Assembly (NCBI GenBank): GCA_964524995.1
Contig: CAZGDV010000003.1
Coordinates: forward strand, 1,029 to 65,028
DNA: 64,000 bases
Direction: 5' to 3'
From: an uncultured Dehalococcoidia bacterium
GTDB lineage: Bacteria > Chloroflexota > Dehalococcoidia > SZUA-161
The translations under genes were made by a program, and so were the position numbers. The notes beneath the pieces are model-generated. The model saw only the letters and a list, made by a program, of their open reading frames with translations. It was not told the origin of the DNA and searched no databases. Below are positions 1 through 64,000 of the stretch, piece by piece (within the stretch, counting starts at the first letter, position 1; each line of letters begins with the position of its first letter).

Positions 1-91
1 GGGCCTGATGCTCCTCAGAACGATCCAGCTCTTCGGGTCGAAGGCCGTCAGCGCTCGCTTGCAGGAGATGTAGATAAAAGGAGGACCAGGG

Positions 92-1282
92 ATGAAGACA
101 AGAATACTGCTGCCCCTGGCGATTCTGGTGCTGGCTGGCAGCCTCGTCTTGGGGGCATGCTCGACGAGTGAAGACGAGCAGACCATCAAGATCGGAGTGC
201 TGGCTTCCCTCACCGGCCCACTGGCCCAGGAAGGCATCGAGCATGTCATGGGCATAGAACTGGCCCTTGACGAGGTCGGTTATGAGGTAGCCGGCAAGGA
301 GATCGAACTGATAACGGAGGACATCGGCGTAGACCCGGGCCTTTGCCTGACCAAGGTGAAGAAGCTCAATGAAGTGGACAACGTTGATCTGGTTCTGGGC
401 CCTTCAAGCGTTGGTCAAATCCTGGCTATTCGCGACTACATCGACGAGAACGAGTTGCTGACGATATCTCCCATGTGCCCTACGCCGAAGATGACAGGGG
501 AACTATACACGCCGTACTTCTTCCGCTCGTCGTACAACTACAACCAGGAGAACGCCCTTGCGGCCTACATAGCCTATGAGGAGAAGGGCTATCGCAAGGT
601 AGCTGCAATCTTCGTGGATATCGAGGATGGACACGGGAACTGGGAGCCGTTCAAGGAGGTCTTCGAGGGACTGGGCGGCGAGGTGGTCCTTGAGATCGCC
701 ACCCCGATGGAGACTCCAGACTACGCTCCCTATATGGCTCAGATTGATGCGGAGAACACCGATGTCATCTGGTCCTTCCATCTCGGAGGCGATGCCATAC
801 GCTTCGTGCAGGCGCTGGATGAATACGGAATCAAGGATGAGGTGCCCGTTCTTTGCTCGCCTGCCACGGTCAGCGAGGGTTGGCTGGCACCGATGGGGGA
901 CGCTGCGCTGGGAATCGAGAGTACGACCAACTACAGCCCGGTGCTGGACACACCCGAGAATACAGAGTTCGCGCAGGCCCTTTGGGACAAGGACCAGCAG
1001 CGGCCGACCATACCTATTGAGCATGGATATGTGGCAGCTCGAATGGCAATACTCGCTCTCGAGGAGGTGGACGGGGACGTCAGCGATTTGGATAGCCTGA
1101 TCGAGGCGCTGGAGAACCTCGAATTCGAGGCCCCGCGTGGCCCCATCAAGTTCGAGCAACACACGCCTGTACAGAATCTGTACCACAGAGTAGTAGAGAG
1201 GGTGGACGGAGAGCTGCAGAATACAGTAGTGGGTACCTATCCGGACATCGGACCGGTTTGGGTTCCTGCTGGTCTGGAATAG
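92..1282 (+). CDS. ABC transporter substrate-binding lipoprotein, branched-chain amino-acid (LivK/type I PBP) family
   Basis: 396-aa ORF with a lipoprotein-type signal (LAGSLVLGAC), then a periplasmic-binding-protein-like sequence. It heads an operon with two Liv-type permeases and two ATPases. Confidence 0.85.
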   Translation: MKTRILLPLAILVLAGSLVLGACSTSEDEQTIKIGVLASLTGPLAQEGIEHVMGIELALDEVGYEVAGKEIELITEDIGVDPGLCLTKVKKLNEVDNVDLVLGPSSVGQILAIRDYIDENELLTISPMCPTPKMTGELYTPYFFRSSYNYNQENALAAYIAYEEKGYRKVAAIFVDIEDGHGNWEPFKEVFEGLGGEVVLEIATPMETPDYAPYMAQIDAENTDVIWSFHLGGDAIRFVQALDEYGIKDEVPVLCSPATVSEGWLAPMGDAALGIESTTNYSPVLDTPENTEFAQALWDKDQQRPTIPIEHGYVAARMAILALEEVDGDVSDLDSLIEALENLEFEAPRGPIKFEQHTPVQNLYHRVVERVDGELQNTVVGTYPDIGPVWVPAGLE

Positions 1283-1302
1283 GGCGAGGAGGTTAGTCCG
1301 TA

Positions 1303-2169
1303 GTGCCCCAGGCTGACCAGCTGGCACTGGTACTCCTCAACGGCGTTACGTTCGGCATGCTCCTGTTCCTGCTGGCTGCCGGGCTGGTCTTGATGCTCGG
1401 GGCGATGAACATCGTCAACCTGGCCCACGGCTCCTTCTACATGCTGGGGGGATTCGTCGGCGTCGCCGTCGCCGCGAAGACCGGCAACTTCGCGCTGGCT
1501 GTGCTGGCTGGCATGGGAGCCGTGGGTTTTCTCGGCCTCGTCGTTGAACGATTCTTCCTGCGATACCTTCGCGACCAAATGGCGCAGGTCCTCCTCACAT
1601 TGGGTTTCGTCTACATCATCTCGGACCTGGCCAGAACAGTTTGGGGCTCAGACCCGCTGAGCCTCGCTCCTCCGTCATTCCTGGCGGGGCAGATAGGGAT
1701 CGGAGACTCCTTCGAATACCCGGTCTACCGTCTTGCCCTCATCGGCTTCAGCCTGCTTGTATGGGTCGGTCTCTGGCTGTTCCTGGAGAGAACCAGATTG
1801 GGAGCGATCGTGCGCGCTGGGGCGGATGACAAGGAGATGGTGGCAGGCCTGGGCATCAACATCAAAGTGGTGTTCACTGCGGTCTTCACACTGGCCGCGC
1901 TCCTGGCGGGTCTGGCCGGAGTAGTGGGCACCCGTGTGTTCACAGCGAGCCTGACGCTGGACTGGCAGGTTCTGGGGCTCGCTCTGGTCGTGATGGTGGT
2001 GGGAGGGGTACGGAGCCTGCACGGTGTGCTGTTAGGGAGCCTGTTGATCGGCCTGGTGGACAGGATTGGCACGTTCTTCGTCCCTGAGCTGGCCATGTTC
2101 CTGATCTTCGGAGCTATGGCGCTCGTCCTGGTTCTCAGGCCCTACGGGATCATTCGAGAACATGCATAG
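1303..2169 (+). CDS. branched-chain amino-acid ABC transporter permease (LivH-like)
   Basis: 288-aa polytopic hydrophobic ORF directly after the binding protein. Its end overlaps the next permease by 8 nt. Confidence 0.85.
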   Translation: MPQADQLALVLLNGVTFGMLLFLLAAGLVLMLGAMNIVNLAHGSFYMLGGFVGVAVAAKTGNFALAVLAGMGAVGFLGLVVERFFLRYLRDQMAQVLLTLGFVYIISDLARTVWGSDPLSLAPPSFLAGQIGIGDSFEYPVYRLALIGFSLLVWVGLWLFLERTRLGAIVRAGADDKEMVAGLGINIKVVFTAVFTLAALLAGLAGVVGTRVFTASLTLDWQVLGLALVVMVVGGVRSLHGVLLGSLLIGLVDRIGTFFVPELAMFLIFGAMALVLVLRPYGIIREHA

Positions 2170-3160
2170 AGAGCTATTGTCCGGCGCTAGGGTGAGATGC
2201 GCTGCCTACGTTGTTGGCGGCGTAGTGGTGTTTGTGGTCGTTCCACAGTTCATTTCCTCGTACTACGTGTTCGTGTTCACCGAGATACTCATCTACGGCA
2301 TCTTTGCCCTCAGCGTGAACATGCTGCTCGGATATGCCGGGCTCATCTCGCTGGGGCAAGCGGCGTTCTGGGGGGCTGGTGGATACACTGTGGCTTTGAT
2401 CACCGTGCAAGCCGGGGTGGACAGCTTCTGGCTCTGCATTTGTGCTGCGGTCGTGGTCGCAACAGTGCTCGGCGGCATACTCGGGGCCCTTGCATTGAGA
2501 ACGAAAGGCGTGTATTTCATCCTCTTGACGCTGGCCCTGGCCCAGATGGTGTGGGCGCTCTTGAGTCCTTGGCGTTCGATCACCGGCGGGACCGAAGGCT
2601 TGTATGGGATAGCCAGACCCGACTTGGGACTGCCGTTGTCACTGTCGAGCAGTCTCAGCTTCTACTTCTTCGTTCTGGTGTTCTTCGCTGTGTCGGCATT
2701 CGTGCTCTATAGAGTAACGCGGTCACCTTTCGGTCGGGTCCTGGTCGGGATCCGCGAGAACGAGCAGAGGATGCGGGCACTTGGCTACAGCACGTGGCGG
2801 TATCTGTACGTCTGCTTCATTGTTGCGGCCGCCTTCGGCGGGCTTGCGGGAGCGCTCAAGGTGTATCAGGATGGCTTCGTGAACCCCGCATATGCCAGTT
2901 TGAGCACCTCGGCGCTCGTCCTGCTCATGGCGATGATAGGGGGGACGCGCGTTTTCGGTGGGCCTGTGGTGGGGGCTGGCGTGGTCTGGATCATACGAAG
3001 CGTGGTGAGTTCATACACAGTGTACTGGAACCTCTTACTGGGCGTTTTGATGGTCGCTGTTGTGATGTTTGCGCCGGCAGGTATCGCCGGCTATCTGACT
3101 GGGATCGGGAAGAGGTATGGAATACTTGAGGGTCGAAGGCGTCTCCAAACGCTTCGGTAG
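2162..3160 (+). CDS. branched-chain amino-acid ABC transporter permease (LivM-like)
   Basis: 332-aa polytopic membrane ORF, the second permease of the Liv-type operon. The exact start is uncertain. Confidence 0.8.
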   Translation: MHRELLSGARVRCAAYVVGGVVVFVVVPQFISSYYVFVFTEILIYGIFALSVNMLLGYAGLISLGQAAFWGAGGYTVALITVQAGVDSFWLCICAAVVVATVLGGILGALALRTKGVYFILLTLALAQMVWALLSPWRSITGGTEGLYGIARPDLGLPLSLSSSLSFYFFVLVFFAVSAFVLYRVTRSPFGRVLVGIRENEQRMRALGYSTWRYLYVCFIVAAAFGGLAGALKVYQDGFVNPAYASLSTSALVLLMAMIGGTRVFGGPVVGAGVVWIIRSVVSSYTVYWNLLLGVLMVAVVMFAPAGIAGYLTGIGKRYGILEGRRRLQTLR

Positions 3161-3857
3161 TCTACAGGCGCTGCAGGACGTGTCGCTGACCATCGAAGAC
3201 GGTGAACGGCGAGCGATTATCGGGCCGAACGGTGCCGGGAAGACAACGCTGTTCAATCTGTTCATGGGGGATATGCTGCCTTCAGCCGGTCGGCTGCACT
3301 TGTTCGGGAGGGATATCACCAATGTCCCATCGCACAAACGTGTTCACCTCGGCATGGCCCGTACCTACCAGATCCTGAATCTCATTCACAATGTGTCGGT
3401 CCTTGACAACGTACGGTTGGCTATTCAGGCGACAATGCCCTACCGCTTCGGCGTATTCCTCTCCCAGGACTCGTATCGTGGACTGTTCGCCGAAGCAAGG
3501 GGCCTGCTGGATGCCTGGGGCTTGTGGGACAAGCGCAACGATCGAGTCGAGGACCTGTCCTACGGCGAACAGCGGCACGTGGAACTGATCATGGCCCTCG
3601 CGTCGAAGCCCAAGCTCCTGCTGCTGGACGAGCCCACCAGCGGTCTCTCCGAGGCTGAAGGTGCCGAATTCGTCAAACGAATACGCGAACTCGGGCGGGA
3701 GACCACGCTGGTGGTCATCGAGCACGATATGGACGTAGTGTTCGGGCTGGCTGATATGATCACAGTCCTTCATCAAGGGCAGGTGATAGCGGAGGGCTCG
3801 GAACAGGAGATCAAGGGAGACATCAAGGTGAGAGAGGTATTCCTGGGTGAGCACTAA
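3117..3857 (+). CDS. ABC transporter ATP-binding protein (LivG-like)
   Basis: Walker A GPNGAGKTT, signature LSYGEQRHVEL, Walker B LLLLDEP. Confidence 0.9.
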   Translation: MEYLRVEGVSKRFGSLQALQDVSLTIEDGERRAIIGPNGAGKTTLFNLFMGDMLPSAGRLHLFGRDITNVPSHKRVHLGMARTYQILNLIHNVSVLDNVRLAIQATMPYRFGVFLSQDSYRGLFAEARGLLDAWGLWDKRNDRVEDLSYGEQRHVELIMALASKPKLLLLDEPTSGLSEAEGAEFVKRIRELGRETTLVVIEHDMDVVFGLADMITVLHQGQVIAEGSEQEIKGDIKVREVFLGEH

Positions 3858-4569
3858 CGGCCCCATCCTCCAGTTAACGGACGTCCATACTTACTACGGA
3901 GACAGCTATGTCCTTCAGGGGGTCTCACTGGAGGTCGAGGAGGGTTCTGTGGTAGCGCTCATGGGGCGCAACGGCACAGGCAAGACAACCGTCATCAACT
4001 CCGTCATCGGCTTCGTGCACGCCAGTCAGGGCACTATCCGATTCCGGGGAATGGATATCACCCGGACCGCTCCGGATCGAATTGCCCGAATGGGCATTGG
4101 GCTCGTCCCGCAGGGCCGGAGGATATTCCCGTCCCTGAGCGTCAAGGAGAACCTGGTCATAGCCGCGCGCAAGGGCTCTCGGCGCAAGGTACGTTGGGAC
4201 CTGGATGCGGTGCTCTCGGTGTTCCCTGCCTTGAAGGAGCGCCTCAATTCAAGGGGACATACCCTCAGCGGGGGCGAGTTGCAGATGTTGGCGATAGCCA
4301 GAGCCCTGATGACCAATCCGACACTGTTGCTTCTCGACGAGGCTTCCGACGGTCTGTCGCCTGTCGCTATGCTCGAGGTGATGCGGGTTGTAGGACACCT
4401 CAGACAAGAGGAAGGCCTGTCGGTGCTGCTCGTCGCTCAGAATCCGAAGTTGGCGCTCGACCTGTCCGACTACGTGTACGTCATGAGCAAGGGCAAGGTG
4501 GCTCACGCGTCGAAACCTGGTGACCTGGTGGGCAACCCTGACGTCATGGCCAAGTATCTGGGGCTGTGA
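3847..4569 (+). CDS. ABC transporter ATP-binding protein (LivF-like)
   Basis: Walker A GRNGTGKTT, signature LSGGELQML, Walker B LLLLDEA. Overlaps the preceding ATPase gene. Confidence 0.9.
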   Translation: MSTNGPILQLTDVHTYYGDSYVLQGVSLEVEEGSVVALMGRNGTGKTTVINSVIGFVHASQGTIRFRGMDITRTAPDRIARMGIGLVPQGRRIFPSLSVKENLVIAARKGSRRKVRWDLDAVLSVFPALKERLNSRGHTLSGGELQMLAIARALMTNPTLLLLDEASDGLSPVAMLEVMRVVGHLRQEEGLSVLLVAQNPKLALDLSDYVYVMSKGKVAHASKPGDLVGNPDVMAKYLGL

Positions 4570-4604
4570 CTGTCCCAGCATCGTTTGCGTTTCCCGTCCC
4601 GGTC

Positions 4605-4633
4605 TTGACTAGATCATCTGTTCGCGTTATAGT
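4605..4633 (+). promoter_or_regulatory. sigma70-like promoter (TTGACT-17 nt-TATAGT) upstream of the radical SAM gene
   Basis: TTGACT at 4605-4610 and TATAGT at 4628-4633 with a 17-nt spacer, about 35 nt upstream of the ATG at 4669. Confidence 0.5.
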
Positions 4634-4668
4634 CAGCATACTCCACTGGACCGCAAGGGTGGCGAACG

Positions 4669-5862
4669 ATGGACCGGGTCGACAAACTGCAGATGCTTGT
4701 CGGCGGCGCTCAATACGATGTTTGTAGCACGACCGCTGACGTCTCTAGGCGAGGACCCGGGCACACTCGCACGGGCGCCATTTACCATGCCGTAGTACCC
4801 GGCGGCACGGTGCCTCTGTTCAAAGTGCTCCTGACCAACGTCTGCGTGAACGACTGCGCGTATTGTGCGAACAGATCCGCAAGGGACATCCCCCGTTCTA
4901 CCTTCCAGCCCGATGAGCTGGCCAAGACGTTTATGGACCTGTACCGGAAGCGACGAGTCAAGGGCCTCTTCCTTTCGTCGGGAGTCGCCCATAATGCGTC
5001 ACGTACGCAGGAAGATATGGTCAAGGTTGTCGAGATACTGCGCCACCGGCATCAGTTCGATGGATACGTGCATCTGAAGATACTGCCTGGTGCCCCCATG
5101 GACTGCGTCGAGGCGGGCTGCAGGCTGGCGACGCGGGTCTCGGTGAACATGGAGGCACCGACGGCGCAGCATATGGTGCGCCTCAGTCGCCGGAAGAATC
5201 TGCGTGAGGACATTGTGGACCGGATGCGCTGGGCCAGAGACTTGATGTTGACAGAGGAGGGGGTGGTGCCGTCGGGCCAGACGACTCAGTTTGTTGTGGG
5301 AGCGGCCGGGGAGAGTGACCGCGATATTCTTCGCACCAGCGCGGCGCTGTGCAACGAGATGGAGTTGCGGAGGGTATACTTCAGCGCCTTCAGACCTGTG
5401 AGCGGCTCACCGCTCGAAGGTGTCGGTGCCGCGCCGCCTGTGCGAGAGCATAGGCTGTATCAGGCTGAATGGCTGATCAGGGTCTACGGGTTTCCCATGC
5501 AGGAGGTAGAGCTGGCCTTTGGAGAGAGAGGCAATCTGCCCTGGACTAAGGACCCGAAGCTGGCCATTGCCCAGAGAGAGCCCTGGCTGTTCCCTGTGGA
5601 TGTGAACACGGCAACGTATGATGAACTGCTTCGTGTGCCGGGGATCGGCCCCGTGTCAGCCGCGAGGATCTTGGAGGGCAGGCGCGATCATTCCGTATTC
5701 TCGCTCCAGCAATTGAAGAAAATGGGGGTTCCCACGAAGCGCGCGCTGCCGTACATTTGGTTCCAGGGTATGCTTCCGGCGGAGAGGCAAGTAAGCTTCC
5801 TGCCGGAGTTGGACGAAGAAGAATGCGACCCCGCGCCGGCCCTGGCCGAGTGCCTGGGTTAG
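4669..5862 (+). CDS. radical SAM protein with C-terminal helix-hairpin-helix (putative DNA modification/repair radical SAM family)
   Basis: CxxxCxxC cluster motif (CVNDCAYC). C-terminal HhH motif (YDELLRVPGIGPVSAARIL). Confidence 0.7.
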   Translation: MDRVDKLQMLVGGAQYDVCSTTADVSRRGPGHTRTGAIYHAVVPGGTVPLFKVLLTNVCVNDCAYCANRSARDIPRSTFQPDELAKTFMDLYRKRRVKGLFLSSGVAHNASRTQEDMVKVVEILRHRHQFDGYVHLKILPGAPMDCVEAGCRLATRVSVNMEAPTAQHMVRLSRRKNLREDIVDRMRWARDLMLTEEGVVPSGQTTQFVVGAAGESDRDILRTSAALCNEMELRRVYFSAFRPVSGSPLEGVGAAPPVREHRLYQAEWLIRVYGFPMQEVELAFGERGNLPWTKDPKLAIAQREPWLFPVDVNTATYDELLRVPGIGPVSAARILEGRRDHSVFSLQQLKKMGVPTKRALPYIWFQGMLPAERQVSFLPELDEEECDPAPALAECLG

Positions 5863-5867
5863 ATGGC

Positions 5868-7364
5868 TTAGAGCTCGATTTCCTTCAAGCCAGGTGACAC
5901 GGTCAGCCTTGGCCCAGTAATCGACTGTACGTCGTCAGCCGTCCAGCCGGGCGCTACCTCCGTCAGCAGCAGACCTTCTTCAGTCACCTCGATCACCGCA
6001 ACGTCAGTCACTATCAGGTCCACACACTGCATCCCCGTGAGGGGACAGGTGCACTCCCTGAGGATCTTGGGCTTGCCGTCACGAGTTGTGTGCTCCATTG
6101 TGGCTATGAGCCGCTTCGCGCCGGCAGCGAGGTCCATACCACCGCCAATCGTTCCACCCAGGGGATCGCTGCCCGTATTCCAGTTAGCCAGGTCTCCCCT
6201 CTCCGACACTTGTAGAGCGCCCAGAATCGATATCAGACGGCCACTCCTGATCATGCCGAAGGAATTCAGGAGGTCCAGGAAAGCCATGCCAGGCGCGGGT
6301 CTCCAGAACCGCCCCCCGGCATCGACGTGGTGGAAGGCGGCCTTGTCGATCTCGTCCTCCATGAGCAACGGGCCGTATCCGAGCACGCCGTTCTCGGACA
6401 TAAACGTAACCCCTTCGGGCATGTAGAGTGCGCACAGGTTTGGTATGCCGATGCCCAGGTTGACACAGTCCCCGTCGCGCAGTTCCTTGGCGGCACGCAT
6501 CGCGATCGTGTCTCGGTCGAGGCACCTCTTGCCGCCGTGTGTGGGCACTGCCTCCTGACTGTCGTCGCATGCCTGTGGCCGGAAGACCATCTTGCGCGCC
6601 AGCTCGATGTCCCCGAGCCTCGCTATCAGCTCCTTCTGCTTGCGATCTGTACCGAGGCCGTCCTGCGGAATCTGTACGATGCGGTCGACGAAGACGCCGG
6701 GCGTAACCACGTGCTCGGGATCGATCTCTCCTGGTTCTACGATTTCGTCGACCTCGGCGATCGTCGCCGCTGCCGCCATAGCCATCAGAGGCTGGTCGGT
6801 TCGGTGCACGCCCTGGTAGACGAGGTTTCCGAATCGATCGGCTCGATGAGCCCGTACGAATGCATAGTCGGTCCTTATGGGCTCTTCGAGCAGGTAGTCC
6901 TTCCCTTTGATGGCTCTCTTCTCCTTGTTCTCTGAGAGCACTGTTCCCACCCCTACGGGGTTGTAGAATCCACCCAGCCCCATGGCACCCGCGTAAATCC
7001 TTGAGACGAGAGTCCCGTGTGTCGTTAGCTCGACCTCGAGTCCGGCCTCGACGTATTCCTTGACGAAGGCTCCCGCACCAAGCTGCTGGAAGCCTACGAC
7101 GGACGATACCAGCTTACCCATCTGTGGCAGAAGGACGGGAGGCATGATGATCTCGTCTTCGTTGCCGATGGGCAGCGGTACGAAGTTGTGCGTTACGATC
7201 GTGAGGTTCCTCGTACCCCGTCTACGGAGCGCTGCTATAAGGTTCTGGGCGGTTCCGGCGAAACCCCAGCACTCCATGAATATCGAGGCACCGTCGGGGA
7301 TGTCGGCTACAGCGTCGTCGAAGCTACTGAACACCTTATTCTTCATGTCGCACCGCTCCTCCAA
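5868..7364 (-). CDS. 3-oxoacid/acyl-CoA:acetate CoA-transferase, fused A and B subunits (family I)
   Basis: The N-terminal half resembles subunit A. The C-terminal half resembles subunit B, with the catalytic-Glu motif SENG (FMSENGVLGYGP). The probable true start is MKNKVF at 7346. Confidence 0.8.
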   Translation of the reverse strand: MEERCDMKNKVFSSFDDAVADIPDGASIFMECWGFAGTAQNLIAALRRRGTRNLTIVTHNFVPLPIGNEDEIIMPPVLLPQMGKLVSSVVGFQQLGAGAFVKEYVEAGLEVELTTHGTLVSRIYAGAMGLGGFYNPVGVGTVLSENKEKRAIKGKDYLLEEPIRTDYAFVRAHRADRFGNLVYQGVHRTDQPLMAMAAAATIAEVDEIVEPGEIDPEHVVTPGVFVDRIVQIPQDGLGTDRKQKELIARLGDIELARKMVFRPQACDDSQEAVPTHGGKRCLDRDTIAMRAAKELRDGDCVNLGIGIPNLCALYMPEGVTFMSENGVLGYGPLLMEDEIDKAAFHHVDAGGRFWRPAPGMAFLDLLNSFGMIRSGRLISILGALQVSERGDLANWNTGSDPLGGTIGGGMDLAAGAKRLIATMEHTTRDGKPKILRECTCPLTGMQCVDLIVTDVAVIEVTEEGLLLTEVAPGWTADDVQSITGPRLTVSPGLKEIEL

Positions 7365-7388
7365 GCGTCCATATGAGTGCTGCGGACC

Positions 7389-8651
7389 CTAGCTGAGAAA
7401 AGACCGGCGACCGTCCCAATAGGTCTCTCTCTCGAGTATGGTTGCGGCCCCCGCTCCCCAGGCTCCGCATATGGCGGCCAGTCCGTACCTGGATTCCCTG
7501 CGATTCATCTCGTGCGCCAGGGTGCCAAGGATTCGGATGCCGCTCGCCCCCACGGGATGGCCTATGCAGCAGGCCCCGCCATTGACATTCACACGGTCTG
7601 GGTCGAGGTCCATTTCCTTGATCTGCATGAGTGGCAGTACGGCAAACGCCTCGTTCACTTCGATCAAGTCCATTTGGTCGGCAGACAGGCTGGCGCGCTC
7701 AAGAGCCTTCTTTGATGCTGCAATCGCGCCGTAGCCCATGATGGTGGGGTCGACACCCACCCACGCCATGCTTCTGAGCGTGGCCATCGGTACGAGCCCC
7801 AACTGCTGCGCCTTCTCCTTTGATGTGAAGATAGAAGCCGCTGCCCCGTCGTTCTCGCCGGATGTGCTCGCGGCGCACACGGTTCCATCTGACGCGTAGA
7901 GAGGAGGAAGCCCCCGGACTTTGTCAATGCTGGAATCCGCCCGAACGCCCTGGTCCCAGTCAACAAGCTGCGACGATCCGTCCGCGTTTGGCACCTGAAT
8001 TGGGATGATTTCGTGTTTGAACCTGCCTTGACTCTGCGCAGCCGCCGCTCTCAGATTGGTGCGAACTGCCCACTCATCCTGTTCCTCCCTGGTGACCTTA
8101 AACATGCCAGCCAGCCTCTCGGCGATGAGGCCCATACTGGCAACGAGATTAACGTCAAGACGATCGAGAACCTTGGCGTTGGGCATGGCCCGCGCCTTGG
8201 CGTACTCCTCGATCAACGCAGTGATGTCAGTCTCTTCGGTGATGAGAGGTGTGGGGAAGTGGGAGTGGCTCTCCATGCCGCCGGCCACCACGATGTCCGC
8301 AAGGCCAAGCTGTATCGTCATGCAAGCTATGTGGGCGGCTGTCATGCTGGAGCAGCACGCCCGCTCGACACTCAAACCCGCCACTTCGAACGGGCATGTC
8401 ATCAGGCTCACGCTCGTGCCCGGATTGGCCTGTTCGCCGACCTGGTTGACCGTTCCCATTATGATCTCATCGACCGTGACAGGCTCTATGCCGGTGCGTT
8501 TGAATAGTGCCTCAACGACAGTAGCGGCGAGATCATCCGCCCGCATGTGCTCGAAAAAGCCGGGCGTCTTCCTGTTGGCCAGGCCGAATGGCGTCCTGGC
8601 GAAATCGAGGAGAACGGCGTCCTGTACTTCCCTCATAGGCTCCTTTCTCAA
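7389..8651 (-). CDS. acetyl-CoA acetyltransferase (thiolase)
   Basis: Thiolase hallmarks: active-site region VERACCSSM, C-terminal NVNGGACCIGHPVGASG and GLAAICGAWGAG. Confidence 0.9.
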   Translation of the reverse strand: MRKEPMREVQDAVLLDFARTPFGLANRKTPGFFEHMRADDLAATVVEALFKRTGIEPVTVDEIIMGTVNQVGEQANPGTSVSLMTCPFEVAGLSVERACCSSMTAAHIACMTIQLGLADIVVAGGMESHSHFPTPLITEETDITALIEEYAKARAMPNAKVLDRLDVNLVASMGLIAERLAGMFKVTREEQDEWAVRTNLRAAAAQSQGRFKHEIIPIQVPNADGSSQLVDWDQGVRADSSIDKVRGLPPLYASDGTVCAASTSGENDGAAASIFTSKEKAQQLGLVPMATLRSMAWVGVDPTIMGYGAIAASKKALERASLSADQMDLIEVNEAFAVLPLMQIKEMDLDPDRVNVNGGACCIGHPVGASGIRILGTLAHEMNRRESRYGLAAICGAWGAGAATILERETYWDGRRSFLS

Positions 8652-8880
8652 TGTCAGCTCTTCTGAGGTCTACATACCTGCCTTGCAGAACTGAATTCAG
8701 GAATAATGTTGCGATCCTGGCAGTGCTGGCTGGCAACTAGCAGAATGTGAAGCTCGGGTAGCTGATTATAGGCTGAGTCTGGGGGAAACGCAAGCCTAGC
8801 ATATTGCGCAGCACTTGACGTCGGCATTAACATTGTCGTAAGCGCAGGGGAACTGCAGACCGGAGGCAGACGGCGAGCCA

Positions 8881-9456
8881 ATGCGAACAGAAGTCCTGCT
8901 GCCAGCGCTCTTCCTCGTTCTTGCAGTGATCGGATGCGGTGCAGGCGAGTCGGCTTCGCCGACCGCCGGGGAAATCCCAGGGGAGGTAGGTGCAATGGGA
9001 ATGAGGATCACGAGTACAGCCTTTCAAGGCAACGACACGATACCGGCCAAGTACACCTGTGACGGCCAAGATGTCTCCCCGCCAGTGCAGTGGGAAAGCG
9101 TCCCGGAGGGCACGAAGAGCCTTGCCCTCATAGCCGATGATCCGGATGCGCCCGTCGGGACATGGGTCCACTGGATCATATACGATATGCCGGCCGATGC
9201 TACAGGCCTGCCGGAGGGCGTAGAAGACGACGGGGAGCGCGCCGACGGCAGCCGACAAGGCAAGAACAACTGGAATCGCCTGGGCTACGGCGGCCCTTGT
9301 CCTCCAGGTGGCACCCATCGCTACTTCTTCAAGCTGTACGCGCTCGACTCCAAGCTCGGCCTGCCCGCTGGCGCAGGCGTCAAGCAGGTCATGGACGCCA
9401 TGGAGGGGCATATCCTGGCCCAGGCCGAACTGATGGGCAAGTACGCAAGGAAGTAA
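8881..9456 (+). CDS. YbhB/YbcL (PEBP, Raf-kinase-inhibitor-like) family lipoprotein
   Basis: Lipoprotein signal (LAVIGCG). PEBP signature DPDAPVGTWVHW ... GYGGPCPPGGTHRYFFKLYALD. Confidence 0.85.
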   Translation: MRTEVLLPALFLVLAVIGCGAGESASPTAGEIPGEVGAMGMRITSTAFQGNDTIPAKYTCDGQDVSPPVQWESVPEGTKSLALIADDPDAPVGTWVHWIIYDMPADATGLPEGVEDDGERADGSRQGKNNWNRLGYGGPCPPGGTHRYFFKLYALDSKLGLPAGAGVKQVMDAMEGHILAQAELMGKYARK

Positions 9457-9562
9457 GTAGGTTCGGCTCCGAACCAGCGCCTATCGGTTCCTAGGCCTTG
9501 CCTGGCAGGTGCCGCTTGTTGCCACCCTTTGCAAGTCCTCCGGTCTATGAACGATCACTCTC

Positions 9563-10201
9563 CTACCGCAACTCCCGTAGGAAGACCCTGGCTGGCGCTC
9601 CGTCGGCGTCTTGGACTTTGATGGGGAGGCATATCAACTCATAATCCCCCGAGGGCACGGTGGACAGGTCCAGCCCCTCGACGATTACGACGCCCGCCTC
9701 CAGCAGCGTGCGATGGGTGAGGTGCCCCTCCGCTTTGTATTTCTCGATCGAGAGATAGTCGATACCAACGAGCCTGATCCCCAGACCCACGAGATAGGAG
9801 GCAGCATCGTCGGACAGGTAAACGAATCCACTTTCGAACTCCGCCCTGTCCAGAATGGCTGAGTTGCGGGTAGCGAAAAGCACTCTTGTTACGCCGTTGA
9901 GGTCCAGGGTATCCAGCACGAGGCGATCGATGTGCTCGACGTCCGGCAGCCGGAACAGGCGCGCTGGCCCCACAAGAATGGCCGGGTCTATGGCATCAAC
10001 ACCCGGCGCTCCTTCGATGAAGTGACGTGGTGCATCAACGTGAGTCCCAGTGTGCGTCCCTATCAGAAGCTGCGACAGGTTGCTGGAGTCACCACGTGTT
10101 ATGGACTTGAGCGGGGTCAGCTCGACACCGGCATCGCCGGGCCAGATCAGCATACCGGGGCGGACTGTCAGGCTAACGTCATACATTCGCGGCTGTGCCA
10201 T
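9563..10201 (-). CDS. cyclase family protein (kynurenine formamidase-like)
   Basis: HxGTHxDxPxH motif (GTHTGTHVDAPRHF) typical of the putative cyclase / arylformamidase family. Confidence 0.8.
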   Translation of the reverse strand: MAQPRMYDVSLTVRPGMLIWPGDAGVELTPLKSITRGDSSNLSQLLIGTHTGTHVDAPRHFIEGAPGVDAIDPAILVGPARLFRLPDVEHIDRLVLDTLDLNGVTRVLFATRNSAILDRAEFESGFVYLSDDAASYLVGLGIRLVGIDYLSIEKYKAEGHLTHRTLLEAGVVIVEGLDLSTVPSGDYELICLPIKVQDADGAPARVFLRELR

Positions 10202-10204
10202 AAT

Positions 10205-11350
10205 CTACGAGGCGATCTCTATTACTGTCTTGATGCGATCGGGGTCCGGGACAGAGAAGGCATCCTTGATGCCCCCCAGAGTGAAACGGTGCGTTATCAT
10301 CCTGCCGAGCATACCATCGAAGCCTGACTCGATGTCACCTATATGGCTCAGCGCGGCCTCGAAGTGTCTCCGGTTCGAGTTTACGCTTCCCACGATGACC
10401 TGGTTCTCCCGGACGATCTTGCGGATCAGTTGAGCCACGTCTATCTGGCTGAGCACCCCTTCACGCGGTATCCCGGTCATCACGTAGATGCTGCTTCTTG
10501 CCAGATGGTTGACGAGGTCCAGCGCTGTACCGGCTGCTCCTGAGGCTTCTATGACCATGTTCAGCGTGCCCTCGAGGGAGCAGAACTCGACAAGCTCCTT
10601 GGCTGACTTGTCGCGGGCGTCGACATAGCATGCGCCCGTCTGTGTCACGAGGCGCGCTTTCGCGCTGTCCTCGGGGAGTACGTCAGCGGTCCACGTTTGA
10701 ACGTTGTCCAGCCGAAGCAGCGCCGTTGCGAGCAGGCCTAGCGGCCCCGCACCCAGCACCAGGGCGTTCTTGCATCTCCCCCACTCCTTGGAAGAGAAGT
10801 CGTGGGTGGGATGAGGACAGGTCCACGGCAGTCGCGACTGGATCACCTTTATCTGCTCCACGGCCTTCTCGGCTATGCTCAGCGGCTCGGTGAATACCGC
10901 TATTGGTACAACCTCCGGTGGTACCTTGACTACGTACTGCTCCTGGTCTACGACGTACTCGGTGAGGTATCCGTCCAGCTTGTGGATGCCGCGCTCGGTG
11001 TAAAGTCCTGTCATGCACATGTCGCTCTGGTTGTGCAGGCAGGGCTCACACATGCCACAGCCTCTCCTTACAGTTACAGTGACCGCGTCGCCGGGCGCGA
11101 CCGACTCGACCGAGGCACCGACTTCCCGGACGACGCCGACCATCTCGTGGCCCATAGCCATGCTGTCGCGGCCTTCGGCGATGTCCTGAAGTTTGTGTTG
11201 GACTATGCCGTAGTCTGTACCGTCGAGGCCGACCTCCCGAACGTGCACCAGTACATTGTCGGGCGCTTCGATACGAGGCAATGGGAGCTCAAATGAATGA
11301 ATGCCCTGCTGTCCCCGTACGACTCCCGCTGCCAGCATGTCAGCCTCCAA
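10205..11350 (-). CDS. zinc-dependent medium-chain dehydrogenase (glucose/threonine dehydrogenase-like)
   Basis: GHEMVGVV catalytic zinc motif, structural zinc Cys cluster (CGMCEPCLHNQSDMC), Rossmann GAGPLG. Sits next to pentose-phosphate genes. Confidence 0.75.
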   Translation of the reverse strand: MEADMLAAGVVRGQQGIHSFELPLPRIEAPDNVLVHVREVGLDGTDYGIVQHKLQDIAEGRDSMAMGHEMVGVVREVGASVESVAPGDAVTVTVRRGCGMCEPCLHNQSDMCMTGLYTERGIHKLDGYLTEYVVDQEQYVVKVPPEVVPIAVFTEPLSIAEKAVEQIKVIQSRLPWTCPHPTHDFSSKEWGRCKNALVLGAGPLGLLATALLRLDNVQTWTADVLPEDSAKARLVTQTGACYVDARDKSAKELVEFCSLEGTLNMVIEASGAAGTALDLVNHLARSSIYVMTGIPREGVLSQIDVAQLIRKIVRENQVIVGSVNSNRRHFEAALSHIGDIESGFDGMLGRMITHRFTLGGIKDAFSVPDPDRIKTVIEIAS

Positions 11351-11379
11351 ACGGCCTCGTCAACCTAATGGCGCGTGAC

Positions 11380-12291
11380 TCAAGGCTGGGCCTTGCGGAC
11401 GGCGTGTCCTCCGAACTGTTGCCTGAACGCCGCCAGCATCTTGTTGCCTAAGGGTTGATTCTCCCGTGATCGAAATCTGGCCTGCAGCGAAAGGGTGATT
11501 ACCGGAGCCGGAACCCCAAGCTCGACCGATTCCTGGACTGTCCATCGCCCCTCGCCGGTGTCTTCGATATATGCATCCAGGCTCTGCAGCTTCGGGTCAT
11601 CCCGGAGAGCGGAAGCGGCCAGATCGAGCAGCCACGACCGGACGACGCTGCCGTACCGCCATATCTCGGCCACCCGGTGGAGGTCGAGGCCGAACTCCCT
11701 TTTCGCATCCATGAGCTCGAATCCCTCGGCGTAGGATTGCATCAGGCCGTACTCTATCCCATTATGGACCATCTTCACGAAATGGCCGGCCCCGCTCGGG
11801 CCTACGTACCCGTATCCGTCGTCCGGTGTCGGAGCCAGCGTGCGCAGGATAGGTTCAACCTGTTGGTATGCCTCTCGACTCCCTCCTACCATGAGGCAGT
11901 ACCCCTCCTTCAGGCCCCATATGCCCCCGCTGGTACCGGCGTCGAGGAAGCGGATTCCACGTTCGTCCATAGCAGCTGCCCTGCGGACGCTGTCCTTGTA
12001 GTAGGAGTTGCCGCCGTCGATGACTATGTCGTCCTGGGATAGCTCGTTTGCCAATGTCAGCAGGGTTTCCTCGGTTGGCCTCCCCGAGGGCACCATCAGC
12101 CACACCACTCTTGGAACTCCCAACTTCGAGGCCAGGTCGGCGATGCTGGTGGCAGGCCGGGCGCCCCTGGCCACGACTGTTGTCATTGCAGCGGGTACCG
12201 GGTCGTAGACCATCACGGAGTGGCCACCGTCCAGCAAACGCTGTGCCATGTTGCTGCCCATCCGGCCGGTACCGATCATACCCAGTTCCAT
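11380..12291 (-). CDS. gnd: 6-phosphogluconate dehydrogenase, decarboxylating (short Gnd-like form)
   Basis: N-terminal MELGMIGTGRMGSNMAQRL Rossmann fold. GAGHFVKMVHNGIEYG motif. Start chosen at the ATG at 12291, which follows a GGAGG. Confidence 0.85.
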   Translation of the reverse strand: MELGMIGTGRMGSNMAQRLLDGGHSVMVYDPVPAAMTTVVARGARPATSIADLASKLGVPRVVWLMVPSGRPTEETLLTLANELSQDDIVIDGGNSYYKDSVRRAAAMDERGIRFLDAGTSGGIWGLKEGYCLMVGGSREAYQQVEPILRTLAPTPDDGYGYVGPSGAGHFVKMVHNGIEYGLMQSYAEGFELMDAKREFGLDLHRVAEIWRYGSVVRSWLLDLAASALRDDPKLQSLDAYIEDTGEGRWTVQESVELGVPAPVITLSLQARFRSRENQPLGNKMLAAFRQQFGGHAVRKAQP

Positions 12292-12317
12292 CGCACCTCC
12301 CATCCGCACCCGTGCGC

Positions 12318-13949
12318 TCAGAGCTGATCCGCGATAGCTCGGACTCCCGCCTCGTCGCCCCGGTCGAGTCGCACGCCGACGACCTTTCTGCCCAGAGAGC
12401 GCAACGCCTGGTAGTCACCCAACGCCTGGGCGTCAGCCACGACGCCGAATGAATACGGCTCGCCCGGTATGGAGATATCCGGGTCATGCCTCTCCAGTAT
12501 CTGAAGGAACAGCCCGTTGTCAGGCCCTCCCTTGTGCAATTGGCCGGTGGAATGCAGGAAGCGCGGCCCGTATCCAAACGTGGTCGCGATTCCATAACCC
12601 TCCGATATCTGTCGGCGCAGGTCCGCGATTGCAGCCTCTACCCCTTCGCTCTCGTGGATGTAGGCCATGATCGCCAGGTACTTGCCGGGCAGCGGCCGGC
12701 GGAGTACATCCGAGAGTGCATGATCGGAGGGCCGTTCCGGCAATGACCCCGTGCTGGAGTACTCCTGCAGTACTCGCTCCGTGGCGTCCTTGGCTGCCTG
12801 GACGTTCGGCTGGTCGAAGGGGTGTATTCCGATGATCGCCCCGGCAATCGCTGTGGCGAACTCCCAGCGGAAGAACTCCGCCCCCAGATCGTACTTGTCC
12901 TGCAATGGCAGGGTGACGACTGGCTGACCTGCTGACTGGAGCTGCTCCACCATCCCATCCAGGGTGTCGTTGTCATCGCCTTCCATACGCAGGTAGACGA
13001 ACAGCCTGTCGTCCCCATAGTGGCGAACCCCGAGGAGGGGCTCTCCGGCTACGGGCACTATGCCTTTGCCCTCCTTGCCGGTGCTCTCGGCAATCAGTTG
13101 CTCGACCCACAGACCGAAGCTGGCTATTCCCGGCGACGTCATGATGGTCAGCTTATCTCTACCGCGCAAGGCCAGGGAACCCATGGCGGCACCTAGCCGG
13201 ACTCCGGGGTTGTCGTGGTCTGGCACATGAGAGGCGCAAGCCTTCCGCATGTCATCGGCACGGCTGAGCAGTCTCGTGACTTCAAGACCCATCAACGCCG
13301 CCGGAACGAGGCCGAAGTAGGACAACACCGAATACCGGCCCCCGATGTCGCTCGCGTTGAGGAAGGCTTGCCGGAAGCCGTCAGCTTCCGCCATCTTCGC
13401 GAGGGGAGTGCCGGGATCCGTAACGGCGACGAAGTGCTCGCCAACCCTCCCGGCACCCACGGCCTGCTCGACAAGTGACCTGAAGTGGCTCAGGAGATAG
13501 CGCGGCTCGACGGTAGTTCCCGATTTCGATGATACCAGGAACACCGTCTTCGCGGGCTCAATGTGCTCCGTGACAGCCCGAACCCACGAGGGAACCGTTG
13601 AGTCGAGCACAAGCAGCTCAGGATAACCGCCGGCGCTGCCGAAAGTGCGTCTGAGCACCTCCGGCCCGAGGCTGCTGCCGCCCATTCCGAGGAGGACGAC
13701 AGTGCGATAGCCGGAGTCGCGCACATCACGACCGAAGGCCTGGATAGCCGATATCTGCTCGTGCATCTGCTCGGTAATTCCCAGCCAGCCGAGCCTGTTG
13801 GCAATCTCCTTTGGGTCAGGCTTCCAGACGGTATGGTCCTTTCTCCAGACTCGTGAGATCAGATCGCGGTTTCTGATGTCAGCCAGGGCCTTCTCGACAT
13901 CCGGCAGGTAGGCCCCGAGGCTGTACGTTTGACGAACGGCGTCTCCCAT
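12318..13949 (-). CDS. pgi: glucose-6-phosphate isomerase
   Basis: SIS-domain PGI of the type seen in transaldolase/PGI proteins (RVWRKDHTVWKPDP, LGMGGSSLGPEV, SKSGTTVEP). Start set at the ATG at 13949 after a GGGGGAG RBS, which avoids overlap with rpiB. Confidence 0.85.
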   Translation of the reverse strand: MGDAVRQTYSLGAYLPDVEKALADIRNRDLISRVWRKDHTVWKPDPKEIANRLGWLGITEQMHEQISAIQAFGRDVRDSGYRTVVLLGMGGSSLGPEVLRRTFGSAGGYPELLVLDSTVPSWVRAVTEHIEPAKTVFLVSSKSGTTVEPRYLLSHFRSLVEQAVGAGRVGEHFVAVTDPGTPLAKMAEADGFRQAFLNASDIGGRYSVLSYFGLVPAALMGLEVTRLLSRADDMRKACASHVPDHDNPGVRLGAAMGSLALRGRDKLTIMTSPGIASFGLWVEQLIAESTGKEGKGIVPVAGEPLLGVRHYGDDRLFVYLRMEGDDNDTLDGMVEQLQSAGQPVVTLPLQDKYDLGAEFFRWEFATAIAGAIIGIHPFDQPNVQAAKDATERVLQEYSSTGSLPERPSDHALSDVLRRPLPGKYLAIMAYIHESEGVEAAIADLRRQISEGYGIATTFGYGPRFLHSTGQLHKGGPDNGLFLQILERHDPDISIPGEPYSFGVVADAQALGDYQALRSLGRKVVGVRLDRGDEAGVRAIADQL

Positions 13950-13962
13950 ACGCGCTCCCCCT

Positions 13963-14442
13963 CTACTCCATCCTGTCGCCTGTGTATCGCCTTTCGATCG
14001 CGTTGACCTTGGCCAGACGTCTGGCATGGCGCTCCTCCGCGCTGAAGGACGCGCCCAAGAAATCGGTGATCAACTCTCTGGCGAGCTCGATGCCCACCAC
14101 ACGTGCACCCAGGCAGAGGACGTTCATATCATCATGCTCCACGCCCTGGTGGGCCGAGTACGTGTCGTGACAGAGACATGCACGCACCCCTGGCACCTTG
14201 TTAGCTGCTATGCAGGCTCCCACACCGCTGCCACATATCAGGATGCCACGCTGGGCATGGCCGGAGGCTACAGCCTGTGCTACTGCCTCCGCGTAGTCTG
14301 GGTAGTCATCGTCTGGATCGAGGTCGTGCGCCCCCAGGTCGAGCACCTCGTGCCCGGTCGTCAGCCATGTTGACAGGCTCTCCTTCAGGGAATAGCCTCC
14401 GTGATCAGCCCCTACAGCAACGCGCAAGCTCATCGTAGTCAT
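13963..14442 (-). CDS. rpiB: ribose-5-phosphate isomerase B
   Basis: 159-aa LacAB/RpiB family ([27 protein letters not shown]). Confidence 0.9.
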
Positions 14443-16451
14443 CCTTTCACTACTAGGCGAAGGGCCTCTTCCTGAACACGCCGGGGTGTGAGGCCCAGGT
14501 TCTCGTACACCACCTTGCCCGGAGCCGAGGCTCCAAAACGGTTTACGCCGACGGCGATGCCCTCAGGGCCGACGTATCGCTCCCAGCCGAGCGTTACGCC
14601 CGCCTCTACCGAAACACGGGCCCTGACATCAGGCGGGAGGACATCGACGCGGTAGTCCTCGGTCTGGGCCTCGAACAGCTCCCACGAGGGCAGGGAGACG
14701 ACACGGTTCGAGATGCCCGCGTCGGCGAGTAGCTTGCCAGCTTCCAGGGCGATATGCAGCTCTGACCCCGTTCCGATCAATATCACCTGGGGGTGCGCAT
14801 CCGCCTGCCAAACGACATAGCCCCCTCGCTCAAGGTCGCTTGCAGGCGGCATTGACGAACGGTCCAGGACGGGGAGATTCTGGCGGCTGAGCACGAGGGC
14901 AGTCGGGCCATGCCTTCTCTCCATTGCTACCTTCCACGCCTCCGCCGTCTCTGTGGCATCGGCCGGCCGTATGGTGACGAGGCCCGGCACCGTCCGCAGG
15001 CCCATCAGTTGCTCGACCGGTTGGTGGGTCGGACCATCCTCGCCAAGGCCAATCGAGTCGTGAGTGTATATGAATACGACGCGGATGCCCATGAGGGCGG
15101 CGAGTCGCACGGGTGGGCGCATGTAGTCGTAGAATATGAGGAAGGTGCCTGTGTAGGGAATCAACCCACCGTGAAGGGACATGCCGTTGGCGATAGCGCC
15201 CATCGCGTGCTCGCGAACGCCGAAGTGCATATTGTGGCCGCAGCACTCATCAAAGCCGTAATGACCGTGGTCCTTGAGCAGCGTCTTCGTGGACGGGGCG
15301 AGATCGGCCGATCCCCCGGTGAACGCATGCACCTTTGACACGATGGCGTTCATTACGCGCCCGGAGGCCTCGCGTGTGGAAAGGGGCTTCTCGGTAGAGG
15401 TGAATAGCTCCGAGAGGCCCTCTTCCCAACCGTGGGGGAGGTCGCCCTGCAGGTCGATCTCCAATCGCCGGGCGTCATCCGGGTGGGTTCTGCGGTACTC
15501 CTGTAAACGGGACTCCCACTGCATCTGCCATTCCCGCCCCCGGTCTACGGCCTGCCTCATATGAGCCAGCGCCTCGTCTGGGATAGCGAATGGCTCCTCG
15601 AAGGGCCAGCCTAGCGTCTGCTTGGCTAGGCGGACCTCCTCCTCCCCCAACGGCTCCCCATGCGCGGCGGCTGTACCCTGCTTGTTCGGGCTCCCGTAGC
15701 CGATGATCGTCCGGCAGATGATCAGGCTGGGATGACCAGTCTCCTTCCGCGCCGAGCGTATCGCGCCGTCCACTGCCGTCATATCCATGCCGTCGATGGG
15801 CCCGACGACGTGCCATCCGTATGCCCGGAATCTGCCTCCGACGTTCTCCGCGAAGGCGATGTCAGTGCTGCCCTCGATCGATATGTCGTTGTCGTCATAC
15901 AGGTAGATGATCTTGCCGAGGCGTAGCGTGCCTGCGAGAGAGGCCGCCTCCGAAGCGACCCCTTCCTGCAGATCGCCATCCGACACAATGGCATAGGTGT
16001 TGTGGTCGATGATATCAAACCCAGGGCGGTTGTAGTGGTCGGCCAGCCATCTCTCGGCAATTGCCATGCCAACGCCGTTGGCGAACCCTTGGCCGAGAGG
16101 CCCGGTTGTCACCTCGACGCCTGGGGTCGTGCCATACTCGACATGTCCCGGCGTCTTGCTGCCCCACTGCCTGAACCGCCTCAACTCATCGAGGGGCAAA
16201 TCGTATCCTGTAAGGTGCAGCAAGGCGTACAGCAGCGCCGACGCATGGCCCGGCGAGAGAATGAACCGGTCCCGGTTGGGCCACTTCAGATCGCTGGGAT
16301 TGTGTTTGAGGAACCTGTCCCATAACACGTACGCTATGGCAGCGGCCCCCATGGGTGTGCCCGGGTGCCCCGAATTCGCCTGCTGCACCGCGTCTACGGC
16401 GAGGAAACGTATGGTGTTTATACAGAGAGCGTCGATGGTTTCGCTGGCCAT
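14439..16451 (-). CDS. tkt: transketolase
   Basis: Classic N-terminus ([25 protein letters not shown]) and ThDP motif (GDGDLQEG). Start set at MASETID (16451) within the longer ORF. Confidence 0.95.
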
Positions 16452-16750
16452 GAGCTGCAACTTCAAAGTAGTCTCACTCGGCCTGGTTGATGAAGGAAAG
16501 CCCCGGGTGACCCACTCCCACAACTTGCGAACATGCTATCAGAAGGGGACGTTCACCACAACCACAGGTTTCAGTCGAGATATCGAGGCAGTTGACAGAA
16601 TGCACCAAGTTTCGCGTGCATAGTATCACACCCACCGTGAAGAAGTCATAAAACCCTGAGACGAAACGTGTAGAAGTCATCACATCGACCGGGTAGATGA
16701 AGCCTCGATTCTCTGTCGCTACAAAGGATTCCTTGGCCAATCGACGGATG

Positions 16751-16780
16751 TTGACACAAAGAGATTGCCAACTCTATAAT
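16751..16780 (+). promoter_or_regulatory. consensus sigma70 promoter (TTGACA-18 nt-TATAAT) for the cytochrome/FeS/cyt b operon
   Basis: Perfect -35 (16751-16756) and -10 (16775-16780) hexamers in an otherwise GC-rich region. This implies a ~180-nt leader before the ATG at 16970. Confidence 0.65.
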
Positions 16781-16969
16781 GTGCCGGTGGGGGTATCGGG
16801 GGATCGGCGACGGGAAGGGCGATGCCGCCACCGATAGGCTGGGGGGGTACGGTAGGAGTCGGTGGCTCCTCGGTTGGGTGAGTTGGAGTACACGTAATGC
16901 CCCAGGGCGTTCGACCGTGGCGGTTGTGTCAGGGCCGAGCGGCATATCCTTTGGGAGGTTTGAGCTGAG

Positions 16970-17170
16970 ATGAAGCGAGTGCTGTGGTTACTGCTTTCGG
17001 TTCTGGTGGTGTCCGTCTTCGGGGCAGTAGGTTGCAGCGAAGTCACCCCGGACTCCACAGTCTCCGTGGTGAACCAGTGCCTGCAGTGCCATACAGACGA
17101 AGCCACTCTGCAGGAGCTGGCCGTCGAGGAGGAAGATCCAGAGGCCGAGGCCTCCTCAGGCGAGGGCTGA
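16970..17170 (+). CDS. signal-peptide/lipobox-bearing monohaem segment (likely N-terminal part of the downstream cytochrome; ends at an in-frame TGA)
   Basis: Lipoprotein-type signal (VFGAVGCSE), one CLQCH site, an acidic linker. GGGAGG RBS 11 nt upstream. The stop at 17168-17170 is in the same frame as ORF 17180..18277. Confidence 0.6.
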   Translation: MKRVLWLLLSVLVVSVFGAVGCSEVTPDSTVSVVNQCLQCHTDEATLQELAVEEEDPEAEASSGEG

Positions 17171-17179
17171 GGGGGAGCA

Positions 17180-18277
17180 GTGTCTCAGTTGGAGGCATGG
17201 GAGAAGGTCCTCGTCGACAACGAGGACGGCCAATTTGGGAATAGCACTCACGGCATTGTCGGCTGCATGATCTGTCATGAGGGAGACAGCTCCTCTCCCG
17301 ATATGGCCACAGCCCACACCGGTCTGCTGGCAGATCCTTCGTCGGCAGATGCCTGCAGTACTTGTCACGCTGAGATTGAGGCCCACGACGAGTCGAGCCT
17401 GCACAGCACTCTCAGCGGCTTCGAGACAGTCATCGAGTCGAGGGGTGGTGACTTGAGCGAGGGCTCGCTGCTTGTAGAGGCAATGGGCAATCACTGCGAG
17501 TCGTGCCACACGACCTGCGGCCAATGCCATGTAAGCAGGCCGGATTCAGCGGACGGCGGGTTCTTGGACGGTCACGAGTTCGAGGGAACTCCGTCCATGA
17601 CGAATAACTGTACCGCATGCCACGGTTCACGTGTCGGAGACGAGTACCTGGGCCAGAACTCAGGGGTGAAGGCAGATGTGCACAGAAGGAAGGGTATGCA
17701 GTGCTACACTTGCCACAGTGTTGAGTTGCACGGCTCAGGCGAACTCGAGGCGGACAGATACCACAATAGTGAGTCCATCAGCTGTGAGGATTGCCATTCC
17801 GACGTGATCGGGACCAACGCGACGAATACTTACCATCAGATCCACTACAACATACTGTCTTGCCAGGTCTGCCATTCTGTGGAGTACAAGAATTGCTACA
17901 ACTGTCATGTGGAGCAGAGTGAGGAAGGGACCTGCTACTACGTTACCGATCCGTCCGTGATGGGATTCGAGGTCGGGCTGAACCCCATACAGTCTGTCGA
18001 CAGGCCCTATGAATACGTTGTACTGCGCCATGTTCCGGTCAGCCCGGCGACTTTCGCCAGCTATGGCGATAATTTGCTGCCCGATTTCGACGCAACTCCA
18101 ACCTGGAAGTACGCTACACCACACAACATCCAGCTGAACACTCCGCAGAACGACGGCTGCAACTACTGCCATGGACAGGAGCAGATATTCCTCATGCCGG
18201 ATGACGTAGCGGCCGATGAACTGGAGGCCAACGAGGACGTGATTGTCCGGCAAGTCCCAGGGGTCCCGTCCGAATAG
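17180..18277 (+). CDS. decahaem c-type cytochrome (no signal peptide of its own)
   Basis: Ten CXXCH sites (CMICH, CSTCH, CESCH, CGQCH, CTACH, CYTCH, CEDCH, CQVCH, CYNCH, CNYCH). There is no N-terminal export signal unless it is joined to 16970..17170. Confidence 0.8.
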   Translation: MSQLEAWEKVLVDNEDGQFGNSTHGIVGCMICHEGDSSSPDMATAHTGLLADPSSADACSTCHAEIEAHDESSLHSTLSGFETVIESRGGDLSEGSLLVEAMGNHCESCHTTCGQCHVSRPDSADGGFLDGHEFEGTPSMTNNCTACHGSRVGDEYLGQNSGVKADVHRRKGMQCYTCHSVELHGSGELEADRYHNSESISCEDCHSDVIGTNATNTYHQIHYNILSCQVCHSVEYKNCYNCHVEQSEEGTCYYVTDPSVMGFEVGLNPIQSVDRPYEYVVLRHVPVSPATFASYGDNLLPDFDATPTWKYATPHNIQLNTPQNDGCNYCHGQEQIFLMPDDVAADELEANEDVIVRQVPGVPSE

Positions 18278-18317
18278 TCCTCACACTAAGCCAAGATCAG
18301 GGTGCAAGGAGCACGCA

Positions 18318-19193
18318 ATGGAGATCAGCCGAAGGAGCTTTCTCAAGGCCTCAGGAGGTCTGGCCGGCCTGGCCGTGTGCCAGCCACTGGTAACGAAGAC
18401 CGCTCAAGCAGCCACCGACGCTGACAGTGCATCACACAAGGCCATGCTGATTGACGTGACCAAGTGCGTGGGATGCTGGTACTGCTACGCAGCGTGCAAG
18501 AAGCAGAATGGCTATCCAGAGGTGAACAGGCCGACTCCCGATGATCCTCCCGACCTGGCCCACAATGTGTGGACCACTTTGCACATCAGCGAAAAGGACG
18601 GAGTGCAGCGATTCAGGAAGCAGGCCTGTATGCACTGCACGGATGCCGCGTGCGTACGCGTCTGCCCTACCGGAGCTCTCAGCTACAATGAACTGGGCTT
18701 CGTGCAGTACGACAAGGAGAAATGCTCCGGGTGCGGCTATTGCACGCAGTACTGCCCGTTCGAGATACCGCGACTGGACGAAGAAGCGATATCCAACGAC
18801 CGGATAGACAAGTGCACCTTCTGCTTCAGTCGCGTAACGGCCGGCGGACAGACAGCCTGTTCCGCTGCATGCCCGACCGGCGCGATCAAGTTCGGCAACC
18901 GGGGTGAGCTTCTCGAAGAAGGCAAGGCGAGAGTTACAGAGTTGCAGAAAGACAACGCCAAAGCGAGCCTGTACGGCGACAGTGATGTGTTGGGTGGCCT
19001 GCACGTCATGTATGTTCTCGACGATGCTGCGGAGTCCTACGGCCTCCCGGCTGACCCAACCCTTCCCGCACCAGCTGTCGTCCACGAGGTGATACAGTGG
19101 GTTGGGATCGGAGCGTTCTTCGCTATGGTTGGGGGATTCAGCCTCAACTACCTGGTAGCTAGGGCCAGGATTGCCAGAGAGGAGAAGAAGTGA
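18318..19193 (+). CDS. TAT-exported 4x[4Fe-4S] ferredoxin-type subunit with C-terminal membrane anchor (FdnH/HybA/OhcB-like)
   Basis: Twin-arginine signal (SRRSFLKASGGLAGLAV) from the ATG at 18318 after AAGGAG. Four Cys clusters (CVGCWYCYAAC, CMHCTDAACVRVCP, CSGCGYCTQYCP, CTFC...CSAACP). C-terminal TM helix. Confidence 0.85.
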   Translation: MEISRRSFLKASGGLAGLAVCQPLVTKTAQAATDADSASHKAMLIDVTKCVGCWYCYAACKKQNGYPEVNRPTPDDPPDLAHNVWTTLHISEKDGVQRFRKQACMHCTDAACVRVCPTGALSYNELGFVQYDKEKCSGCGYCTQYCPFEIPRLDEEAISNDRIDKCTFCFSRVTAGGQTACSAACPTGAIKFGNRGELLEEGKARVTELQKDNAKASLYGDSDVLGGLHVMYVLDDAAESYGLPADPTLPAPAVVHEVIQWVGIGAFFAMVGGFSLNYLVARARIAREEKK

Positions 19194-19843
19194 TGGAGCC
19201 GCGTATCGTTGAGCGGTTTAAGAAGCGCACCGTCGTATTCCACTGGGTGCATACACTGGCCTTCCTGATGCTGATCATCACAGGTCTCATATTGTTCGTG
19301 CCGTGGTTTGGCGAGGGAGCCGCTGGTGGCGCGACCAGGATCATCCATCGCGTCTTCGCGGTCGTCTTCGTTGTTGCGCCGCTCTTCTACCTGCCACTCA
19401 ACCTGAAGCAGAGTATACATTTCTTCAAGGAGTCGTTCCTGCTAGGCAAGGGGGATCTGGGTTGGATGATGGCAGCACCGGACTATTACTTCGGCGGTCC
19501 CGAGGAAAAGATGCCTCCGCAAGGCCATTCCAATACCGGCCAGAAGATGTGGGGCCAGGTCTGTATCGGCACCTTCATCGTCTTCCTCATCACCGGCATC
19601 ATACTATGGTTCTTCCGTGGTGACGTCTCGCCGGGCGTATTCCAGTGGGCTATGGTGTTCCATTCCATTGCGTTCTTCGTAGCGTTCCTTATGCTCTTCG
19701 TCCACGTGTATCTCGGCGTCATTCACCCGCGAATGACCGAGTCGCTCAAATCCATGCTCGACGGCAAGGTCTCTGTGCACTACGCGAAGAGTCACTATGG
19801 CAAGTGGTACAGTGAGGTTGCCGAGGAGGGCGAGGAGCACTAG
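19190..19843 (+). CDS. membrane dihaem cytochrome b subunit (FdnI / Ni-hydrogenase cytochrome b type)
   Basis: 217-aa protein with four TM helices and conserved His in TM helices (HWVHTLAF, IHRVFAV, FHSIAF, HVYLGVIHP). 4-nt overlap with the FeS gene. Confidence 0.8.
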   Translation: MMEPRIVERFKKRTVVFHWVHTLAFLMLIITGLILFVPWFGEGAAGGATRIIHRVFAVVFVVAPLFYLPLNLKQSIHFFKESFLLGKGDLGWMMAAPDYYFGGPEEKMPPQGHSNTGQKMWGQVCIGTFIVFLITGIILWFFRGDVSPGVFQWAMVFHSIAFFVAFLMLFVHVYLGVIHPRMTESLKSMLDGKVSVHYAKSHYGKWYSEVAEEGEEH

Positions 19844-19864
19844 TAACAAGCTCGTTTGTATGTC

Positions 19865-19908
19865 AAAGAGGCCGCGTCACCTCGGGTGACGCGGCCTCTT
19901 TCTTTCTC
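19865..19908. terminator. bidirectional rho-independent terminator between convergent genes
   Basis: Perfect hairpin AAAGAGGCCGCGTCACC/GGTGACGCGGCCTCTTT with flanking A- and T-runs, between the stops at 19843 (+) and 19921 (-). Confidence 0.85.
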
Positions 19909-19920
19909 AGAGCCTGCGGT

Positions 19921-22110
19921 CTAGGGTCCGTAGGGGCCAAAGTCCTGCCATGGCCTGTAAAACTCGAGATACGTTGCCCAGCTGCTGCCGGTTGCATCGT
20001 AGCTGGGGTCGCTCTGGGTCGCGACTCCGTGACAAAGGGAACCGCTGCACATGGCGTCTGAAGAGCTGGTCTCAGTGCTGTTTCGCAGCACGGCACCCGT
20101 GCTGTTCGTCTTGGTTGCCCCGATCGACGTAACCATCGGGTATCCCCCTGCGCCTGTGTCCTCGATGACGTAGGAGAACCCGTAGCCGGTCCTTCCCGCA
20201 AGGCTGCCATCCCTGATCATAGCATCGTTGGGCCAACCAGCCTGGTATCCGGCGGCTCCGTGGACGTTGTGACAGGAGGAGCAGGCCGTCATGGAATCGG
20301 TGGAACCCGGGGCCGCGCCGTTTGTGGTATCATCCCAGTCCGAGTCCCAAGTCTGCATGGTGTAGTTCATGATATGGGAAACGTGCTCGTTGATGTCGGC
20401 GCCACTTCCCCAGGCGTAGGAGTAGTTCCGTGGTGGATTGGGGGCAGTCGCCTTGAAGTTCGTGGTTAACGACGCCGGAGTATCATCCAGAACGCTGTTG
20501 GGATCATGACAGGAGTCGAAGCACAGCCTGAACCCGTTGTCCTTCATCGTCTGCGCGTTGTAGCTGAACGTGATGCTGTAGTTGGATGGGATCATAAGGG
20601 GCACTTCGCCGCCGACGTAAGCCAGCCGGTACCCGGCGGCGTAGGCCACACCTGACTCGCTCGGCGAGTAGTATGACGTCTGGAACTCGTATGTCCTCGG
20701 GATGCCATCGATGTGCGTCCCCGTCTCCGTATCGTGGCAGTCCTCGCACTCCACGGATGCGGATCTGCCGTGGCCGGCCGTCCAGAACAGGCTGACGTCC
20801 GGGGCCGATACGCCCGCGATGACCGCAGGGTCATCGTCGTGACAGCCGACGCACCACTGCTCCTTGCCCGCCTGCAAGGGGCTGCCGTACACACCGCTGG
20901 ACCAGTTCGCCTTGGCCCCGATCGTCGGATCGTTCACCCCGTCGTAGGAGCCACCCGGGCTGTGACATGTGTCACAAGCTGCGGTGGTCGCAAGAGGCAG
21001 GCCATCGCTGAACAGCGAGTAGTTATCATCGTCATGGCAATCGGTGCAGTCTAATGGCGTGGATGGGCCCTTGCTGTTCGCAGTCGTGTGAGTGGCGTGG
21101 CTCCCAGATGTGCCGTGGCATGCAGCACAATCGCCGCCTCCCGCCCCCCCGTGGCCTACCCCCTCACCCGTGGGCTGATGGCATTGCGTACACACTTTCC
21201 GATTCTTGGCCGAAAGCAGGCGGCTGTCATAGGCACCACCCGCAGCCGCCATCGGATCGGGCAGACTCACCGAGCCGCTGTACGCCCCCATCGTCGCACT
21301 CGTGCCGTGCGCTACATGGCAGCGCAGACACCCACCGGAGATCTGCGTGTTGTGTCGGTAGCTGAATACCGCGTCACCCGAATGAATATGCCCTTGCCCG
21401 GCCCCAGCTCCATACCTCGTGTGACACTGCGAACACCACTCGTCCAGGTTGTACGGGGTGTAGGTCACATCACGGTAGTACTGTGTCGTGCCGTTACCGG
21501 TGTTGTAGGTTATCTCATATGTCGGCGTGCCCGTCTCGTCCGATACGTCCACGGCCGTGGTATTGCCCTCATCCGCCATACCGTCGGGATTTCCCCTGAG
21601 TATTCGGTAGTTGCCGTTGCCATGCGGATTGTGACAGTCACCGCAGGCCAGGTCCACTGCTATGCCGTAGTCAGGGGTTGCGTTCACCGGACCGCTGCCC
21701 CAAATCGTGCCCGACGTGATCCCGTCGGCGGTGTGGGCCGAGGTGACCAGCCTGCTCGTGATGTTGCCATTGACATCGACATCCATAACGGCGTAATCGA
21801 AGCCGCCGCCCCGGAGCCCGGAGCCCGACGTCCCGTATGTGCTGCCGTCGAGCTCTCCGTTGACGACGTCGGTCTCGGCACCTGTGCCGTCGTGACAGCT
21901 GAAGCAAAACTGGTCCTGAGTGGGGCCTACGGTGAGGAGTTTGGGGGCCTGGCCGGTGTGAGCCCTGTGACAGCCCGCGCATGAGTCCGCCCCCGTCTGG
22001 AAGTTGTCCTTGTCATGCAGGTCGTTGTCAGCAAGCGCTGGAGTCGCTGCTATCAGCATCGCCAGGACGATGACAGCGACCAGGGCATATCTAAGCAAGG
22101 GGATCAACAT
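19921..22110 (-). CDS. multihaem c-type cytochrome, paralog A (hexahaem N-module plus haem-rich C-extension)
   Basis: Signal peptide ending ALA|DNDLHDKDNF. 12 CXXCH plus CFDSCH (CX3CH) and CSGSLCH (CX4CH). The first two sites form a paired-CXXCH arrangement. Confidence 0.9.
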   Translation of the reverse strand: MLIPLLRYALVAVIVLAMLIAATPALADNDLHDKDNFQTGADSCAGCHRAHTGQAPKLLTVGPTQDQFCFSCHDGTGAETDVVNGELDGSTYGTSGSGLRGGGFDYAVMDVDVNGNITSRLVTSAHTADGITSGTIWGSGPVNATPDYGIAVDLACGDCHNPHGNGNYRILRGNPDGMADEGNTTAVDVSDETGTPTYEITYNTGNGTTQYYRDVTYTPYNLDEWCSQCHTRYGAGAGQGHIHSGDAVFSYRHNTQISGGCLRCHVAHGTSATMGAYSGSVSLPDPMAAAGGAYDSRLLSAKNRKVCTQCHQPTGEGVGHGGAGGGDCAACHGTSGSHATHTTANSKGPSTPLDCTDCHDDDNYSLFSDGLPLATTAACDTCHSPGGSYDGVNDPTIGAKANWSSGVYGSPLQAGKEQWCVGCHDDDPAVIAGVSAPDVSLFWTAGHGRSASVECEDCHDTETGTHIDGIPRTYEFQTSYYSPSESGVAYAAGYRLAYVGGEVPLMIPSNYSITFSYNAQTMKDNGFRLCFDSCHDPNSVLDDTPASLTTNFKATAPNPPRNYSYAWGSGADINEHVSHIMNYTMQTWDSDWDDTTNGAAPGSTDSMTACSSCHNVHGAAGYQAGWPNDAMIRDGSLAGRTGYGFSYVIEDTGAGGYPMVTSIGATKTNSTGAVLRNSTETSSSDAMCSGSLCHGVATQSDPSYDATGSSWATYLEFYRPWQDFGPYGP

Positions 22111-22233
22111 GTCATACTATCCCAACCTATACACTAAACGCTGTAGTGTACGTCGATCAAGGGCAGGACTGCGCCTTTCCGCTGGGTAGTGGCCGCATTC
22201 AGCAGGGCGATGAGCAAATGGAGACCTATGCGC

Positions 22234-24924
22234 CTATTCTGCGAGTTCGAGCTTCACGGCGTCGGCACAGATTCGGCCATCGGTCTCATCGCTGAGGGTC
22301 ACGTACCCCGATGTGCCAGCCGAGAAAGGGTAGGTGCCAAGGAGGTTCCACTGTCCCCCGTTCACCTGCTGGTTCACGTCTATCGTAGTCTCACCACCGT
22401 CGTAGTGAATCGTGTAAGGAGCGTCGGTAGCCCTTCCTGTAGCCTGATGCCACCATGCATAGACATCATAGGCCCCCGATTGCGGCAGGTCAGGTGTCCA
22501 GGTGGCTGTGGCGCTGACGGTCGTATTGCCATCATGGCGATAGAAGTCACCATTGAAGGCGTTATCATTCTCGATATAGCTCCAGCCCGTGCCGGTGAAC
22601 AGGGCATCGCGGTCGTCGACGATTGCTCGCGGCACATAGGGCCGGTAGTACTCGAAGGACGCCTGTCTGGGGTTGAACTCCTGGTCCAACTCCTCGAGAT
22701 AGCTATGGCAGTTGAAGCACATCCCACCCACATTGTTGCCGCCGGGGCCGTACTGCCAGCCCATGCGGAAGATCGCACCGTCGCTGGTCTCCCTGGTGGT
22801 GTCGAGAGAGGTCATTGTAGGGGGCGAGGTCTGGCCGTCCCAGATTACGTACGAGAAGGCGAAGCCGAGCCTGAAGTCGTCCTCGCGATCGTAGGTAAGG
22901 CTCCCGTCCCGGATCATCGGCTGGTTCGACGAGCCCAGCGTTCCGGCGACCCCGTGGACGTTGTGACAGGTGGAACAAGTGAACAGTGAGTCGTATCCTT
23001 GACCGAACGTATCTGTGCTGCTATCCCAGTCCGAGTCCCATGTGCGTGCACTTCCAGGGTGATGCGACATCTCGACCAGGTGATAGTAGTGCTCATTGGT
23101 CTGCGCCGGGTCGCCCTCCCCCCAACCATAGGACCACTTGAATGGCGGATTGGGCGGCCGCTCGCGCTTGAAGTACGTGTCGTAGTTGTCCTCCAGCATG
23201 AAAGTTGTGTAATGACAGCCCGAGTCGAAGCACAACCCGGCCCCGTACTTCTTGTATACCATGTCGTCGGCTATCTCCGTATCCGAGGAGCCCACGAACG
23301 TGGTGCCCCAGCTCATCGGTATCATGAGGGGAACACTGCCGTAGACTGATCTCAGCCTGTACCCTGCCTGATAGTCGACGCCGGTGCTCGAAGGCGTGTG
23401 CTGTGATATCTCCGTGAATGCGTACGTTCTGTCGTCTCCATCGATGTGCGTGCCGGTGGTCGTATCATGGCAGTCCTCACAGGCGAGTACGCCGGACCGG
23501 CCGTGGCCGCTCATCCAGAACAGGCTTACGTCGGGCGCGCTCACACCCGCGATCACCGCAGGCTCATCGTCGTGACAGCCCACGCACCACTGCTCCTTGC
23601 CCGTAGCCAACTGGCCGTCGTAGGCCCCGACATCCCATACGGACTTCGCTCCCAGGTAAGGATCATCCACACCATCGTAGGTGCCGCCTGGACTGTGACA
23701 CGCATCACAGACAGCCGTGCTGTCCAGGCTCTCCCCGTCCGCAAACAGAGGATACTGATCCGTGTCGTGGCAATCCGCACAATCCAGGGGAGTCGCAGGG
23801 CCCCTGGTGTTGACTGTTGTATGGGTCGCGTGACTGCCCGAGGTGCCGTGGCATTCCGAGCAGTCGGCACCTGAGCTGTGGCCCACTACCTTGCCGTCCA
23901 CGACATGGCACTCGGCACAGACCTTGCGACTGTTGACCGACAGCAACCGGCTGTCGGTCGTGCCCCCACCCGGCGTGCCGTCCGGAAGAGGCACCGTCCC
24001 ACTGTGGGGCCCCATCGTCGCCGTTGTGCCATGCGCAACGTGGCATCGGAGGCAGCCACCGGTCAGGCTGCTGGTGTTGTGGCGGAACGTGTACACTGCG
24101 TCGCCGGACGGCGTCTGAATCTGGCCGGTGCCTGCATGATATCTCGAATGGCACTGGGAGCACCAATCGTCTAGGTTGTATGGCACGTACGATACATCGC
24201 GATAATACAGGCTGCTACCGTTGCCCGTGTTGTACGATATCTCATAGGTCGGGGTATCTAGTTCGTCCGGCACGTCTACGGCTGTCGAGTTACCCTCGTC
24301 CAGCATACCGTCCGGGTTGCCACGGAGCACCCTGTAGTTACCGTTGCCGTGCGGGTTGTGGCAGTCGCCGCATTCCAGCGTCAGCATGTTCCCGTAGTAC
24401 GGTGTGCTGCTCGTCACGCCGCCGCCCCAGGCAGTCGAAATGGAGTTGTCGACGTTGTGGGAGGAGGTTACATTGCCGACGGAAGGGGTGCCAGATAGCC
24501 CAGAGTCCATAACGGCGTACTGGAAACCGCCCCCGCGCAGACCGGCACCGAGCGCGCCGTAGGTCATCCCATCCAACTCGCCGTTCATGACGTCGGTCTC
24601 GGCACCGCTGCCGTCATGGCACGTGTAGCAGAAGTTCGCCTGGCTGGGTCCCGAGAGGAGGAGACTGGCGGCCTGACCGGTGTGCGCCCTGTGGCACTTC
24701 GCGCAAGCGTCAGCCTCACCCACGAAGTTGTCCTTATCGTGCACGTCGTTATCAGCCAAGGCCGGAACGGCAGACACGACGAGAACGAGAAACGTGCAGA
24801 GGAAGACAAGTACTCTGGCCAACGGATACCACCATGAACAGTGTCTAATCCTATAGGGTAAACGCGAGGCGGTCACTTGGCAAACGCGACACTTCACTGA
24901 ACCTACCGTTATTGAAGACGCCAA
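22234..24924 (-). CDS. multihaem c-type cytochrome, paralog B, with C-terminal golvesin-like binding domain
   Basis: Collinear with paralog A. 13 CXXCH plus CFDSGCH. The C-terminal ~130 aa carry the YDVYAWW...APYTIHYDGG...VNQQVNGGQWNLLGTY...ADAVKL pattern. The true start is probably the in-frame TTG at 24822, just before the signal peptide. Confidence 0.85.
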   Translation of the reverse strand: MASSITVGSVKCRVCQVTASRLPYRIRHCSWWYPLARVLVFLCTFLVLVVSAVPALADNDVHDKDNFVGEADACAKCHRAHTGQAASLLLSGPSQANFCYTCHDGSGAETDVMNGELDGMTYGALGAGLRGGGFQYAVMDSGLSGTPSVGNVTSSHNVDNSISTAWGGGVTSSTPYYGNMLTLECGDCHNPHGNGNYRVLRGNPDGMLDEGNSTAVDVPDELDTPTYEISYNTGNGSSLYYRDVSYVPYNLDDWCSQCHSRYHAGTGQIQTPSGDAVYTFRHNTSSLTGGCLRCHVAHGTTATMGPHSGTVPLPDGTPGGGTTDSRLLSVNSRKVCAECHVVDGKVVGHSSGADCSECHGTSGSHATHTTVNTRGPATPLDCADCHDTDQYPLFADGESLDSTAVCDACHSPGGTYDGVDDPYLGAKSVWDVGAYDGQLATGKEQWCVGCHDDEPAVIAGVSAPDVSLFWMSGHGRSGVLACEDCHDTTTGTHIDGDDRTYAFTEISQHTPSSTGVDYQAGYRLRSVYGSVPLMIPMSWGTTFVGSSDTEIADDMVYKKYGAGLCFDSGCHYTTFMLEDNYDTYFKRERPPNPPFKWSYGWGEGDPAQTNEHYYHLVEMSHHPGSARTWDSDWDSSTDTFGQGYDSLFTCSTCHNVHGVAGTLGSSNQPMIRDGSLTYDREDDFRLGFAFSYVIWDGQTSPPTMTSLDTTRETSDGAIFRMGWQYGPGGNNVGGMCFNCHSYLEELDQEFNPRQASFEYYRPYVPRAIVDDRDALFTGTGWSYIENDNAFNGDFYRHDGNTTVSATATWTPDLPQSGAYDVYAWWHQATGRATDAPYTIHYDGGETTIDVNQQVNGGQWNLLGTYPFSAGTSGYVTLSDETDGRICADAVKLELAE

Positions 24925-24991
24925 GGGAGTGAAGCGGACAACCGCTCCAGGGGATTGGATCGCAATGACTGAAGTGCGTCAAGGGGCTCGA

Positions 24992-26266
24992 CTAGGACAA
25001 CGCCCTGTCGATGGCTTGGATCGTAGCGTCGATGTCAGCCTCGGTATGCGCCAGTGAGATGAACGCGGCCTCGAACTGGGATGGCGGCCAGTATATGCCC
25101 TGGTCCAGCAAACTCCTGTGGAACGCTGCGAACCGTTCCGTGTCAGCCGACTTGGCCGACTCGTAATCGGTAGGTGCGTCCTCACGGAAGAACACCGTCA
25201 GGAGCGATCCGATCCGCGAGGTTGTGGCGATCACACCGGACTTGGAGATGGCAGCGAGGATGCCCTGCTCGAGCTGCTTGCCCCTGTCGTCGAGGGTCTT
25301 GTACACACCGCGGTCGCTGAGCAACCTCAGCGTCTCGATACCGGCCGTCATAGCCAGCGGGTTGCCGGACAGGGTGCCGGCTTGGTAGACAGGGCCAAGC
25401 GGGGCCATCAGAGCCATTATGTCCTCGCGCCCGCCATATGCGCCCACAGGCAGGCCACCGCCGATGATCTTACCCAGGCAGGTCAGGTCCGGCATGACGC
25501 CGAGGAGCTCCTGCGAGCCGCCACGGGCGACCCGGAACCCGGTTATGACCTCGTCAAAGACCAGCAGAGCACCCGCAGCGCTGGCGATGTCGCGCAGGCC
25601 CTCCAGGAACCCTTCCTTGGGAGGCACGACCCCCATGTTTGCCACGATAGGCTCGACGATGATGGCGGCTATGTCCGTGTGCTCATCGAACAAGGCGCGA
25701 ACAGAGGAGAGGTCGTTGTAGGTCGCGATCAGTGTGTTCTGCGCATATCCAGCCGGGACACCAGGGCTGTCCGGCGTCCCCAGCGTCGTCGCCCCTGAGC
25801 CAGCTTTCGCCAGAAGGCCGTCGGAGTGCCCGTGATAGCATCCCGCGAACTTCACGATCTTGTCCCTCTTGGTGTAGGCGCGCGCCAGCCGCAGGGCGCT
25901 CATCGTCGCCTCCGTGCCGGAGTTGACGAAACGCACCATTTCGATGGACGGAACAGCCTCGCACACCATCCGGGCAAGAACCGTCTCCAGCTCCGTGGGA
26001 GCGCCGTAGCTCGTGCCCTTCTCGGCGGCCGCCTTGACGGCGTCGACCACCTGCGGGTGGGCATGTCCGAGTATCAGCGGCCCCCAGGAGCATACGTAGT
26101 CGATGTACTCGTCGCCGTCGACACTGCGCAGGGTCGACCCGGAGGCACTCGCAACGAATACCGGGGTCCCGCCGACCGCCTTGAAGGCGCGCACGGGACT
26201 GTCAACACCCCCCGGCAGGTACTTCTGGGCTTCATCGTAGAGTGCTTGAGATCGGTCGGTGTTCAT
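24992..26266 (-). CDS. hemL: glutamate-1-semialdehyde 2,1-aminomutase
   Basis: [10 protein letters not shown] motif, class-III aminotransferase. Start at MNTDRS (26266) gives an ATGA overlap with the upstream gene. Confidence 0.95.
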
Positions 26267-27789
26267 CCCACCTCGCCATTCCTGTAATATCGCTCGATAG
26301 CCTCTACCAGGCCTGGTATCGTGTGTTGGGTCGCGACGACCTGGGGAGTCAACCCCAGTTCCCGGGCCGTCGCAGCGGTTCGCGGGCCTATGCACGCGAT
26401 TGTGGCCATCTTCACCGCGTTCCAGTCATCGGCAGCAATCGCGCGCAGATTGGTTACGGTCGAGGAGCTTGTGAAGGTGATCAGGTCGATTACCCCGTCG
26501 GATAGCAGCTTCCGGGCTGCAGCCACATCTTCATCGGGGAGGACGGTGTGATATGCTGTCACATGCCTCGGCTCGGCCCCCAGCCCAGCCAGACCCTCCA
26601 CGAGATCCATAGGTGCGATGTCCGCCCTGAGCAGCAGGACACGCGAGCCTGCTATACCCGCTTCGGCAAGGCTCTGGAGAATGCCTTCGCTCGTGTACTC
26701 CTCGGGTGTCATGTCAGGATGGAGACCGCGCTCTTCGAGTGCTGCGGCGGTGGCAGGGCCTATCGCGCAAATACGGGTCCCGGCAAACGAGCGGGCGTCT
26801 CGCGAGAGGGTCAGCACTCGCTGCCACACCACCTCCACGCCGTTCGCACTCGTGAATACCACCCAGTCGTAGTCGTGTAGGGTGAGTATGGCACGATCCA
26901 ACTCGGCGGTGTCTGCCAGGTCTTTTACCGCTATGGTGGGCAGTTCCACGGCTTCCGCCCCTCGTTCGACGAGCATTCCGGCGAGGACGCTTGCCTGGGC
27001 TCTCGATCTGGTTACGAGAATGCGCTTCCCGAAGAGAGGCCGTTTCTCGAACCACGCCAGATGCTCGCGAAGGTTGACCACCTCACCAACCACGATCACG
27101 ACCGGCGGCTCGAATCCGGCCTCTTCGGCCCTGGCCGCTATGTCTTGCAGCGTGCCCGTCAGAGTCTGTTGCTGGAGGGTCGTTCCGTGGCGGATCAGGG
27201 CCACGGGAGTCGCCGGAGGGCGGCCGCATTCTACCAGCTTCTCCGCAATCTTGGGCAGATTGCCCATGCCCATCAGGAAGATCAGTGTGTCAACGCCGGT
27301 GGCGAGATTCGCCCAGTTGATGCTGGACTCCGGCTTACCCGGGTCCTCGTGGCCGGTGACAACCGCGAAAGACGATGCAATACCCCTGTGCGTAACGGGA
27401 ATACCAGCGTACGCCGGGACACCGATGGCTGACGATATGCCCGGCACGATCTCGAATGGAATGCTCTCCGCGGCCAGTGCCTCCGCCTCCTCCCCCCCGC
27501 GCCCCAGGACCAGCGGGTCTGCTCCCTTCAGTCTAACGACGGTCTTTCCCTCATGCGCCTTGTCCACCAGAAGCTGATTGATCTCGTGCTGCTCCATGGC
27601 GTGGGCCTTGAACGACTTGCCGGCGTATATGATCTCGGCGGTCGGAGGGGCCTCCCCCAGCAGACGTTCGTCGATCAGGTGATCATAAACAATGACATCG
27701 GCGCGGCGTATGCAGTCGAGCCCCTTCACGGTGATGAGGCCTACATCGCCAGGGCCTGCGCCGATCAGGTAGACCAAGGCCTCGCTCAT
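26263..27789 (-). CDS. cobA-hemD: fused uroporphyrinogen-III C-methyltransferase / uroporphyrinogen-III synthase
   Basis: The N-terminal half is SUMT ([25 protein letters not shown]). The C-terminal ~250 aa are HemD-like. Confidence 0.85.
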
Positions 27790-28712
27790 TGCCGCATCCT
27801 CTCCACCAGAAGGCTCGCGCCCATGTCCAGCATACGGGTCGCCAACTCTTTACCCGTCTCCTCACCATACTGGACTTCCCGATCACAGCCGGCGCGCAGG
27901 ATAGTCTTTCCGTCGGGATCAGCCACCATCCCCTGCAGGTACATCCTGCCCTCACTGACAGTCCCGTTGGCCGCGATCGGAGCGCGACAGCCCCCACCCA
28001 GGGCTCTGAGGAACTCGCGCTCAGCCACCACGCACTGCCAGGTGTGATCGTGGTTCAGCGCCGATAGGAGATCGATGATGTCACTGTCCGACTCCCTTAC
28101 CTCGATGCCAAGCGCCCCCTGTCCGACCGCAGGTGTGAAGGCCTCATGAGGCAGATACTCGGCTATCCTGTCCACCATTCCCAGTCGGATGAGGGCCGCG
28201 GCTGCGAGCACGATGCAGTCGAACTCACCCGAGGCCACCTTGCGAAGCCTGGTATCGATGTTCCCCCTGAGCCCCAGCACTTCGAGATCGCTCCGCTGGG
28301 CGCGCAGCTGTACCGCCCGCCTCTGGCTCCCTGTACCTACCTTGGCACCGGGAGGCAGCTCCGCGAGCCCGCCGCAGCGCGATACCAGCACGTCGCTCGG
28401 GTCGATCCTCTCCGGAACGCATGAGAGGCAGAGACCATCGGTGAGGCTCGTCGGCATGTCCTTCGCGCTATGCACAGCCATGTCAATTCTTTCATCCGTG
28501 AGCGCCTGCTCGAGTTCACGGACAAATACGCCCTCCCCGCCCAGCACATCGAGTGGAATCTGACGGTGACGATCACCCGTTGTAGCGATCTCGACAAGGT
28601 CGAACCCAATGTCCGGGTGAATCGACGGGAGGCTCGCGATGACGCTGTGGCACTGCTGCAGTGCGAGCTTGCTGCGCCGGGTACCGACTCTGATCCGCCC
28701 TTTGGACTTCAC
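27786..28712 (-). CDS. hemC: hydroxymethylbilane synthase (porphobilinogen deaminase)
   Basis: IRVGTRRSKLALQQ N-terminus and LRGNIDTRLRK motif. Confidence 0.95.
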   Translation of the reverse strand: MKSKGRIRVGTRRSKLALQQCHSVIASLPSIHPDIGFDLVEIATTGDRHRQIPLDVLGGEGVFVRELEQALTDERIDMAVHSAKDMPTSLTDGLCLSCVPERIDPSDVLVSRCGGLAELPPGAKVGTGSQRRAVQLRAQRSDLEVLGLRGNIDTRLRKVASGEFDCIVLAAAALIRLGMVDRIAEYLPHEAFTPAVGQGALGIEVRESDSDIIDLLSALNHDHTWQCVVAEREFLRALGGGCRAPIAANGTVSEGRMYLQGMVADPDGKTILRAGCDREVQYGEETGKELATRMLDMGASLLVERMRQ

Positions 28713-30004
28713 TGCAGGTCCTGCTCGTCCAGGGCGAAGAGCTCACACACGGTCTGAACGAATTCGCCGTCTCGATGCCCGTTTTCTCTCAGAGACTTGA
28801 TAGGTTGGTGGAGGAGTCGGCTGACAATCGCCCTGGTCATAGCATCCAGGACCTCACGTTCCTCTTCCGTGTAATTGGGCAGCTTCTTCAGCGAGGCATT
28901 GAGCTGTCGTTCCCTGATCTGATTGGCCATCTGGTTAAGCGCGCTGATCACAGGCTTGGTCTCCAGGTGTTCCCACCATGCAATAAACGTCTCGGTTTCG
29001 TCGTCGACTATCTGCATGGCCCTGTCGATCTCCTTCTCCCTGTCCCTGCGATTCATCTCGGAGACTTCGTCGAGGTTGTCGATGTCATACGCGTAGACAC
29101 CCTGGATGTCTTTGACCTCGGGTTCGACGTCTCGAGGTACTGCGATGTCGACGATGACCAGCGGCCTGCCGCCGCGAGCTGGCATAAGGGACTCCACCGC
29201 CTGGCGCTGCACGACATAGTGAGGAGCACCCGTGCAAGTGATGACTATGTCGGACACCTGCATCTCTGCATACATGTCGTCGATGCCGATGGACCTCCCG
29301 CCCAGGAGTGCTGCCAGCTCGTCGGCACTGACGACGGAGCGACTCGCCACCGTTATCTCACATGCGCCCCTGTCGCACAGGGCCCTGGCCACCAGTTTGC
29401 CAGCTTCGCCAGCCCCGATGAGAAGGGTCTTGCAGGAGCTGACATCGCCGACCACCTTCGCTGCGAGGTCGACGGCCACCGAGCTCACGGAAAGCGCGTT
29501 TCTGCTGAGCCCGGTCTCCTCCCTCACGCGACGACCGGTGCGGACTGCGTATTGGAACAGCCTGCGTAGAGGCAGATTGACCATGCGGGCACGATCGGCA
29601 TCCTCCAACGCCTGCCGCACCTGACCCAGTATCTCGTGTTCTCCGACAATCATTGAATAAAGGCCCGATGCCGCTCTGGCCAGGTGCCTGGCCGCCACGT
29701 AGTTGCGCGAGGAGTATAGATACGGTTCCAGTTCCTCGTCTGTTATCCTCGCCCTGTCTGTCAGGAAGCGCCTCAAAGAGTTCTCAGCGGTCCCCTTACG
29801 GTCATCGAGCGCATACAGTTCAGTCCGGTTGCAGGTAGCCAGTACTACTCCGTGCGGAACGTAGTCCTTCAGCGTTTCGAGAGCCTCCTGCATTTGCGCC
29901 TTCGGGATACTCAGCCTCTCGCGGATGGCAACCGGCGTTGAGCTGTAGTTGACGCCGATAACGCACAGCTGTGGTCCGGCGAGTTGAGCGGTCCTACGCG
30001 TCAT
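28709..30004 (-). CDS. hemA: glutamyl-tRNA reductase
   Basis: LATCNRTELY active-site motif and GAGEAGKLVARAL NADPH fold. Confidence 0.95.
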   Translation of the reverse strand: MTRRTAQLAGPQLCVIGVNYSSTPVAIRERLSIPKAQMQEALETLKDYVPHGVVLATCNRTELYALDDRKGTAENSLRRFLTDRARITDEELEPYLYSSRNYVAARHLARAASGLYSMIVGEHEILGQVRQALEDADRARMVNLPLRRLFQYAVRTGRRVREETGLSRNALSVSSVAVDLAAKVVGDVSSCKTLLIGAGEAGKLVARALCDRGACEITVASRSVVSADELAALLGGRSIGIDDMYAEMQVSDIVITCTGAPHYVVQRQAVESLMPARGGRPLVIVDIAVPRDVEPEVKDIQGVYAYDIDNLDEVSEMNRRDREKEIDRAMQIVDDETETFIAWWEHLETKPVISALNQMANQIRERQLNASLKKLPNYTEEEREVLDAMTRAIVSRLLHQPIKSLRENGHRDGEFVQTVCELFALDEQDLQ

Positions 30005-31641
30005 TGAGAGTTCCTCCCCAATCGGTCCAGTAATTCCTGCTTGGCATGCTCGCGGCGACCCGCACGTAGCAGACCCAGCAGTGTATCCAGGTCGAGAGCC
30101 TCCTGCCAGTCATCGTGAGGCACCTCGGTTGCACTCGCCTTCAGCTCTGATCGCACCTCAGCGACCATATCTACAAGCTCGGCGTATTCAGGCCCGAAGG
30201 CATCCTGCAGGTCCGTCCTGATCTTGCGTGCCAGCGCCGGGCTCTTGCCACTCGTCGATATGGCCAGTGTCAGGGCCCCACGCCGCACATATGATGGGAC
30301 GACGAAGCTGGAGAGCCGGGGAACATCGACCACGTTGACTAGAATACCCCTCTCGTGTGCCTCGTCCGCCACCTGTTCGTTGGCCACGGCATCATCTGTG
30401 GCTGCGATCACGACTACAGCGGATTCGAGATCACCCCGCCGATACGAACGCCGACGGGTTCGAATGGTTCCTTGCCGGGCCATCTCCTTCAGCTCGGCGC
30501 ACAGGTCGGGGCTGATGACATCGACGTCGGCGCCAAACTCCCTAAGCATGTTGACCTTCCGCAAGGCCACTGCACCGCCCCCAATCACCACGCAACGCCT
30601 GTGCCTGATGTCGACGAACGCCGGGTAGTAGGAAAGCACCGAGTCGTTCCCGCCCGGACGCTCGTAGCGAACGCGCTCCTTCTTGAACTCCCTGACCGAG
30701 AACAGCACCCTGTATTCCTTGATGCCGGTGGCAGCCGAGATACGATCGATTGTGTCGAGGCAACCATCCCTGGTCCTGCCGTGGACCATCGTGAACATAT
30801 TGTATGGCCAGTCGGCGTTGGTCCGGCGCTCGTAGCAATGACTTACTTCCTTGAACCCGGACATTGTGAGGCCGGCCTCGTCCACTCTCCCCGCCGGAAC
30901 AACCCAGGCAACCATAGTATTCGCCTTGAGCCCGGCGCTCCGATGTCTGAGCGCAGCGCCGTATCGTCTTATTACGCCATGATCCTTCAGATGCTGGCAC
31001 TGGGCGATGTACTGATCGATGGACATGCCGGCGCGGCGTGCGGCGGCATCGAATGGCCTGGCTGTGACCGGTGCGTCACGCTGCAGCTGTTCGATTACGG
31101 ACCAGTCCAGCGCTGTCAGTTGCCCGTTCTGCCTTTGCACAGGAGGGATCGATGTGGCTGTGTCCCCAGAGCCGGTCAGGTCGAAGGCGGCGCTTATCTT
31201 GAAGAGGCGCAGGGCAGGCAGCTCGAATATGGCTGTGGGGCGAATTGCCGATCTCAGGCTATCAACCTCGCGGCTTCTATCCTGTGCTTTGGGCAGGGAC
31301 AGCGTGAACCACAGGTTGTAGTAATCTCTGCGCTGGTAGTTGTGGCTCACGCCGGGGTGGCGGCTGACTACTTGAGCCGCCTCCTCCAGACGGCGCGGCG
31401 GAATCCTCGCAGCGACGAGCGTCGTCGTATAGCCGAGGGCAGATGGCTCCAGTACAGGGCCAATTGTTCTTATGATGCCTTCGGCCTTCAGACGTCTCGT
31501 TCTTGTGATGACGTCCTTCTCCGTGAGACCGATCTTGCGGGCAATGTCGAGGTATGGTCGCCGGTCCAACGGGAAATCCGACTGCAGCGCATTCAGCAGC
31601 TCTCGATCGACCCTGTCCAATCTCGTGCTATCGCCTGACAT
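30001..31641 (-). CDS. triple fusion: sirohaem decarboxylase AhbA-like + AhbB-like (two Lrp/AsnC-type units) + precorrin-2 dehydrogenase/sirohydrochlorin ferrochelatase (SirC/CysG-N-like)
   Basis: Two tandem NirD/L/G/H-like units (RELLNALQSDFPLDRRPY...; WSVIEQLQRDAPVTARPF...), then VVIGGGAVALRKV Rossmann and TSGKSPALARKIR motifs. Start set at the ATG at 31641, 1 nt after the upstream stop. The longer ORF to 32082 overlaps the upstream gene. Confidence 0.8.
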   Translation of the reverse strand: MSGDSTRLDRVDRELLNALQSDFPLDRRPYLDIARKIGLTEKDVITRTRRLKAEGIIRTIGPVLEPSALGYTTTLVAARIPPRRLEEAAQVVSRHPGVSHNYQRRDYYNLWFTLSLPKAQDRSREVDSLRSAIRPTAIFELPALRLFKISAAFDLTGSGDTATSIPPVQRQNGQLTALDWSVIEQLQRDAPVTARPFDAAARRAGMSIDQYIAQCQHLKDHGVIRRYGAALRHRSAGLKANTMVAWVVPAGRVDEAGLTMSGFKEVSHCYERRTNADWPYNMFTMVHGRTRDGCLDTIDRISAATGIKEYRVLFSVREFKKERVRYERPGGNDSVLSYYPAFVDIRHRRCVVIGGGAVALRKVNMLREFGADVDVISPDLCAELKEMARQGTIRTRRRSYRRGDLESAVVVIAATDDAVANEQVADEAHERGILVNVVDVPRLSSFVVPSYVRRGALTLAISTSGKSPALARKIRTDLQDAFGPEYAELVDMVAEVRSELKASATEVPHDDWQEALDLDTLLGLLRAGRREHAKQELLDRLGRNSQ

Positions 31642-31642
31642 A

Positions 31643-32737
31643 TCAAGTACCTGCTGCCGTCCTGGCTGGTTGGTAGATGCAATAGGGCTCAGACTCGAGG
31701 TAGTCCCCGGTGGCTTCGTAGGCGCGGGCTCGGCACCCCCCGCAGGCGCGCCTGTATTCGCAGATGCCGCACTTGCCGCGTATGTTGGAGAGATCGCGGA
31801 GGTTTTCGAATACGGGTGACTGCGCCCATATCTCCGCGAAACTGGCTTCTCGAACGTTCCCCGCCTCCACATCCAGATAGCCGCACCCCTGGACCCGACC
31901 GACGTGCGATATGAAGCAGAAACCCGTACCCGCGAGGCAGCCACGTGTAAACGTATGCATGGGGTGGCTGGATCGTGCCGGTGAAAAGCCTCTCTTCCTC
32001 CTCTGTGCCACAATGCGGAAGTAGTGGGGTGCGTCGGTGGGCTTAATGGATATGCGCTCTCCCATCTCATCCTGTTTGTCACAGACCCAGTTCAGTATCC
32101 GCTCGTACTCATCGGCTGGCAGTTCTACGTGCGCCAGGTCCTTGCCCCTGCCCGTAGGCACCAGCAGGAATGGATGGAATGCGACCGCGCCCAGGTCAAG
32201 TGACAATGCGAGCAGGTTGTCCAGATACTGCACGTTCAGCTTCGTTATCGTGCTGTTTATCTGGATTTCCATGCCGGCACGCTGTGCAGCTTCGATTCCC
32301 GAAACGGCTTCCGAGAAAGCCCCCGTCTTGCCCCTGAACTCATCCTGAAGCTCTGCGAATGGGAAATCGATGCTGACACCCACTCTCGCAACGGGGACAT
32401 CGGCCAGACAGCGCGCCACACCATCGGTGATGAGGGTGCCGTTGGTGCCGAGCACTACGCGCAACCCTCTACCGGTTGCGTACTTCCCGATCTCCAGGAT
32501 GTCATCCCGATATAGAGGTTCACCGCCGGTGAGAATCAGAATCGGTTTGCCAACCTCGAGAATGCTGTCGACGACGCGGAAACATTCCTCAGTCGACAGC
32601 TCGTTATCGTAGTCTATATCCTCGGCTGCCGCCCTGCAGTGTGCGCAGAAGAGATTGCATCTCTTGGTGATCTCCCACGCCACAAGCTGGAGGCGAGGCT
32701 CCAACCGGTCCCGGTCCGAGTCAGTCCTATCCGCCAA
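31643..32737 (-). CDS. radical SAM/SPASM NirJ-like enzyme (AhbD- or AhbC-type)
   Basis: CNLFCAHC radical SAM cluster. C-terminal CX2CX5CX20C auxiliary-cluster motif (CGICEYRRAC...PYC). Its position is within the ahb operon. Confidence 0.8.
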   Translation of the reverse strand: MADRTDSDRDRLEPRLQLVAWEITKRCNLFCAHCRAAAEDIDYDNELSTEECFRVVDSILEVGKPILILTGGEPLYRDDILEIGKYATGRGLRVVLGTNGTLITDGVARCLADVPVARVGVSIDFPFAELQDEFRGKTGAFSEAVSGIEAAQRAGMEIQINSTITKLNVQYLDNLLALSLDLGAVAFHPFLLVPTGRGKDLAHVELPADEYERILNWVCDKQDEMGERISIKPTDAPHYFRIVAQRRKRGFSPARSSHPMHTFTRGCLAGTGFCFISHVGRVQGCGYLDVEAGNVREASFAEIWAQSPVFENLRDLSNIRGKCGICEYRRACGGCRARAYEATGDYLESEPYCIYQPARTAAGT

Positions 32738-33896
32738 GGCCGATCTCCTGATCCGTGAGGTAGCACGCCGGGTCTTCCTGCCACATGTCGTCGTACACCG
32801 CTTCAGCTCTGGCTCTGAGGTTGCCGTTGCAGATGTGCAGGTACTGGCACTTCGAGCACCTGCCTTTCAGCAGGCCCTTTCTATCCTTCAGCCCCCGCAT
32901 GACCGGATTGGTGGTATCGAGCCAGATGCCGCCGAAGTCCCTCTCGAGGACGTTGCCGAGTGTAACATTGCGCCAGAACTGGTCGGGATGTACATCGCCT
33001 CTCTCGTTGACGGCCGCGATCAGGACGCCGGAGTTGTTGCCTCCGTTTCTACTCAGCAGGCTGAGCACGTTGTCGGCCCGGCCTGGGTCGGCGTCTCTCA
33101 GCTTCTGGTAAAGATAGACACCGTCGGCATGGTTGCCCACCGTCAGTATCTCCTTGCGCAGGCCTCGATCGTAGAAGTCTCTGGTGCGGTCGAAGATCAA
33201 GTCCATGACCTGCCTAGCCTGATCATGCGAGAGGTCTGTCTCGCGAAGGTCATTGCCACGGCCGGAGTACGCGAGGTGGTAGAAGCAGACACGATCGATT
33301 CTCTCCCGCTCCACCAGGTCCAGCACGGCAGGCACCTCTTGATGGTTGGCCCGCGTAATGGTCATCCTCAGCGACACGCGTTGCCCTCGCTCCACGCAGT
33401 AGCGCACACCACGTAGTGCCCTCTCGAAGGCTCTTTGCACACCCCGGAAGCGATCGTTGACATCTCCGACGCCGTCAAGGCTGATCCCGACCTCGCGGAA
33501 GCCAATCCGGGTCATGGCGTCCGCGGTCTCCGGGCTGATCAGAGTGCCGTTTGTCGACACGACGACGCCCAAGCCTTTCGACCCGGCGAACTCCGCGAGT
33601 TCGAGGAAGTCCTTCCGCATCATCGGCTCCCCACCGGAGAACAGGAGGACGGGCACACCGAATCGCGCAAGTTGCTCGATGAAGCGCTTGCCCTGCTCCG
33701 TGGTCATCTCCGAGTTCGTCTCGTCGCTCAGGGCGTCCGCGTAGCAGTGAACGCATTTGAGGTTGCAGCGCCTGGTACAATTCCAGACGACGATGGGGCG
33801 TTGGGAAGACCTCGCGGAGGGGTCGCCGTCGGTGCCGTACCGGAGGTGATCGCCGGGACCAATACCGTCACACAGCAGCCTCGATATCGAAATCAA
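32727..33896 (-). CDS. radical SAM NirJ-like enzyme (AhbC- or AhbD-type)
   Basis: CNLKCVHC cluster motif, an N-terminal ISRLLC...LRYG extension, and C-terminal CSKCQYLHIC...PAC. Confidence 0.8.
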   Translation of the reverse strand: MISISRLLCDGIGPGDHLRYGTDGDPSARSSQRPIVVWNCTRRCNLKCVHCYADALSDETNSEMTTEQGKRFIEQLARFGVPVLLFSGGEPMMRKDFLELAEFAGSKGLGVVVSTNGTLISPETADAMTRIGFREVGISLDGVGDVNDRFRGVQRAFERALRGVRYCVERGQRVSLRMTITRANHQEVPAVLDLVERERIDRVCFYHLAYSGRGNDLRETDLSHDQARQVMDLIFDRTRDFYDRGLRKEILTVGNHADGVYLYQKLRDADPGRADNVLSLLSRNGGNNSGVLIAAVNERGDVHPDQFWRNVTLGNVLERDFGGIWLDTTNPVMRGLKDRKGLLKGRCSKCQYLHICNGNLRARAEAVYDDMWQEDPACYLTDQEIGLGG

Positions 33897-34618
33897 GTGT
33901 TGGCACCTCCGCCGTCAAGACCTCGATCGGCCTGACGATTCTGGTAGGCGTCCACCAGCGAAACCAGGACGGCATCGGTCAGCTGCGTGACCAGAGGCAT
34001 CGCCTCGGCGGCCCTCTCATTCACTGATTCGCGTCCCTTGATCAGGTCGTTTGCGAGGTTCAATAGTGTGGAGCGATGAAGGATGAAGGCCTCGAGTGAG
34101 TCGGTCAGGGAAAGGCCGTTGTCGAACAGGTACTCGCCGAACTCGCGGCCGACCTCACGGGCCAGGTCGAGAGCCTCCGACTGCTTGCCCGGCCTGGTAA
34201 TGCTAAGAATCACCAGGCCGTGTATCCGTCTGCCGAGCTCTCCCAGCCGGGCCCTGGACTGCTGGTCCAGTTGGTGGTACCAGCTCGCACTCGCGAAGCG
34301 GGTGTGGGCGAGCTCAAGCTCGATCGAAGGTGCCTGCTCCATCCTGGCAATCAGGTCCCTGATTCCATGCACCTTGCGCTGAGTGCCCATGAAGCCCAGC
34401 ACGTCGGACTCAACGTATCTGCGGTGTCCGCCGGGCGTGACAAATGCCTTGATCTTGCCCTCGTCGGTCCATTGGCGAAGGGTCGTCTCGTTCACGCCCA
34501 GCAGTTTGCTGGCCTGACCAATGGAGAGAAGAGTGCGTTGCTTCTGGGACTGGCGTGCTCGCATGTCAGCGACTCTGTTTGGCTTGGTCATCTGGGAGGC
34601 AGACCGGAAACTCAGCAA
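33893..34618 (-). CDS. MerR/excisionase-type HTH transcriptional regulator with uncharacterised helical C-terminal domain
   Basis: HTH LLSIGQASKLLGVNETTLRQWTDEGKIKAFVTPGGHRRY. 4-nt overlap with the first ahb gene. The start is uncertain (TTG at 34618 or ATG at 34591). Confidence 0.7.
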   Translation of the reverse strand: MLSFRSASQMTKPNRVADMRARQSQKQRTLLSIGQASKLLGVNETTLRQWTDEGKIKAFVTPGGHRRYVESDVLGFMGTQRKVHGIRDLIARMEQAPSIELELAHTRFASASWYHQLDQQSRARLGELGRRIHGLVILSITRPGKQSEALDLAREVGREFGEYLFDNGLSLTDSLEAFILHRSTLLNLANDLIKGRESVNERAAEAMPLVTQLTDAVLVSLVDAYQNRQADRGLDGGGANT

Positions 34619-34649
34619 AACTGCCGAAATCTATGGAAATCTAGGTGAT

Positions 34650-34678
34650 ACATTACCACACACCGCCAGTTGCTGCAA
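34650..34678 (-). promoter_or_regulatory. candidate sigma70 promoter (TTGCAG-17 nt-TAATGT) for the MerR-ahb-hem operon
   Basis: The reverse complement reads TTGCAG (34673-34678), a 17-nt spacer, then TAATGT (34650-34655), about 30 nt upstream of the ORF start. Confidence 0.4.
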
Positions 34679-34846
34679 GGGTGTGAATACCCAAAAGGCG
34701 ATGGCCTGTAGGATCAACACACTCCCCACGCCGGTGTGGCATCTACGTAGGGCCGATGGGTAGTCCATCTTACGGCGGCTGCCGAGTCGAGGATGGGAAT
34801 GGGGCGGGCCGTCGGTTGGCCAGCGCTGAGGAGGGGGATGAGAGCC

Positions 34847-35782
34847 TCAGTCCGCCGTAAGGCTGTCGGCGGTGTGACAGCCCGACAGGCATACCTCGCG
34901 GCTGTCGAGCCACAGGAGCGTGCTACCCTCGGGCCCCTCGGATGCGTCAGGGTATTGGACGGCGCTGGACACGGGTCCCATCGACGCCGTTGTCCCGTGC
35001 ACCACATGGCAGTCGAGACAGCCGTTCGATGTGGTGGGATGCCTGTATGCGAAGACCTGATCACCGGAGGGAGCGGTCGACGAATGGGGCCCCGCGAGAT
35101 ATCTCGTGTGACATTGAGCACACCATTCGTCCAATTCCTGCGGGGCGTAGGAGACGTCGCGGTAGTTGTCAGAGGTGTAGCCAATCGAATACACCGGCGT
35201 CGGCTCCTCATCGGGAACGTTCACCGGCGTCGCCGAGTCCCTGTCTTCCATTCCGTAGGGCCTGCCCCGCAGGAGCCTGTAGTTGTCATTGCCATGAGGG
35301 TCGTGGCAGTCGGTACAGGTTAGGCTATGCGATATACCGTAGTCAGCGGTTGACGACTCGATGTCCCCGCTACCCCACATGGTGCCCGGCGTCGCCCCGT
35401 CATAGGTGTGTGTGGATGTGACTTGTCCCACTTCCGATATGCCGTCGTGGTCGATGTCCATGGTGGCCGTGAGGAAACCGCCACCCCTGAGGCCGGAGCC
35501 GCTGGGGCCGTATGTATCGCCGGCCAGGACCCCGTGCAGGACGTCTGTTTCCGCGCCGCTGCCGTCATGGCAGGCCAGGCAGATGTCGTCCTGGTTCGGC
35601 CCCGGTTCGATTGGCACGACTTCACCCGACGAGAGGACTCGGTGGCAGAGCGCGCAGGTGTCGCCGGAGGCCATGTGGCCCCGGTCGTGCAGTTCATTGT
35701 CGGCGAGCAGGACGCCGGCTGAGACGAGGACCACCGTGAGCGCCCCGATCAACCCGACAAGCCAACGGAGACTCTTCTGCAT
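34847..35782 (-). CDS. hexahaem c-type cytochrome, paralog C (core module only)
   Basis: Signal peptide from the ATG at 35782 (MQKSLRWLVGLIGALTVVLVSAGVLLA|DNELHD). Five CXXCH plus a terminal CLSGCH. Collinear with the N-module of paralogs A, B, D and F. Confidence 0.85.
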   Translation of the reverse strand: MQKSLRWLVGLIGALTVVLVSAGVLLADNELHDRGHMASGDTCALCHRVLSSGEVVPIEPGPNQDDICLACHDGSGAETDVLHGVLAGDTYGPSGSGLRGGGFLTATMDIDHDGISEVGQVTSTHTYDGATPGTMWGSGDIESSTADYGISHSLTCTDCHDPHGNDNYRLLRGRPYGMEDRDSATPVNVPDEEPTPVYSIGYTSDNYRDVSYAPQELDEWCAQCHTRYLAGPHSSTAPSGDQVFAYRHPTTSNGCLDCHVVHGTTASMGPVSSAVQYPDASEGPEGSTLLWLDSREVCLSGCHTADSLTAD

Positions 35783-36370
35783 TCCTGATAACCTGAGTAT
35801 CCATACCCTCTGCCCTGCGCGGTGCGATGTTGTCTCGAGATGAGACAACGCCCTCAGTCACAGATTGTCGTCTGCCTGGAGTCCCCGAACAATCTTACCT
35901 GCGTACCTTTTCCCTCTTACCTTCGTCACCTCGGGCATGACCAGGTGAGAACACGGCTGTTGCGGGCAACGCTCCGATAAGGGGGCCGTGGGGGGCTCGA
36001 TCGGGCAGTACTTTCAGCCCTTGTGCATACCAGTCAAAGCGGCTAAACTAGAATAGGTACGAATGTACCCCCTGGCAGAGTCGATGACGGCGGGCCTACT
36101 CGTGTCGGCGAGACGGGCGGTGCTAGCCAAGCATTGTGATACTTGCGGAGGGGCGAAGGTACTGGTGACAATACGGTGCGTTCCTCGGCGGCTTGAGCGC
36201 CGAGATAACGCTTGTGATTATCGGGGGTTCAGGGCGGCTCCAGCTCACGACCTAGCTGTCTGCCACATCGAGTACGGCTGCGTGGTACAGAGGCGATTGG
36301 TCAGCACCTTCCCGTCACAGTCAAGGCGGTGGGACTGCGGGCAGCAGCCGAATGCCGGAGGAACGTCGCC

Positions 36371-36754
36371 ATGAAGAAGGGCATCATCATAGGGGCCATC
36401 GTTGTGGTCGCAGCCCTGGGTGCGCTGCTGTATCTCAGCTTTGGCAACTCCGTAACATACTACGTGACGGCCAGCGAACTCCTGGCGGAGGGCTCCGCCA
36501 GATATGATTCGAATGTGAGAGTGACGGGCTACGTTGGCAACGGGACTATCGACTGGAACCCGCACGATCTACTGTTGCGCTTCACCGTAGAAGAGGGGGG
36601 CGCTTCCCTGCCTGTTGAATACGAGGGACTGAAACCGGACGCATTCATCGCGGGGGCGGAGGTGTTGGTTGAGGGCAAGTACCACTCCGATGGGATATTC
36701 CGGGCCAGCAACCTCATGATGAAATGCCCTTCCAAGTATTCTTCTGAGGAGTAG
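36371..36754 (+). CDS. ccmE: cytochrome c maturation haem chaperone CcmE, Cys (CxxxY) variant
   Basis: N-terminal TM anchor plus an OB-fold-like body. C-terminal MMKCPSKY where canonical CcmE has HDENY. GGAGGA RBS 8 nt upstream of the ATG at 36371. Confidence 0.85.
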   Translation: MKKGIIIGAIVVVAALGALLYLSFGNSVTYYVTASELLAEGSARYDSNVRVTGYVGNGTIDWNPHDLLLRFTVEEGGASLPVEYEGLKPDAFIAGAEVLVEGKYHSDGIFRASNLMMKCPSKYSSEE

Positions 36755-36756
36755 GC

Positions 36757-38739
36757 TTGCATCTCGCTGACCTGGGGTACCCAGTCCTCGTACTGGCTTT
36801 CATCATAGCTGTGTTCTCAGCCGCCGCTTCGGTCCTGGGGGCCTCGCTCCGTTCCGAGAGTCTGACCGCCAGCGGTCGAAACGGCATCTTCGTCGTCGCC
36901 GGGCTCTTCACCCTGGCGATGGCCATCATGCTCTACGCCTTCGTCACCAAGGACTACAGCCTCAAGATCGTCATCTACCACGCAAGCAACGACTTACCCA
37001 GCCTCTACTCTCTTTGTGCGCTCTATGCCGATAAAGCCGGTTCACTGTTCTTCTGGGGCTGGCTGGTGGCCTTGTTCGCCGCCATCCTGGCGATACAGAA
37101 GTACAGAATCAACCGCGAGGTGATGCCGTATGCGCTGGCCATCTTGGCTGTCGTGCTGGCTTTCTTCCTTGCACTTGTGACCTTTGTATCAGACGTCTTC
37201 GAGGCAAGCCCACAGGTGCCCGCTGACGGCCTGGGCCTCAATCCACTCCTCCAGAACTTCGGCATGCTCATTCACCCCCCGCTACTGTACATAGGCTTCG
37301 CGGGCTTCATGGTAGTTTTCGCATACGCGATTGGCGCCCTCGCGGCGCGCTCACCAAGCTCCGAATGGGCCAACGGCATCAGGAGATGGACGTTGTTCGC
37401 CTGGTGCACACTCGGCCTGGGCAACCTGATGGGCGCATGGTGGGCCTACGAAGAGCTGGGGTGGGGTGGCTACTGGGCCTGGGACCCCGTGGAGAATGCG
37501 GGCATCATGCCCTGGTTCCTGGGAACGGCCTTCCTCCATTCCATAGCTATTCTCAGGAAGAGGCAGTATCTTCATGTCTGGAGCTTCCTCCTCATTATCT
37601 TCACATTCGTGTTCGTACTGCTGAGCCCCTTCATTACTCATGGTGGCATCACCTCTGATCTGCATGGCTTCAAGGACTCACCATTTGTCCCGTATGTGCA
37701 CGTAGCGATGTGGTTCTCGCTTGCGGTGTCTGTCGGCCTTCTCATCTGGCACCGACGTGCGCTGATAGACGCTGAACCGCCAAGATCGGTGCTGTCGCGC
37801 GAGGCTGCCTTCGTTGCCACGAACATCATCCTCAGCATAATCGTGGTAATAGTAGTAGCCATCACGGCATATCCCAAGGCATACGAGGCGATCAGGGCAC
37901 AGGCCATCGCGCTCCCCGGAAGAGAGTGGTTCGATCTGTCAGCAGGTCCCATCCTGCTCCTCCTTGTGCTCTTCATCGGCGTATGCCCGGTTCTCGGCTG
38001 GAAGAAGTCGTCCCCGAAGGCCGTGGGGAGGCGACTCCTTCGTCCTCTATTGGCGTCCGCGATGGCTGCGGGAGCTGTCGGCCTCTCCGGAGTGGGCAAC
38101 TGGTACGTGGTCGCAGCGTTCGTGTGCGGCTTTCCGCTGTTCACGATAGTGCTGGAATGGGTCAGAGGTGTGAGAGCGAGACATGCCACCAAGGGGGACA
38201 ACTACCTGATTGCGTGGCCGCGCCTGGTATGGAGCAACAGGCCGCGCTACGGAGGGTTCATAGTCCACATAGGGATCATCCTCATCACACTGGGAGTCAT
38301 TGGCTCGTCGATGTACGATGTCGAGGCATTGCAGACGGTGAACAGGGGAGAGGTCATGTTCGTTCAGGACTACGGACTGACGTACGATGGTCTCTCGATA
38401 GAGCAGAGCGAGTCAAAGGTGACGGCCACGGCAAAGGTGGTTGTGAGCCGGGATGGAGCGCCCGTGGCCACACTCCACCCCCAGAACAACTATTGGTTTC
38501 GTGTTGGGGACTACTACGCCGAGGTTGCCATTCGCACGACCCCTGCCGAGGACCTGTTCGTAGTCCTGGCGGACTATGACATGGAGGGGCCTGATCTGGG
38601 CGAGTGGGCCATTATCAGGGCGAAGGTCAACCCCCTCGTGGTGTGGATGTGGATCGGGGGCGGGCTCATGCTGATAGGGGGAGCAATAGCGTTCTGGCCT
38701 GAGCGCCGTGGCCGAAGTCCGGCTGGAGGTGGAGCGTAG
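36757..38739 (+). CDS. ccmF: cytochrome c haem lyase subunit CcmF
   Basis: 660-aa polytopic protein with the WWD motif WGGYWAWDPVENAGIMPW. TTG start 2 nt after the ccmE stop, with a GAGGAG RBS. Confidence 0.9.
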   Translation: MHLADLGYPVLVLAFIIAVFSAAASVLGASLRSESLTASGRNGIFVVAGLFTLAMAIMLYAFVTKDYSLKIVIYHASNDLPSLYSLCALYADKAGSLFFWGWLVALFAAILAIQKYRINREVMPYALAILAVVLAFFLALVTFVSDVFEASPQVPADGLGLNPLLQNFGMLIHPPLLYIGFAGFMVVFAYAIGALAARSPSSEWANGIRRWTLFAWCTLGLGNLMGAWWAYEELGWGGYWAWDPVENAGIMPWFLGTAFLHSIAILRKRQYLHVWSFLLIIFTFVFVLLSPFITHGGITSDLHGFKDSPFVPYVHVAMWFSLAVSVGLLIWHRRALIDAEPPRSVLSREAAFVATNIILSIIVVIVVAITAYPKAYEAIRAQAIALPGREWFDLSAGPILLLLVLFIGVCPVLGWKKSSPKAVGRRLLRPLLASAMAAGAVGLSGVGNWYVVAAFVCGFPLFTIVLEWVRGVRARHATKGDNYLIAWPRLVWSNRPRYGGFIVHIGIILITLGVIGSSMYDVEALQTVNRGEVMFVQDYGLTYDGLSIEQSESKVTATAKVVVSRDGAPVATLHPQNNYWFRVGDYYAEVAIRTTPAEDLFVVLADYDMEGPDLGEWAIIRAKVNPLVVWMWIGGGLMLIGGAIAFWPERRGRSPAGGGA

Positions 38740-39195
38740 ATGGCTGTTGCGATTGCGGTTATCCTGGGGCTGATCTCGGCGGCCATCATCATGTATCCCA
38801 TTGCGTCGCGATGGGGGGTTGCGCCGCGCGCGTCCACAGGAGCTACCGAGGCCCCCGACGCGCAGGCCATATTCAACAAGATCAGCGATCTGGACGCCGA
38901 TTTCGAGAGAGGCACGACTCCCGAAGACGTCTATACTGAGTTGAGAGAGACCTACGTGAAGGAACTCGAGGCATGTGGGATCTCGGACCACGTGGTGCCG
39001 CAGGCCCTGGTCATGGACGAGGCCACACTGGGTGATGAGATCGAGAGACAGATCGCAGAAATGAGGAAGGTGCCACAGCAGTCGGCGGCAACGCGGAAAG
39101 CGCTGGTCTGCTCCAAGTGCGGCGCACCACACGAGCCAAACGACAAGTTCTGTCCCCACTGCGGCACCAGACTGACCGACGACGGGAGCAACTGA
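38740..39195 (+). CDS. single-TM protein with CcmI-N-like cytoplasmic motif and C-terminal zinc ribbon (function unknown)
   Basis: N-terminal TM helix (VAIAVILGLISAAIIMYPIA), motif ISDLDADFERGTTPEDVYTELRETY, C-terminal CSKCGAPHEPNDKFCPHCG. The start abuts the ccmF stop. Confidence 0.6.
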   Translation: MAVAIAVILGLISAAIIMYPIASRWGVAPRASTGATEAPDAQAIFNKISDLDADFERGTTPEDVYTELRETYVKELEACGISDHVVPQALVMDEATLGDEIERQIAEMRKVPQQSAATRKALVCSKCGAPHEPNDKFCPHCGTRLTDDGSN

Positions 39196-40350
39196 ATGTA
39201 TAGACGTGCATGCGCCTCACTGGCCGTGGTCATGCTGCTCACAGCGTGCATAGGGGGCGTGGCCCTGGCCCAGGACCCTGAGGTCGGAGTCATCGAAGGG
39301 CGTGTCGTGAATGGAACTGACCCGACGGGCAACGTAACCGGCCTGAACATAACGGCGACTATGTTTGCGGGAATGGAGGTTGCCGACTCTGCGAGCACAA
39401 AATCGGACGGGTCGGGAGCATTCCGGTTTGAGAACCTGCCAGCCTCCGCCGATTACCTGTATTTCGTGACGGCGGAGTACCAGGAGGTCGGTTATCACAG
39501 CGAGGCCCTGACGCTGGCGGGAAACAGCAGTGTCGTGGAAGTCGAGATCAAGGTCTATGAGTCGACCGACCACGACGACGCTATCGCTTTCACCCTTGTT
39601 CATCCGGCGATAAAGGTGACCAGCGAAGGGATCATCGTCAGCCAGTACTATCAATACGCCAATCGTGGCAACCTCACGTATATCGGGACACCCATCGAAG
39701 GTATGCCACACGGGCGGGGTACGTTGAGGTTTTGGCTGCCGGGCAATGCGACCGACGTCGATGGCGATGAGCGACTCATACTGGTTGGCAATGAGCTGAT
39801 CGACACGCTACCTATCATCCCCGGTAACGGAGAACTGGCGTACAACTACATGCTGCCGACGCCGGAAGGCGGTGACCTCAACGTCTCCCTGGTCCTGACG
39901 CAACCAGTTGAGTCTATCAGCGTCACCGTCAGCGGTGAGGGTATCGTTGTTAGCAAGACCGGCGGTCTCGCCGAACATACCATGACTGTCGCAGACGCCG
40001 AACTCACCGTGCTAACCGGATCGGATATGGAGAAGGGCAGCGTAATAGAGATAACTCTCACCGGCTTCCCGGACGGTGGGCTCGGCGGATGGCTCTACGT
40101 CATAGTGGTTGTCGGGGCTCATGCAGTTGGGTTGACGGCGCTGTTCTTCGTGAGGAGAATGCATTCCGCCAGGGCAGTAGCCAGGTTGGCGGACGCCGAG
40201 AGTGAGAAAGAGCGACTGCTGCAGGAAATCGCCGATCTCGATGGTGCATTCGAGCGCGGAGCGGTCTCCGAGGAGTCGTATAATGAGATGCGAGCGGAGA
40301 GGAAAGGCAGGCTCCTCGATCTGATGCGGCGCACGGGATCGCGGGATTGA
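39196..40350 (+). CDS. exported beta-rich protein with C-terminal TM anchor and CcmI-N-like cytoplasmic tail (function unknown)
   Basis: Signal peptide, carboxypeptidase-regulatory-like N-domain (IEGRVVNGTD...GAFRFENLPA), TM helix (WLYVIVVVGAHAVGLTALFFV), tail IADLDGAFERGAVSEESYNEMRAERKGRLLDL. Confidence 0.6.
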   Translation: MYRRACASLAVVMLLTACIGGVALAQDPEVGVIEGRVVNGTDPTGNVTGLNITATMFAGMEVADSASTKSDGSGAFRFENLPASADYLYFVTAEYQEVGYHSEALTLAGNSSVVEVEIKVYESTDHDDAIAFTLVHPAIKVTSEGIIVSQYYQYANRGNLTYIGTPIEGMPHGRGTLRFWLPGNATDVDGDERLILVGNELIDTLPIIPGNGELAYNYMLPTPEGGDLNVSLVLTQPVESISVTVSGEGIVVSKTGGLAEHTMTVADAELTVLTGSDMEKGSVIEITLTGFPDGGLGGWLYVIVVVGAHAVGLTALFFVRRMHSARAVARLADAESEKERLLQEIADLDGAFERGAVSEESYNEMRAERKGRLLDLMRRTGSRD

Positions 40351-40375
40351 TCGCGCGGGAGGTGGCGGCCAGGCC

Positions 40376-41110
40376 ATGGAACAGGAGAACCCATCGAGTT
40401 GGGCCATCCGATGTGAGGGCCTCAAGAAGTCCTTCGGGGAACAGCACGCCCTGCGGGGTGTCGACCTGACGGTAGCGCGAGGCGAATGCCTGGCGGTATT
40501 CGGCCCGAACGGGGCAGGCAAGACCACGCTGATCAAGGTGCTGTGCACGATGTCGAGACCGTCAGGCGGCGGCGCGTGGATCGACGGGCTGGACATACGC
40601 AAGGCTCCCAATGAGATAAGACGCAAGCTGGGCGTGGTAAGCCATGCGACCTTTCTGTACGGCAACCTGACGCCGGCGGAGAACCTCAGGTTCTATGGAA
40701 AGATGTATGATGTCCCGAACCTCGAGAACAGGATCGAAGAGGTGCTCGACCAGGTGCACCTCAGGTCCCGCATCCACGACAGGGTGTCCACACTGTCGCG
40801 TGGCATGCAGCAGAGAGTAGCCATCGCCAGGTCGATCATCCACAACCCATCCATCATGCTGATGGATGAGCCCGAGACCGGACTCGATCCACACGCCACA
40901 ATCATGATGCGTGACATCCTCGACTCGATCAACTCCGGGGATCGCACGGTGGTCGTAACCACACATGACCTGGGGCGCGGGCTGGAGCTGGGTGACAGGA
41001 TGGCTATCCTCCACAAAGGCAGGGTCGTTTTCGAAGCACCCAAGGCCGAGATAGACGCCGGTCGTATCCACGAGCTTTATGACGAGCACACGCGGGCGGT
41101 TGTGAGATGA
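40376..41110 (+). CDS. ccmA: haem exporter ATP-binding protein CcmA
   Basis: ABC ATPase (GPNGAGKTT, LSRGMQQRVAI, IMLMDEP) immediately upstream of ccmB and ccmC. Confidence 0.85.
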   Translation: MEQENPSSWAIRCEGLKKSFGEQHALRGVDLTVARGECLAVFGPNGAGKTTLIKVLCTMSRPSGGGAWIDGLDIRKAPNEIRRKLGVVSHATFLYGNLTPAENLRFYGKMYDVPNLENRIEEVLDQVHLRSRIHDRVSTLSRGMQQRVAIARSIIHNPSIMLMDEPETGLDPHATIMMRDILDSINSGDRTVVVTTHDLGRGLELGDRMAILHKGRVVFEAPKAEIDAGRIHELYDEHTRAVVR

Positions 41111-41778
41111 GCTTCGCGACGAAGGCTTCCGCCATCCTGTGGAAGGATGTCCTGTCCGAGCTGAGAGCCAGGGAGATCGTTACCTCCGTCCTGGTTTTTG
41201 GGCTGTTGGTGCTCGTGGTCTTCAACTTCGCCTTCGACCCAGGTTCCGGGACTATGGCTATCGTTGGTGCCGGAATCCTGTGGGTAGCCTTCACATTCGC
41301 CGGGGTGCTGTCATTGAACCGCTCGTTCGCTATGGAGAAAGAGAACTCCTGCATCGATGGTCTGATGCTCTGCCCGGTTGACCGCCAGGTGCTCTACTGG
41401 GGCAAGCTCGCCGGTTGCTTCACGTTCATGTTTCTCGTGGAGATCATCATTACGCCGGTCTTTCTGGTCCTTTTCAATCAGTCGCTATGGATGCCGAGGC
41501 TGGGTCTGGTGGTATTGTTAGCCACGGTGGGTTTCGCGGCGGTCGGGACGTTGTTCTCGGCCCTTGCGGCCAACACCAAGGCCCGCGATATCATGCTTCC
41601 CATCCTCTTCCTGCCCATGATCGTCCCTGTAATAATCGCTGCGGTGGAGGCTACGGGGATCGTACTGGACGGCGGGACATGGAGTGATATGGCAACCTGG
41701 CTTTGGATCATCCTGGCGTTTGACGTCATCTTCCTGGCGGTGTCGGCGCTGGTTTTTGAGTTCGTTCTCGAGGAGTAG
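41107..41778 (+). CDS. ccmB: haem exporter membrane protein CcmB
   Basis: 223-aa six-TM protein with a CcmB-like N-terminus (ILWKDVLSELRAREI). 4-nt overlap with ccmA. Confidence 0.85.
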   Translation: MSFATKASAILWKDVLSELRAREIVTSVLVFGLLVLVVFNFAFDPGSGTMAIVGAGILWVAFTFAGVLSLNRSFAMEKENSCIDGLMLCPVDRQVLYWGKLAGCFTFMFLVEIIITPVFLVLFNQSLWMPRLGLVVLLATVGFAAVGTLFSALAANTKARDIMLPILFLPMIVPVIIAAVEATGIVLDGGTWSDMATWLWIILAFDVIFLAVSALVFEFVLEE

Positions 41779-41793
41779 GCCGCGAGGCCGGTC

Positions 41794-42498
41794 TTGGCGC
41801 AAATGGAGGATATCGGGATGGCACGGAGAGGCGGTTTCTGGGACTACCTTGTGCTCGGGGCCAGCTTCATTCTCATGATAGCTGCTCTCGGCCTTGTTTT
41901 CCTGTATGTTCCCACCGAAGAGACCATGGGGGTAGTGCAGCGCATATTCTACTTCCATGTGCCCTTGGCGTGGATCGGATTCCTGGCCTTCTTCGTTGTC
42001 TTCCTCGGTAGCGTGGCATACCTCTGGAAACGCAACATCGCTTGGGACAACATCGCCCGTTCCTCCGCCGAGGTCGGTATAGTCTGCATAACGCTCGTCT
42101 TGATCACCGGGCCGATCTGGGCCAAGCCGGTCTGGGGAGCCTGGTGGACGTGGGACGCGAGGCTGACGGCAAGTGTGGTCCTGTGGCTCACTTACATCGC
42201 CTACATACTGGTGCGGAGCCTGACTTTGGAGGAATCGAGGGGGGCTCGGTTCGCTTCTGTGTTGGGCATCGTCGGTTTCATCAATGTGCCCATTGTTTTT
42301 CTCGCGGTGCATCTGTGGCGGACGCAGCACCCGACTACACTCGTCTTGAAAGGTGACCTGCCACCGACGATGCTCTCGGCCCTGCTCGTCAGCATAGCGG
42401 CGTTCACCCTGCTCTACGTGGCGCTGCTGATGCGGAGCGTATCGCTGAGAAAGCTCGAGTTCGAGATTAAGCGATTGAAAGAGCTCGTCTCCGATTGA
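41794..42498 (+). CDS. ccmC: haem exporter/haem-handling protein CcmC
   Basis: Tryptophan-rich WWD motif WGAWWTWDARLT. The start could instead be the ATG at 41818. Confidence 0.9.
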   Translation: MAQMEDIGMARRGGFWDYLVLGASFILMIAALGLVFLYVPTEETMGVVQRIFYFHVPLAWIGFLAFFVVFLGSVAYLWKRNIAWDNIARSSAEVGIVCITLVLITGPIWAKPVWGAWWTWDARLTASVVLWLTYIAYILVRSLTLEESRGARFASVLGIVGFINVPIVFLAVHLWRTQHPTTLVLKGDLPPTMLSALLVSIAAFTLLYVALLMRSVSLRKLEFEIKRLKELVSD

Positions 42499-42511
42499 GG
42501 AGGTAATACAA

Positions 42512-42661
42512 ATGGACGACCTGGGCTACGTGTTCGCGGCCTATTCGATCATCTGGGCAATCATGTTCCTCTTCGTGTTGTCCCTCTACTGGAAGGAAAG
42601 GAGACTGCGGCGTGACGTCGACCGGCTCCGCGCCTTGCTCGACGAAGACAAGCGTGACTGA
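42512..42661 (+). CDS. ccmD: small membrane protein CcmD (below the ORF-track size cutoff)
   Basis: The ATG at 42512 after a GAGGAGG RBS encodes 49 aa (MDDLGYVFAAYSIIWAIMFLFVLSLYWKERRLRRDVDRLRALLDEDKRD). This is one TM helix plus a basic tail, in the canonical position after ccmC. Confidence 0.75.
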   Translation: MDDLGYVFAAYSIIWAIMFLFVLSLYWKERRLRRDVDRLRALLDEDKRD

Positions 42662-42931
42662 CCAGGGACGTCGGGTACCAACCGGCGGGGGCTCCGGGTC
42701 AGGACACTGTCGCATCCTACGGAGTATGGCAGATACCCACCGGAAATGGGTAGTACAACCGATGCTGGGGTTATAGCCCAAATGGTAAAAAGATAACTGG
42801 TACTATGGTGTTTCCACCGCAGTACCGAATCACAAACAGTCAAGAGGAACTACGTAGGCAGGTCGAGCCAAGGCGGGATGAGGAGACTAGGACAGGGACG
42901 GAGTTCCGAGCGAGAAAGGAGCAGGTAACGA

Positions 42932-43957
42932 GTGAAAGGTAAGGCGAGAATACTGATTGGCTTGGCGGCGGCAGCGCTGATAGTGCTGGCAATGGGCGTG
43001 CCCGCGCTGGCGGACAACGACCTGCACGATAAGGACAATTTCCTGGCGGAGGCCGACTCGTGCGCCGGGTGCCACAGGGCTCACACTGCCCAGGCTGCCA
43101 AGCTGCTAACCGTCGGTCCCAACCAGGACGATTTCTGCTTCAGCTGCCATGATGGCACTGGTGCGGAGACCAACGTGGTTGACGGCGCGCTGGTGGCCGG
43201 CACATCCTATGGCGTCGGCAACGACACCGACGGCAATCCCCTGCGTGGCGGCGGGTTCGTCAACGCAATGATGGACCCCAACCACGATGGTAATGTCACC
43301 AGCGCATCGGTAACTTCCACTCATGCCGCGGACGGCGTGGGTGCAGGCAACGACACGATCTGGGGCAGCGGCACGATCAACGCCTCAGCCGATGTCGGAG
43401 TCACAGTCAACCTGGCGTGCGGTGACTGCCATAACCCCCATGGCAACGGCAACTACCGTATCCTCCGGGGTAACCCCGATGGTATGGAGAACGAGGGCAC
43501 TACGCCAGCCGTAGACGTTACCGATCAGAGCCCCGTTGTGTACGAAGTGACGCATGTCGACAACACCGTCGGCAACAACACCTATTGGGCTCGCGACATG
43601 GCCGATTACTCCTCACCTACCACCAACGAGATCGGCGAGTGGTGCGGCCAGTGTCACACCAGGTACTGGGTGGCAAGCGGATCAGGTCACACCGACTCCA
43701 CAGATGCCATCTTCGCCTACAGGCACATGACGGATGGCCTCAGTGGCAGCTGTCTCGTTTGCCACGTGGCCCACGGAACTTCGGCCACGATGGGGACGTA
43801 TTCTGGTGCTGTTAACCTGCCGGGTGGTACACCGGGGACGGGCGGTGGCGGTGCCAGTGACAGTCGGCTCCTCACGGGTAACAGCCGTACTGTCTGCACC
43901 GATCCCACATCCTGTCACGGTACCGGCAGCGGAACCTGGGATCTGACCGCTGACTAG
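42932..43957 (+). CDS. hexahaem c-type cytochrome, paralog D (core module only)
   Basis: GTG start after AAAGGAG. Signal peptide ending ALA|DNDLHDKDNF. Five CXXCH plus a terminal CTDPTSCH. Confidence 0.9.
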   Translation: MKGKARILIGLAAAALIVLAMGVPALADNDLHDKDNFLAEADSCAGCHRAHTAQAAKLLTVGPNQDDFCFSCHDGTGAETNVVDGALVAGTSYGVGNDTDGNPLRGGGFVNAMMDPNHDGNVTSASVTSTHAADGVGAGNDTIWGSGTINASADVGVTVNLACGDCHNPHGNGNYRILRGNPDGMENEGTTPAVDVTDQSPVVYEVTHVDNTVGNNTYWARDMADYSSPTTNEIGEWCGQCHTRYWVASGSGHTDSTDAIFAYRHMTDGLSGSCLVCHVAHGTSATMGTYSGAVNLPGGTPGTGGGGASDSRLLTGNSRTVCTDPTSCHGTGSGTWDLTAD

Positions 43958-43989
43958 CGAACGCCTCGCGACAGCAGTCGTGAATGATC

Positions 43990-44028
43990 AGAGGGCTGGG
44001 GCTCGAAGCCCCAGCCCTCTCTTTATAT
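43990..44028. terminator. rho-independent terminator between convergent genes
   Basis: Perfect 14-bp hairpin AGAGGGCTGGGGCT-CGA-AGCCCCAGCCCTCT followed by CTTTATAT. Confidence 0.8.
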
Positions 44029-44074
44029 CCAATACCGGTTCACGAGGATGGCACCGAGCGGCCGCCCGGCACAT

Positions 44075-44737
44075 CTACTCCGTTGTGTCCACCAAGCCCT
44101 TGCTTATGGCATACCTTACGAGTTCAGTGCGGTTGCGGAGCTCCAGCTTTGACATCATGCTCGCCCTATGCTTCTCGACGGTCCTCACGCTCAGGAAGAG
44201 CTCGGTCGCCATCTCTCGATTGGTTCTTCCTTGAGCGGCGAGCCGCAGCACCTCCCTCTCGCGGTCAGTCAGCAGGTTGTACTTGTCGTTCTCCTGCTTC
44301 GTGGTAGAGGCCTGCAGGTAGCCGCTGAGCAGTGACTTCGTTACCAAGGGCGACAGGTAGACGTTGTCCTGGTGGACCTCCCTGATCGCAGTCAGCAGTT
44401 CCCCGGGCTCGGCATCCTTGAGAACATACCCCGAGGCACCGGCCTGGAGCATGGGGAAGAAGTACTCCTCGCTCTCATGCATCGTCAGTGCGAGCACCTT
44501 GGCCTCAGGCAGGGCCTTTCTGATCCGGGAGGTCGCTTCCAACCCGTCAGAGCCCGGCATCGACACGTCCATCAGTATCACATCCGGTTTCAGGTCGACG
44601 GCCCTGTCCACGGCATCCACGCCATTGCTGGCCTCGCCAACGGCTTCCATATCAGCCTCCGCGTCCAACAGTGCCTTCAGTCCGGCACGGATCAGAGCAT
44701 GATCATCTACAATTAGAACCCGGATGCTACCCATCAA
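44075..44737 (-). CDS. NarL/LuxR-family response regulator
   Basis: REC domain (VLIVDDH...DVILMDVSMPG) plus a LuxR HTH (LTDREREVLRLAAQGRTNREMATELFLSVRTVEKH). 4-nt overlap with the kinase gene. Confidence 0.9.
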   Translation of the reverse strand: MMGSIRVLIVDDHALIRAGLKALLDAEADMEAVGEASNGVDAVDRAVDLKPDVILMDVSMPGSDGLEATSRIRKALPEAKVLALTMHESEEYFFPMLQAGASGYVLKDAEPGELLTAIREVHQDNVYLSPLVTKSLLSGYLQASTTKQENDKYNLLTDREREVLRLAAQGRTNREMATELFLSVRTVEKHRASMMSKLELRNRTELVRYAISKGLVDTTE

Positions 44738-47634
44738 CTATCTCCGTCCTTCAGCGGTATTTGCACACTAATGGTGGTGCCAATATCCGGCCCCGACGTC
44801 ACTTCCAGAGAGCCCGAGAGGAGAATCACCCTCTCCTGCATGCCGCGCAGCCCCCAGCCTCGATCCACCGCCGGGTTGTTGAAGACCTGCTCGGGAGCGA
44901 ACCCCTTCCCATTGTCGGAGATGGTCAGCGAGAGGAAACCGTTGTTGGCGCTCAGCGCCACACGAACCTTTGTGGCCTCGGAGTGCCTGATTATATTCGT
45001 GAACGCCTCCTGGGCCACCCGGAAGACGGTCACTTCTATCTCGGTCGGCAGGCGTTGCTTCAAGACGCCGTCGAGCTCGATGTCCGTCTCGATGTTCGCC
45101 GTCTCCAGGTTGTTCTTGGCGTACCATCTGATGGCAGGTATCAGGCCAAGGTCGTCCAGCACAGCCGGTCGCAGCTCTACTATGATCTTCCTGATCTCCG
45201 AGAGGACTTCTCGGGCAAGCTTGTTCGTCTCGAGAAACCGGGCCTGTTCCTCCTTCATGTGCTCGGGCAGGGATGCCGCTGCCATGGAGGTGCTCATCAT
45301 CAGTGCTGTTATGGCTTGACCCGCTTCGTCGTGAAGCTCCCGCGCGATCCGCTTCCTCTCCTCCTCCTGGGCCGTTATGAGCTTTCTGAGGAGTTCCCCG
45401 CGCCGTCTCTCCCTTCTCTGCACCTCCTGATAAAGCCTGTCGTTCTCGATCCCTGCTACTATCTGATCGGCGAGCGTCTGCCCCAGCGGGATGTCAAGCG
45501 TCTGGAGATCCGGCAGATTGAAGAAGCACAGGATACCCGCTATAGTACCTCCCAGAACCAAAGGCGCGAACATCAGGCTCTTCGGCCTGGTCAGACGCGG
45601 TCTGGATGCCTGGAGAACCTCACTGTTCTCAGGGCGCAGCGAGGTCGAGAGCTGCTGCAATTCTTCGGCAGTGGTGAGCACACCGGCCGTGGTACTGAGC
45701 GCGGCGAGGCCGGCCACCCACTCGTCGTGGTTGAGTCTTATGCTCCGAAGCTTCTCGAAGTCGCAGCCGTAGCTAGCCTCGGGAATGTACTGTCCAGATT
45801 CGGCCTCTTGCAGGAAGATGACTCCTGTCGTACCGGGCACAGTCTCCCCTATCGTGCGCATGACATCCTGAAGCTTCGATTGAAGAGTGTTCGTTGAACC
45901 TATTATCTGTGCGCATTTGACCAGCGTTGACAGGCCCGCATTGTTGCGCAGCAGCCTGTCCTCCTTACCGGAGAGGAGGAACATCATGTTGTTGAAGTTC
46001 TCGCCGATCGCCGTGATCTCATCACGTGCGCAGCTCTTCAGGTAGACGGGGCAGTTCTCCTGGAAGACCGGACATACCTGCTCCTCCGAGTCATCAGAGG
46101 CTTCCGACAAGGCAAACACTCCGGCTACCTGCCAACACCTCAGGTTCTCTGAACCATACGCCGGGCAGTCGGTGTTGTCGCATTCCTTCTCGACCCAGCA
46201 CTTGACCAGATGGGGATTCTCGAACCTGGCCTCGAAGCCACTCTCGATCGCCATGTTCAGCAGATGGTGGATCTCGGAGCTGGCTTCGCGGAGCCTGCGT
46301 GCCGTCAAGGCATTGTCAATCCCTATGCCGATCTCGTCACTTACCGCGGAGAACAAGCGAAGTGCCTCGGGTGCCATATTGGCCACACCAGCCCCATACA
46401 GTACAATGGCCCCCAGCATCTGGCCCTTGGATAATAGCGGAGCCACCGCGTACGCTTTCGTCTGGCCGTTCGGCTCGGGCTTCGTTGGACTTGGTGTATC
46501 GGCAACCAGCTCACCGACCACCATGGTAGTGCGTGACTCCGTCACCTTCCTTACGACGTCTGCCTCGACCGGAATCGCGGACACGATCCGGGGATCACCA
46601 CGCACGAGCTCGTGCTTCGCGGCGATCTCGAGTCGTTCTCCAAGCCCATCCAACAGGTAGGCAGCTCCTCCCTCGGTATCCAGAATCGTGACCAGTTTCT
46701 CCAAGACATCCTTCAGGATTGTGTCCGGGTCGAGCGAGTGGCTCACTGCCCTGCTCACCTCGCTGAAGGCCGACAACTCCTTGGTGCGGCGCTGTACGCG
46801 CTCGTTCAGTTCGACATTCCAGAGTTCGAGTTCGCGTCTTGATTGCTCCAGTTCCTGTGTTCTCTGCTCAATCTTCACCGCCATCTCATTGAAGGCGCTG
46901 CCTAGTATCCCGATCTCGTCGCCGCTCACGTCTGTGACGCGAGTCTTATACATGCCATGCGAGATGTCCAGCGCCGACGCCGAAAGCCGGCTGAGTCGGC
47001 CCAGCACCGTGCGCCGGAGCACCAGCGAGAGACTGCCACCCATGACGAGGAACGCAACACCGGCTGATATGCCAATGAGGGTATTCTGCCTTTGGAGCTG
47101 GTCGTCCAACGTTGACATGTCCAGGCCGATGCCGATCGCCCCGAGTATCTCTATGTCAGAAGAGTGGCAGCTGGAGCACTCGGGGGAGTTGAGTATGGGC
47201 GTGATCGTGTATAGCTCACGCTGGCCACCCGCCGACACTATCGCCGTCGTAACCTCTTGCGCGGCCAGAGCATCAGCAAGGCTGCCCCTGATCTGAGGAT
47301 GGTGTGGTTGAAGACCGCCAGCCGACGCGTAGAGGGCTTCGTCCGTGGAGTACACGGTCACGCTGTTCACGATCCATTCCCCGTCTTCACCCTCATCGCC
47401 GGCGGCCACACGCTCGACACCTCGCTTGATGTACTCCAGTCCGCCGAGAAGCATGTCCTGCTCGATCGAAGTCAGCATTGCGGTGTTGAGAGCGGCGGAT
47501 GACTGGTTGAACTGCTCGAGGGTGGTCTCGCGCTGGAAACGCAACATCACAGACGCCATTATCGAAGCGAAGATGATCATCATCGCGATTATCAAGATCG
47601 GCAGCTTGAGATGGAGACTCATGATTCCAGCCAC
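44734..47634 (-). CDS. membrane sensor histidine kinase: periplasmic CXXCH (haem c) domain, HAMP, GAF, Cys-rich two-CW-like domain, GAF, HisKA_3/HATPase
   Basis: Two TM helices flank a ~155-aa periplasmic domain containing CSSCH (47164-47178). The Cys/Trp-rich stretch KCWVEKECDNTDCPAYGSENLRCWQ...CPVFQENCPVYLKSC lies at 46030-46200. H-box RIARELHDEAGQ. Confidence 0.85.
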   Translation of the reverse strand: MAGIMSLHLKLPILIIAMMIIFASIMASVMLRFQRETTLEQFNQSSAALNTAMLTSIEQDMLLGGLEYIKRGVERVAAGDEGEDGEWIVNSVTVYSTDEALYASAGGLQPHHPQIRGSLADALAAQEVTTAIVSAGGQRELYTITPILNSPECSSCHSSDIEILGAIGIGLDMSTLDDQLQRQNTLIGISAGVAFLVMGGSLSLVLRRTVLGRLSRLSASALDISHGMYKTRVTDVSGDEIGILGSAFNEMAVKIEQRTQELEQSRRELELWNVELNERVQRRTKELSAFSEVSRAVSHSLDPDTILKDVLEKLVTILDTEGGAAYLLDGLGERLEIAAKHELVRGDPRIVSAIPVEADVVRKVTESRTTMVVGELVADTPSPTKPEPNGQTKAYAVAPLLSKGQMLGAIVLYGAGVANMAPEALRLFSAVSDEIGIGIDNALTARRLREASSEIHHLLNMAIESGFEARFENPHLVKCWVEKECDNTDCPAYGSENLRCWQVAGVFALSEASDDSEEQVCPVFQENCPVYLKSCARDEITAIGENFNNMMFLLSGKEDRLLRNNAGLSTLVKCAQIIGSTNTLQSKLQDVMRTIGETVPGTTGVIFLQEAESGQYIPEASYGCDFEKLRSIRLNHDEWVAGLAALSTTAGVLTTAEELQQLSTSLRPENSEVLQASRPRLTRPKSLMFAPLVLGGTIAGILCFFNLPDLQTLDIPLGQTLADQIVAGIENDRLYQEVQRRERRRGELLRKLITAQEEERKRIARELHDEAGQAITALMMSTSMAAASLPEHMKEEQARFLETNKLAREVLSEIRKIIVELRPAVLDDLGLIPAIRWYAKNNLETANIETDIELDGVLKQRLPTEIEVTVFRVAQEAFTNIIRHSEATKVRVALSANNGFLSLTISDNGKGFAPEQVFNNPAVDRGWGLRGMQERVILLSGSLEVTSGPDIGTTISVQIPLKDGDS

Positions 47635-47679
47635 GCCGGGTAGTTATTGTGGATGGGACTGCAAGCGCCCATCCCGGTC

Positions 47680-49125
47680 TCACTTCCGAAGAGGTGTGCC
47701 GCACTCCGGACAGTAACGAAACGATCCGGCCACCTTGGCCCCGCACTCAGTACAGTACCGCTGCTCGGGCAGGCGTCGTTTGGCAGGGCTGGGTTGAGCG
47801 GTCAACTCAGCATCCATCCGGCGCTTTCGCACAACCCAGTATGCCGCCACGCCGCACAGTAGGCAAACGCCGGCGATACCTCCACCCACGTACGGCCAAC
47901 CGGCGAAAGATGACTCCTCGATAGCAAGCGAAGGGAGTGGATCGGATTTCGTATACTCGATGTCGAATCGCAGGCTGTCGCTCGCGCTCAACGCCGTGTA
48001 GGCATACAGAAGCTCTCTGAAACCGTTCTCATAGTCCTCGGCTGTCATAGATGATTCAACATAGGGCATCACCCTGAAGTCGGAGGACTTCCTTGGCTGC
48101 TGGACATGCACCAGCAGACCGTCTATTGGCAGCAGGGTTATGAACTCGCTGGTGACCAGCTTGTCAACGTCGCCCTCTATGGCTTCGAGGTAGTACTCTA
48201 CGCGAAACGTGCTCGTGGTGATCTCGTAGCTGATCACGTCCCATCCTGTGACATCCGATGGCGTCCTCTCGGGGGGGCCACCTGCGTACTTGAGGTCTGC
48301 GTCTATCGAACCCGCCGAGAACATCTGAGCCCCCTCGGGCACCAGGAACTCGATAGGCGCGGGAGGCGCGACCCCCACGACCTCACCCACCATCATCACC
48401 AGCAGTCGTGGGTCATCGTATTCCGGATACAGCCACAGGTCCACGTTCTGCAGGCCGGCTATGATCTTCAGTGACGGATAGGGGTTTGTCTTGACATAAG
48501 ATATGCTAAGAACCAGCGACTGATTCGCTTCCAGGCTAGCGTAGTCGAGAACCTCGACGGTCATGCCATAGCTGTCCGTCTCCTGAATTGACTCAAGGGA
48601 CGCGAGGCTCGGCTCCACGTGGAAGTCAGTGGCCGTACGTGGCTGCTGAATATAGATGCGCAGTCCATCGACGGGATAGAGCGGTATGAACTCGGACACA
48701 ATAGACTTGGTCGCGCCCGCCGGAATGACATCGTGGTAGTACTCGACTCGGAAGATGGACGTGGTGACATCGTAGGTGATCACGTCCCAACCATCCAGTG
48801 TCGAGGCCGTACGATCGGGAGGCCCACCTGTGTATTGACCTGCCGAGTCAATCGAGCCAGCCGAGTATATCTCTGCGTCCTCCGGCACCAGGAAGCTCAT
48901 TGTAGTGGTAGGGGAGGTGCCCACGACCTGCCCCTCCAGCATGACAAGTAAACGGCTATCGTCGTACTCGGGGTACAGCCAGAGGTTCGCGTCTCGCACG
49001 GTGATGGACTCTGTCTGAGCCTCTGTTAGACTGGGGAAGAGCAGGCAAGCCAGAAGAAGGAACAGAGCAACTAGCAGACTAATACTGCCAAACCTGGACC
49101 CGGTTATTCTCACGATCTGTGACAT
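47680..49125 (-). CDS. exported protein with internally duplicated ~185-aa domain, C-terminal TM helix and cytoplasmic zinc ribbon (function unknown)
   Basis: Signal peptide. Two copies of the unit LWLYPEYDD(S/P)RLLVM...F(L)VPE(D/G)A...SAGSID...GGPP(D/E)RT...GWDVI(T/S)Y...FRVEYY. TM helix, then YCTECGAKVAGSFRYCPECG. Confidence 0.65.
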   Translation of the reverse strand: MSQIVRITGSRFGSISLLVALFLLLACLLFPSLTEAQTESITVRDANLWLYPEYDDSRLLVMLEGQVVGTSPTTTMSFLVPEDAEIYSAGSIDSAGQYTGGPPDRTASTLDGWDVITYDVTTSIFRVEYYHDVIPAGATKSIVSEFIPLYPVDGLRIYIQQPRTATDFHVEPSLASLESIQETDSYGMTVEVLDYASLEANQSLVLSISYVKTNPYPSLKIIAGLQNVDLWLYPEYDDPRLLVMMVGEVVGVAPPAPIEFLVPEGAQMFSAGSIDADLKYAGGPPERTPSDVTGWDVISYEITTSTFRVEYYLEAIEGDVDKLVTSEFITLLPIDGLLVHVQQPRKSSDFRVMPYVESSMTAEDYENGFRELLYAYTALSASDSLRFDIEYTKSDPLPSLAIEESSFAGWPYVGGGIAGVCLLCGVAAYWVVRKRRMDAELTAQPSPAKRRLPEQRYCTECGAKVAGSFRYCPECGTPLRK

Positions 49126-50941
49126 AGACCCTCCCGGCGCTGTCCAAGGCTATCCCATTGGGGTAGTTGAACTCACCGGCCCCCATACCTTGCCCACCGA
49201 AGGTGAAGAGCCGTTGAAGGCTCTCCCCGGCCTGAAAAACGATCACACTGTGCCCGAAAACATCGACGACGTGCAGCAGGTCTCGCTCGTCTACGGCCAG
49301 TCCCCTCGGCAAGCCGGCGTCTATCGCTCTCGGGTTACTGCCGTCCTGGTCGAATACCTTGAGGGCAAAGTTGTTGCTGTCCGCAACGTAGATGTTGCCC
49401 AGACTATCGACCGCAATTCCATTCGGGAAAGAGAACTCATCGACGCCCTCGCCCTTCTTTCCAAACTCTAGTCTAACATGTCCGGCGTAATCGAACACCA
49501 TCACGCGGTGCTGGCCGCTGGTCAACTCGGTGATGTACAGGTCGTCCCAGTTGCTGGTGCGATCGTCGAACGTCATTGCCATTGGGGACCAGATATCACC
49601 GAACTCATCCGGAGACAGCCTCTCCACATGAGCACCGCTGTAGTCATAAACGTCGATGCAGGACCGCGTGCGATCGGAGACAAATATCCTGCCGGTAGTC
49701 CTATGTACACCAACATACACCGGCGATCGCGACGCGACGTTCTTGGAGTCCGTAGGCACGAGGGTGGCCAAGTGTGTCCCATCCCTGTCGAAGACGTGCA
49801 CTCCGCGCTCGCCTCCGCTCTCTGCAACATATATGAACTCGCCGTCGGGATGTACGGCCACGCCCAGTGGCTTGTCCACACCGTATATCGAGAACTGGTA
49901 CTCCGGCGCGTCAACAGGCCCCCGACCTTCTCCTGAATCCTCTGATTCCATGGCGGGCACAGCTGGGATGGCCAGCACTAACGACTTCACCACGGCGAAG
50001 TCAACTGTCGCCAGTACATCGTCGATGACCACGGAGCCGAGATGGCCGACATCCGCAGGCTCACGCTGGGACAGGCCGATACCCGATGGCAAAAGCGCCT
50101 CGGAGATGCGATACGACGCCGATCCCGTATCGGGGTCCGAATTCAGCAACTCCGTTCCGCTCACGTCAACTACCTCATGCCCGGAGTCGGCTGCTGCCCT
50201 CAAGAGGTCCGTTGCCACCTTTCGTAGTTCATCCGCTAGGCCGGAAGGCTCTCCGTTCGTTATGTCCTGCGGGAGAGGTGGTACCACCAGTGACGTACCA
50301 CCGGAAATCGGGACCATTGCTACGACGAGATGACCCTCGGTATCGACTGCCAGGCCCGATACGATCGTAGAGCCATCGCCGTCGCGCCAGTTTATGTACT
50401 CGCCCGTGTCGGCGTCGGTGGCCAGCACGGTGTCACGACCGTGAATCGCCCCCGTCGGCGTCCTTACAACGAATGTCGTTACCTCTTGTCCTATCTGGGA
50501 AGTCGCGCGTCCTGACACGAGTCTTGTCTCGACCCTCACCCGATCCGCGCCGATGATCTTCGATATCTTCTGCGACTGGACCAACTGCAGTTGGCCGGAA
50601 CCCTGGAGCAGAGTTCTGCTCCCATCGAAATAGTGGATAATCGCAGCGCTTCCCTCGCCCACCCATAGCCAATCTCCGTCATGGAGCTCCATCCCGGTGC
50701 TCGCCGCGATCCATGTGCTCTCACTCTCCGCCGTCTGCACCCGCACGTCCCCGGACCTGGCTTCAAGTAGGCCGACTTCGCTGGACGTGCTCTCGTACCC
50801 GAACAGCACCGCCAGCAGGGCCACAATGCAGGCCAGGAAGATGACGACGACTACTAACACGCGGCGCTTTCGCTCGCGTGAATCACGAGTGTCGGAAGGA
50901 GGATGGTACATACGATCGCGCAAGCCTGGTATTCGTGGCAT
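49079..50941 (-). CDS. membrane-anchored FecR-domain / NHL-repeat beta-propeller protein
   Basis: N-terminal TM helix, a FecR-like segment (GDVRVQTAE...LHDGDWLWVGEGSAAIIHYFDGSRTLL), and C-terminal NHL-type repeats (e.g. FSFPNGIAVDSLGNIYVADSNN, FNYPNGIALDSAGRVYVTDRENNRVQVW). Confidence 0.75.
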   Translation of the reverse strand: MPRIPGLRDRMYHPPSDTRDSRERKRRVLVVVVIFLACIVALLAVLFGYESTSSEVGLLEARSGDVRVQTAESESTWIAASTGMELHDGDWLWVGEGSAAIIHYFDGSRTLLQGSGQLQLVQSQKISKIIGADRVRVETRLVSGRATSQIGQEVTTFVVRTPTGAIHGRDTVLATDADTGEYINWRDGDGSTIVSGLAVDTEGHLVVAMVPISGGTSLVVPPLPQDITNGEPSGLADELRKVATDLLRAAADSGHEVVDVSGTELLNSDPDTGSASYRISEALLPSGIGLSQREPADVGHLGSVVIDDVLATVDFAVVKSLVLAIPAVPAMESEDSGEGRGPVDAPEYQFSIYGVDKPLGVAVHPDGEFIYVAESGGERGVHVFDRDGTHLATLVPTDSKNVASRSPVYVGVHRTTGRIFVSDRTRSCIDVYDYSGAHVERLSPDEFGDIWSPMAMTFDDRTSNWDDLYITELTSGQHRVMVFDYAGHVRLEFGKKGEGVDEFSFPNGIAVDSLGNIYVADSNNFALKVFDQDGSNPRAIDAGLPRGLAVDERDLLHVVDVFGHSVIVFQAGESLQRLFTFGGQGMGAGEFNYPNGIALDSAGRVYVTDRENNRVQVWQY

Positions 50942-50944
50942 CGG

Positions 50945-51853
50945 CTACTGCTCCCTCAACTGGTTGAGACGAGCGCCCGCAAGAGTGTTGTCCGGGTCCA
51001 GCTCCAGGACCGCCTGGTACGCCTCGATGGCATCCTGGGTCTGGCCAACCTTCTCGTAGGTCATGGCGAGTCCGAGATGCGCCTCGGCGAACTGCGGGCC
51101 ACCCGCTACGGCTGCCCCCAGGTTATCGAGAGCCTGTTCGTATCTCTCGCTGCAGTAGTCGACCATACCGGTCGCATAGGCGGCGCCGGTCGTGTTGCCG
51201 ACCTCCTGGTAACAGTGGGCAAGCTCTTCATATGCTTCGGTGAAGGTCGGGACGAAGCGTATGGCCTCCAGCAACCACTCAATCGCATCGTTGCACTGGC
51301 CCATGTCGCTGTACGCCACTCCCAGAAAATATCTCGAGTCAGCATCGGTACTCATCGCGACGGACGTAGCTCTCAGAGGTTCGATCGCCTTCTCGGGCTC
51401 ACCCAGAGCAATGTAGATACGCCCCAGATCGTATTGCGCGCGCTGGAGCTGTTTGTTCAACCCCCTCATGGGGTTGTCCTCGTTCAACTCGACGACTTTC
51501 AGGTAGGGCTCGAGCGCATCTTCGTACTTCTCCTGGTCCATGTAGACAGCGCCGAGAATCATGTAGGCCATCTCGTATTCGTCGTTCTGCGCGAGCAGGA
51601 ACTCGGCCTGATCGATAGCCTCATCGTAGGCGCCAGCCTCGATGTAGTAAGCTGCAAGTTGGACTCTCAGGCTACTGTTGAACGGGCTCTCTTCCAGCAG
51701 CTTCTCGATCCGCTCAATCTCCCTTTCCACCATTGACTTGTCGGAGGTCGACGTGTCACGCAGCCCGACAATCAAGCCGACCACCAGCCCGACTATCGCC
51801 ACCAGGACGAAAGCTATAAGGAACCTTCTACTACGTCTTGTGAGGAAGTCCAA
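50945..51853 (-). CDS. membrane-anchored TPR-repeat protein
   Basis: N-terminal TM helix, then multiple 34-aa TPR-like repeats (AYYIEAGAYDEAI, LGRIYIALGEPEKAIE, LAMTYEKVGQTQDAIEAYQAVLELDPDN). TTG start after GAGAGG. Confidence 0.75.
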   Translation of the reverse strand: MDFLTRRSRRFLIAFVLVAIVGLVVGLIVGLRDTSTSDKSMVEREIERIEKLLEESPFNSSLRVQLAAYYIEAGAYDEAIDQAEFLLAQNDEYEMAYMILGAVYMDQEKYEDALEPYLKVVELNEDNPMRGLNKQLQRAQYDLGRIYIALGEPEKAIEPLRATSVAMSTDADSRYFLGVAYSDMGQCNDAIEWLLEAIRFVPTFTEAYEELAHCYQEVGNTTGAAYATGMVDYCSERYEQALDNLGAAVAGGPQFAEAHLGLAMTYEKVGQTQDAIEAYQAVLELDPDNTLAGARLNQLREQ

Positions 51854-51944
51854 ACGTCAGCCTCTCAATATAGTCCCGCACCGGCTCGCGATGTCCATGG
51901 GGTCGCCTCTCTTCGGAGGCGCGGGCGCAGTGATCCGAACCCTT

Positions 51945-51989
51945 GCAAAGACCCAGGCAGGTCCCCCTCGAAAAAGGAACCTGCCCAGG
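51945..51989 (-). terminator. terminator-like hairpin after the 15-haem cytochrome gene
   Basis: On the minus-strand RNA there is an 11-bp stem (CCUGGGCAGGU/ACCUGCCUGGG, two G-U pairs) followed by UCUUUGC. On the plus strand the same two positions would be C-A mismatches. Confidence 0.45.
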
Positions 51990-52021
51990 CCAAAGATGTC
52001 TCCTATCGCTAGCAATCCATC

Positions 52022-53410
52022 CTACTGGGTGAACTCGTGGCAGTCCACGCAGTTCTCGCGGTTCTTGAGCTTGTGCGTGATAGCCGGCACTCCACCCTCG
52101 CTCACCTCATGACACGCATCACAGAGGTTATCACCATAGCCTGTGTGGCTGCTGGGGAGGGCACCTATCTGCCCAGCGGTGTGGCACCGATTGCACGGGC
52201 TCTTGTCCAACTCATGTGGCAACTCAGGCGGAAGTGTGCGCGTCACGTCATGACACACCAGACATGTGTTGTCAAGACGCCCCGTGTGTGTAACCGGCAA
52301 TTGCACTAGTGCCGTCGAGTGACACTCGGAGCATGTCTCGTGTGCCTGGACCTTGTGCATGATGGCTGGGGGCAGCCCCTCCATCTCCTCATGACAGACA
52401 CCACACGTAGGATTGGCGCGGCCGTCATGGCTCGATGGCAGCGCCACTAGAGCTCCCTTGGAATGGCAGGCAATGCACGCACCCTTACCTTCGGTTGTGT
52501 GGGCTATCACGGGCGGCAGGTCGCCTGCCGACGCCGCGTAGTGACAGGCTTGGCATGTGCCGCTCGCCCTGCCTTCGTGGGAGGCAGGTAGAGCAACCAA
52601 GGCGTTGGCAGAATGACAGGATGTGCAGTCGCGGTTCTTGCTATGCGACTCCGTCGGCGCGAATCCGGCCGACACGTCATGGCAGCCCAAACACGTCTTG
52701 TCGGCGCGACCCTCGTGCGTCGCTGGCAATGCGACCATAGCACTACCTGAGTGACACGATGAGCACGGAGTCGCTACCTTCAGCCGGTGGGCATCGGGCG
52801 GCAGGTCCGTGGTCTGCACATGACACATAGTGCATGTGTTAGTCGTCCGGGGCGAGTCGCCTTGGTGACTGACCGGCAGAGCCACAAGGGCAGTGCTGGA
52901 GTGGCAGTTGTCGCACTTGGTTCGGCCCTCATAGGCGTGCGCTCCCGCAGGGGGGCCCCCGGGATAGAGGACGTGGCACCCTAGGCAGCTGTCGTTGGTC
53001 CGCCCTGCGTGCGTTATCTTCACTGGCCAGACACCATACAGGTCGTGACAAGCCAAGCAGTCACTTCTGCCTTCGGCTGTGTGGGCCAAGTAAGGGCCCA
53101 CACTTGTTGCCGGAGGAGTCGCTGTGGGCACTGTCGTTGGGGTAGGTTGGGCCGGGGTTGGGGAAACCGTCGGCTCTGCAGGCGACTCAGTGGGTGGGAC
53201 CGGGGTCGCTGTCGGCGATCCCGTGACCGGTGGTGAGGGCAGGTCGCTAGAGCCCCCCGGGTTCTCCTCCCCACAGCCAACCAAGGGGGTTACGATCAGG
53301 GCCGTTAGCGCCAGGATGAGAAGCAACCTGTATAAAGGCCTGCTTCCCCGCAAGGCAGAGTACGGGCGGGGGTGGTGCGAGTGAGGTCCGGTGCTCTGTC
53401 TGCTCGTCAT
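52022..53410 (-). CDS. 15-haem tandem-repeat lipoprotein cytochrome c
   Basis: Lipobox LVGCGE, a Pro/Thr-rich linker, then 15 CXXCH arranged as seven dihaem repeats (CxxCH-x3-4-ALVALPxSHxGR-x3-5-CxxCH...PP..H) plus a terminal haem. Confidence 0.9.
   Translation of the reverse strand: MTSRQSTGPHSHHPRPYSALRGSRPLYRLLLILALTALIVTPLVGCGEENPGGSSDLPSPPVTGSPTATPVPPTESPAEPTVSPTPAQPTPTTVPTATPPATSVGPYLAHTAEGRSDCLACHDLYGVWPVKITHAGRTNDSCLGCHVLYPGGPPAGAHAYEGRTKCDNCHSSTALVALPVSHQGDSPRTTNTCTMCHVQTTDLPPDAHRLKVATPCSSCHSGSAMVALPATHEGRADKTCLGCHDVSAGFAPTESHSKNRDCTSCHSANALVALPASHEGRASGTCQACHYAASAGDLPPVIAHTTEGKGACIACHSKGALVALPSSHDGRANPTCGVCHEEMEGLPPAIMHKVQAHETCSECHSTALVQLPVTHTGRLDNTCLVCHDVTRTLPPELPHELDKSPCNRCHTAGQIGALPSSHTGYGDNLCDACHEVSEGGVPAITHKLKNRENCVDCHEFTQ
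52025..53098 (-). repeat. in-gene tandem repeat: seven ~45-50-codon dihaem units
   Basis: Recurrent peptide blocks, e.g. CSSCHSGSAMVALPATHEGRADKTCLGCH, CTSCHSANALVALPASHEGRASGTCQACH, CIACHSKGALVALPSSHDGRANPTCGVCH. Confidence 0.8.
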
Positions 53411-53486
53411 TCATGTCCTCCATTGGTGGTTCAGATGCGGCGGGCTTTCGACACACTCCACTCGTGTGGGGTATGCACGAACACTT

Positions 53487-53515
53487 ATTATAACCGCGAC
53501 TACGTTCGAAATCAA
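53487..53515 (-). promoter_or_regulatory. near-consensus sigma70 promoter (TTGATT-17 nt-TATAAT) for the 15-haem cytochrome gene
   Basis: The reverse complement reads TTGATT (53510-53515), a 17-nt spacer, then TATAAT (53487-53492). There is a GGAGGA RBS before the ATG at 53410. Confidence 0.6.
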
Positions 53516-53651
53516 CTGTCCGTGTTCACTCACCTAAAATGTTACCGGGAGGGTATGGTTCACTCAACTGAGAATGTCATCGAGGGGGACCATGCCGGGC
53601 GATGACAGGCGGTCGAACGGTTGTGGCAACACCCGAACTCCGCCAACGCAA

Positions 53652-53678
53652 CCAAAAGAAAGGAGGCGGCACTCCTTC
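53652..53678 (-). terminator. candidate rho-independent terminator after cytochrome paralog E
   Basis: The minus-strand RNA has AAGGAG-UGCCGC-CUCCUU followed by UCUUUUGG, about 40 nt after the stop at 53714. Confidence 0.5.
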
Positions 53679-53713
53679 GGTAACAATTTCACTTGAGTTG
53701 ACATGCTGTCACC

Positions 53714-56431
53714 CTAGGGCACGGTAGTGAAGGACGTCTCAATTGAGAAGTCAGACCACTCTCCGTGATCATCCTGGTGTCGCAAATGCCAATAGTAGGT
53801 TGTGCTACTTGCCAACTCCATGCCTACGGTGTGGCTGGTAAGATCACCCGTCGGCCCCGTGTCGTATAGTGGAGAAGAGTAGTCACCTTGCACGGTAGTG
53901 ACCTGCCACTGCGATGCCTGATGTGTGTCACCGGCGTCCGGGTCTACGAAGCCTGAGGAAACGAGCGTAAGTATCAAGGGTACGTCACCAGCGCCGTCAC
54001 CAGGCGAGGTGTTGGTCGGGCTTGTTGGCGGCGCGTTGTAGGTGGCGAATGACCACGAGTCGAAACTGAGAGTGTTGGGTACGTACGCCATGTCATCAAC
54101 TGTGACAGAGACAACCATCGTCTCGCCGTTGGGGAAGTCCAGTGCCGGGTCGACTGCGGCATTGTAGGATGTGGAGTTTCCAGTGTGTGAGACCTCGGGG
54201 CTGGTGCTCCCGTATATCTGCACATAGCCCGGGCCGGTGATCTCAATCGTGAATGAACTCCAGTCTACACCTGTCTCCGTGTCGCTGATCGAGAAAGTGA
54301 GATTGCCATGAACGGGTATATCTATCGACCCGGAACCAGGACTGAGGTCGTTGATCTCCGGCAACGTTGTGTCCTCATGAACGGTGAACTGCCAAGCGTA
54401 CGGCTCAAGTGAGTTCGGGAGCGGAGCCAGGTCCTGTACGCCTACCACCACGGTTATTGTCTCGCCGTAGCCGAAGTCGACTCGTGGATCGATCAACACG
54501 TCGTAGGCGGGAGGGCCTCCGACCTGAGAGACAACGTCCGTATCGCTAGCGGTGTAGGTCTGGCTATAGCCGCGATCTCCCGTCAGCTGTACGGTGAACG
54601 TGCTCCAGCTGACACCCATTTCGCTGTCAGCCAACAAGAGGGTAAGATCGACGTCAAGGGGCTGGCCCGACGCTCCGTTGGTCGGGCTCACGTTTGACAT
54701 CGTCGGCGGCTGAAGGTCTGTGAGGCCGATTATCGGGGAGCGATAGTAGGTTATCTCCCCGGGTCCCATGTGACAGCCATCACACACCTTACTGTCGGCA
54801 ATGCTGCCCGCCCCGTGCCCGCCGAGCGGAGGCATATCCCCATAGTAGCTGTCACTGAGCAAGGTGGTTGCGTTCCCATAGACATCGCTCCACTTGAAGT
54901 CCAATGCCGGGACTTTGTCGGCCGAGCCTGGGGAGCTGATGAGTTCGCCGTGCCGGATCATCTGGGGTGTCGGGGAACCATGCACGTTGTGACAGGCTGT
55001 ACAGCTGATCCGCGAGTCGGTGCTCATGTCCCAGTCCGAATCCCACTGACCGGGGTTCGCACTGAGGTGTCTCGAGTGGCTGCTGATTCCTTCACCTTCA
55101 TCCCGGAAGTTGGTGTTGTATGGAGACGTGCTGTCGAGTATTCCGTTGTATTTGTGGCATTCGAAGCAGAGTTCGAACTTGTCTTCGCCCCAGCCGGCAC
55201 CCGCCGACAACGGTATGGTCATCGAGTACAGGAGTCGATAGCTGCTGTCATAGTCCGTCGCCCCAGCCACGTACGTTCTGGGATCGCCGTCGATATGCGC
55301 GCCGTCCGCGACGTGACAGTCGGTGCACTCGACCAGACCTCTCTTGCCGTGACCGGTCACATCGTACCCGTATGACGATCCGTCACCCACCACAGACGGG
55401 GCCTGGACGTTTCGTATGGTGGAGTTGCCGTCGTCGTGGCAACCCCGGCACGAGATGCGGGCGCCCGTCAGCCAGCTGGCTTTAGCTTCGGCTACTCCGT
55501 CATGTGCGCCGCCCCCGCTGTGACACGGGTCGCAGGTGGTGGTGTTGCCCAAGTCCTGTCCGTCATTGAAAGTCACGGTGCCGTCGTCATGGCCATCGCC
55601 CACCGACACGTCTGAGTGACAAGAGCCGCAGCTAGTGATGTAGGGGCCATACTCTTCTGTGTAGTGAGTGGCATGAGCGCCATCCCGGTTGGGGGCCTGA
55701 CTTCCGTTAGGGGGCAGCCCATGGCATCCGCTGCCGCCAATGGAGCAAGTCATGAACCCGTCATCGGTCGACGATGCGTTATCTACATCGTGGGGGTGAC
55801 AGGCCGTGCAGTCTGTCGCGCGAAGGTCACCCGAATATGCAGGTGCTGGTTCATGAACGCCGCCGGCATGAACGCTCATCGGATACCCGGAGTTGTCAGT
55901 GATGTTGATGTGGCAGGTGACACAGATATCATCGGTGTCCGTGTCATCGTCCGAATCCTCGTCAAACGAGTCGACGCCGGTCGTTGCCGAGTAGACAACG
56001 GCATAGCCACCTATGCTCTCCCAGATTTGACACAGGTTGTCCTGGGAGGAATGCGGGTCGTGACAAGCCACGCAGTCCAGCGTGAAGGGGAATTCCTGTG
56101 GACTGAAGTGCAACACCGGTGACTCCGCGTTGGCGTTTGAATGGGTGGACGATACCTTCGAAGAACCTGCTCCATCGTGACAGGTGAGGCAAAGAGCGTT
56201 GTTGGATGTTTCCGAGATGGCGGTGCTGCCCTTGGCGCTGTGTACACGATGGCACCTGGCACACGCATCGGCCTCCGGCAGGATGTCGTCGTGAGGATTC
56301 TGTGCTCCAACGCTGTAGACCGCGGAAAGGGCCAACACGATGCACACAACGCCCAGACTGGCAGCGAAGCGACACCGCTGTGGTGTCACCAGTGCCCGTG
56401 TTCTGCCAATACCACCGGTCCAGAGACTCAT
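53714..56431 (-). CDS. multihaem c-type cytochrome, divergent paralog E, with C-terminal Ig-like/FN3-like domain array
   Basis: Signal peptide. 12 CXXCH plus CSIGGSGCH. The middle region is collinear with the C-extensions of paralogs A and B. The last ~330 aa form two ~112-aa Ig-like repeats plus a third beta-domain (YYWHLRHQDDHGEWSDFS). Confidence 0.85.
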   Translation of the reverse strand: MSLWTGGIGRTRALVTPQRCRFAASLGVVCIVLALSAVYSVGAQNPHDDILPEADACARCHRVHSAKGSTAISETSNNALCLTCHDGAGSSKVSSTHSNANAESPVLHFSPQEFPFTLDCVACHDPHSSQDNLCQIWESIGGYAVVYSATTGVDSFDEDSDDDTDTDDICVTCHINITDNSGYPMSVHAGGVHEPAPAYSGDLRATDCTACHPHDVDNASSTDDGFMTCSIGGSGCHGLPPNGSQAPNRDGAHATHYTEEYGPYITSCGSCHSDVSVGDGHDDGTVTFNDGQDLGNTTTCDPCHSGGGAHDGVAEAKASWLTGARISCRGCHDDGNSTIRNVQAPSVVGDGSSYGYDVTGHGKRGLVECTDCHVADGAHIDGDPRTYVAGATDYDSSYRLLYSMTIPLSAGAGWGEDKFELCFECHKYNGILDSTSPYNTNFRDEGEGISSHSRHLSANPGQWDSDWDMSTDSRISCTACHNVHGSPTPQMIRHGELISSPGSADKVPALDFKWSDVYGNATTLLSDSYYGDMPPLGGHGAGSIADSKVCDGCHMGPGEITYYRSPIIGLTDLQPPTMSNVSPTNGASGQPLDVDLTLLLADSEMGVSWSTFTVQLTGDRGYSQTYTASDTDVVSQVGGPPAYDVLIDPRVDFGYGETITVVVGVQDLAPLPNSLEPYAWQFTVHEDTTLPEINDLSPGSGSIDIPVHGNLTFSISDTETGVDWSSFTIEITGPGYVQIYGSTSPEVSHTGNSTSYNAAVDPALDFPNGETMVVSVTVDDMAYVPNTLSFDSWSFATYNAPPTSPTNTSPGDGAGDVPLILTLVSSGFVDPDAGDTHQASQWQVTTVQGDYSSPLYDTGPTGDLTSHTVGMELASSTTYYWHLRHQDDHGEWSDFSIETSFTTVP

Positions 56432-56514
56432 CTGCTGGGTATCACGCCGTACCGTGGGACATATGAAGAGGGCAGGGCTCCGTCAGATGCCGAGCCCCGC
56501 CCCATAACTCGTCG

Positions 56515-57711
56515 TCAATCATTGGTTAGGTTGCTGCCATCGTGGCAGACGGTACAGACGGCCCGGTTGTCCAACGACAGCAGGCGGCTTTCGAGCGATG
56601 GTGTCGCCCCCTGCGACGTGCCGTCTGGGTAGGAGACCGCTCCCGAGTATGACGCCATTGTGGCCGCAGTGCCGTGCGCAACGTGACACGCAAGACAACC
56701 CTCGAGATGACCAGGGGTAGGCTTGTCTTCACCGTGGCATATATTGCAGTCTTCCCGATGGTTATAGGGGCCGTGACACTGCCCACAGTCGACGTTGTAC
56801 AGGGGCTCGTTCCAGTGTCCGTGGGTATGAGCATAGCCGCTGCCGGGACCACCCTGCAGCGCGAACTTGTCCTCATGACACTTGATGCACCCGTTCTCGT
56901 AGGTCGGCGATCCTTTGACCCAATGGCGAAAGGCGAACACGACGTCAGAGGAATCGCTACCTCCTGATCCCGCTCCACACTCATACCGTGTGTGACACGC
57001 CCCGCACCAGTCCACGAGAGTCAGCAGCGTGTCCCCATCATACCCCAGCGGAGTCCAGTTGCCTCCGGGTAGCTCGTCCCACACCTGTCGGTAGTTGTCG
57101 GCATTGTATCCTATTTCGTAGATAACGGGGTACTGATCAGGCACGTCCACCGGGAGAGACGTCCCCTCATCTTCCATACCGTCCGGATTGCCCCTCAGAA
57201 TACGGTAGTTGCCATTCCCATGCGGGTTGTGACAGTCGCCACAAGCCAGCTCTACCGTGACGCCATAATCCTCAATGGTGGAGTTGATCGGGCCGCTGCC
57301 CCAGATTGTCCCGCTTGTAGCCCCGCTCGCCGAGTGAATGGAGCTGACCACAGCCGTGGTGATATTGCCATCGTGGTCTGTGTCCATCGTGGCGTTCTCG
57401 AAGCCGCCACCCCTCAGGCCGGCACCAGTAGAGCCGTATGATGTGCCATCGAGCTCACCGTCGACGACATCTGTCTCCGCGCCGCTGCCGTCATGGCATG
57501 TGAAGCAGAAGTCGTCCTGGTTGGGACCTGACGTCAAGAGGTTGGGAGCCAGTGCGGTGTGGGCCCTGTGACAGCCGGCGCAGGAGTCAGCGCCGACTGC
57601 GAAGTTGTCCTGGTCGTGGAGGTCGTTGTCGGCTATTGCTATGCCGCCTGCGCTGGAAATCGCCAGCGCGAGGAGTAGCGTGGCAACCAATACCCCTCGC
57701 CATCGTGTCAT
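56515..57711 (-). CDS. nonahaem c-type cytochrome, paralog F (core module with a 3-haem insertion)
   Basis: Signal peptide ending IAIA|DNDLHDQDNF. Nine CXXCH, including the extra CIKCH, CGQCH and CNICH between core sites 4 and 5. Confidence 0.9.
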   Translation of the reverse strand: MTRWRGVLVATLLLALAISSAGGIAIADNDLHDQDNFAVGADSCAGCHRAHTALAPNLLTSGPNQDDFCFTCHDGSGAETDVVDGELDGTSYGSTGAGLRGGGFENATMDTDHDGNITTAVVSSIHSASGATSGTIWGSGPINSTIEDYGVTVELACGDCHNPHGNGNYRILRGNPDGMEDEGTSLPVDVPDQYPVIYEIGYNADNYRQVWDELPGGNWTPLGYDGDTLLTLVDWCGACHTRYECGAGSGGSDSSDVVFAFRHWVKGSPTYENGCIKCHEDKFALQGGPGSGYAHTHGHWNEPLYNVDCGQCHGPYNHREDCNICHGEDKPTPGHLEGCLACHVAHGTAATMASYSGAVSYPDGTSQGATPSLESRLLSLDNRAVCTVCHDGSNLTND

Positions 57712-57758
57712 CCGGTCGATTCTCTCCGTGTCTCCCTGTTCGTTCGCGGTTGTCTTGT

Positions 57759-57788
57759 ATTATACCCATCAATAAGAGAAGTCGTCAA
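57759..57788 (-). promoter_or_regulatory. consensus-like sigma70 promoter (TTGACG-18 nt-TATAAT) for the paralog F-E unit
   Basis: The reverse complement reads TTGACG (57783-57788), an 18-nt spacer, then TATAAT (57759-57764). There is a GGAGAGAA RBS before the ATG at 57711. Confidence 0.6.
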
Positions 57789-57864
57789 CGTGAGAATCTG
57801 CCTGGGGATGGATAGCCTGAGCGCTCTTGCCTGGACACGCTCCCGACTCTTACCTAGTCCACTT

Positions 57865-58188
57865 CTAGTCCACTTCGCTGTCCACCCAGTCCAGGTACGC
57901 GTCGTACCCGCCGATGATGGGTAGAGCGATGATTTCAGGTACGTCGTACTTGTGGAGTTGCCTTACGAGATCGACCAGGGCAGGCAGTGCAGACAGCTTG
58001 CTCTTGACGAAGAGCAATGTTTCCTGCTCAGATTCGGTATTACCTTCCCACTGGAATACCGAATCTACCTTTGGCACAATGTTCACACAAGCTGCCTTCC
58101 CGTTGGTGACAAGCTGCTCAGCAAGCGAACGCGCGCTCTCGGGACTGTCGGTCGTGATTAGTACGACGACCTTCTGTGACTCCTCCAT
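57865..58188 (-). CDS. cutA: divalent-cation tolerance protein CutA
   Basis: 107-aa CutA1 family (ACVNIVPKVDSVFQWEG...EQETLLFVKS...YDVPEIIALPI). Confidence 0.85.
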   Translation of the reverse strand: MEESQKVVVLITTDSPESARSLAEQLVTNGKAACVNIVPKVDSVFQWEGNTESEQETLLFVKSKLSALPALVDLVRQLHKYDVPEIIALPIIGGYDAYLDWVDSEVD

Positions 58189-58353
58189 CAGGCGCAGGTC
58201 ACCTCAGTTGTGACTTGACTGGTCTATGTTAGTAGGGCCCGAGGTCGCGGTCAAGTTGTGCGCTCCTGTTCCGTTGCGCTGCTGGGGGTTGTAGCGCTGG
58301 TGCTTCACACACGCCGGGCGGAAGAGCGAGCCGTTCCGTGGGCATTGCTCGGC

Positions 58354-61191
58354 CTAGTCAGCGCAGGGGTCGGCCTGCTGGGGGGCGAACAGGGCGCTGG
58401 CTTCCTCAATGACTATCGGAAGCTCCAACGTGAAGGTTGCACCTTCGCCCGGTGCGCTGGTGGCGTGAATCACGCCTCCGTGCCCCTCGATAATACCAAA
58501 GCAGATGCTCAAGCCAAGGCCGGTACCCTTGCCCACATCCTTGGTCGTATAGAACGGGTCGAAGATGCGGCCGATTTCCTCCTGGGCTATGCCTGGCCCA
58601 TCATCGGTTATCGTTATCCTGATTGACTCTCCCACGACCTCGGACTTCACCTGCAGTGTGCCTCCTGAGTGGGCCTCTGTCATAGCCTGCTCAGCGTTCG
58701 TAATGATGTTGACGAACACCTGCTGCATCTGGTGGAAGTCTGCCATCGTCTTGGGCAACTCGGGCGCAAGGTCTAACACAACCTCTATGTTGTTCACACG
58801 CAGCCGGTATTCATGGAGCTCCAGGCTCTGCTCGACGACGTCGTTCAGGCAGACCATGGTCTTCTCCGGGCTGTGCTTCCTGGCGAAAGACAAGAGGTTG
58901 CCCGTGATTCTGCTGGCTCTCTGGGCCTCTCGGAATATGGTGTCCACATCCTCCCGCACTGAAGCATCGAGGTCCTTCCTGGTCGCGAGGAATTGAGCCA
59001 ACCCCTGGACCGCCGCCAGGGGGTTGTTCAGCTCGTGTGCGACACCGGCGGCGAGTTGCCCGACGGCAGCCAAACGGCCCGAAAGCAGAAGCTGCTGCTC
59101 CATCCTCTCCTTCTCTGCTTCCGCTCGCTTGCGCTCGCCGATATCCCTTGCGACTACGGAGAGAGCAGGCTGACCAGCGTACTCTATCGTGCGCGTGCTG
59201 AGTTCCACAGGTACTGGCTCGCCATCATTCGAGGTAAGCACCGTCTCGTACTGTTTCGGCACTTCCTCTCCCCGACATCTTCGGGCCCGTACCTCGCTGA
59301 GGTCCAACAGGGCCTGGTGAGGCAGGAGCTCCACTATACTTCTGCCGATAATATCGCCGGGCTCATGACCGAACATGGCAGCGATTCTCTGGTTCGCAAA
59401 CAGTATCTTGGAACCACGGAGAACGCAGTAGCCATCGTTCATGTCTTCAAGCAAGCGTCTCAGCCGCTCCTCGGACTCCCGCCTCGCCTTCCCAGCCTTG
59501 AGGCGAGCAATGGTGCTCCCCATTTGGGCGGCTACCGACTCAAGAGCGCTACGAGCCCATTGAGGGACCTCACCCAAAGTATGGGAGGCCACTGTGAGGC
59601 ACGCCATGACACGCCCCTCATTGAGGACTGGCAGGATGGCGGCTGCCGCAAGCGATTCACGCGTTTCGTGTTCGTCATTTGGAATGGGAACATCGGGGTA
59701 CGTAGCGTATACCGGCTCGCCTGCAAACACCAGCTGCGCGTTTGGAGAATCCGCTTCAAGGAACGATGCGGCCGCCACGAGATCCGCGGGGACGTCTTGA
59801 TGGTAGGCAATGTACAATGAGCCGCTGGTCTCGTCGACGAGGAAAATCGCACCGCAGTCCATGCCGGAAACGTCAAGAGCAGCCTGGAGGCAGAGGCGCA
59901 ATCCCTCCTGGAGACTCCCGGTCGCGCTAGTGGCGGCGCCAAGATCACGCTGCACCCTGACGATGTTCTCGACGTGTTTCCGCTCCGTGATGTCGCGGAA
60001 GTTGGCGACGATACCGGTGATCCTTTCGTCGTCAAGCAGGTTCTTTCCGACTGCTTCAATGGTGTACCAAGATCCATCCTTGTGCTTCAGGGTGAACTCC
60101 GTGTTGATGGTTGACACTTCGTTCCTGAACAACCGCCCAAACTCCTCGATTGCACGGGGAATGTCCTCAGGGTGGATCAGGTCGAAAACGCTCTTGCCTT
60201 CGCGCTCGTGCGGCTCGTAACCAGTGATGTTCCGTATCGATGGACTCTGATACCTTATGCTGCCATCGCCATTAAGAATCATCGTAGCATCGAGAGCGTT
60301 CTCCAGCAGCGATCGGTAATACTCCTCGCTACGCCGAAGGGCTTCCTCAGCACGCTTGCGCTCGGTTGTGTCTGCCAAGATACCGATGGAGCCGGTTATC
60401 TCCCCGTCAGCGCTCCTCACGACGCTGACGGACAAGTCCACGTCGATGATTGCTCCGTCTTTCTTGATCACCCTTGTCTCTATGTGATGCTGCATGCCCT
60501 CGCGACGGATGTTCTTCGCCCTAATCCTCTTCCATTCAGCCGGCTGGTATAGGGTTCTGACGGGCTTAAGGTAAAGGTCCTCGTTCCCCATGCCGAGCAT
60601 CGACTCGGCGAACTTGTTCCACGCAACTATACGCTCATCCTCGTCTGTGACGGTGATCGCAATAGCCGAGTTCTCGAAGATCGTCTGGTATTTCTCCCGA
60701 GCGAGCGCAAGCGCCTCCTGCTCCTTCACGAGCTCCCCGACGTCCCGAAGGTTAGTCACTATTCCCATTACTGCCGGATGGTCCAGCATGTTCCTTCCGA
60801 CCACCTCGATGTGTCGCCAGGACTCGTCGGCATGCTGCACACGCACAGTGCGACGATCGGTGGCCCCGGGATGCTTCATGAGGCTCTCTAACAGTTCCGC
60901 CACTATGGCCATGTCGTCCTGATGAACGAACTCAAACGCGCTCTTGCCCGTCCGCTCTGCTGGTGCTCTGCCAAGCATGTCGCCGACGGTAGGGCTCTCA
61001 TACGATATGAGACCGTCCTTGTCCACCACAATGATGCCATCCAGTGTAGTCTCAACGAGCAGACGGAAGTAGTCTGTAGAATATGTGTACGCACGGTGCT
61101 TTGCGGAGGTGATAGACTTGGCTTGCTTACGCCGATCACTCACGGAAGACGCACGTTTAGCTGGCATAGTCCCCTTCCTGGAAGTAGTCAT
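58354..61191 (-). CDS. cytoplasmic multi-PAS/GAF sensor histidine kinase (orphan)
   Basis: No TM segments. At least four PAS-like units, a GAF-like segment and a further PAS. HisKA (GVAHELNNPLAAV) and HATPase (DDGPGI...GTGLGLS). No adjacent response regulator. Confidence 0.85.
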   Translation of the reverse strand: MTTSRKGTMPAKRASSVSDRRKQAKSITSAKHRAYTYSTDYFRLLVETTLDGIIVVDKDGLISYESPTVGDMLGRAPAERTGKSAFEFVHQDDMAIVAELLESLMKHPGATDRRTVRVQHADESWRHIEVVGRNMLDHPAVMGIVTNLRDVGELVKEQEALALAREKYQTIFENSAIAITVTDEDERIVAWNKFAESMLGMGNEDLYLKPVRTLYQPAEWKRIRAKNIRREGMQHHIETRVIKKDGAIIDVDLSVSVVRSADGEITGSIGILADTTERKRAEEALRRSEEYYRSLLENALDATMILNGDGSIRYQSPSIRNITGYEPHEREGKSVFDLIHPEDIPRAIEEFGRLFRNEVSTINTEFTLKHKDGSWYTIEAVGKNLLDDERITGIVANFRDITERKHVENIVRVQRDLGAATSATGSLQEGLRLCLQAALDVSGMDCGAIFLVDETSGSLYIAYHQDVPADLVAAASFLEADSPNAQLVFAGEPVYATYPDVPIPNDEHETRESLAAAAILPVLNEGRVMACLTVASHTLGEVPQWARSALESVAAQMGSTIARLKAGKARRESEERLRRLLEDMNDGYCVLRGSKILFANQRIAAMFGHEPGDIIGRSIVELLPHQALLDLSEVRARRCRGEEVPKQYETVLTSNDGEPVPVELSTRTIEYAGQPALSVVARDIGERKRAEAEKERMEQQLLLSGRLAAVGQLAAGVAHELNNPLAAVQGLAQFLATRKDLDASVREDVDTIFREAQRASRITGNLLSFARKHSPEKTMVCLNDVVEQSLELHEYRLRVNNIEVVLDLAPELPKTMADFHQMQQVFVNIITNAEQAMTEAHSGGTLQVKSEVVGESIRITITDDGPGIAQEEIGRIFDPFYTTKDVGKGTGLGLSICFGIIEGHGGVIHATSAPGEGATFTLELPIVIEEASALFAPQQADPCAD

Positions 61192-61334
61192 AGACAGACA
61201 TGCCTATTCATGCACGAGCGAAAGGTAGCACATTCTGCTTACTTGGGACAATGGGAAATTCCGGTGCGCTCGAATAGGAAAATAGTCCCGTCCTTCTTGA
61301 CGCGATGAGTGCCATGCCCTAGCGTCGAATGTTG

Positions 61335-63908
61335 CTACTCGCGGGACGGTGAGCCGGGCGTGTTGCCAGGAAGCAGGATGAGGAGCGAAGGCAGAACGAC
61401 GAGTGCTGCGACCAGTGCGAACACTATCATGACCGCCATGAGTATGCCGAAACGCGAGAACATGGGCATCGGCGCGAATGCAATGACAGCGAAACCTGCC
61501 GCTGTGGAGATGGCGGTCGCCAGAAGCGCCACGCCGGTGGTGTTGGAGGTGGCCAACAGGGCTTCAAGGCACGTGCTTCGCACGGCACACTCCTGACGAA
61601 AACGCTGAGAGAAATGAATCGAGAAGTCTATGCCCACGCCTATTGAGATTGCCGCGATCGTAGCCGTCATGAGATTGAGGTGATACCCGGCGGCGTACAT
61701 GAACCCGTGGAGCCAGCATGCCACAATCAACACAGGCACAACTGTGGCGACGGCATACCTGATCGACTTGAACGAGACGGCGAGCACCAATAGACAGGAG
61801 ATGACTGCCACCAGCAGAGATAAAGTCATGGAACGCGTGATAGCGTCGAACTGGGCGGCGCGCACGTAGGCTGACCCTGTGAAGCCATATGAATCGATGC
61901 CAGACGCCTGCCCCAGGGTGGAATCTACATCGTCTCTGAGTTCAGCGGCCGATGCTTTCGCGACCGCGTGCTCTTCTGTGTCAGACACCCCCACGCGCAC
62001 AAGAGCCGCATCCTTGAGGCCATTATCCAGCCCGCCAACAAATGTGGCACGTACCTGCTTGGGGGTGAAGAGCAAGGTCCCATCCGGCCCGGGAACGCCA
62101 TGCTCGATCATGTACGAGTAGGCGGCGCGAATCTGCTCATACGTATCCGGCAGCGAATCCCGATTGGCATCGCTAATCGCCACTCCATATTGTCTCTCGA
62201 TCGCGGCACGTGCTGCATCGCTGCCCACGATAGCCCCCAACTGGTCCAGCAGCGGCGCACAGACATCAGCTTTGCCATTCGCGGAGTCCCGGACCAGATA
62301 CGTGTTGTCCTCCACAGCACGGACCGTGTCTTGGATTGCCAGCAGTGCGTCATGCCTGGCCAGATCGCCCTCCATATAGATATATGCCGGCTCGCCATAC
62401 CTGCCTCCTCCGTGCTCATCGAGCTTGGAGAGCCCGATCACCAGGTCCGATGCCGGGTCAAACGCCTCGCTGGCATTCAGCCTGGGCTCTAGGCTGACCC
62501 AACCCCACACACATACACTGGTCAAGACAACTATTATCGCGAGGGATACCCTGGGTCTGCCAGCGAACAGAAGGACTGCCCGACCGAACAGCGTCCCCGT
62601 GGCGGTGGAGCTCTTGGTATGATCCGCATACCGCCTTTTCACCGGCAGCAGATCGTATCTGGCTACGACGGTTGGTACAAACAGGCCCAGTATCACCAAA
62701 GCAGACGCGATGGCAATGCAGCCACCAATCGCGAATCCAACAATGGACTCGACCCCGGAAGTGATATTCGACCCGAATGCGATGGCAGTGGTGAACATGG
62801 CCAGAACCAGCGCCTCGCCCACCCGATTCGTTGACCAGCCGATGGCCTCTGCCGGTGGGCTGCCGTGTGCCCGCTCCTCACGATAGCGAAGCAGCGAGTG
62901 TATTGCGTAGTCGATTCCGAGAACAAGCATCGCCACCGGCAGCACCACGTCGAGAACGATTGAGCTGTTGAGCCCGATCAGATTCGACAGGCCCTTGACC
63001 CATACGATCAGCATACCAAGCCCGACCGCGCATAGCAGCGTGACCCTTAGCGAACGAAATACAACCGCCACAATCACCATCACGAGAGCGACTGCAGCTA
63101 TCAACATCACGCTGCTTATTCGGCTCTCATCTGCTATCTCGAGGTTCACGTCCATCGCCACGCCCCACAATCGATAGCCGTCCCCATCTCCTCTGAGCAG
63201 GCGCTGGACGTGCCGCCCGAAGTATTCCGGGGCCAGTTCCTCGCTCAGCGACCTTCCGGCAACAGCCGCGTATTCCGACTTGACTCTGTTGTAGTCGGAC
63301 TCCACGAAGAACAGGAATGCGGGCGACGTCCACGTGGTACGCCCATCAGGCCCTTGAACGTAGCTAGCGTTGATAGACAACTGCGACGCCAGATCGTTCG
63401 TGAGAGGACTCGCCAGGACGTCTGCCACGGCTTGCTGCACCTGAATGTCAGTGGCGCAAGAGAGGTCGACCGTGCCTCCACTCTCTATCTTCAGCGCCGC
63501 GTTGACGGCATCTGCTATGGTATATACGCCCCGGAGTTGAATGCCGGCCTCGGAGCTGAAACGCTCGTAGAGGAACGGAGAGAGGACACTGGAACGGAGA
63601 GCCTCTTCATTCCTGTACAGCGCATAGAGGTTGTCCTGCGTGAGGATGTCGCCATCTGAGGCCTCGGCCACGAAGAGGACACGGTATAGCTCGAACGGGA
63701 ACCTGTCTCTGATGAGTTCGTCTAGTTCTACGAATTCGTTGCTGGTTGGTTTGTCACTGGCAGTCTCGGCCGGCTTCATGACTACCAGGGGAACGATGAG
63801 GACTGCGGTTACCAGGAGCGTTGCGGCAATGATCCAGGACGACCGGTATTGCACCAAGTCTCCCAGCGATCCGTACACACCGCTTCTCTTGCGACGTCGG
63901 GCCGTCAC
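61335..63908 (-). CDS. MMPL/RND-superfamily membrane transporter
   Basis: 857-aa protein with two 5-6-TM bundles, each preceded by a large extracytoplasmic loop, which is the typical MMPL/RND exporter topology. Confidence 0.7.
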   Translation of the reverse strand: MTARRRKRSGVYGSLGDLVQYRSSWIIAATLLVTAVLIVPLVVMKPAETASDKPTSNEFVELDELIRDRFPFELYRVLFVAEASDGDILTQDNLYALYRNEEALRSSVLSPFLYERFSSEAGIQLRGVYTIADAVNAALKIESGGTVDLSCATDIQVQQAVADVLASPLTNDLASQLSINASYVQGPDGRTTWTSPAFLFFVESDYNRVKSEYAAVAGRSLSEELAPEYFGRHVQRLLRGDGDGYRLWGVAMDVNLEIADESRISSVMLIAAVALVMVIVAVVFRSLRVTLLCAVGLGMLIVWVKGLSNLIGLNSSIVLDVVLPVAMLVLGIDYAIHSLLRYREERAHGSPPAEAIGWSTNRVGEALVLAMFTTAIAFGSNITSGVESIVGFAIGGCIAIASALVILGLFVPTVVARYDLLPVKRRYADHTKSSTATGTLFGRAVLLFAGRPRVSLAIIVVLTSVCVWGWVSLEPRLNASEAFDPASDLVIGLSKLDEHGGGRYGEPAYIYMEGDLARHDALLAIQDTVRAVEDNTYLVRDSANGKADVCAPLLDQLGAIVGSDAARAAIERQYGVAISDANRDSLPDTYEQIRAAYSYMIEHGVPGPDGTLLFTPKQVRATFVGGLDNGLKDAALVRVGVSDTEEHAVAKASAAELRDDVDSTLGQASGIDSYGFTGSAYVRAAQFDAITRSMTLSLLVAVISCLLVLAVSFKSIRYAVATVVPVLIVACWLHGFMYAAGYHLNLMTATIAAISIGVGIDFSIHFSQRFRQECAVRSTCLEALLATSNTTGVALLATAISTAAGFAVIAFAPMPMFSRFGILMAVMIVFALVAALVVLPSLLILLPGNTPGSPSRE

Positions 63909-64000
63909 CTGTGCTCTTGCCCCCTCGACGGCGGCTATCGCTGCTGTGCGCCCGCCATCGTCTCAGGCTCACGGCCCATTATTCCAGACTTCCGCCCTGC

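Follow-up and report, generated by a model that had tools for sequence, protein, structure and literature searches.

Does the dense cluster of cytochrome c, haem synthesis and cytochrome maturation genes in an uncultured sediment Dehalococcoidia bacterium form a respiratory system, and on what would such a system act? The genes lie at positions 16970-57711 (~40 kb) of the window, that is, of the whole 64,000-nucleotide stretch of DNA analyzed by Pfam and NCBIfam profile searches. The cluster is a genuine island of respiratory genes in this Chloroflexota organism. It contains eight multi-haem cytochrome genes, an FdnH/FdnI-like FeS/cytochrome b pair, haem synthesis genes and ccmABCDEF, besides TPR, NHL and Zn-ribbon proteins and a haem-c sensor kinase with its regulator. 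The quinone module, haem and ccm genes, sensor and TPR, NHL and Zn-ribbon proteins listed in an earlier note were all located by Pfam and NCBIfam where it had placed them. The haem sites amount to 83 CXXCH (82 in the cytochromes and one in the sensor kinase) and six CX3-6CH, against a chance expectation, estimated from amino-acid frequencies, of less than 0.1 per ~5000 residues. The site counts of that note (~80 and ~6) agree with the 82 and six of the cytochromes, whereas its nine cytochrome genes are eight.

The island is bounded on the left by the pentose-phosphate genes gnd, pgi, rpiB and tkt and on the right by CutA1, a PAS histidine kinase and an MMPL protein. No compositional island is seen, the G+C content being flat (~0.6) across the window. 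The nearest relatives of its CcmF are all from Dehalococcoidia/Chloroflexota MAGs.

An undecahaem lipoprotein with a candidate selenocysteine

The supposed ninth cytochrome is an artefact: the mono-haem ORF 16970-17167 and the 10-haem ORF 17180-18277 are a single gene cut by an in-frame TGA. This gene, cyc11 (16970..18277, +), encodes an undecahaem lipoprotein cytochrome c of 435 residues with the lipobox AVGC and 11 CXXCH. By orthologue comparison, the UGA (17168..17170, +) is a candidate selenocysteine (Sec) codon at residue 67, within the motif SGEG-U-GG. All 79 orthologous sites examined read TGA, with no instance of TAA, TAG or a Cys codon. Folding and orthologue alignment reveal a SECIS-like hairpin (17180..17198, +) that starts 10-12 nt past the UGA and is the minimum-free-energy structure in all three sequences folded. 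Over 40 distinct orthologues, 94% of its cells are paired and one pair carries AU/GC/CG compensatory changes. Covariation is seen at this pair only, and the hairpin overlaps conserved codons. The invariant TGA, with a hairpin ~10 nt downstream, makes residue 67 a candidate selenocysteine. TGA is not globally reassigned, since it is the ordinary stop of 20 of the 48 window genes.

Few bacteria are as rich in selenoproteins as Dehalococcoidia (PMC13326102), and a related contig encodes a canonical Sec-FdnG. The cyc11 product gives only sub-threshold cytochrome matches in Pfam and NCBIfam, does not match the ExtKL model NF040886 and falls outside all three cytochrome selenoprotein families known. 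Its best profile match in the PDB (28pb_A, E=1e-6 over ~65 residues) is weak. No invariant Cys outside CXXCH is present in the alignment of 48 unique full-length forms. Judged from sequence, cyc11 is a candidate selenoprotein with a conserved, previously unnoticed Sec, and it is probably no plain wire.

The membrane complex and the maturation operon

Downstream of cyc11 are encoded a TAT-exported, FdnH/HybA-like FeS protein with four [4Fe-4S] clusters and a C-terminal membrane anchor (18318..19193, +; Pfam Fer4_11 and TAT_signal) and an FdnI-like membrane cytochrome b (19190..19843, +; Ni_hydr_CYTB, PF01292). Both score under the formate dehydrogenase cut-offs: the FeS protein with 181 bits against NCBIfam FDH-beta (cut-off 335) and the cytochrome b with 111.4 bits against TIGR01583 (cut-off 115.85). 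FdnI-type cytochrome b is best known from Fdh-N, in which electrons are carried inward to quinone, and the direction here may therefore be uptake and not discharge.

The maturation genes encode CcmE (36371..36754, +), in which profile search and sequence reading identify the Cys variant (CPSKY), the Cys form being found in 33 of 33 related loci; CcmF (36757..38739, +; Pfam); a membrane protein with a cytoplasmic Zn ribbon (38740..39195, +), fused to CcmF in the relative; a 384-aa lipoprotein or membrane protein of no family (39196..40350, +), kept inside Dehalococcoidia ccm operons; and CcmA, CcmB, CcmC and CcmD (40376..42661, +; Pfam/NCBIfam). No CcmG, CcmH or CcmI is encoded in the window. 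The operon, earlier described as complete, does supply CcmABCDEF, but it is complete only as a variant System I with a Cys-type CcmE.

The conserved core in Dehalococcoidia is the cyc11-FeS-cytochrome b operon placed back-to-back with ccm. The two face each other in every metagenome locus with enough flank and in five Dehalococcoidales MAGs; a distant locus (L087) has an NrfCD-type pair in place of the FdnI-type arrangement. Such clustering of ccm with a quinone-linked cytochrome complex is thus no rarity but the rule in Dehalococcoidia.

The core complex occurs most often with a rhodanese and without extra cytochromes. A tandem-rhodanese lipoprotein is encoded upstream of cyc11 in 44 of 48 orthologous operons, which suggests that cyc11 is a sulfur-handling enzyme; 41 loci also have a repressor of the CsoR family. 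Rhodanese and CsoR-like genes are absent from the window and from its closest relative. The link to sulfur therefore stems from orthologues further removed, and it may not hold for this island.

Haem supply, secreted cytochromes and sensing

The haem genes, all on the reverse strand, comprise hemL, for glutamate-1-semialdehyde aminomutase (24992..26284, -; profile searches); a cobA/hemD fusion for uroporphyrinogen-III methyltransferase and synthase (26263..27789, -; Pfam); hemC (27786..28712, -; Pfam); and hemA, for glutamyl-tRNA reductase (28709..30004, -; Pfam). They continue with an AhbA-AhbB-SirC/CysG-N fusion of 546 aa (30001..31641, -; NCBIfam), which joins sirohaem decarboxylase to a precorrin-2 dehydrogenase/chelatase domain; AhbA and AhbB exceed their NCBIfam cut-offs, and cysG_Nterm scores 149 bits. 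A radical SAM/SPASM protein (31643..32737, -) best matches the haem b synthase AhbD (TIGR04545, 462 bits, cut-off 500), and a second radical SAM protein (32727..33896, -) best matches NirJ1 and AhbC (TIGR04054, 545 bits; TIGR04546, 526 bits; cut-off 650 each). A MerR-family regulator follows (33893..34564, -; Pfam). Pfam scans detected no hemB in the island or the whole window; the equivalent operon of a relative (L033) contains it. The haem operon proposed earlier (hemA-C-D/cobA-L, sirC, ahbABCD) is therefore present, with ahbA, ahbB and sirC as one fusion and hemB missing, and without hemB and CcmG/H the island cannot be called self-contained.

Variant System I of archaea and sulfate reducers and the Ahb pathway were reportedly described by Allen and co-workers in 2006 and Bali and co-workers in 2011. 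The island shares with them a CXXXY CcmE (Cys for His), the lack of CcmH and haem b made from sirohaem. It differs in its Chloroflexota host, the 384-aa and Zn-ribbon proteins of the ccm operon and the AhbA-AhbB-SirC fusion.

Six secreted cytochromes of the island are paralogues with 6-14 haems, three with a conserved 7-haem C-module and two with non-haem surface/binding domains. The 729-aa protein (19921..22110, -) has 12 CXXCH, two variant sites, the family N-domain and the C-module, and its orthologue in the relative is 84% identical. The 862-aa protein (22234..24822, -; 13 CXXCH and one variant) adds a C-terminal Golvesin_C to the N-domain and C-module, and the 905-aa protein (53714..56431, -; 12 CXXCH and one variant) combines a divergent N-domain and the C-module with Ig-like domains (Big_5). 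Two short forms have 311 aa (34847..35782, -; five CXXCH and CLSGCH) and 341 aa (42932..43957, +; five CXXCH and CTDPTSCH). The 398-aa protein (56515..57711, -; nine CXXCH) has an N-domain with a 4-haem insertion. The remaining cytochrome, cyc462 (52022..53410, -), is an MtrA-like 15-haem lipoprotein with the lipobox LVGC, a Pro/Thr-rich tether and di-haem repeats.

No island cytochrome reaches the curated NCBIfam cut-off of a characterised family. The match of cyc462 to MtrA (6r2q_A, E=9e-9) is weak, as are those of some cytochromes to MtrC domains II/IV. The proteins of 729 and 905 aa have no sequence relative in the PDB, the predicted N-domain structure has no PDB relative, and the C-module prediction has a pLDDT of 49. 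The earlier remark that none resembles a textbook reductase is borne out, as no cytochrome has a convincing relative of solved structure. Sequence reading identified a signal peptide or lipobox in every cytochrome. The bacterium is of a monoderm lineage, and extracytoplasmic electron transfer is therefore a sensible reading. The earlier proposal of an extracellular or periplasmic system holds in so far as the proteins are extracytoplasmic; an extracellular rather than a cell-surface site is presumptive.

Sensing genes are a LuxR-type response regulator (44075..44734, -; Pfam) and a histidine kinase (44734..47622, -) with one CSSCH in its extracytoplasmic domain, weakly matching PF21563, followed by HAMP, GAF and HisKA_3. 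Next to them are encoded a membrane protein that ends in a Zn ribbon and whose 180-aa outer domain is duplicated (47680..49125, -), a membrane-anchored NHL beta-propeller protein (49079..50941, -) and a membrane-anchored TPR protein (50945..51853, -).

The synteny search that had been proposed shows the block conserved as a unit: ~30 genes are colinear in a second species (GCA_964574685.1), in which CcmF is 63% identical and the flank beyond cyc11 differs. Sub-modules recur separately in many relatives. Linkage of ccm to hem/ahb also recurs, and the TPR-NHL-cytochrome-cytochrome module is found in L027 and L111 and adjoins ccm in the latter. In this lineage, modules that lie separately in other relatives have been brought together into the 40-kb island.

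Proposed function, known systems and alternatives

MccSep (ExtKL, GSU2937-2936) of Geobacter sulfurreducens is a multi-haem selenoprotein polysulfide reductase (PMC13510729). Like cyc11, it is a non-cytoplasmic c-type cytochrome, annotated as two ORFs around an in-frame UGA for Sec, with a SECIS-like hairpin past the UGA and Sec in a Gly-containing loop. Its gene cluster includes ExtH, which we take to be a rhodanese-like lipoprotein such as that of most cyc11 operons. MccSep differs from cyc11 in having five haems rather than 11. It is also soluble and homotetrameric, while cyc11 is a lipoprotein whose operon adds FeS and cytochrome b subunits. The Sec of MccSep sits beside a His/Cys-ligated haem, in the D-G-U-P loop of an Ig-like domain at the C terminus, and that of cyc11 at residue 67 in GEG-U-GG.

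Formate dehydrogenase-N (FdnGHI) and the Ohc complex of Desulfovibrio (OhcA/B/C; PMC4641369) share with the island a three-gene operon, an outward FeS protein with four clusters and a membrane tail, and a quinone-coupled cytochrome b. FdnG also carries Sec, but the island has no molybdopterin subunit and its FeS and cytochrome b proteins do not reach the equivalog cut-offs for FDH. Ohc resembles the island in having a multi-haem cytochrome where formate dehydrogenase has its molybdoenzyme; OhcA is octahaem, though, and not known to contain Sec. PsrABC of Wolinella succinogenes, with the Sud sulfurtransferase, is a quinol-linked polysulfide reductase with a molybdoenzyme catalytic subunit and an NrfD-type anchor. 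It resembles the cyc11 complex as a quinol-linked membrane complex with an FeS subunit and an extracytoplasmic rhodanese-type sulfur carrier, the selenocytochrome and FdnI-type cytochrome b standing here for molybdoenzyme and anchor.

In MtrCAB and other porin-cytochrome conduits, and with the surface cytochromes of monoderm metal reducers (e.g. OcwA of Thermincola), multi-haem chains carry electrons beyond the cytoplasmic membrane. The island would likewise encode such a chain, and cyc462 aligns with MtrA, but there is no porin, the lineage is monoderm and all scores are far under the family cut-offs. The Uet cluster of Candidatus Tenderia and Gallionella (PMC10734462) also combines multi-haem cytochromes with NHL-repeat proteins. 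It differs in its porin, peptidyl-prolyl isomerase and tri-haem periplasmic carriers and in lacking ccm, haem-synthesis and Sec components.

From the gene content, conservation, in-frame UGA and associations observed, we infer how subunits would assemble, which path and direction electrons would take and on what substrate. The old core would consist of two back-to-back parts, a variant System I ccm operon (CcmABCDEF with Cys-type CcmE, no CcmH and the lineage-specific 384-aa protein) and the operon of a three-subunit membrane complex. The complex would contain the outward-facing lipoprotein cytochrome with 11 haem c and one selenocysteine (UGA 17168, hairpin ~10 nt on), the membrane-anchored, TAT-exported four-cluster FdnH-like FeS protein, and the FdnI-like cytochrome b, exchanging electrons with the quinone pool. 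The Ahb haem pathway, the six secreted cytochromes, the tethered 15-haem lipoprotein, the TPR, NHL and Zn-ribbon membrane proteins and the haem-c sensor kinase with its regulator would have joined this core in the lineage. Electrons would pass, in either direction, between the quinone pool, cytochrome b, FeS protein, selenocytochrome, tethered 15-haem wire, secreted cytochromes and an extracytoplasmic, probably insoluble, substrate. Going by its gene associations, the core complex would most likely handle zero-valent sulfur or polysulfide (or a related chalcogen). For the whole island elemental sulfur would then be a plausible target; the alternatives are Fe(III)/Mn(IV) minerals, humics and partner cells. 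On balance we favor a system of extracytoplasmic electron transfer, linked to quinone and centered on a new selenocytochrome, with a sulfur/polysulfide core and elemental sulfur as a plausible target of the island.

Pure extracellular electron transfer to minerals, humics, electrodes or partner cells is somewhat unlikely. The cyc11 complex would then be a quinol dehydrogenase feeding the secreted cytochromes, with Sec as a structural element or haem ligand and sulfur not involved. The window indeed lacks a rhodanese, the sister species has lost Sec while keeping the whole island, seven further multi-haem cytochromes are encoded (some with Ig-like/Golvesin_C surface domains, and among them the tethered MtrA-like 15-haem wire), and NHL proteins are seen repeatedly in established clusters for extracellular electron transfer, Uet among them (PMC10734462). 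Yet the core complex mostly occurs with a rhodanese and without these cytochromes, and Sec conserved at 79/79 sites argues for chemistry over mere wiring. An inward system is also conceivable, though unlikely, in which an extracytoplasmic donor (sulfide, polysulfide, thiosulfate, Fe(II), a cathode or a partner cell) is oxidized and quinone reduced through an energy-conserving Fdh-N-like redox loop. Although the MccSep precedent is reductive and the window encodes no terminal oxidase or reductase to consume the quinol, the closest counterparts of the FeS and cytochrome b subunits are the beta and gamma subunits of formate dehydrogenase-N. Desulfovibrio Ohc is described as carrying electrons from a periplasmic cytochrome c through an FeS protein to a membrane haem b protein (PMC4641369), and sulfur oxidation, e.g. 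in TsdA (cited in PMC13510729), also makes use of rhodanese and of haem chemistry of the His/Cys type. No sequence feature dictates the direction.

It is very improbable that TGA 17168 is a true stop, leaving a 66-aa mono-haem lipoprotein and a separate 10-haem protein, or a pseudogene. Gene callers do break cyc11 there, the hairpin matches no SECIS family in Rfam, no homologue with Cys turned up, an unusual situation for a selenoprotein, and the window shows no Sec machinery (it has no tRNA whatsoever, and the proteins scanned include no selA, selB or selD). However, the codon is always TGA and always in frame, though TAG is the commoner stop here, and the hairpin has the canonical spacing. 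The 365 codons 3' of the UGA encode no signal peptide of their own and yet, in the 48 aligned forms, keep 10 CXXCH and 10 invariant His. In the sister species (GCA_964574685.1) cyc11 is one continuous ORF of 433 aa, with neither Sec nor Cys at the site. A merely coincidental adjacency of unrelated cytochrome, haem and ccm genes would agree with the modules being found apart in other Dehalococcoidia, but it is highly unlikely given 30-gene colinearity across species at 63% CcmF identity with differing flanks, and the repeated linkage of ccm to cyc11, to hem/ahb and to the TPR-NHL-cytochrome module.

The island, read as a quinone-linked system around the selenocytochrome, is a strong candidate for the route by which these abundant Dehalococcoidia bacteria respire.

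The in-frame UGA of the undecahaem cytochrome

The 435-residue lipoprotein cytochrome encoded at 16970-18277 (+) is annotated by gene callers as two ORFs. The second of these (17180-18277) specifies a "10-haem" protein without a signal peptide. Upstream, in the same frame, a 66-codon ORF carries a lipoprotein signal and the eleventh CXXCH, and the two ORFs are parted by a single TGA at 17168-17170. The same TGA is found, within the motif (S/T)GEG-TGA-GG, in five Dehalococcoidales metagenome-assembled genomes (MAGs); the context reads SSGEG-U-GGAVSQLEAWEK in the window and TTGEG-U-GGELPPLEVWEK in the Dehalococcoidales. A metagenome scan with the protein alignment of this cytochrome recovered at least 440 relatives. 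In a census of the best 80 of these loci, together with the five MAGs and the window, all 79 orthologous sites have TGA, and neither another stop codon (TAA, TAG) nor a Cys codon occurs at any of them; no Cys occupies the position among 86 loci. The 365 codons 3' of the UGA keep all haem motifs in frame.

A global reassignment of TGA is ruled out, because this codon terminates 20 of the 48 window genes, TAG being the commoner stop. A hairpin starts 10-12 nt 3' of the UGA and is the minimum-free-energy fold in all three sequences folded. Across 40 distinct sequences, 94% of the alignment cells of this hairpin are paired and one pair has AU/GC/CG exchanges, in a stem that overlaps conserved codons. 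An Rfam scan around the UGA returned chance matches only and no SECIS family, and a tRNA scan of the window returned no tRNA. On the contig of a related locus (L104), an in-frame TGA lies within the gene of a canonical FdnG (CARI-U-HSATV, L104:13252-16479) next to the orthologous operon, and the organism therefore appears to decode selenocysteine (Sec). Dehalococcoidia are among the most selenoprotein-rich bacteria (PMC13326102). Taken together, the invariant TGA, the in-frame continuation, the hairpin, the Sec-containing FdnG and the selenoprotein-rich class make it very probable that the TGA at 17168 is a selenocysteine codon. On this reading the selenocytochrome gene is mis-annotated as two ORFs on account of its selenocysteine.

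Two side observations concern these loci. On the L104 contig, FdnG is followed by FdnH- and FdnI-like ORFs and by two more ORFs that are FdhE/FdhD-like by position. In the window, two small minus-strand ORFs of 88 and 110 residues (16474-17106) overlap the promoter and N-terminal region of the selenocytochrome; they match no family and are probably not genes.

Three cytochrome-type selenoprotein families are recognized in a 2026 review: ExtKL (NF040886), GSU2204 (NF041027) and the octahaem tetrathionate reductase type (TIGR04315) (PMC13188914). The full-length selenocytochrome, with U replaced by C, has no match to NF040886 at E<=1, and none to NF041027 or TIGR04315. ExtKL, the MccSep of Geobacter, is a Sec-containing polysulfide reductase with five haems, one of them ligated by Cys, and its Sec lies in the DGUP loop within an Ig-like domain at the C-terminus (PMC13510729). 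The selenocytochrome differs on each count, with 11 CXXCH motifs instead of five, its Sec at residue 67 in GEG-U-GG instead of a C-terminal D-G-U-P loop, and no invariant Cys outside the CXXCH motifs where MccSep conserves a haem-ligating one. Searches of the PDB gave weak matches to HAO with the single sequence and a weak match to 28pb_A with the profile. The papers searched contain no description of this Dehalococcoidia cluster or of a GEG-U-GG cytochrome.

An alignment of 48 unique full-length forms shows as invariant the Cys of the lipobox, Sec67, the CXXCH sites and 10 His outside the motifs; two Met are nearly so, and the number of CXXCH is 11 in 37 forms and 10 in the other 11. The pattern is compatible with a Sec that lies at or on a haem. 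The count of spare ligands was rejected as proof of a Sec-haem bond, since the two conserved Met could also ligate. In the sister species GCA_964574685.1 the orthologue, the only one without Sec, is one continuous 433-residue ORF (L026:13841-15142 (-)) with neither Sec nor Cys and without the GEGxGG motif. An additional His (in FVHDVH) lies some 20 residues further downstream and may be a ligand replacement.

Composition and conservation of the island

ORF listing, motif counting and Pfam and NCBIfam scans show that a contiguous block spans 16970-57711. The cytochrome/FeS/cytochrome b operon (16970-19843, +) is accompanied by two long cytochromes of 729 and 862 residues, by hemL, cobA-hemD, hemC and hemA, and by an AhbA-AhbB-SirC fusion, AhbD-like and AhbC-like radical SAM enzymes and a MerR regulator. 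Then come a 311-residue cytochrome, the genes ccmE and ccmF, a Zn-ribbon protein, a 384-residue protein, ccmA, ccmB, ccmC and ccmD, and a 341-residue cytochrome. The remainder comprises a LuxR-type regulator, a 962-residue kinase whose outer domain has a single CSSCH, a membrane protein with a Zn ribbon, an NHL propeller protein, a TPR protein, and cytochromes of 462, 905 and 398 residues. The haem sites of the block amount to 83 CXXCH, one of them in the kinase, and six CX3-6CH. These counts and family assignments confirm, subject to corrections, the cytochrome island that the earlier note had described, with its cytochrome, haem, ccm and sensor genes all in one place.

On its left the island adjoins the pentose-phosphate genes gnd, pgi, rpiB and tkt; its neighbours on the right encode CutA1, a PAS histidine kinase and an MMPL protein. 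These pentose-phosphate genes form a compact cluster at 11380-16523 (6-phosphogluconate dehydrogenase-like, PGI-like, rpiB, tkt), to the left of which come genes for a branched-chain amino-acid ABC transporter, for a CoA transferase and for a thiolase. A compositional island acquired horizontally is unsupported, because the G+C of the window is flat. Within the block, the Zn-ribbon membrane protein of 481 residues (47680-49125 (-)) holds a tandem duplication of an outer domain of about 180 residues; the two copies are 49% identical (E=4e-55) and belong to no known family.

The window forms the end of the JGI metagenome contig Ga0180434_10000073 (JGI 3300017991). In a species-level genome collection, the nearest CcmF sequences are 53-63% identical and all come from Dehalococcoidia, Dehalococcoidales or Chloroflexota MAGs. 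All of the approximately 30 genes, from the 398-residue cytochrome to the cytochrome/FeS/cytochrome b operon, are present in the same order and orientation on the 53-kb contig CAZNOI010000018.1 of GCA_964574685.1, with protein identities to the window from 34% to 84%. The flank beyond the cytochrome operon holds a PemK toxin, coaBC, coaX and secA in GCA_964574685.1, and tkt and rpiB in the window. At this boundary of the sister locus (L026:15688-16195), where the window has the transketolase gene, a 54-residue ORF is followed by the PemK-type toxin gene, the two possibly forming a toxin-antitoxin pair.

In other relatives the modules are linked in varied ways. A tar-biofilm MAG (L011) has hemD...ahb, MerR, a cytochrome, ccmE and ccmF together, and two further loci (L033 and L034) run from ccm through the cytochrome operon to hemL-hemB-cobA/hemD-hemC-hemA-ahbAB. 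The five Dehalococcoidales MAGs, as well as every metagenome contig with sufficient flank (about 25), have only the core, in which ccm and the cytochrome/FeS/cytochrome b operon stand back-to-back, and no further modules. The TPR-NHL-cytochrome-cytochrome module is solitary in a 1.73-Mb Dehalococcoidales genome (L027) and adjoins ccm in another Chloroflexota MAG (L111). The block that the earlier note presented as a unit is therefore a colinear unit of about 30 genes in the sister species and a set of sub-modules of varying arrangement elsewhere. Since the sub-modules stand apart or rearranged in relatives, the 40-kb island is a lineage-specific aggregation in which the module linkage itself recurs.

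Haem supply, maturation and the secreted cytochromes

The earlier note had called the island self-contained, with its own haem synthesis and a complete Ccm operon. Genes hemA, hemL, hemC, cobA-hemD and ahb are indeed present. On the other hand, hemB is absent from the operon (24992-27789) and from the whole window, and the island is therefore not self-sufficient for haem; the operon of a relative (L033:12188-14453) does have hemB, flanked by hemL and cobA/hemD. AhbA and AhbB both exceed the family cut-off (NF040708, 227 bits, cut-off 140; NF040707, 251 bits, cut-off 125). For one radical SAM protein the best family is AhbD, at 462 bits and below the cut-off of 500. The other scores slightly higher with NirJ1 (545 bits) than with AhbC (526 bits, cut-off 650), and no nir genes lie near the radical SAM genes.

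The claim of completeness likewise stands for CcmA-F and fails for CcmG, CcmH and CcmI, none of which was found in the window by Pfam and NCBIfam. CcmE has the Cys form CPSKY (CXXXY), as in 33 of 33 related loci. Variant System I is known from archaea and sulfate reducers, and by its sequences the ccm operon of the island is classed as such a variant. The 384-residue protein (39196-40350), a lipoprotein or membrane protein of no family, is conserved inside Dehalococcoidia ccm operons. It has in common with the neighbouring Zn-ribbon protein (38740-39195), which in the sister species is fused to CcmF (758 residues), a short cytoplasmic motif, DLDxxFERGxxxExxYxExR (E=3e-6), that we take to be SHOCT-like. 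A paralogous relation between the 384-residue protein and the 481-residue Zn-ribbon protein was rejected (E=0.21).

Alignment shows that six of the eight island cytochromes are paralogues. They have an N-domain of 5-6 haems with the mature N-terminus DNDLHD, which is 50-62% identical among five of the proteins and 28% identical in the 905-residue one. The cytochromes of 729, 862 and 905 residues additionally contain a 7-haem C-module; a Golvesin_C domain closes the 862-residue protein, and Ig-like (Big_5) domains are found in the 905-residue one. More than 1000 proteins belong to the N-domain family, and those with a named source are all labelled Chloroflexota. The C-module, with that of the 729-residue cytochrome (19921-21100) as reference, also occurs free-standing in a 441-residue protein of a Thermodesulfobacteriota MAG (P0172, L028:941-2266; 59% identity), and similar modules are found in proteins of Poribacteria and Spirochaetota. 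Identity so high across phyla suggests a functionally constrained domain that was moved between phyla by horizontal transfer.

The 462-residue lipoprotein has the lipobox LVGC, a Pro/Thr-rich tether of 60 residues and 15 haems in di-haem repeats. Its sole PDB sequence match is MtrA (6r2q_A, E=9e-9). A full HMMER scan places it in a broad family of di-haem-repeat proteins, some of them longer than 3000 residues, and gave no informative named relative. An exact look-up of the 398-residue cytochrome found no match, the choice of start codon being the probable reason. The statement of the earlier note that the cytochromes are not textbook reductases holds. None of the eight reaches a curated NCBIfam cut-off, apart from that of a generic "doubled CXXCH" domain, and a PDB sequence search with the 729- and 905-residue proteins found no relatives. 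In the AlphaFold2 model of the former the N-domain is confident (pLDDT about 90), and Foldseek found no PDB relative of it, the best match being OmcS (6ef8, E=0.21, TM-scores 0.13-0.19). The stand-alone C-module gave no reliable model (pLDDT 49).

Partners and proposed function of the core complex

The FeS subunit of the core has four clusters, a TAT signal and a C-terminal anchor, and scores 181 bits with TIGR01582 (cut-off 335); the cytochrome b subunit scores 111.4 bits with TIGR01583 (cut-off 115.85). Both resemble the beta/gamma module of formate dehydrogenase-N, but the window has no gene for the molybdopterin alpha subunit and the cytochrome takes its place. The Ohc complex of Desulfovibrio likewise has a cytochrome in place of the molybdoenzyme on a beta/gamma-type module (PMC4641369). 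In a more distant lineage (L087:5268-9628) the selenocytochrome follows NrfC-/NrfD-like genes instead of preceding FdnH/FdnI-like ones, and a second copy lies on the same contig at about 15960. The membrane modules of the selenocytochrome appear to be interchangeable.

A tandem-rhodanese lipoprotein is encoded directly upstream of the selenocytochrome in 44 of the 48 orthologous operons with sufficient upstream sequence (L054:8688-9686, L033:8579-9640, L104:8592-9656 and 41 other loci), and in the L054 example both domains have the active-site Cys. A CsoR/RcnR-family repressor is present in 41 loci, among them L054:12645-12965 (-) and L104:12819-13121 (-), and lies 3' of the cytochrome b gene in the loci examined. 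In two repressors inspected, two Cys are present and a Tyr stands in place of the His Cu-ligand, a fingerprint that we presume may be that of a CstR-like persulfide sensor. The window and the sister species have neither the rhodanese nor the repressor, and the sister species also lacks the Sec. The association of rhodanese, Sec, multi-haem cytochrome and quinone module would point to a chemistry of zero-valent sulfur or polysulfide (or selenium). By analogy, Sud-Psr pairs a rhodanese with a quinone-linked enzyme as the selenocytochrome would be paired, and ExtH-MccSep pairs a rhodanese with a Sec multi-haem cytochrome.

Gene content, export signals and conservation are established, and the recoding of the UGA is very probable. 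In the mechanism that we propose, the three subunits would assemble on the outer face of the membrane and connect the selenocytochrome with the quinone pool. From there the chain would run outward through the 15-haem lipoprotein on its tether and through the secreted paralogues. The membrane proteins with TPR, NHL or Zn-ribbon parts would serve as scaffold or assembly factors, and the haem-c kinase would sense the redox state outside the cell. This general model of a sulfur-linked core with an extracellular extension ranks first and is reasonably probable. A conduit that serves purely a mineral, an electrode or a partner cell ranks second and is unlikely. With regard to an MtrCAB-type conduit, the window has no porin-like gene, TIGR03508 reaches at most 60 bits (cut-off 192) and the 15-haem lipoprotein is only loosely like MtrA. 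With regard to cytochrome nanowires, the 729- and 905-residue proteins have no sequence matches to OmcS, OmcE or OmcZ, and the best fold match, to OmcS, lies at E=0.21. Inward uptake of electrons is the directional alternative; it ranks third and is still less likely than the pure conduit.

Within the sulfur-linked model, a more specific proposal is offered tentatively. The Sec-undecahaem/FdnH-like/FdnI-like complex may be a new quinone-coupled selenoenzyme family and, in Dehalococcoidia of sediments, the principal cytochrome c complex since their ancestor, respiring or oxidising zero-valent sulfur or polysulfide delivered from the surface rhodanese. Its Sec would act at a haem or even ligate one, because the 11 haems are faced by 10 invariant spare His and the Sec-less orthologue has gained one. 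In the lineage of the window the complex would have been recruited as the entry point, at the membrane, to a recently expanded network of secreted multi-haem cytochromes.

Multi-haem gene clusters and a Sec multi-haem enzyme are kinds already known. New are the selenocytochrome family, with 11 haems and a GEG-U-GG site and wired to FdnH/FdnI-type subunits, its near-obligate pairing with ccm in Dehalococcoidia together with a rhodanese in most operons, and the setting of the complex within a conserved package of 30 genes. In anoxic marine and saline sediments, Dehalococcoidia rank with the most abundant bacteria and, to our knowledge, the energy conservation of their non-dehalogenating members is poorly known. 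A conserved quinone-linked cytochrome complex, present in at least 440 metagenome stretches, is a concrete candidate for this role. To the cytochrome-type selenoproteins ExtKL/MccSep, GSU2204 and the octahaem tetrathionate reductase type, the selenocytochrome would add a further family. In the window the complex sits within a package of 30 genes that covers the supply of haem, maturation, wiring and sensing, and the package is therefore well suited, as a natural unit, to heterologous expression, to metatranscriptomic probing and to the question of how a sulfur enzyme may evolve into an extracellular conduit.

Follow-up and report, generated by a model that had tools for sequence, protein, structure and literature searches.

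An in-frame UGA, almost certainly read as selenocysteine, in an eleven-haem cytochrome gene of an uncultured Dehalococcoidia bacterium

The window analysed here, a stretch of 64,000 nucleotides from an uncultured Dehalococcoidia bacterium, contains two open reading frames (ORFs) that raise a simple question: does the TGA between them end a gene, or is it part of one? The first ORF (16970-17170; all of the features described are on the forward strand) encodes, as read from its translation, MKRVLWLLLSVLVVSVFGAVGC... and includes a CLQCH motif. The second (17180-18277) has ten CXXCH motifs, a hydrophilic N-terminus and no export signal; the GRAVY value is -0.73 for this N-terminus versus +1.66 for the first ORF. 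Both ORFs are in one frame, and the gap between them consists of the TGA at 17168-17170 plus three codons. This layout, with an export signal on the first ORF only, was described in the original prediction, and the sequence bears it out. The prediction also held that the two halves form one protein by selenocysteine (Sec) recoding, a reading that is now supported by TGA or Cys codons in homologues, by a conserved and covarying hairpin and by the linkage of that hairpin to the UGA. We conclude that the stop codon that splits this cytochrome is almost certainly read as Sec.

A probable Shine-Dalgarno sequence (GGGAGG, 16953-16958) lies 11 nt 5' of the ATG at 16970, and the sequence upstream of the GTG at 17180 has none of comparable spacing. 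The full-length gene (16970-18277) is a single frame of 435 aa in which the UGA is codon 67 and the real stop is the TAG at 18275-18277. The tblastn matches continue past the TGA in dozens of species, and full-length homologues with a sense codon at the site, each of them a single protein, align with the fused product end to end. One could argue that the TGA is a true stop, which would yield a monohaem lipoprotein of 66 aa and, from its own start codon, a cytoplasmic polypeptide of 365 aa, with the hairpin serving translational coupling. Indeed, gene callers and public records show two ORFs at this locus. However, haem attachment to CXXCH motifs in c-type cytochrome biogenesis requires periplasmic maturation, and the ten motifs of the second ORF come with no signal that would take them there. 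In addition, the start codons called for the downstream ORF vary between species, and both frame and peptide motif are unbroken across the TGA in 75 loci. Together with the single-protein nature of the sense-codon homologues, these observations make two separate proteins highly improbable.

In 77 homologous loci, which come from different species and have sequence covering the junction, the junction codon is TGA in 75, TGG in one and AGA in one; neither TAA nor TAG was found at this codon in any of the 77. The TGA-bearing loci span Dehalococcoidia, Anaerolineae, Chloroflexia, Actinomycetota and Calditrichota, and the Gly-rich Sec loop, GEG-U-GG (17159-17176), is invariant in 74 junctions. Judged from these alignments, an in-frame TGA at the same site is far in excess of chance. 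Taken by itself, a single window would leave room for a pseudogene or for a base-call or assembly error, and one contig with a Cys form of the gene does have an additional in-frame TAG. However, the TGA and the hairpin are identical in three independent assemblies, and therefore the TGA is not a sequencing error; both halves of the gene are conserved over at least three phyla, and therefore it is not a pseudogene. With the TGA kept in 75 species-level loci and strong purifying selection on both sides of it, these two alternatives, which the original prediction had left standing, have a negligible probability and we consider them excluded.

The family includes at least 2,300 database proteins. 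Among the 120 best database homologues, 118 end at the same point and are annotated only as a C-terminal fragment without a signal, and some database members of the family are wrongly labelled as sulfurtransferases. Because the members are annotated as signal-less fragments, the complete exported enzyme is missing from metabolic reconstructions of Dehalococcoidia, Anaerolineae and Acidimicrobiia, which are dominant in many anoxic sediments and subsurface habitats. What emerges would be a family of eleven-haem selenoproteins that is widespread in Chloroflexota and Actinomycetota, is routinely mis-annotated and usually has a rhodanese partner.

The small hairpin downstream of the UGA, UGUCUC-AGUUG-GAGGCA (17181-17197), has a stem formed by 17181-17186 and 17192-17197 and the loop AGUUG at 17187-17191. 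It is found in both the MFE and the centroid folds, where the original prediction had placed it, and a G17180-U17198 pair can lengthen it to 17180-17198. The SECIS-like geometry proposed for it also stands, but the exact offsets had to be revised: the stem begins after a spacer of 10 nt, and the loop occupies positions 20-24 when the U of UGA is numbered 1. The stem has 6-7 bp. By the distance criterion of E. coli fdhF and bSECISearch, this putative element resembles a bacterial SECIS in its geometry. A search of Rfam had no match that reached the gathering thresholds; at E<=10, the matches were to lncRNAs and attributable to chance.

Several patterns show that the hairpin is conserved. Its distance from the UGA is fixed, G21 of the loop is invariant and position 22 is U in most sequences. 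Synonymous sites in the hairpin are frozen (CCU 73/74, CCG 62/62, UUG 62/66 and GAG 73/73), whereas the Glu codons that flank it are split about 50:50. In the covariation analysis, 93.4% of the cells are paired versus 42-57% in slid controls, and none of 500 shuffles reached the observed values; pair 15-29 is seen as G-C, A-U, G-U and C-G, and double-sided changes occur at four pairs. The hairpin is also linked to the UGA, being present in 72 of 74 UGA genes versus one of eight sense-codon homologues (Fisher test, uncorrected for phylogeny). For example, in one Cys form the peptide LPPLEAW is kept, the codons differ and there is no hairpin. With such natural Cys-form controls, the UGA-linked hairpin provides a clean comparative case in phyla that have been little studied for SECIS elements.

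The residues found in place of Sec vary. Among distant full-length homologues, three have Cys at the U column (P0172, with GEGCGG, P0169 and P0185), one has His (P0180) and one has Trp (P0007). When the fragments, including two with Cys (P0121 and P0193), and L070 are added, the count becomes five Cys and three to four Trp, the Trp (TGG) forms being L070, P0007/P0167 and P0173. Arg, Ser and Pro occur in some other sense-codon variants. The occurrence of Trp, Arg, Ser and Pro implies that some lineages can do without Sec at this site.

The Trp forms could be taken to mean that the UGA is read without Sec machinery, by a near-cognate tRNA-Trp, or that it is a leaky stop at which the hairpin merely boosts read-through. 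Consistent with this, selA, selB and selD are not among the about 36 genes of the window, which has no tRNA gene either, and no tRNA-Sec was found in 60 homologous loci. None of selA, selB, selC (tRNA-Sec) and selD was present in the window plus 10 kb upstream or in about 640 kb of homologous loci, and tblastn with E. coli SelD had no match in the window or the other DNA searched; about 74 kb of this genome were covered, too little for the absence to be informative. The end of the window coincides with the end of the contig. Nevertheless, we think that near-cognate or leaky reading is very unlikely, because the hairpin has SECIS geometry with a conserved apical GU, Cys outnumbers Trp among both the full-length sense forms and the larger set, and a site that keeps TGA alone over deep divergence, between invariant glycines, is what one typically sees for Sec. 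Selenoproteins are also abundant in this lineage, with 46-49 selenoprotein genes in Dehalococcoidia MAGs (PMC13326102). Reassignment of the code (UGA as Trp or Gly) is ruled out since TGA is the ordinary stop of 12 of the 36 conserved genes in the window; therefore, the recoding is local, and no second recoding site was found in the window. Actual insertion of Sec at UGA 17168-17170 is, in our view, highly probable.

The predicted product is a 435-aa lipoprotein with Sec67 and 11 haem motifs. Its hydrophobic signal peptide (16970-17035; GRAVY 1.66) has a lipobox whose Cys22 (codon 17033-17035) is kept in 68 of 73 full-length translations. Haem-binding motif 1 (CLQCH, 17078-17092) is 5' of the recoded codon and conserved in 70 of 73 homologues, and a variable acidic linker of the EEEDPEAEASS type (17117-17158), seen in alignments of the junction segment, lies ahead of the Sec loop. 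Motifs 2-11, at 17264, 17354, 17495, 17516, 17609, 17702, 17783, 17861, 17894 and 18158, belong to the cytochrome core (17264-18172), and all ten are present in 73 of 73 read-through translations. All 11 motifs are invariant in a seven-sequence alignment that includes distant Cys, His, Arg and Trp forms. The full protein would thus be an undecahaem cytochrome rather than the decahaem protein of about 41 kDa proposed earlier; the predicted mature mass is about 51.5 kDa for the holoprotein and 44.7 kDa for the apoprotein.

Pfam matches are weak (Cytochrome_C7, c3_2 and an MtrC-domain). Judged by its motifs, its signal and a haem lyase system component, CcmF/NrfE, encoded within the window (36757-38739), the product is predicted to be an exported multihaem c-type cytochrome that is matured by the Ccm system. 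The family has no conserved Cys outside the haem motifs besides the lipobox Cys22, and about 11 conserved non-motif His for the 11 haems. An AlphaFold2 model of the natural Trp variant P0007 has a pLDDT of 54.5 (less than 50 in the N-terminal region) and a pTM of 0.38, and a Foldseek search of the PDB returned noise only. A profile match to PDB 28pb_A was rejected; it reflects only a shared two-haem module and has no bearing on the Sec loop.

What does this cytochrome work with? In Dehalococcoidia, genes for FdnH-like and FdnI-like subunits come next after it. The first of these (18318-19193; Pfam Fer4_11 and TAT_signal) encodes a TAT-exported subunit with four FeS clusters, resembling FdnH, HybA or NrfC, and a C-terminal membrane anchor; it matches NCBIfam FDH-beta with E=1.3e-53, under the curated cutoff, and is syntenic with the cytochrome in about 50 loci. 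The second (19190-19843; Pfam Ni_hydr_CYTB, E=4e-20) encodes an FdnI-like membrane cytochrome b, presumably the quinone-interacting partner; its match to NCBIfam FDH-gamma (E=5.5e-32) scores 111.4 bits, below the cutoff of 115.85, and it is syntenic with the selenoprotein gene in 37 loci. The FdnGHI and PhsABC complexes have similar downstream genes, i.e., FdnH, with its TAT signal, four FeS clusters and C-terminal anchor, and the cytochrome b FdnI or PhsC. The present cluster differs from them in its NCBIfam scores, which are under the cutoffs, and in having a multihaem selenoprotein in place of the molybdopterin catalytic subunit; no molybdopterin protein is encoded in the cluster, and the position upstream of the FeS gene is taken by the cytochrome. 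Most likely, the three proteins form a quinone-linked complex. In Acidimicrobiia and Chloroflexia loci, the candidate "partner" ORFs downstream are shadow frames and not genes.

Another neighbor hints at the chemistry. An exported tandem-rhodanese lipoprotein is adjacent to, or fused with, the cytochrome in 63 of 80 loci, and the Cys form P0185 also adjoins a rhodanese. From this adjacency and fusion, and from the MccSep analogue discussed below, we infer that Sec67 would be a chalcogen-reactive residue. There is no rhodanese near the cytochrome in the window or in its nearest relative (L001), and therefore the sulfur link is weakest for this organism.

In a different reading, Sec is inserted but the protein is only an electron conduit, e.g., for extracellular electron transfer, and Sec is structural, tunes the redox potential or binds a haem. 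The rhodanese-free window has seven other MHC genes and amounts to an island of multihaem cytochromes and haem biosynthesis, the His form P0180 is beside an NrfCD-type module, also with no rhodanese, and the residues that replace Sec in distant homologues include the potential haem ligands Cys and His. However, a pure wire would not readily account for the frequent rhodanese linkage and the gene fusion, more than 95% of close members keep Sec despite its cost, which suggests a chemistry that Cys does poorly, and the number of conserved His leaves no ligand missing. A conduit is possible, but we think it unlikely.

The explanation that we prefer, and hold as a whole with good confidence, is one Sec-recoded gene for an 11-haem lipoprotein that acts as a quinone-linked sulfur/selenium oxidoreductase. 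Translation would begin at ATG 16970, and the ribosome would put Sec at the UGA, where SelB and Sec-tRNA(Sec) would rely on the hairpin as a bacterial SECIS. The signal peptide would export the 435-aa precursor, which would be lipidated at Cys22 and receive its 11 c-type haems from the Ccm system. The resulting selenoprotein of about 51 kDa would sit at the outer face of the cytoplasmic membrane, with Sec67 in a flexible GEG-U-GG loop that joins the N-terminal one-haem segment to the ten-haem core, and would replace the molybdopterin subunit in the complex with the FeS protein and cytochrome b. By analogy with MccSep, such a complex could function as an extracytoplasmic sulfur/selenium oxidoreductase linked to quinone. 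Our confidence is evenly balanced on whether the substrate is a sulfur or selenium compound, such as polysulfide, persulfide, thiosulfate or selenite. The system is a testable candidate for sulfur/selenium respiration, or oxidation, in uncultured Chloroflexota.

The only characterised analogue is MccSep (ExtKL, GSU2937-2936) of Geobacter sulfurreducens, a pentahaem selenoprotein that reduces polysulfide and selenite (PDB 9WT8-9WTC; NF040886) and was first characterised in 2026 (PMC13510729). Both proteins are multihaem c-type cytochromes annotated as two ORFs with an in-frame UGA between them, both genes have a SECIS-like hairpin in the coding region and both products are exported. Moreover, the MccSep cluster has a rhodanese-like lipoprotein, ExtH, just as a rhodanese accompanies the new family, and sulfur/selenium redox chemistry is plausibly shared. 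However, no similarity to MccSep was detected at E<=10 by phmmer or with the family profile (library including 9wt8/9wt9), and NF040886 gave no match. The new family has 11 haems versus five, its Sec is at residue 67 of 435 in GEG-U-GG whereas that of MccSep is in the C-terminal region in PDG-U-PTP, and it occurs in Chloroflexota and Actinomycetota whereas MccSep occurs in Desulfobacterota and Nitrospirota. MccSep also has a haem-ligating Cys partner with no conserved equivalent in the new family, and therefore its mechanism is not directly transferable. The family would be a second class of multihaem selenoenzymes, apparently independent of MccSep and distinguished by its architecture, the absence of a partner Cys and the retention of Sec in almost all close members. 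The recurrent pairing of a Sec cytochrome with a rhodanese looks convergent and would point to the handling of sulfane sulfur or selenium outside the cytoplasm.

Other catalogued cytochrome-type selenoproteins include the GSU2204 family (NF041027) and the Sec form of octahaem tetrathionate reductase (TIGR04315) (PMC13188914). Like these, the new protein is a CXXCH protein with a recoded UGA, but the fused sequence had no match at E<=0.01 to either model. No catalogued cytochrome selenoprotein (MccSep/ExtKL, GSU2204 or octahaem Ttr) corresponds to the new family. Other likenesses are functional. In the Sud/Psr system of Wolinella, a periplasmic rhodanese-type sulfur carrier supplies a respiratory reductase, and the rhodanese and cytochrome described here may be likened to this pair by function. 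TsdA and SoxAX are His/Cys-haem enzymes and offer a chalcogen residue beside a haem in thiosulfate/polysulfide chemistry; the proposed reactive residue in the new family is Sec. These systems are also discussed in PMC13510729. Thioredoxin reductase, which is unrelated, has a C-terminal Gly-Cys-Sec-Gly arm and serves as an analogy only: a glycine-flanked, flexible Sec segment could move back and forth between a buried redox centre and a partner, although the adjacent Cys is absent in the new family.

One further idea is that Sec67 supplies the sixth (axial) ligand to one c-type haem, most plausibly the N-terminal haem 1, a proposal that we regard as quite doubtful. The N-terminal segment offers no conserved His that could serve haem 1. 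Sec67 could ligate a haem because in distant full-length homologues it is mostly replaced by Cys (three) or His (one), which are both potential ligands, and the loop could reach a haem face because it is rich in glycine. The presence of about as many non-motif His as haems, and the Trp, Arg, Ser and Pro variants, speak against a need for such ligation. An apparent shortage of His (10 for 11 haems) came from the alignment, in which a one-residue indel had hidden the H289 equivalent, a residue that is in fact conserved. A Sec-ligated haem 1, if true, would be a naturally occurring His/selenolate haem and would stand to selenium as the His/Cys haems of TsdA, SoxAX and MccSep stand to sulfur.

Two open reading frames that lie in the same frame on the forward strand, 16970-17170 and 17180-18277, are separated only by a TGA codon (17168-17170) and three further codons. 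The first, which has GGGAGG 11 nt upstream of its ATG at 16970, encodes a hydrophobic lipoprotein-type signal (ending VFGAVGC, GRAVY +1.66), together with a single CLQCH motif and an acidic tail whose last residues are SSGEG. The second encodes ten CXXCH motifs behind a hydrophilic N-terminus (GRAVY -0.73). A hairpin at 17181-17197 (UGUCUC / AGUUG / GAGGCA) is predicted in both the MFE and the centroid folds. Re-reading and folding therefore bear out the layout in the original prediction, with minor adjustments. The name decahaem cytochrome fits the second reading frame, but fusion brings the total to 11 haem motifs; the hairpin does lie 3' of the UGA, but behind a spacer of 10 nt rather than 12-13 nt; and the calculated mass of the mature holoprotein is ~51.5 kDa instead of ~41 kDa.

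The fused protein matched 2,308 homologues in the database search. Among the best 120 of these, 118 are ~340-385 aa long and all start just past the stop, and two are full length. We retrieved 80 species-level genomic loci, which come from Dehalococcoidia (42), Anaerolineae (20), Actinomycetota, mostly Acidimicrobiia (10), Chloroflexia (3), unclassified Chloroflexota (3), Calditrichota (1) and a contig labelled Thorarchaeota (1). The junction is covered in 77 loci, and there the codon at the site is TGA in 75, TGG in one and AGA in one; neither TAA nor TAG occurs there in any of the 77. An invariant peptide, S-x-GEG-[UGA]-[G/A]G-x-[L/V]-P-[P/Q]-[L/V]-E-x-W-E-K-V, surrounds the codon, and the lipobox Cys and first haem motif are conserved on its 5' side and all ten remaining haem motifs on its 3' side.

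A stop codon between a signal peptide and its cytochrome could also reflect a sequencing error or a pseudogene, as the original prediction allowed. However, the C-terminal protein is present on seven contigs from different assemblies, and the window, Logan assembly SRR14699969 and ENA assembly ERZ27256778 have the same junction sequence, TGA and hairpin included. Together with the conservation of the TGA over the homologous loci, this identity rules out both explanations. Because TGA is the normal stop of 12 of the 36 conserved window genes, the standard code applies and recoding is confined to the cytochrome site. Two Anaerolineae MAGs each hold two UGA-containing paralogues (L045 and L048 in JASFHU01; L061 and L062 in JBFFCR01). 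The sole "archaeal" member (SHMX01000014.1, labelled Candidatus Thorarchaeota) has a bacterial-type hairpin in its coding region and a rhodanese fusion and closely resembles Chloroflexota sequences; this contig is probably mis-binned.

A junction-spanning fragment, run exhaustively by phmmer against 1.84 billion representatives, returned many N-terminal reading frames of 66-74 aa ending at GEG, plus a few read-through proteins. As the original prediction had proposed to look for, Cys occupies the site in three full-length homologues, P0172 (GEG-C-GG), P0169 (SSS-C-GG) and P0185 (GGG-C-GG), and in the fragments or loci P0121 and P0193. The other residues are His (full-length P0180, GEG-H-SD, and possibly fragment P0179), Trp (full-length P0007; P0167, P0173 and locus L070), Arg (full-length P0005; P0182), Ser (fragment P0181) and Pro (P0171, which is chimeric). 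Identity to the window protein is 38-45% for the full-length Cys and His forms, with all 11 haem motifs aligned. Judged by alignment, Cys replaces the putative Sec in the manner of the classical Sec/Cys criterion, and more than 95% of the closer members keep the apparent Sec.

The Cys form P0121 (L083:1264-1823 and L084:697-1256; Logan SRR26074223 and SRR26074222) has, in both samples, an in-frame TAG 27 codons past the Cys (THG*VGC), where relatives often have Lys; all haem motifs after the TAG are undamaged and keep the frame, and a recently formed pseudogene is one explanation among others. At the AGA locus (L028:4001-9142, uncultured Dehalococcoidia binchicken_co17_467), identity to the window is ~84% for the neighbouring cytochrome b and 729-aa multihaem genes but only ~55% for the orthologous cytochrome, with both the GEG motif and the hairpin gone, which suggests either fast divergence after Sec loss or gene replacement. 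The His form P0180 (L088:1104-5906, GCA_024277275.1) has 624 aa with additional C-terminal haem motifs, and its neighbours are a small cytochrome, an NrfC-like FeS protein and NrfD, not rhodanese or FdnH/I-like genes.

With the U of the UGA as position 1, positions 14-20 of the family hairpin pair with 24-30 around a GUU loop (or A/C-GUU-G), in which G21 never varies; of 75 sequences, 66 have U at position 22 and nine have G. The paired cells amount to 93.4% over the 75 sequences, versus 42-57% with a shifted partner column; four stem pairs have changed on both sides, and none of 500 shuffles reaches any observed measure. Pair 15-29, for example, occurs as G-C (35), A-U (18), G-U (10) and C-G (5), which ties a third codon position to the Val/Ala/Gly residue preceding the invariant Trp, and one Acidimicrobiia sequence has a double compensatory change in the stem core. 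The stem codons are fixed as Pro CCU (73/74), Pro CCG (62/62), Leu UUG (62/66, never CUN) and Glu GAG (73/73), whereas Glu codons just beyond the stem are split about evenly between GAA and GAG. At least six of the seven pairs form in 72 of 74 UGA genes versus one of eight sense-codon genes (Fisher p ~7e-8, phylogeny not corrected for). The exception is the TGG locus; the other seven sense-codon homologues examined as DNA (Cys P0172, P0185, P0169 and P0121, His P0180, Arg P0005 and Trp P0007) have lost the hairpin, with 2-5 of the seven in-register pairs left. P0121 retains the LPPLEAW peptide with other codons (CUG CCG CCG CUG GAG GCC), and therefore the frozen codons reflect an RNA constraint tied to the UGA and not a protein constraint. 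By these comparative measures the hairpin behaves as a putative SECIS. Its spacing and apical G-U agree with those of E. coli fdhF and of the bSECISearch model; the element is not represented in any curated RNA family.

Searches of the window, the 10 kb upstream and the homologous loci gave no tRNA-Sec, selA, selB or selD, a result that weighs little either way because only ~74 kb of the genome is covered; the window forms the final ~64 kb of a contig of 135 kb. At the level of the lineage, Dehalococcoidia MAGs with 46 and 49 selenoprotein genes are recorded in BSepDB and rank among the most selenoprotein-rich of all bacteria (PMC13326102).

A 2026 review of the prokaryotic selenoproteome names three cytochrome-type families, ExtKL (NF040886), GSU2204 (NF041027) and octahaem tetrathionate reductase (TIGR04315) (PMC13188914). 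The fused protein matches none of them, nor any NCBIfam model above its cutoff, and our literature search found no description of an eleven-haem Sec-cytochrome family. Public annotation gives a 66-aa hypothetical protein and a second reading frame that is unnamed or called "thiosulfate/3-mercaptopyruvate sulfurtransferase". The recoding mechanism is classical and multihaem selenoenzymes have a known precedent; the family itself is distinct, widespread and uncatalogued. A two-haem module after the Sec loop is shared with PDB 28pb_A, a 278-aa "Cytochrome c" (profile E=4e-7), a possible partial structural template.

Downstream of the window cytochrome are genes for a four-cluster FeS protein that is TAT-exported and anchored at its C-terminus (FdnH/HybA/NrfC-like) and then for an FdnI/PhsC-type cytochrome b; with the cytochrome they make a trio that is syntenic in 37-50 Dehalococcoidia loci. 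Such a gene order suggests that the cytochrome takes the place of the molybdopterin subunit in a quinone-linked complex. The commonest neighbour in the family is a lipoprotein whose two rhodanese domains both have a CYTGH[S/T]G active-site loop. In 63 of the 80 loci its gene directly precedes that of the cytochrome or is fused to the 5' end of the latter; these loci come from Dehalococcoidia, Anaerolineae, Chloroflexia and Actinomycetota. A rhodanese gene lies directly downstream in the Calditrichota locus and adjoins the Cys form P0185; it is absent from all His, Trp and Arg forms examined, and none is near the cytochrome in the window, its nearest relative L001 or the AGA locus. One fused form (L018:~2000-4115) has four rhodanese domains through an exact tandem duplication of ~300 aa, which could be real or an assembly artefact. 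The sulfurtransferase name that JGI gives to the haem-only C-terminal reading frames P0018, P0054, P0059, P0093, P0103, P0160 and P0161 was most likely carried over from rhodanese-fused homologues.

The only characterised analogue is MccSep/ExtKL of Geobacter, a periplasmic polysulfide and selenite reductase in which Sec is the nucleophile beside a His/Cys-ligated haem and whose cluster also has a rhodanese-like lipoprotein, ExtH (PMC13510729). However, the two differ in haem number, Sec position and motif, the window family has no partner Cys, and the MccSep structures in the PDB sequence library went undetected at E<=10 by the protein or a 55-sequence family profile. By analogy, sulfane sulfur or selenium species, usually supplied by the rhodanese, would react at Sec67 in a glycine-flanked loop following the variable acidic linker, and the haem chain would carry electrons to or from the quinone pool. 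FdnI-type subunits are found in donor-oxidising (Fdn) and acceptor-reducing (Phs) complexes, and so electrons may flow in either direction. We give such a sulfur/selenium function an even chance for the family and a somewhat smaller one for the rhodanese-less window member.

An apparent shortfall of haem ligands, 10 conserved distal His against 11 haems, which would have called for Sec as a ligand, arose from a fault in the alignment. The Sec clade has ~11 conserved distal His and a conserved Met243, so that ligation by Sec is not required; it is possible because Sec, Cys and His interchange at the site, and the structure prediction is of too low quality to decide.

The window also contains a haem and cytochrome island (19921-57711). 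This includes a minus-strand haem-synthesis cluster (24992-33896; HemA/C/D/L-like, siroheme-decarboxylase-like and two radical-SAM genes), CcmF/NrfE (36757-38739) and a 481-aa reading frame without an NCBIfam match (47680-49125, minus strand), which adjoins genes for an NHL-repeat protein (49079-50941) and a TPR protein (50945-51853). Seven further multihaem cytochrome genes are at 42932-43957 on the plus strand and at 19921-22110, 22234-24924, 34847-35848, 52022-53410, 53714-56431 and 56515-57711 on the minus strand. The 896-aa product of 22234-24924 combines a multihaem cytochrome with a C-terminal Golvesin_C domain (Pfam PF25275, E=1.5e-35), an unusual arrangement.

Follow-up and report, generated by a model that had tools for sequence, protein, structure and literature searches.

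A predicted family of compact OmcS-like hexahaem cytochromes with modular extensions in an uncultured Dehalococcoidia bacterium

Gene content of the cytochrome island

The window analysed here, the whole of a 64,000-nucleotide stretch of contig CAZGDV010000003.1 from an uncultured Dehalococcoidia bacterium, contains an island of multihaem cytochrome genes. An earlier note on this DNA had described six cytochrome reading frames, and all six, designated A to F, were confirmed at the coordinates it gave. The features of the island are as follows.

16970..19843, plus strand: candidate quinol-oxidising entry module, with a 10/11-haem cytochrome, a TAT-exported 4Fe-4S protein and a cytochrome b561-type membrane protein
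19921..22110, minus strand: A, 729 aa, 14 haem sites (12 CxxCH, CxxxCH and CxxxxCH); signal peptide at residues 1-27, OmcS-like hexahaem module at ~21172-22029, 8-haem extension at 19924-21153
22234..24924, minus strand: B, 14 haem sites (13 CxxCH and CxxxxCH); hexahaem module at ~23899-24822, 8-haem extension at 22630-23886, Golvesin_C domain at 22246-22623
24992..33896, minus strand: sirohaem-dependent (Ahb) haem biosynthesis operon, with HemL, HemD/CobA, HemC, HemA, a fused NirDL-like and sirohaem synthase protein and two radical-SAM enzymes
34847..35782, minus strand: C, 311 aa, bare hexahaem module with 5 CxxCH and a CxxxCH sixth site
36329..42498, plus strand: System I cytochrome c maturation genes, with CcmE, CcmF, two small or anchored proteins, CcmA, CcmB and CcmC
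42932..43957, plus strand: D, 341 aa, bare hexahaem module with 5 CxxCH and one C-x5-CH
44075..47634, minus strand: LuxR-type response regulator and HAMP/GAF histidine kinase, with one CSSCH in the outer sensor of the kinase
47680..49125, minus strand: protein of 481 aa that combines a duplicated exported domain with a membrane helix and a zinc ribbon on the cytoplasmic side; it closes its gene block
49079..50941, minus strand: membrane-anchored NHL-repeat beta-propeller protein
50945..51853, minus strand: membrane-anchored TPR protein
52022..53410, minus strand: lipoprotein cytochrome with 15 haems, comprising tandem di-haem repeats and a Pro/Thr-rich linker; codirectional with E and F
53714..56431, minus strand: F, 905 aa, 13 haem sites (12 CxxCH and one C-x7-CH); 5-haem N-terminal part at 55787-56431 that opens with an OmcS-like two-haem arm, 8-haem extension at 54737-55789, Ig-like part at 53717-54736
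56515..57711, minus strand: E, 398 aa, 9 CxxCH; hexahaem module with a 3-haem insertion

Both the Ccm and the Ahb operons are situated between module paralogues. Within the entry module, the 10/11-haem cytochrome is interrupted by an in-frame TGA at 17168; a selenocysteine reading of this codon was rejected, the RNA fold being unsupportive (z=-1.85). The LuxR-type regulator and the CSSCH-bearing kinase are a possible redox regulator of the island, and the 481-aa protein has no homologue in related loci. For B, the true start is probably the TTG at 24822 (MARVLVF...ALA/DND), which gives 862 aa, the length of its orthologue, P0121. A protein identical to the 311 aa of C is present in public collections.

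A shared hexahaem module with variable additions

The family HMM, which describes a hexahaem module of ~300 aa, scores A to E at 394-423 bits: 422.9 bits for A (residues 9-313), 402 for B, 394 for C, 403 for D, and two collinear pieces of 327 and 72.5 bits for E. Two unrelated multihaem ORFs of the window come out at -5 and -8 bits. Pairwise identity among the A-E modules is 50-67% over the module columns, and in one alignment every block that had been listed for the module is collinear in all five, namely the signal peptide, the paired CxxCH, LRGGGF, CGDCHNPHGNGNYRILRG, WCxQCHTRY, CLxCHVAHGT and SRLL..VC..CH. Given these conserved inter-motif blocks, the level of identity and the negative scores of the unrelated cytochromes, the similarity extends far beyond the CXXCH motifs themselves. 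We conclude from sequence that A to E are paralogous, predicted secreted c-type cytochromes that form a five-member family, with F standing apart.

The earlier note had counted F as a sixth, divergent member of the family. F reaches 43.9 bits on the family HMM, over profile positions 7-78 only, which correspond to the signal peptide and first haem pair, and both LRGGGF and the fifth-haem block are missing from it in an A-F alignment. Other parts of that description agree with what we found: C and D are the two bare modules, the sixth site of D being VCTDPTSCH, and E is the one member with a 3-haem insertion (~56698-56913, with CxxCH at 275, 309 and 322, located after the YRH histidine and ahead of haem 5). 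A golvesin-like domain ends one extended member, B (Golvesin_C, Pfam E=1.5e-35), and F carries the Ig-like addition (Big_5, Pfam E=5.6e-7). The haem-rich extension, put at ~350 aa and assigned to two members, is indeed found in A and B, at ~410 aa, but it is also present in F and therefore belongs to three genes, with 41% and 55% identity to A in the alignment. Against solved structures this 8-haem extension gives just a local NrfB-like match (E=0.0018), and it has no counterpart in the 74 related loci compared. The picture of a common hexahaem core that has been modularly elaborated is thus retained, the additions in the window being the 8-haem extension, the golvesin-like domain and the 3-haem insertion; N-terminal beta-domain fusions and other haem-rich tails occur in the wider module family.

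Relationship of the module to OmcS

The current annotation, "cytochrome c3 family protein", masks the relationship of the module to OmcS. Paired_CXXCH_1, Cytochrome_C7 and Cytochrom_c3_2 (Pfam) all match above their curated cut-offs, but they cover only haem-motif stretches of 35-80 residues and are therefore uninformative on a 300-aa module. None of the MtrC/OmcA, DmsE/MtrA decahaem, NrfB or OcwA-type octa/nonahaem families is matched above its curated cut-off; NCBIfam decahem_SO reaches 29-52 bits against a 192-bit cut-off, with other families lower, and the Pfam MtrC domain nowhere exceeds its own cut-off. Matches in the PDB to the MtrC/OmcA, MtrA, NrfB and OcwA-type families are local, none spanning the whole module, that of MtrA to the module profile arising through repeated paired-CXXCH hits.

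A search of the PDB with D as a single sequence (phmmer) returned nothing relevant. The family profile, in contrast, matches Geobacter OmcS (6ef8/6nef) at E=2.7e-5 in a single collinear stretch, with profile positions 51-262 aligned to OmcS 32-336. Comparison of the module profile with an OmcS-family profile (hhalign) gave 99.5-99.6% probability (E=5e-24 at 99.6%), 99.1% without the signal peptide and 97.1% with just the C-terminal half (YRIL...EWCxxCHT). Unrelated window cytochromes used as controls gave 6% and 15%. On the module HMM the best OmcS-family protein reaches 55 bits, and on the OmcS HMM the best module protein reaches 41 bits; bridging proteins match both, for example at 77/140, 75/64 and 154/58 bits. 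The earlier note had named a match of the module to a characterised family as one ground for refuting its reading, and given the profile matches to OmcS this ground applies: by these comparisons we identify the module as a distant, compact homologue of OmcS from Geobacter (PDB 6EF8).

In a joint alignment of 18 module and 11 OmcS-family sequences, all six haem motif columns coincide in the same order, as do five of the six distal histidine columns (H32, H51, H131, H170 and H281 of D with H2, H16, H110, H147 and H335 of OmcS). The sixth distal histidine lies nearby in an [YL]RH motif in both families and is offset by the alignment only, so that eleven of twelve conserved histidine columns coincide. 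The alignment points to all-histidine axial ligation of the module haems by the same 6+6 set as in OmcS. An alternative is that the proteins are multihaem redox enzymes (reductases of nitrite, hydroxylamine or sulfite, for instance) and not conduits. The matches to NrfB, NrfH and octahaem families that suggest this are weak and sub-threshold, every one of them lying far under its curated cut-off, and neither CxxCK nor a lysine or tyrosine ligand motif is present; furthermore, six conserved distal histidines for six haems would leave no open catalytic site. We regard an enzymatic role as scarcely credible.

An AlphaFold2 model of D reached a pLDDT of 84.4 and is 64% coil, with 80-97 in the core and just 55-63 in the N-terminal arm (residues 28-60); an earlier run on 35 sequences gave a pLDDT of 53 and was set aside. 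Compared with the PDB by Foldseek, this coil-rich, haem-less query found no match better than E=4.9, not even to other cytochromes; for a model of this kind we take the outcome as uninformative and do not count it against homology. It could be argued from this lack of structural support, from an identity to OmcS of ~25% and from the paired-CXXCH hits of MtrA to the same profile that the likeness to OmcS is convergent, driven by CxxCH-rich composition, and that the module is an independent family. Such an origin is very improbable in light of a whole-length collinear match that takes in haem-free blocks (GG.F, the HN/S block, YRIL, EWC..CHT and the C-terminal R..C..CH), the same order of 12 histidines, the low scores of negative controls, the intermediates that match both models and the presence of an NHL neighbour at both loci. 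Homology to OmcS is accordingly the reading that we carry forward.

Family distribution and conserved neighbouring genes

At E<=0.001 the module family comprises 3,706 clusters at 50% identity, mainly from Chloroflexota, Actinomycetota, Deinococcus and Bacillota. A homologue search seeded with Bacillota members and aimed at CwcA, a cytochrome of Thermincola, returned only Bacillaceae among the best 120 matches listed. In 26 of 31 close loci the modules belong to one cassette that runs from a TPR gene through an NHL beta-propeller gene and one to four modules to a large cytochrome. A homologue of the window TPR protein lies beside the module in 26 of the 31, and the NHL gene is present in 26 of them and in 48 of 74 loci overall. 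These data identify the module, as far as sequence can tell, as a large, little-described OmcS-like branch in single-membrane bacteria with conserved helper genes of its own.

In a Geobacter locus (L077), the gene immediately upstream of omcS, at 8809-9756, encodes an NHL protein similar to that of the window (E=9e-10 and 8.4e-11 in two comparisons); no TPR gene is found upstream of it. NHL repeats are a common family, and therefore this adjacency supports kinship with OmcS but is not decisive. The osc companions of omcS include OscB, which is spermine-synthase-like, OscD, a YncE-type propeller, OscE and OscF. Searches with Geobacter OscB, D, E and F (phmmer) found no match in the window or in loci L001-L030, and among the fetched loci matches occurred only in those of double-membrane phyla. 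Equating OscD with the window NHL protein was rejected, the similarity being weak (E=1e-3).

Proposed role in extracellular electron transfer

To our knowledge, how respiratory electrons pass the thick wall of single-membrane bacteria is poorly understood, and the cytochrome nanowires with structural documentation are confined to two archaea and a few Desulfuromonadia. We propose that A to E are probably secreted, compact cytochromes of the OmcS superfamily, with six bis-histidine haems, that serve as a conduit for extracellular electron transfer. Each would be exported via its Sec signal peptide and fitted with haem by the neighbouring Ccm system, the haem itself coming from the adjacent Ahb operon. 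In the mature core of ~290 aa the six haems would be stacked in sequence order into one linear, OmcS-like chain, which in A and B would be lengthened by eight more haems; B would gain a probable glycan-binding anchor and F its Ig-like domains. Placed in or beyond the cell wall, the proteins could relay electrons between the membrane quinol-oxidising module (16970-19843) and extracellular acceptors or donors, while the TPR and NHL propeller partners likely aid maturation or organisation of the cytochromes outside the membrane.

Flow direction is fixed by nothing in the window, all-histidine multihaem chains run both ways, and NHL-containing cytochrome clusters are found in electron-uptake organisms, as in the Uet system of Tenderia and Gallionella. 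The island might therefore take up electrons by oxidising a cathode, a partner cell or Fe(II), in place of reducing an external acceptor. We consider this unlikely, given that neither a Cyc2- or Mto-type oxidase nor a carbon-fixation gene is among the annotated neighbours and that published discussion of OmcS and CwcA, its characterised relatives, treats them as carrying electrons outwards.

OmcS has 12 histidine ligands, one of which is given by the neighbouring subunit to haem 5 (PMC6584659). In the modules, the histidine of a CxxCHxxH motif is present in A, B, D and E, as well as in F, and in at least 90% of a 132-sequence family alignment; C, which reads CALCHRVL, is without it. The equivalent residue of OmcS, His16, three residues after the first CxxCH, is what we take to be its donor histidine. 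CxxCHxxH is found in paired-CXXCH domains generally, and its presence is no proof of ligation between subunits. Head-to-tail polymerisation of the modules, with this histidine donated to haem 5 of the neighbour as in OmcS, is a possibility that we hold tentatively and rate as less than even, and the C-terminal fusions of A and B, together with the N-terminal fusions elsewhere in the family, might hinder such stacking.

The modules could equally well be pictured as OmcS homologues that do not polymerise, acting as monomers or in a fixed hetero-complex with an F-type large cytochrome, held by the NHL and TPR proteins, with the CxxCHxxH histidine ligating haem 5 of its own chain. A constant cassette composition across loci is what a complex would predict, fusions at either end are frequent in the family, C has no donor histidine, and the Osc assembly genes tested (OscB, D, E and F) are absent from the window; moreover, among four Geobacter paralogues only OmcS is known as a wire-former (10.1101/2025.11.06.686851). 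On the other hand, there is no spare histidine, the ligand set being that of OmcS, where haem 5 gets none from its own core, and the N-terminal arm is the sole low-confidence part of the monomer model of D. Recombinant CwcA, too, was obtained in insoluble form only, which its authors read as agreeing with a polymer homology model (PMC7911101). A non-polymeric arrangement is a serious contender, if somewhat short of an even prospect.

Returning to polymerisation, its boldest form would make the cassette of TPR, NHL, hexahaem and large cytochrome genes a minimal cytochrome-wire system with no need of an outer membrane, either ancestral to the OmcS system of Geobacter or parallel with it. Modules would polymerise across the wall by histidine donation; proteins that have the donor arm alone, among them F and the large cytochromes at other loci, would serve as caps, nuclei or branch points of the polymer, and donor-less paralogues such as C would terminate it. 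This is speculative and we think it rather improbable; if true, cytochrome nanowires would be a common trait of Chloroflexota, Actinomycetota and even Bacillaceae in culture. More generally, should the family function as OmcS does, cytochromes of the wire type would be widespread, and the trait could be recognised in metagenomes by a simple, conserved cassette. Carriers are available in culture (Neobacillus species), so the idea is directly testable.

Comparison with known systems

The closest characterised system is OmcS of Geobacter sulfurreducens (PDB 6EF8/6NEF), with its paralogues OmcT, OscC/GSU2501 and OmcJ. Both are Sec-exported hexahaem proteins, mostly coil, that share the order of haem motifs and distal histidines, the CxxCHxxH histidine and haem-free blocks, and both occur in tandem paralogue arrays with an NHL-repeat gene beside the cytochrome gene. 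Beyond the ~25% identity, they differ in size, the mature module core being ~290-310 aa as opposed to 407 in OmcS because two long insertions of OmcS, one following haem 3 and one preceding haem 5, are missing from the modules; where E carries its 3-haem insertion, OmcS has one that is free of haem. Unlike OmcS, the modules are found mainly in single-membrane lineages, are without OscB, D, E and F homologues and have a TPR gene as constant partner, are frequently fused to further haem domains or to Ig-like or golvesin-like domains, and have atypical sixth haem sites (C-x3-CH and C-x5-CH).

OmcE, the tetrahaem nanowire cytochrome of Geobacter (PDB 7TFS), is an insulated wire with one inter-subunit histidine. 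It gives a weak profile match (E=3e-4) in paired-haem regions, but it has four haems, and the match is local with no collinear whole-length relation. An NHL beta-propeller gene also accompanies extracellular multihaem cytochromes in Uet (Tenderia, Gallionella), in Desulfovibrio ferrophilus clusters and at Gmet_0556, whereas these clusters come from double-membrane bacteria and contain other cytochromes, porins and peptidyl-prolyl isomerases.

An OmcS-like hexahaem wire that spans the wall of a Gram-positive bacterium has already been proposed, for CwcA (Tfer_0075 / TherJR_1122), the "cell-wall cytochrome A" of Thermincola, which has 18% identity to OmcS and was modelled as a polymer that crosses peptidoglycan, with haem 5 ligated by the neighbouring subunit (PMC7911101). 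Likened to it by the published description only, the window modules would embody the same functional idea. The published account of CwcA concerns one gene of a single genus, whereas the breadth of the module family, its TPR/NHL cassette and its modular fusions lie outside that description.

Five of the six cytochromes share one module

The six cytochrome genes described in the earlier note, here called A to F, all exist in the window.

Cytochrome genes and their haem-site totals
A: 19921-22110, minus strand, module member, 14 haem sites
B: 22234-24924, minus strand, module member, 14 haem sites
C: 34847-35782, minus strand, module member, 6 haem sites
D: 42932-43957, plus strand, module member, 6 haem sites
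E: 56515-57711, minus strand, module member, 9 haem sites
F: 53714-56431, minus strand, outside the module family, with an Ig-like domain, 13 haem sites

Alignment of A, B, C, D and E reveals one collinear module that follows a Sec-type signal peptide ending ALA/DND, with 50-67% identity among the five in module columns. All of the conserved blocks listed in the earlier note are present, together with further ones. An HMM made from 35 family members gave A-E scores of 394-423 bits along nearly the whole profile, whereas a pair of control multihaem ORFs from elsewhere in the window (17180-18277 and 52022-53410) scored -8 and -5 bits. Therefore, what A-E have in common goes far beyond the CxxCH motifs and cannot be put down to chance, in line with the earlier note. 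However, its proposed family of six loses one member: in F the HMM covers profile positions 7-78 only, corresponding to the signal peptide plus the first pair of haems (43.9 bits), and neither the LRGGGF nor the fifth-haem blocks were found in F when it was aligned with A-E.

What F does share with A and B is the 8-haem extension, the haem-rich C-terminal part that follows the module in those two proteins. The three extensions align over approximately 400 columns (identity to A of 55% for B and 41% for F), and their common blocks include GSHATH, CHSPGG.YDGV, WDSDWD, CHNVHG, MIRDG and YYRP. A golvesin-like domain was confirmed in B (E=1.5e-35), and the Ig-like domain of F was found by domain search.

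Of the six haem sites in the module, five are CxxCH; the spacing of the sixth varies, from CxxCH in A, B and E to CxxxCH in C and C-x5-CH in D. The C-type (C-x3-CH) and D-type (VCTDP[TD][SA]CH) spacings are kept within orthologue groups (P0002, P0009, P0013, P0014, P0040), and since they recur in other assemblies they are not errors. For B, the TTG at 24822 is most likely the true start, since it yields a normal signal peptide and a protein of 862 aa, exactly as long as orthologue P0121. Identity to an orthologue in another assembly is 82% for A, 73% for D, 69% for E and 64% for C. Each of these four is closer to its orthologue elsewhere than to its nearest paralogue in the window, the exception being B, whose closest relative is A, indicating that the duplications are older than this organism.

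The module is homologous to OmcS

Curated libraries returned only generic motif domains for the module (Paired_CXXCH_1, cytochrome c7, c3), and a single-sequence query gave no match in the PDB. Searching the PDB with the family profile identified the Geobacter hexahaem nanowire cytochrome OmcS (6ef8/6nef) at E=2.7e-5, in a single collinear stretch (profile 51-262, OmcS 32-336) whose haem-free blocks include YRIL and EWC..CHT. In hhalign comparisons with a profile of 23 aligned OmcS-family members, the module matched with 99.6% probability (E=5e-24), with 99.1% once the signal peptide was removed, and with 97.1% (E=5e-11) for its C-terminal half alone, against 6% and 15% for two unrelated window cytochromes serving as controls; the 8-haem extension gave 65%. 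The earlier note would count a match to an already characterised family as a refutation of its proposal, and at the superfamily level the module does match one. In cross-scoring, the module HMM gives OmcS-family proteins at most 55 bits, and the OmcS HMM gives module proteins at most 41 bits. Proteins of other phyla score strongly on both (module/OmcS bits of, for example, 77/140, 74/143, 75/64, 69/72 and 154/58), and the two families are linked through these intermediates.

A joint alignment shows that all six haem motifs coincide between the module and OmcS, as do five of six additional conserved histidines.

Equivalent additional histidines in D and OmcS
D H32: OmcS H2
D H51: OmcS H16
D H131: OmcS H110
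D H170: OmcS H147
D H281: OmcS H335

The sixth belongs to a [YL]RH motif shortly past haem 4 in both families, and therefore both families conserve exactly twelve histidines to serve six haems. The histidine that OmcS donates between subunits, which we take to be His16, lies three residues past the first CxxCH. Its equivalent, His51 of D, is present in A, B, D, E, F and at least 90% of 132 aligned sequences, but C lacks it (CALCHRVL). Histidines provide all twelve axial ligands in the OmcS filament, eleven from the same chain and one, at haem 5, from the neighbouring subunit, and haem stacking follows motif order (PMC6584659). Judged from the alignment, the module may thus be described as a "mini-OmcS". 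The long insertions that OmcS has behind haem 3 and ahead of haem 5 are absent from it, and E and several relatives carry extra haems at the place of the latter insertion.

An AlphaFold2 model of D, computed from the 132-sequence alignment, has a pLDDT of 84.4 and a pTM of 0.83. Its core (residues 61-300) is at pLDDT 80-97, and the N-terminal arm (H32, haem 1 and H51) at only 55-63. Approximately 64% of the mature part is coil, leaving ~36% secondary structure; for OmcS, OmcE and OmcZ only ~20% is reported. Foldseek found no meaningful match to the model in the PDB, nor did it return cytochromes detectable by sequence methods, which we read as a limitation of Foldseek with folds of this kind and which leaves an OmcS-like fold putative. 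OmcS-like polymerisation may be possible: module and OmcS share one ligand set, no histidine is left over to serve haem 5, and the monomer model packs its N-terminal arm poorly. Two points speak against it. The CxxCHxxH motif is generic to paired-CXXCH domains. Among the Geobacter paralogues OmcS is the sole member known to form wires (10.1101/2025.11.06.686851).

A dedicated electron-transfer island

Further operons and genes lie between the paralogues or in the same island.

16970-19843, plus strand: cytochrome, TAT-FeS and cytochrome b trio
24992-33896, minus strand: sirohaem-dependent (Ahb) haem biosynthesis operon
36329-42498, plus strand: System I cytochrome c maturation set (Ccm)
44075-47634, minus strand: LuxR-type regulator and haem-motif sensor kinase

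With approximately 87 c-haem sites in the window, distributed across eight cytochromes, the region is a dedicated electron-transfer island, in which the trio could oxidise quinol. The kinase (HAMP/GAF/HisKA_3), paired with the LuxR-type response regulator beside D, has a single CSSCH motif in its outer sensor domain and is a candidate redox sensor of the island.

Several details of these genes deserve mention. Within the trio, a 66-codon ORF from 16970 (plus strand), with a lipoprotein-type signal (VFGAVG/C) and one CLQCH, ends at a TGA (17168-17170), and the 10-haem cytochrome ORF at 17180-18277 continues in the same frame with no signal peptide of its own; the region 16970-18277 may represent an interrupted gene, an error of sequencing or a stop codon that is recoded. 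The RNA fold downstream of the TGA is not distinctive (z=-1.85). The Ahb operon encodes a 693-aa protein (30001-32082, minus) that fuses two NirDL/AsnC-like units to a sirohaem-synthase-like NAD-binding domain; next come two radical-SAM enzymes and a MerR-type regulator. C-terminal zinc ribbons occur at 38740-39195 (plus, Ccm cluster) and 47680-49125 (minus, end of the E-F block); a third protein (39196-40350, plus, Ccm cluster) is membrane-anchored, has no zinc ribbon and shares a cytoplasmic FERG...Y.E.R motif with the 38740-39195 protein.

A conserved TPR-NHL cassette

The module genes come immediately after a TPR gene and an NHL beta-propeller gene in 26 of 31 close loci, and behind them lies a larger cytochrome that includes a match to the first two-haem arm of the module, always with CxxCHxxH; the five loci without the cassette include several short contigs. 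In the window the cassette is permuted, running on the minus strand as E, F and then the following genes.

52022-53410, minus strand: 15-haem lipoprotein
50945-51853, minus strand: TPR protein
49079-50941, minus strand: NHL protein
47680-49125, minus strand: 481-aa zinc-ribbon protein

In loci L001-L042 the large cytochrome usually opens with a long N-terminal stretch of 250-1300 aa that is free of haem, ahead of a C-terminal unit of approximately seven haems that begins with the module-like arm, whereas in F the arm is N-terminal. The 15-haem lipoprotein has a lipobox (LVGC), a Pro/Thr-rich linker of ~50 aa and approximately seven tandem di-haem repeats (CxxCH..ALVALPxSHxGR..CxxCH), and looks like a tethered rod, possibly wall-spanning.

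In one Geobacter genome the gene directly upstream of omcS likewise encodes an NHL-repeat protein, matching that of the window at E=9e-10 and 8.4e-11. Further upstream in this Geobacter locus, ~1 kb without a convincing ORF (L077, 7727-8808), presumably a regulatory region, separates the NHL gene from a sigma-54-type response regulator gene. OscB, OscD, OscE and OscF have been proposed as Geobacter companions for OmcS secretion and morphology. Their homologues were not found in the window or in loci of single-membrane phyla, and among the loci searched occur only in those of double-membrane phyla, which fits a system with no outer membrane to cross.

Distribution of the family

Profile matches comprise 3,706 clusters (50% identity) at E<=0.001, 1,533 at E<=1e-10 and 558 at E<=1e-30. 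In species-representative genomes, close relatives occur in Chloroflexota (Dehalococcoidia, Anaerolineae, Chloroflexia and Limnocylindria), Actinomycetota, Deinococcus and Bacillota, including cultured Neobacillus, Mesobacillus and Bacillus species, with more OmcS-like forms in Acidobacteriota, Krumholzibacteriia and proteobacterial MAGs. Among the architectures seen elsewhere, the module may stand bare, contain inserted haems, be fused to an N-terminal beta-domain, carry the 8-haem extension known from A and B (in some cases together with a golvesin-like domain), or end in other haem-rich tails. The cultured Bacillaceae Neobacillus vireti, N. niacini, N. drentensis and Bacillus sp. OK048 (L027, L036, L037, L039, L042) have two or three hexahaem relatives in tandem, which score 80-89 bits on the module HMM; TPR and NHL genes lie directly ahead of them, and a 7-haem cytochrome of ~600 aa comes after. 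Many further Neobacillus, Mesobacillus and Bacillus homologues are annotated merely as "cytochrome c3 family protein".

Proposed role and relation to known systems

The analysis establishes the homology, the ligand set and the gene context; from these we infer a location outside the membrane, a role in extracellular electron transfer and the direction in which electrons flow. In the reading with most support, A-E would be exported, Ccm-matured, all-histidine hexahaem conduits that carry electrons from a membrane quinol oxidase across the cell envelope, with eight more haems lengthening the conduit in A and B, and the golvesin-like and Ig-like domains providing anchoring.

Homologues of OmcS have been reported in Geobacter, Geoalkalibacter, Anaeromyxobacter and one Coriobacteriales genome. 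The hexahaem CwcA of Thermincola has been modelled on OmcS as a wall-spanning polymer (PMC7911101), and four cwcA copies were noted in one sediment MAG. NHL genes beside extracellular cytochromes are a known theme. Our literature search found no paper tying OmcS-like proteins to Chloroflexota and none on the TPR-NHL cassette. The module is therefore a variant of already known OmcS-type proteins and no new kind of system.
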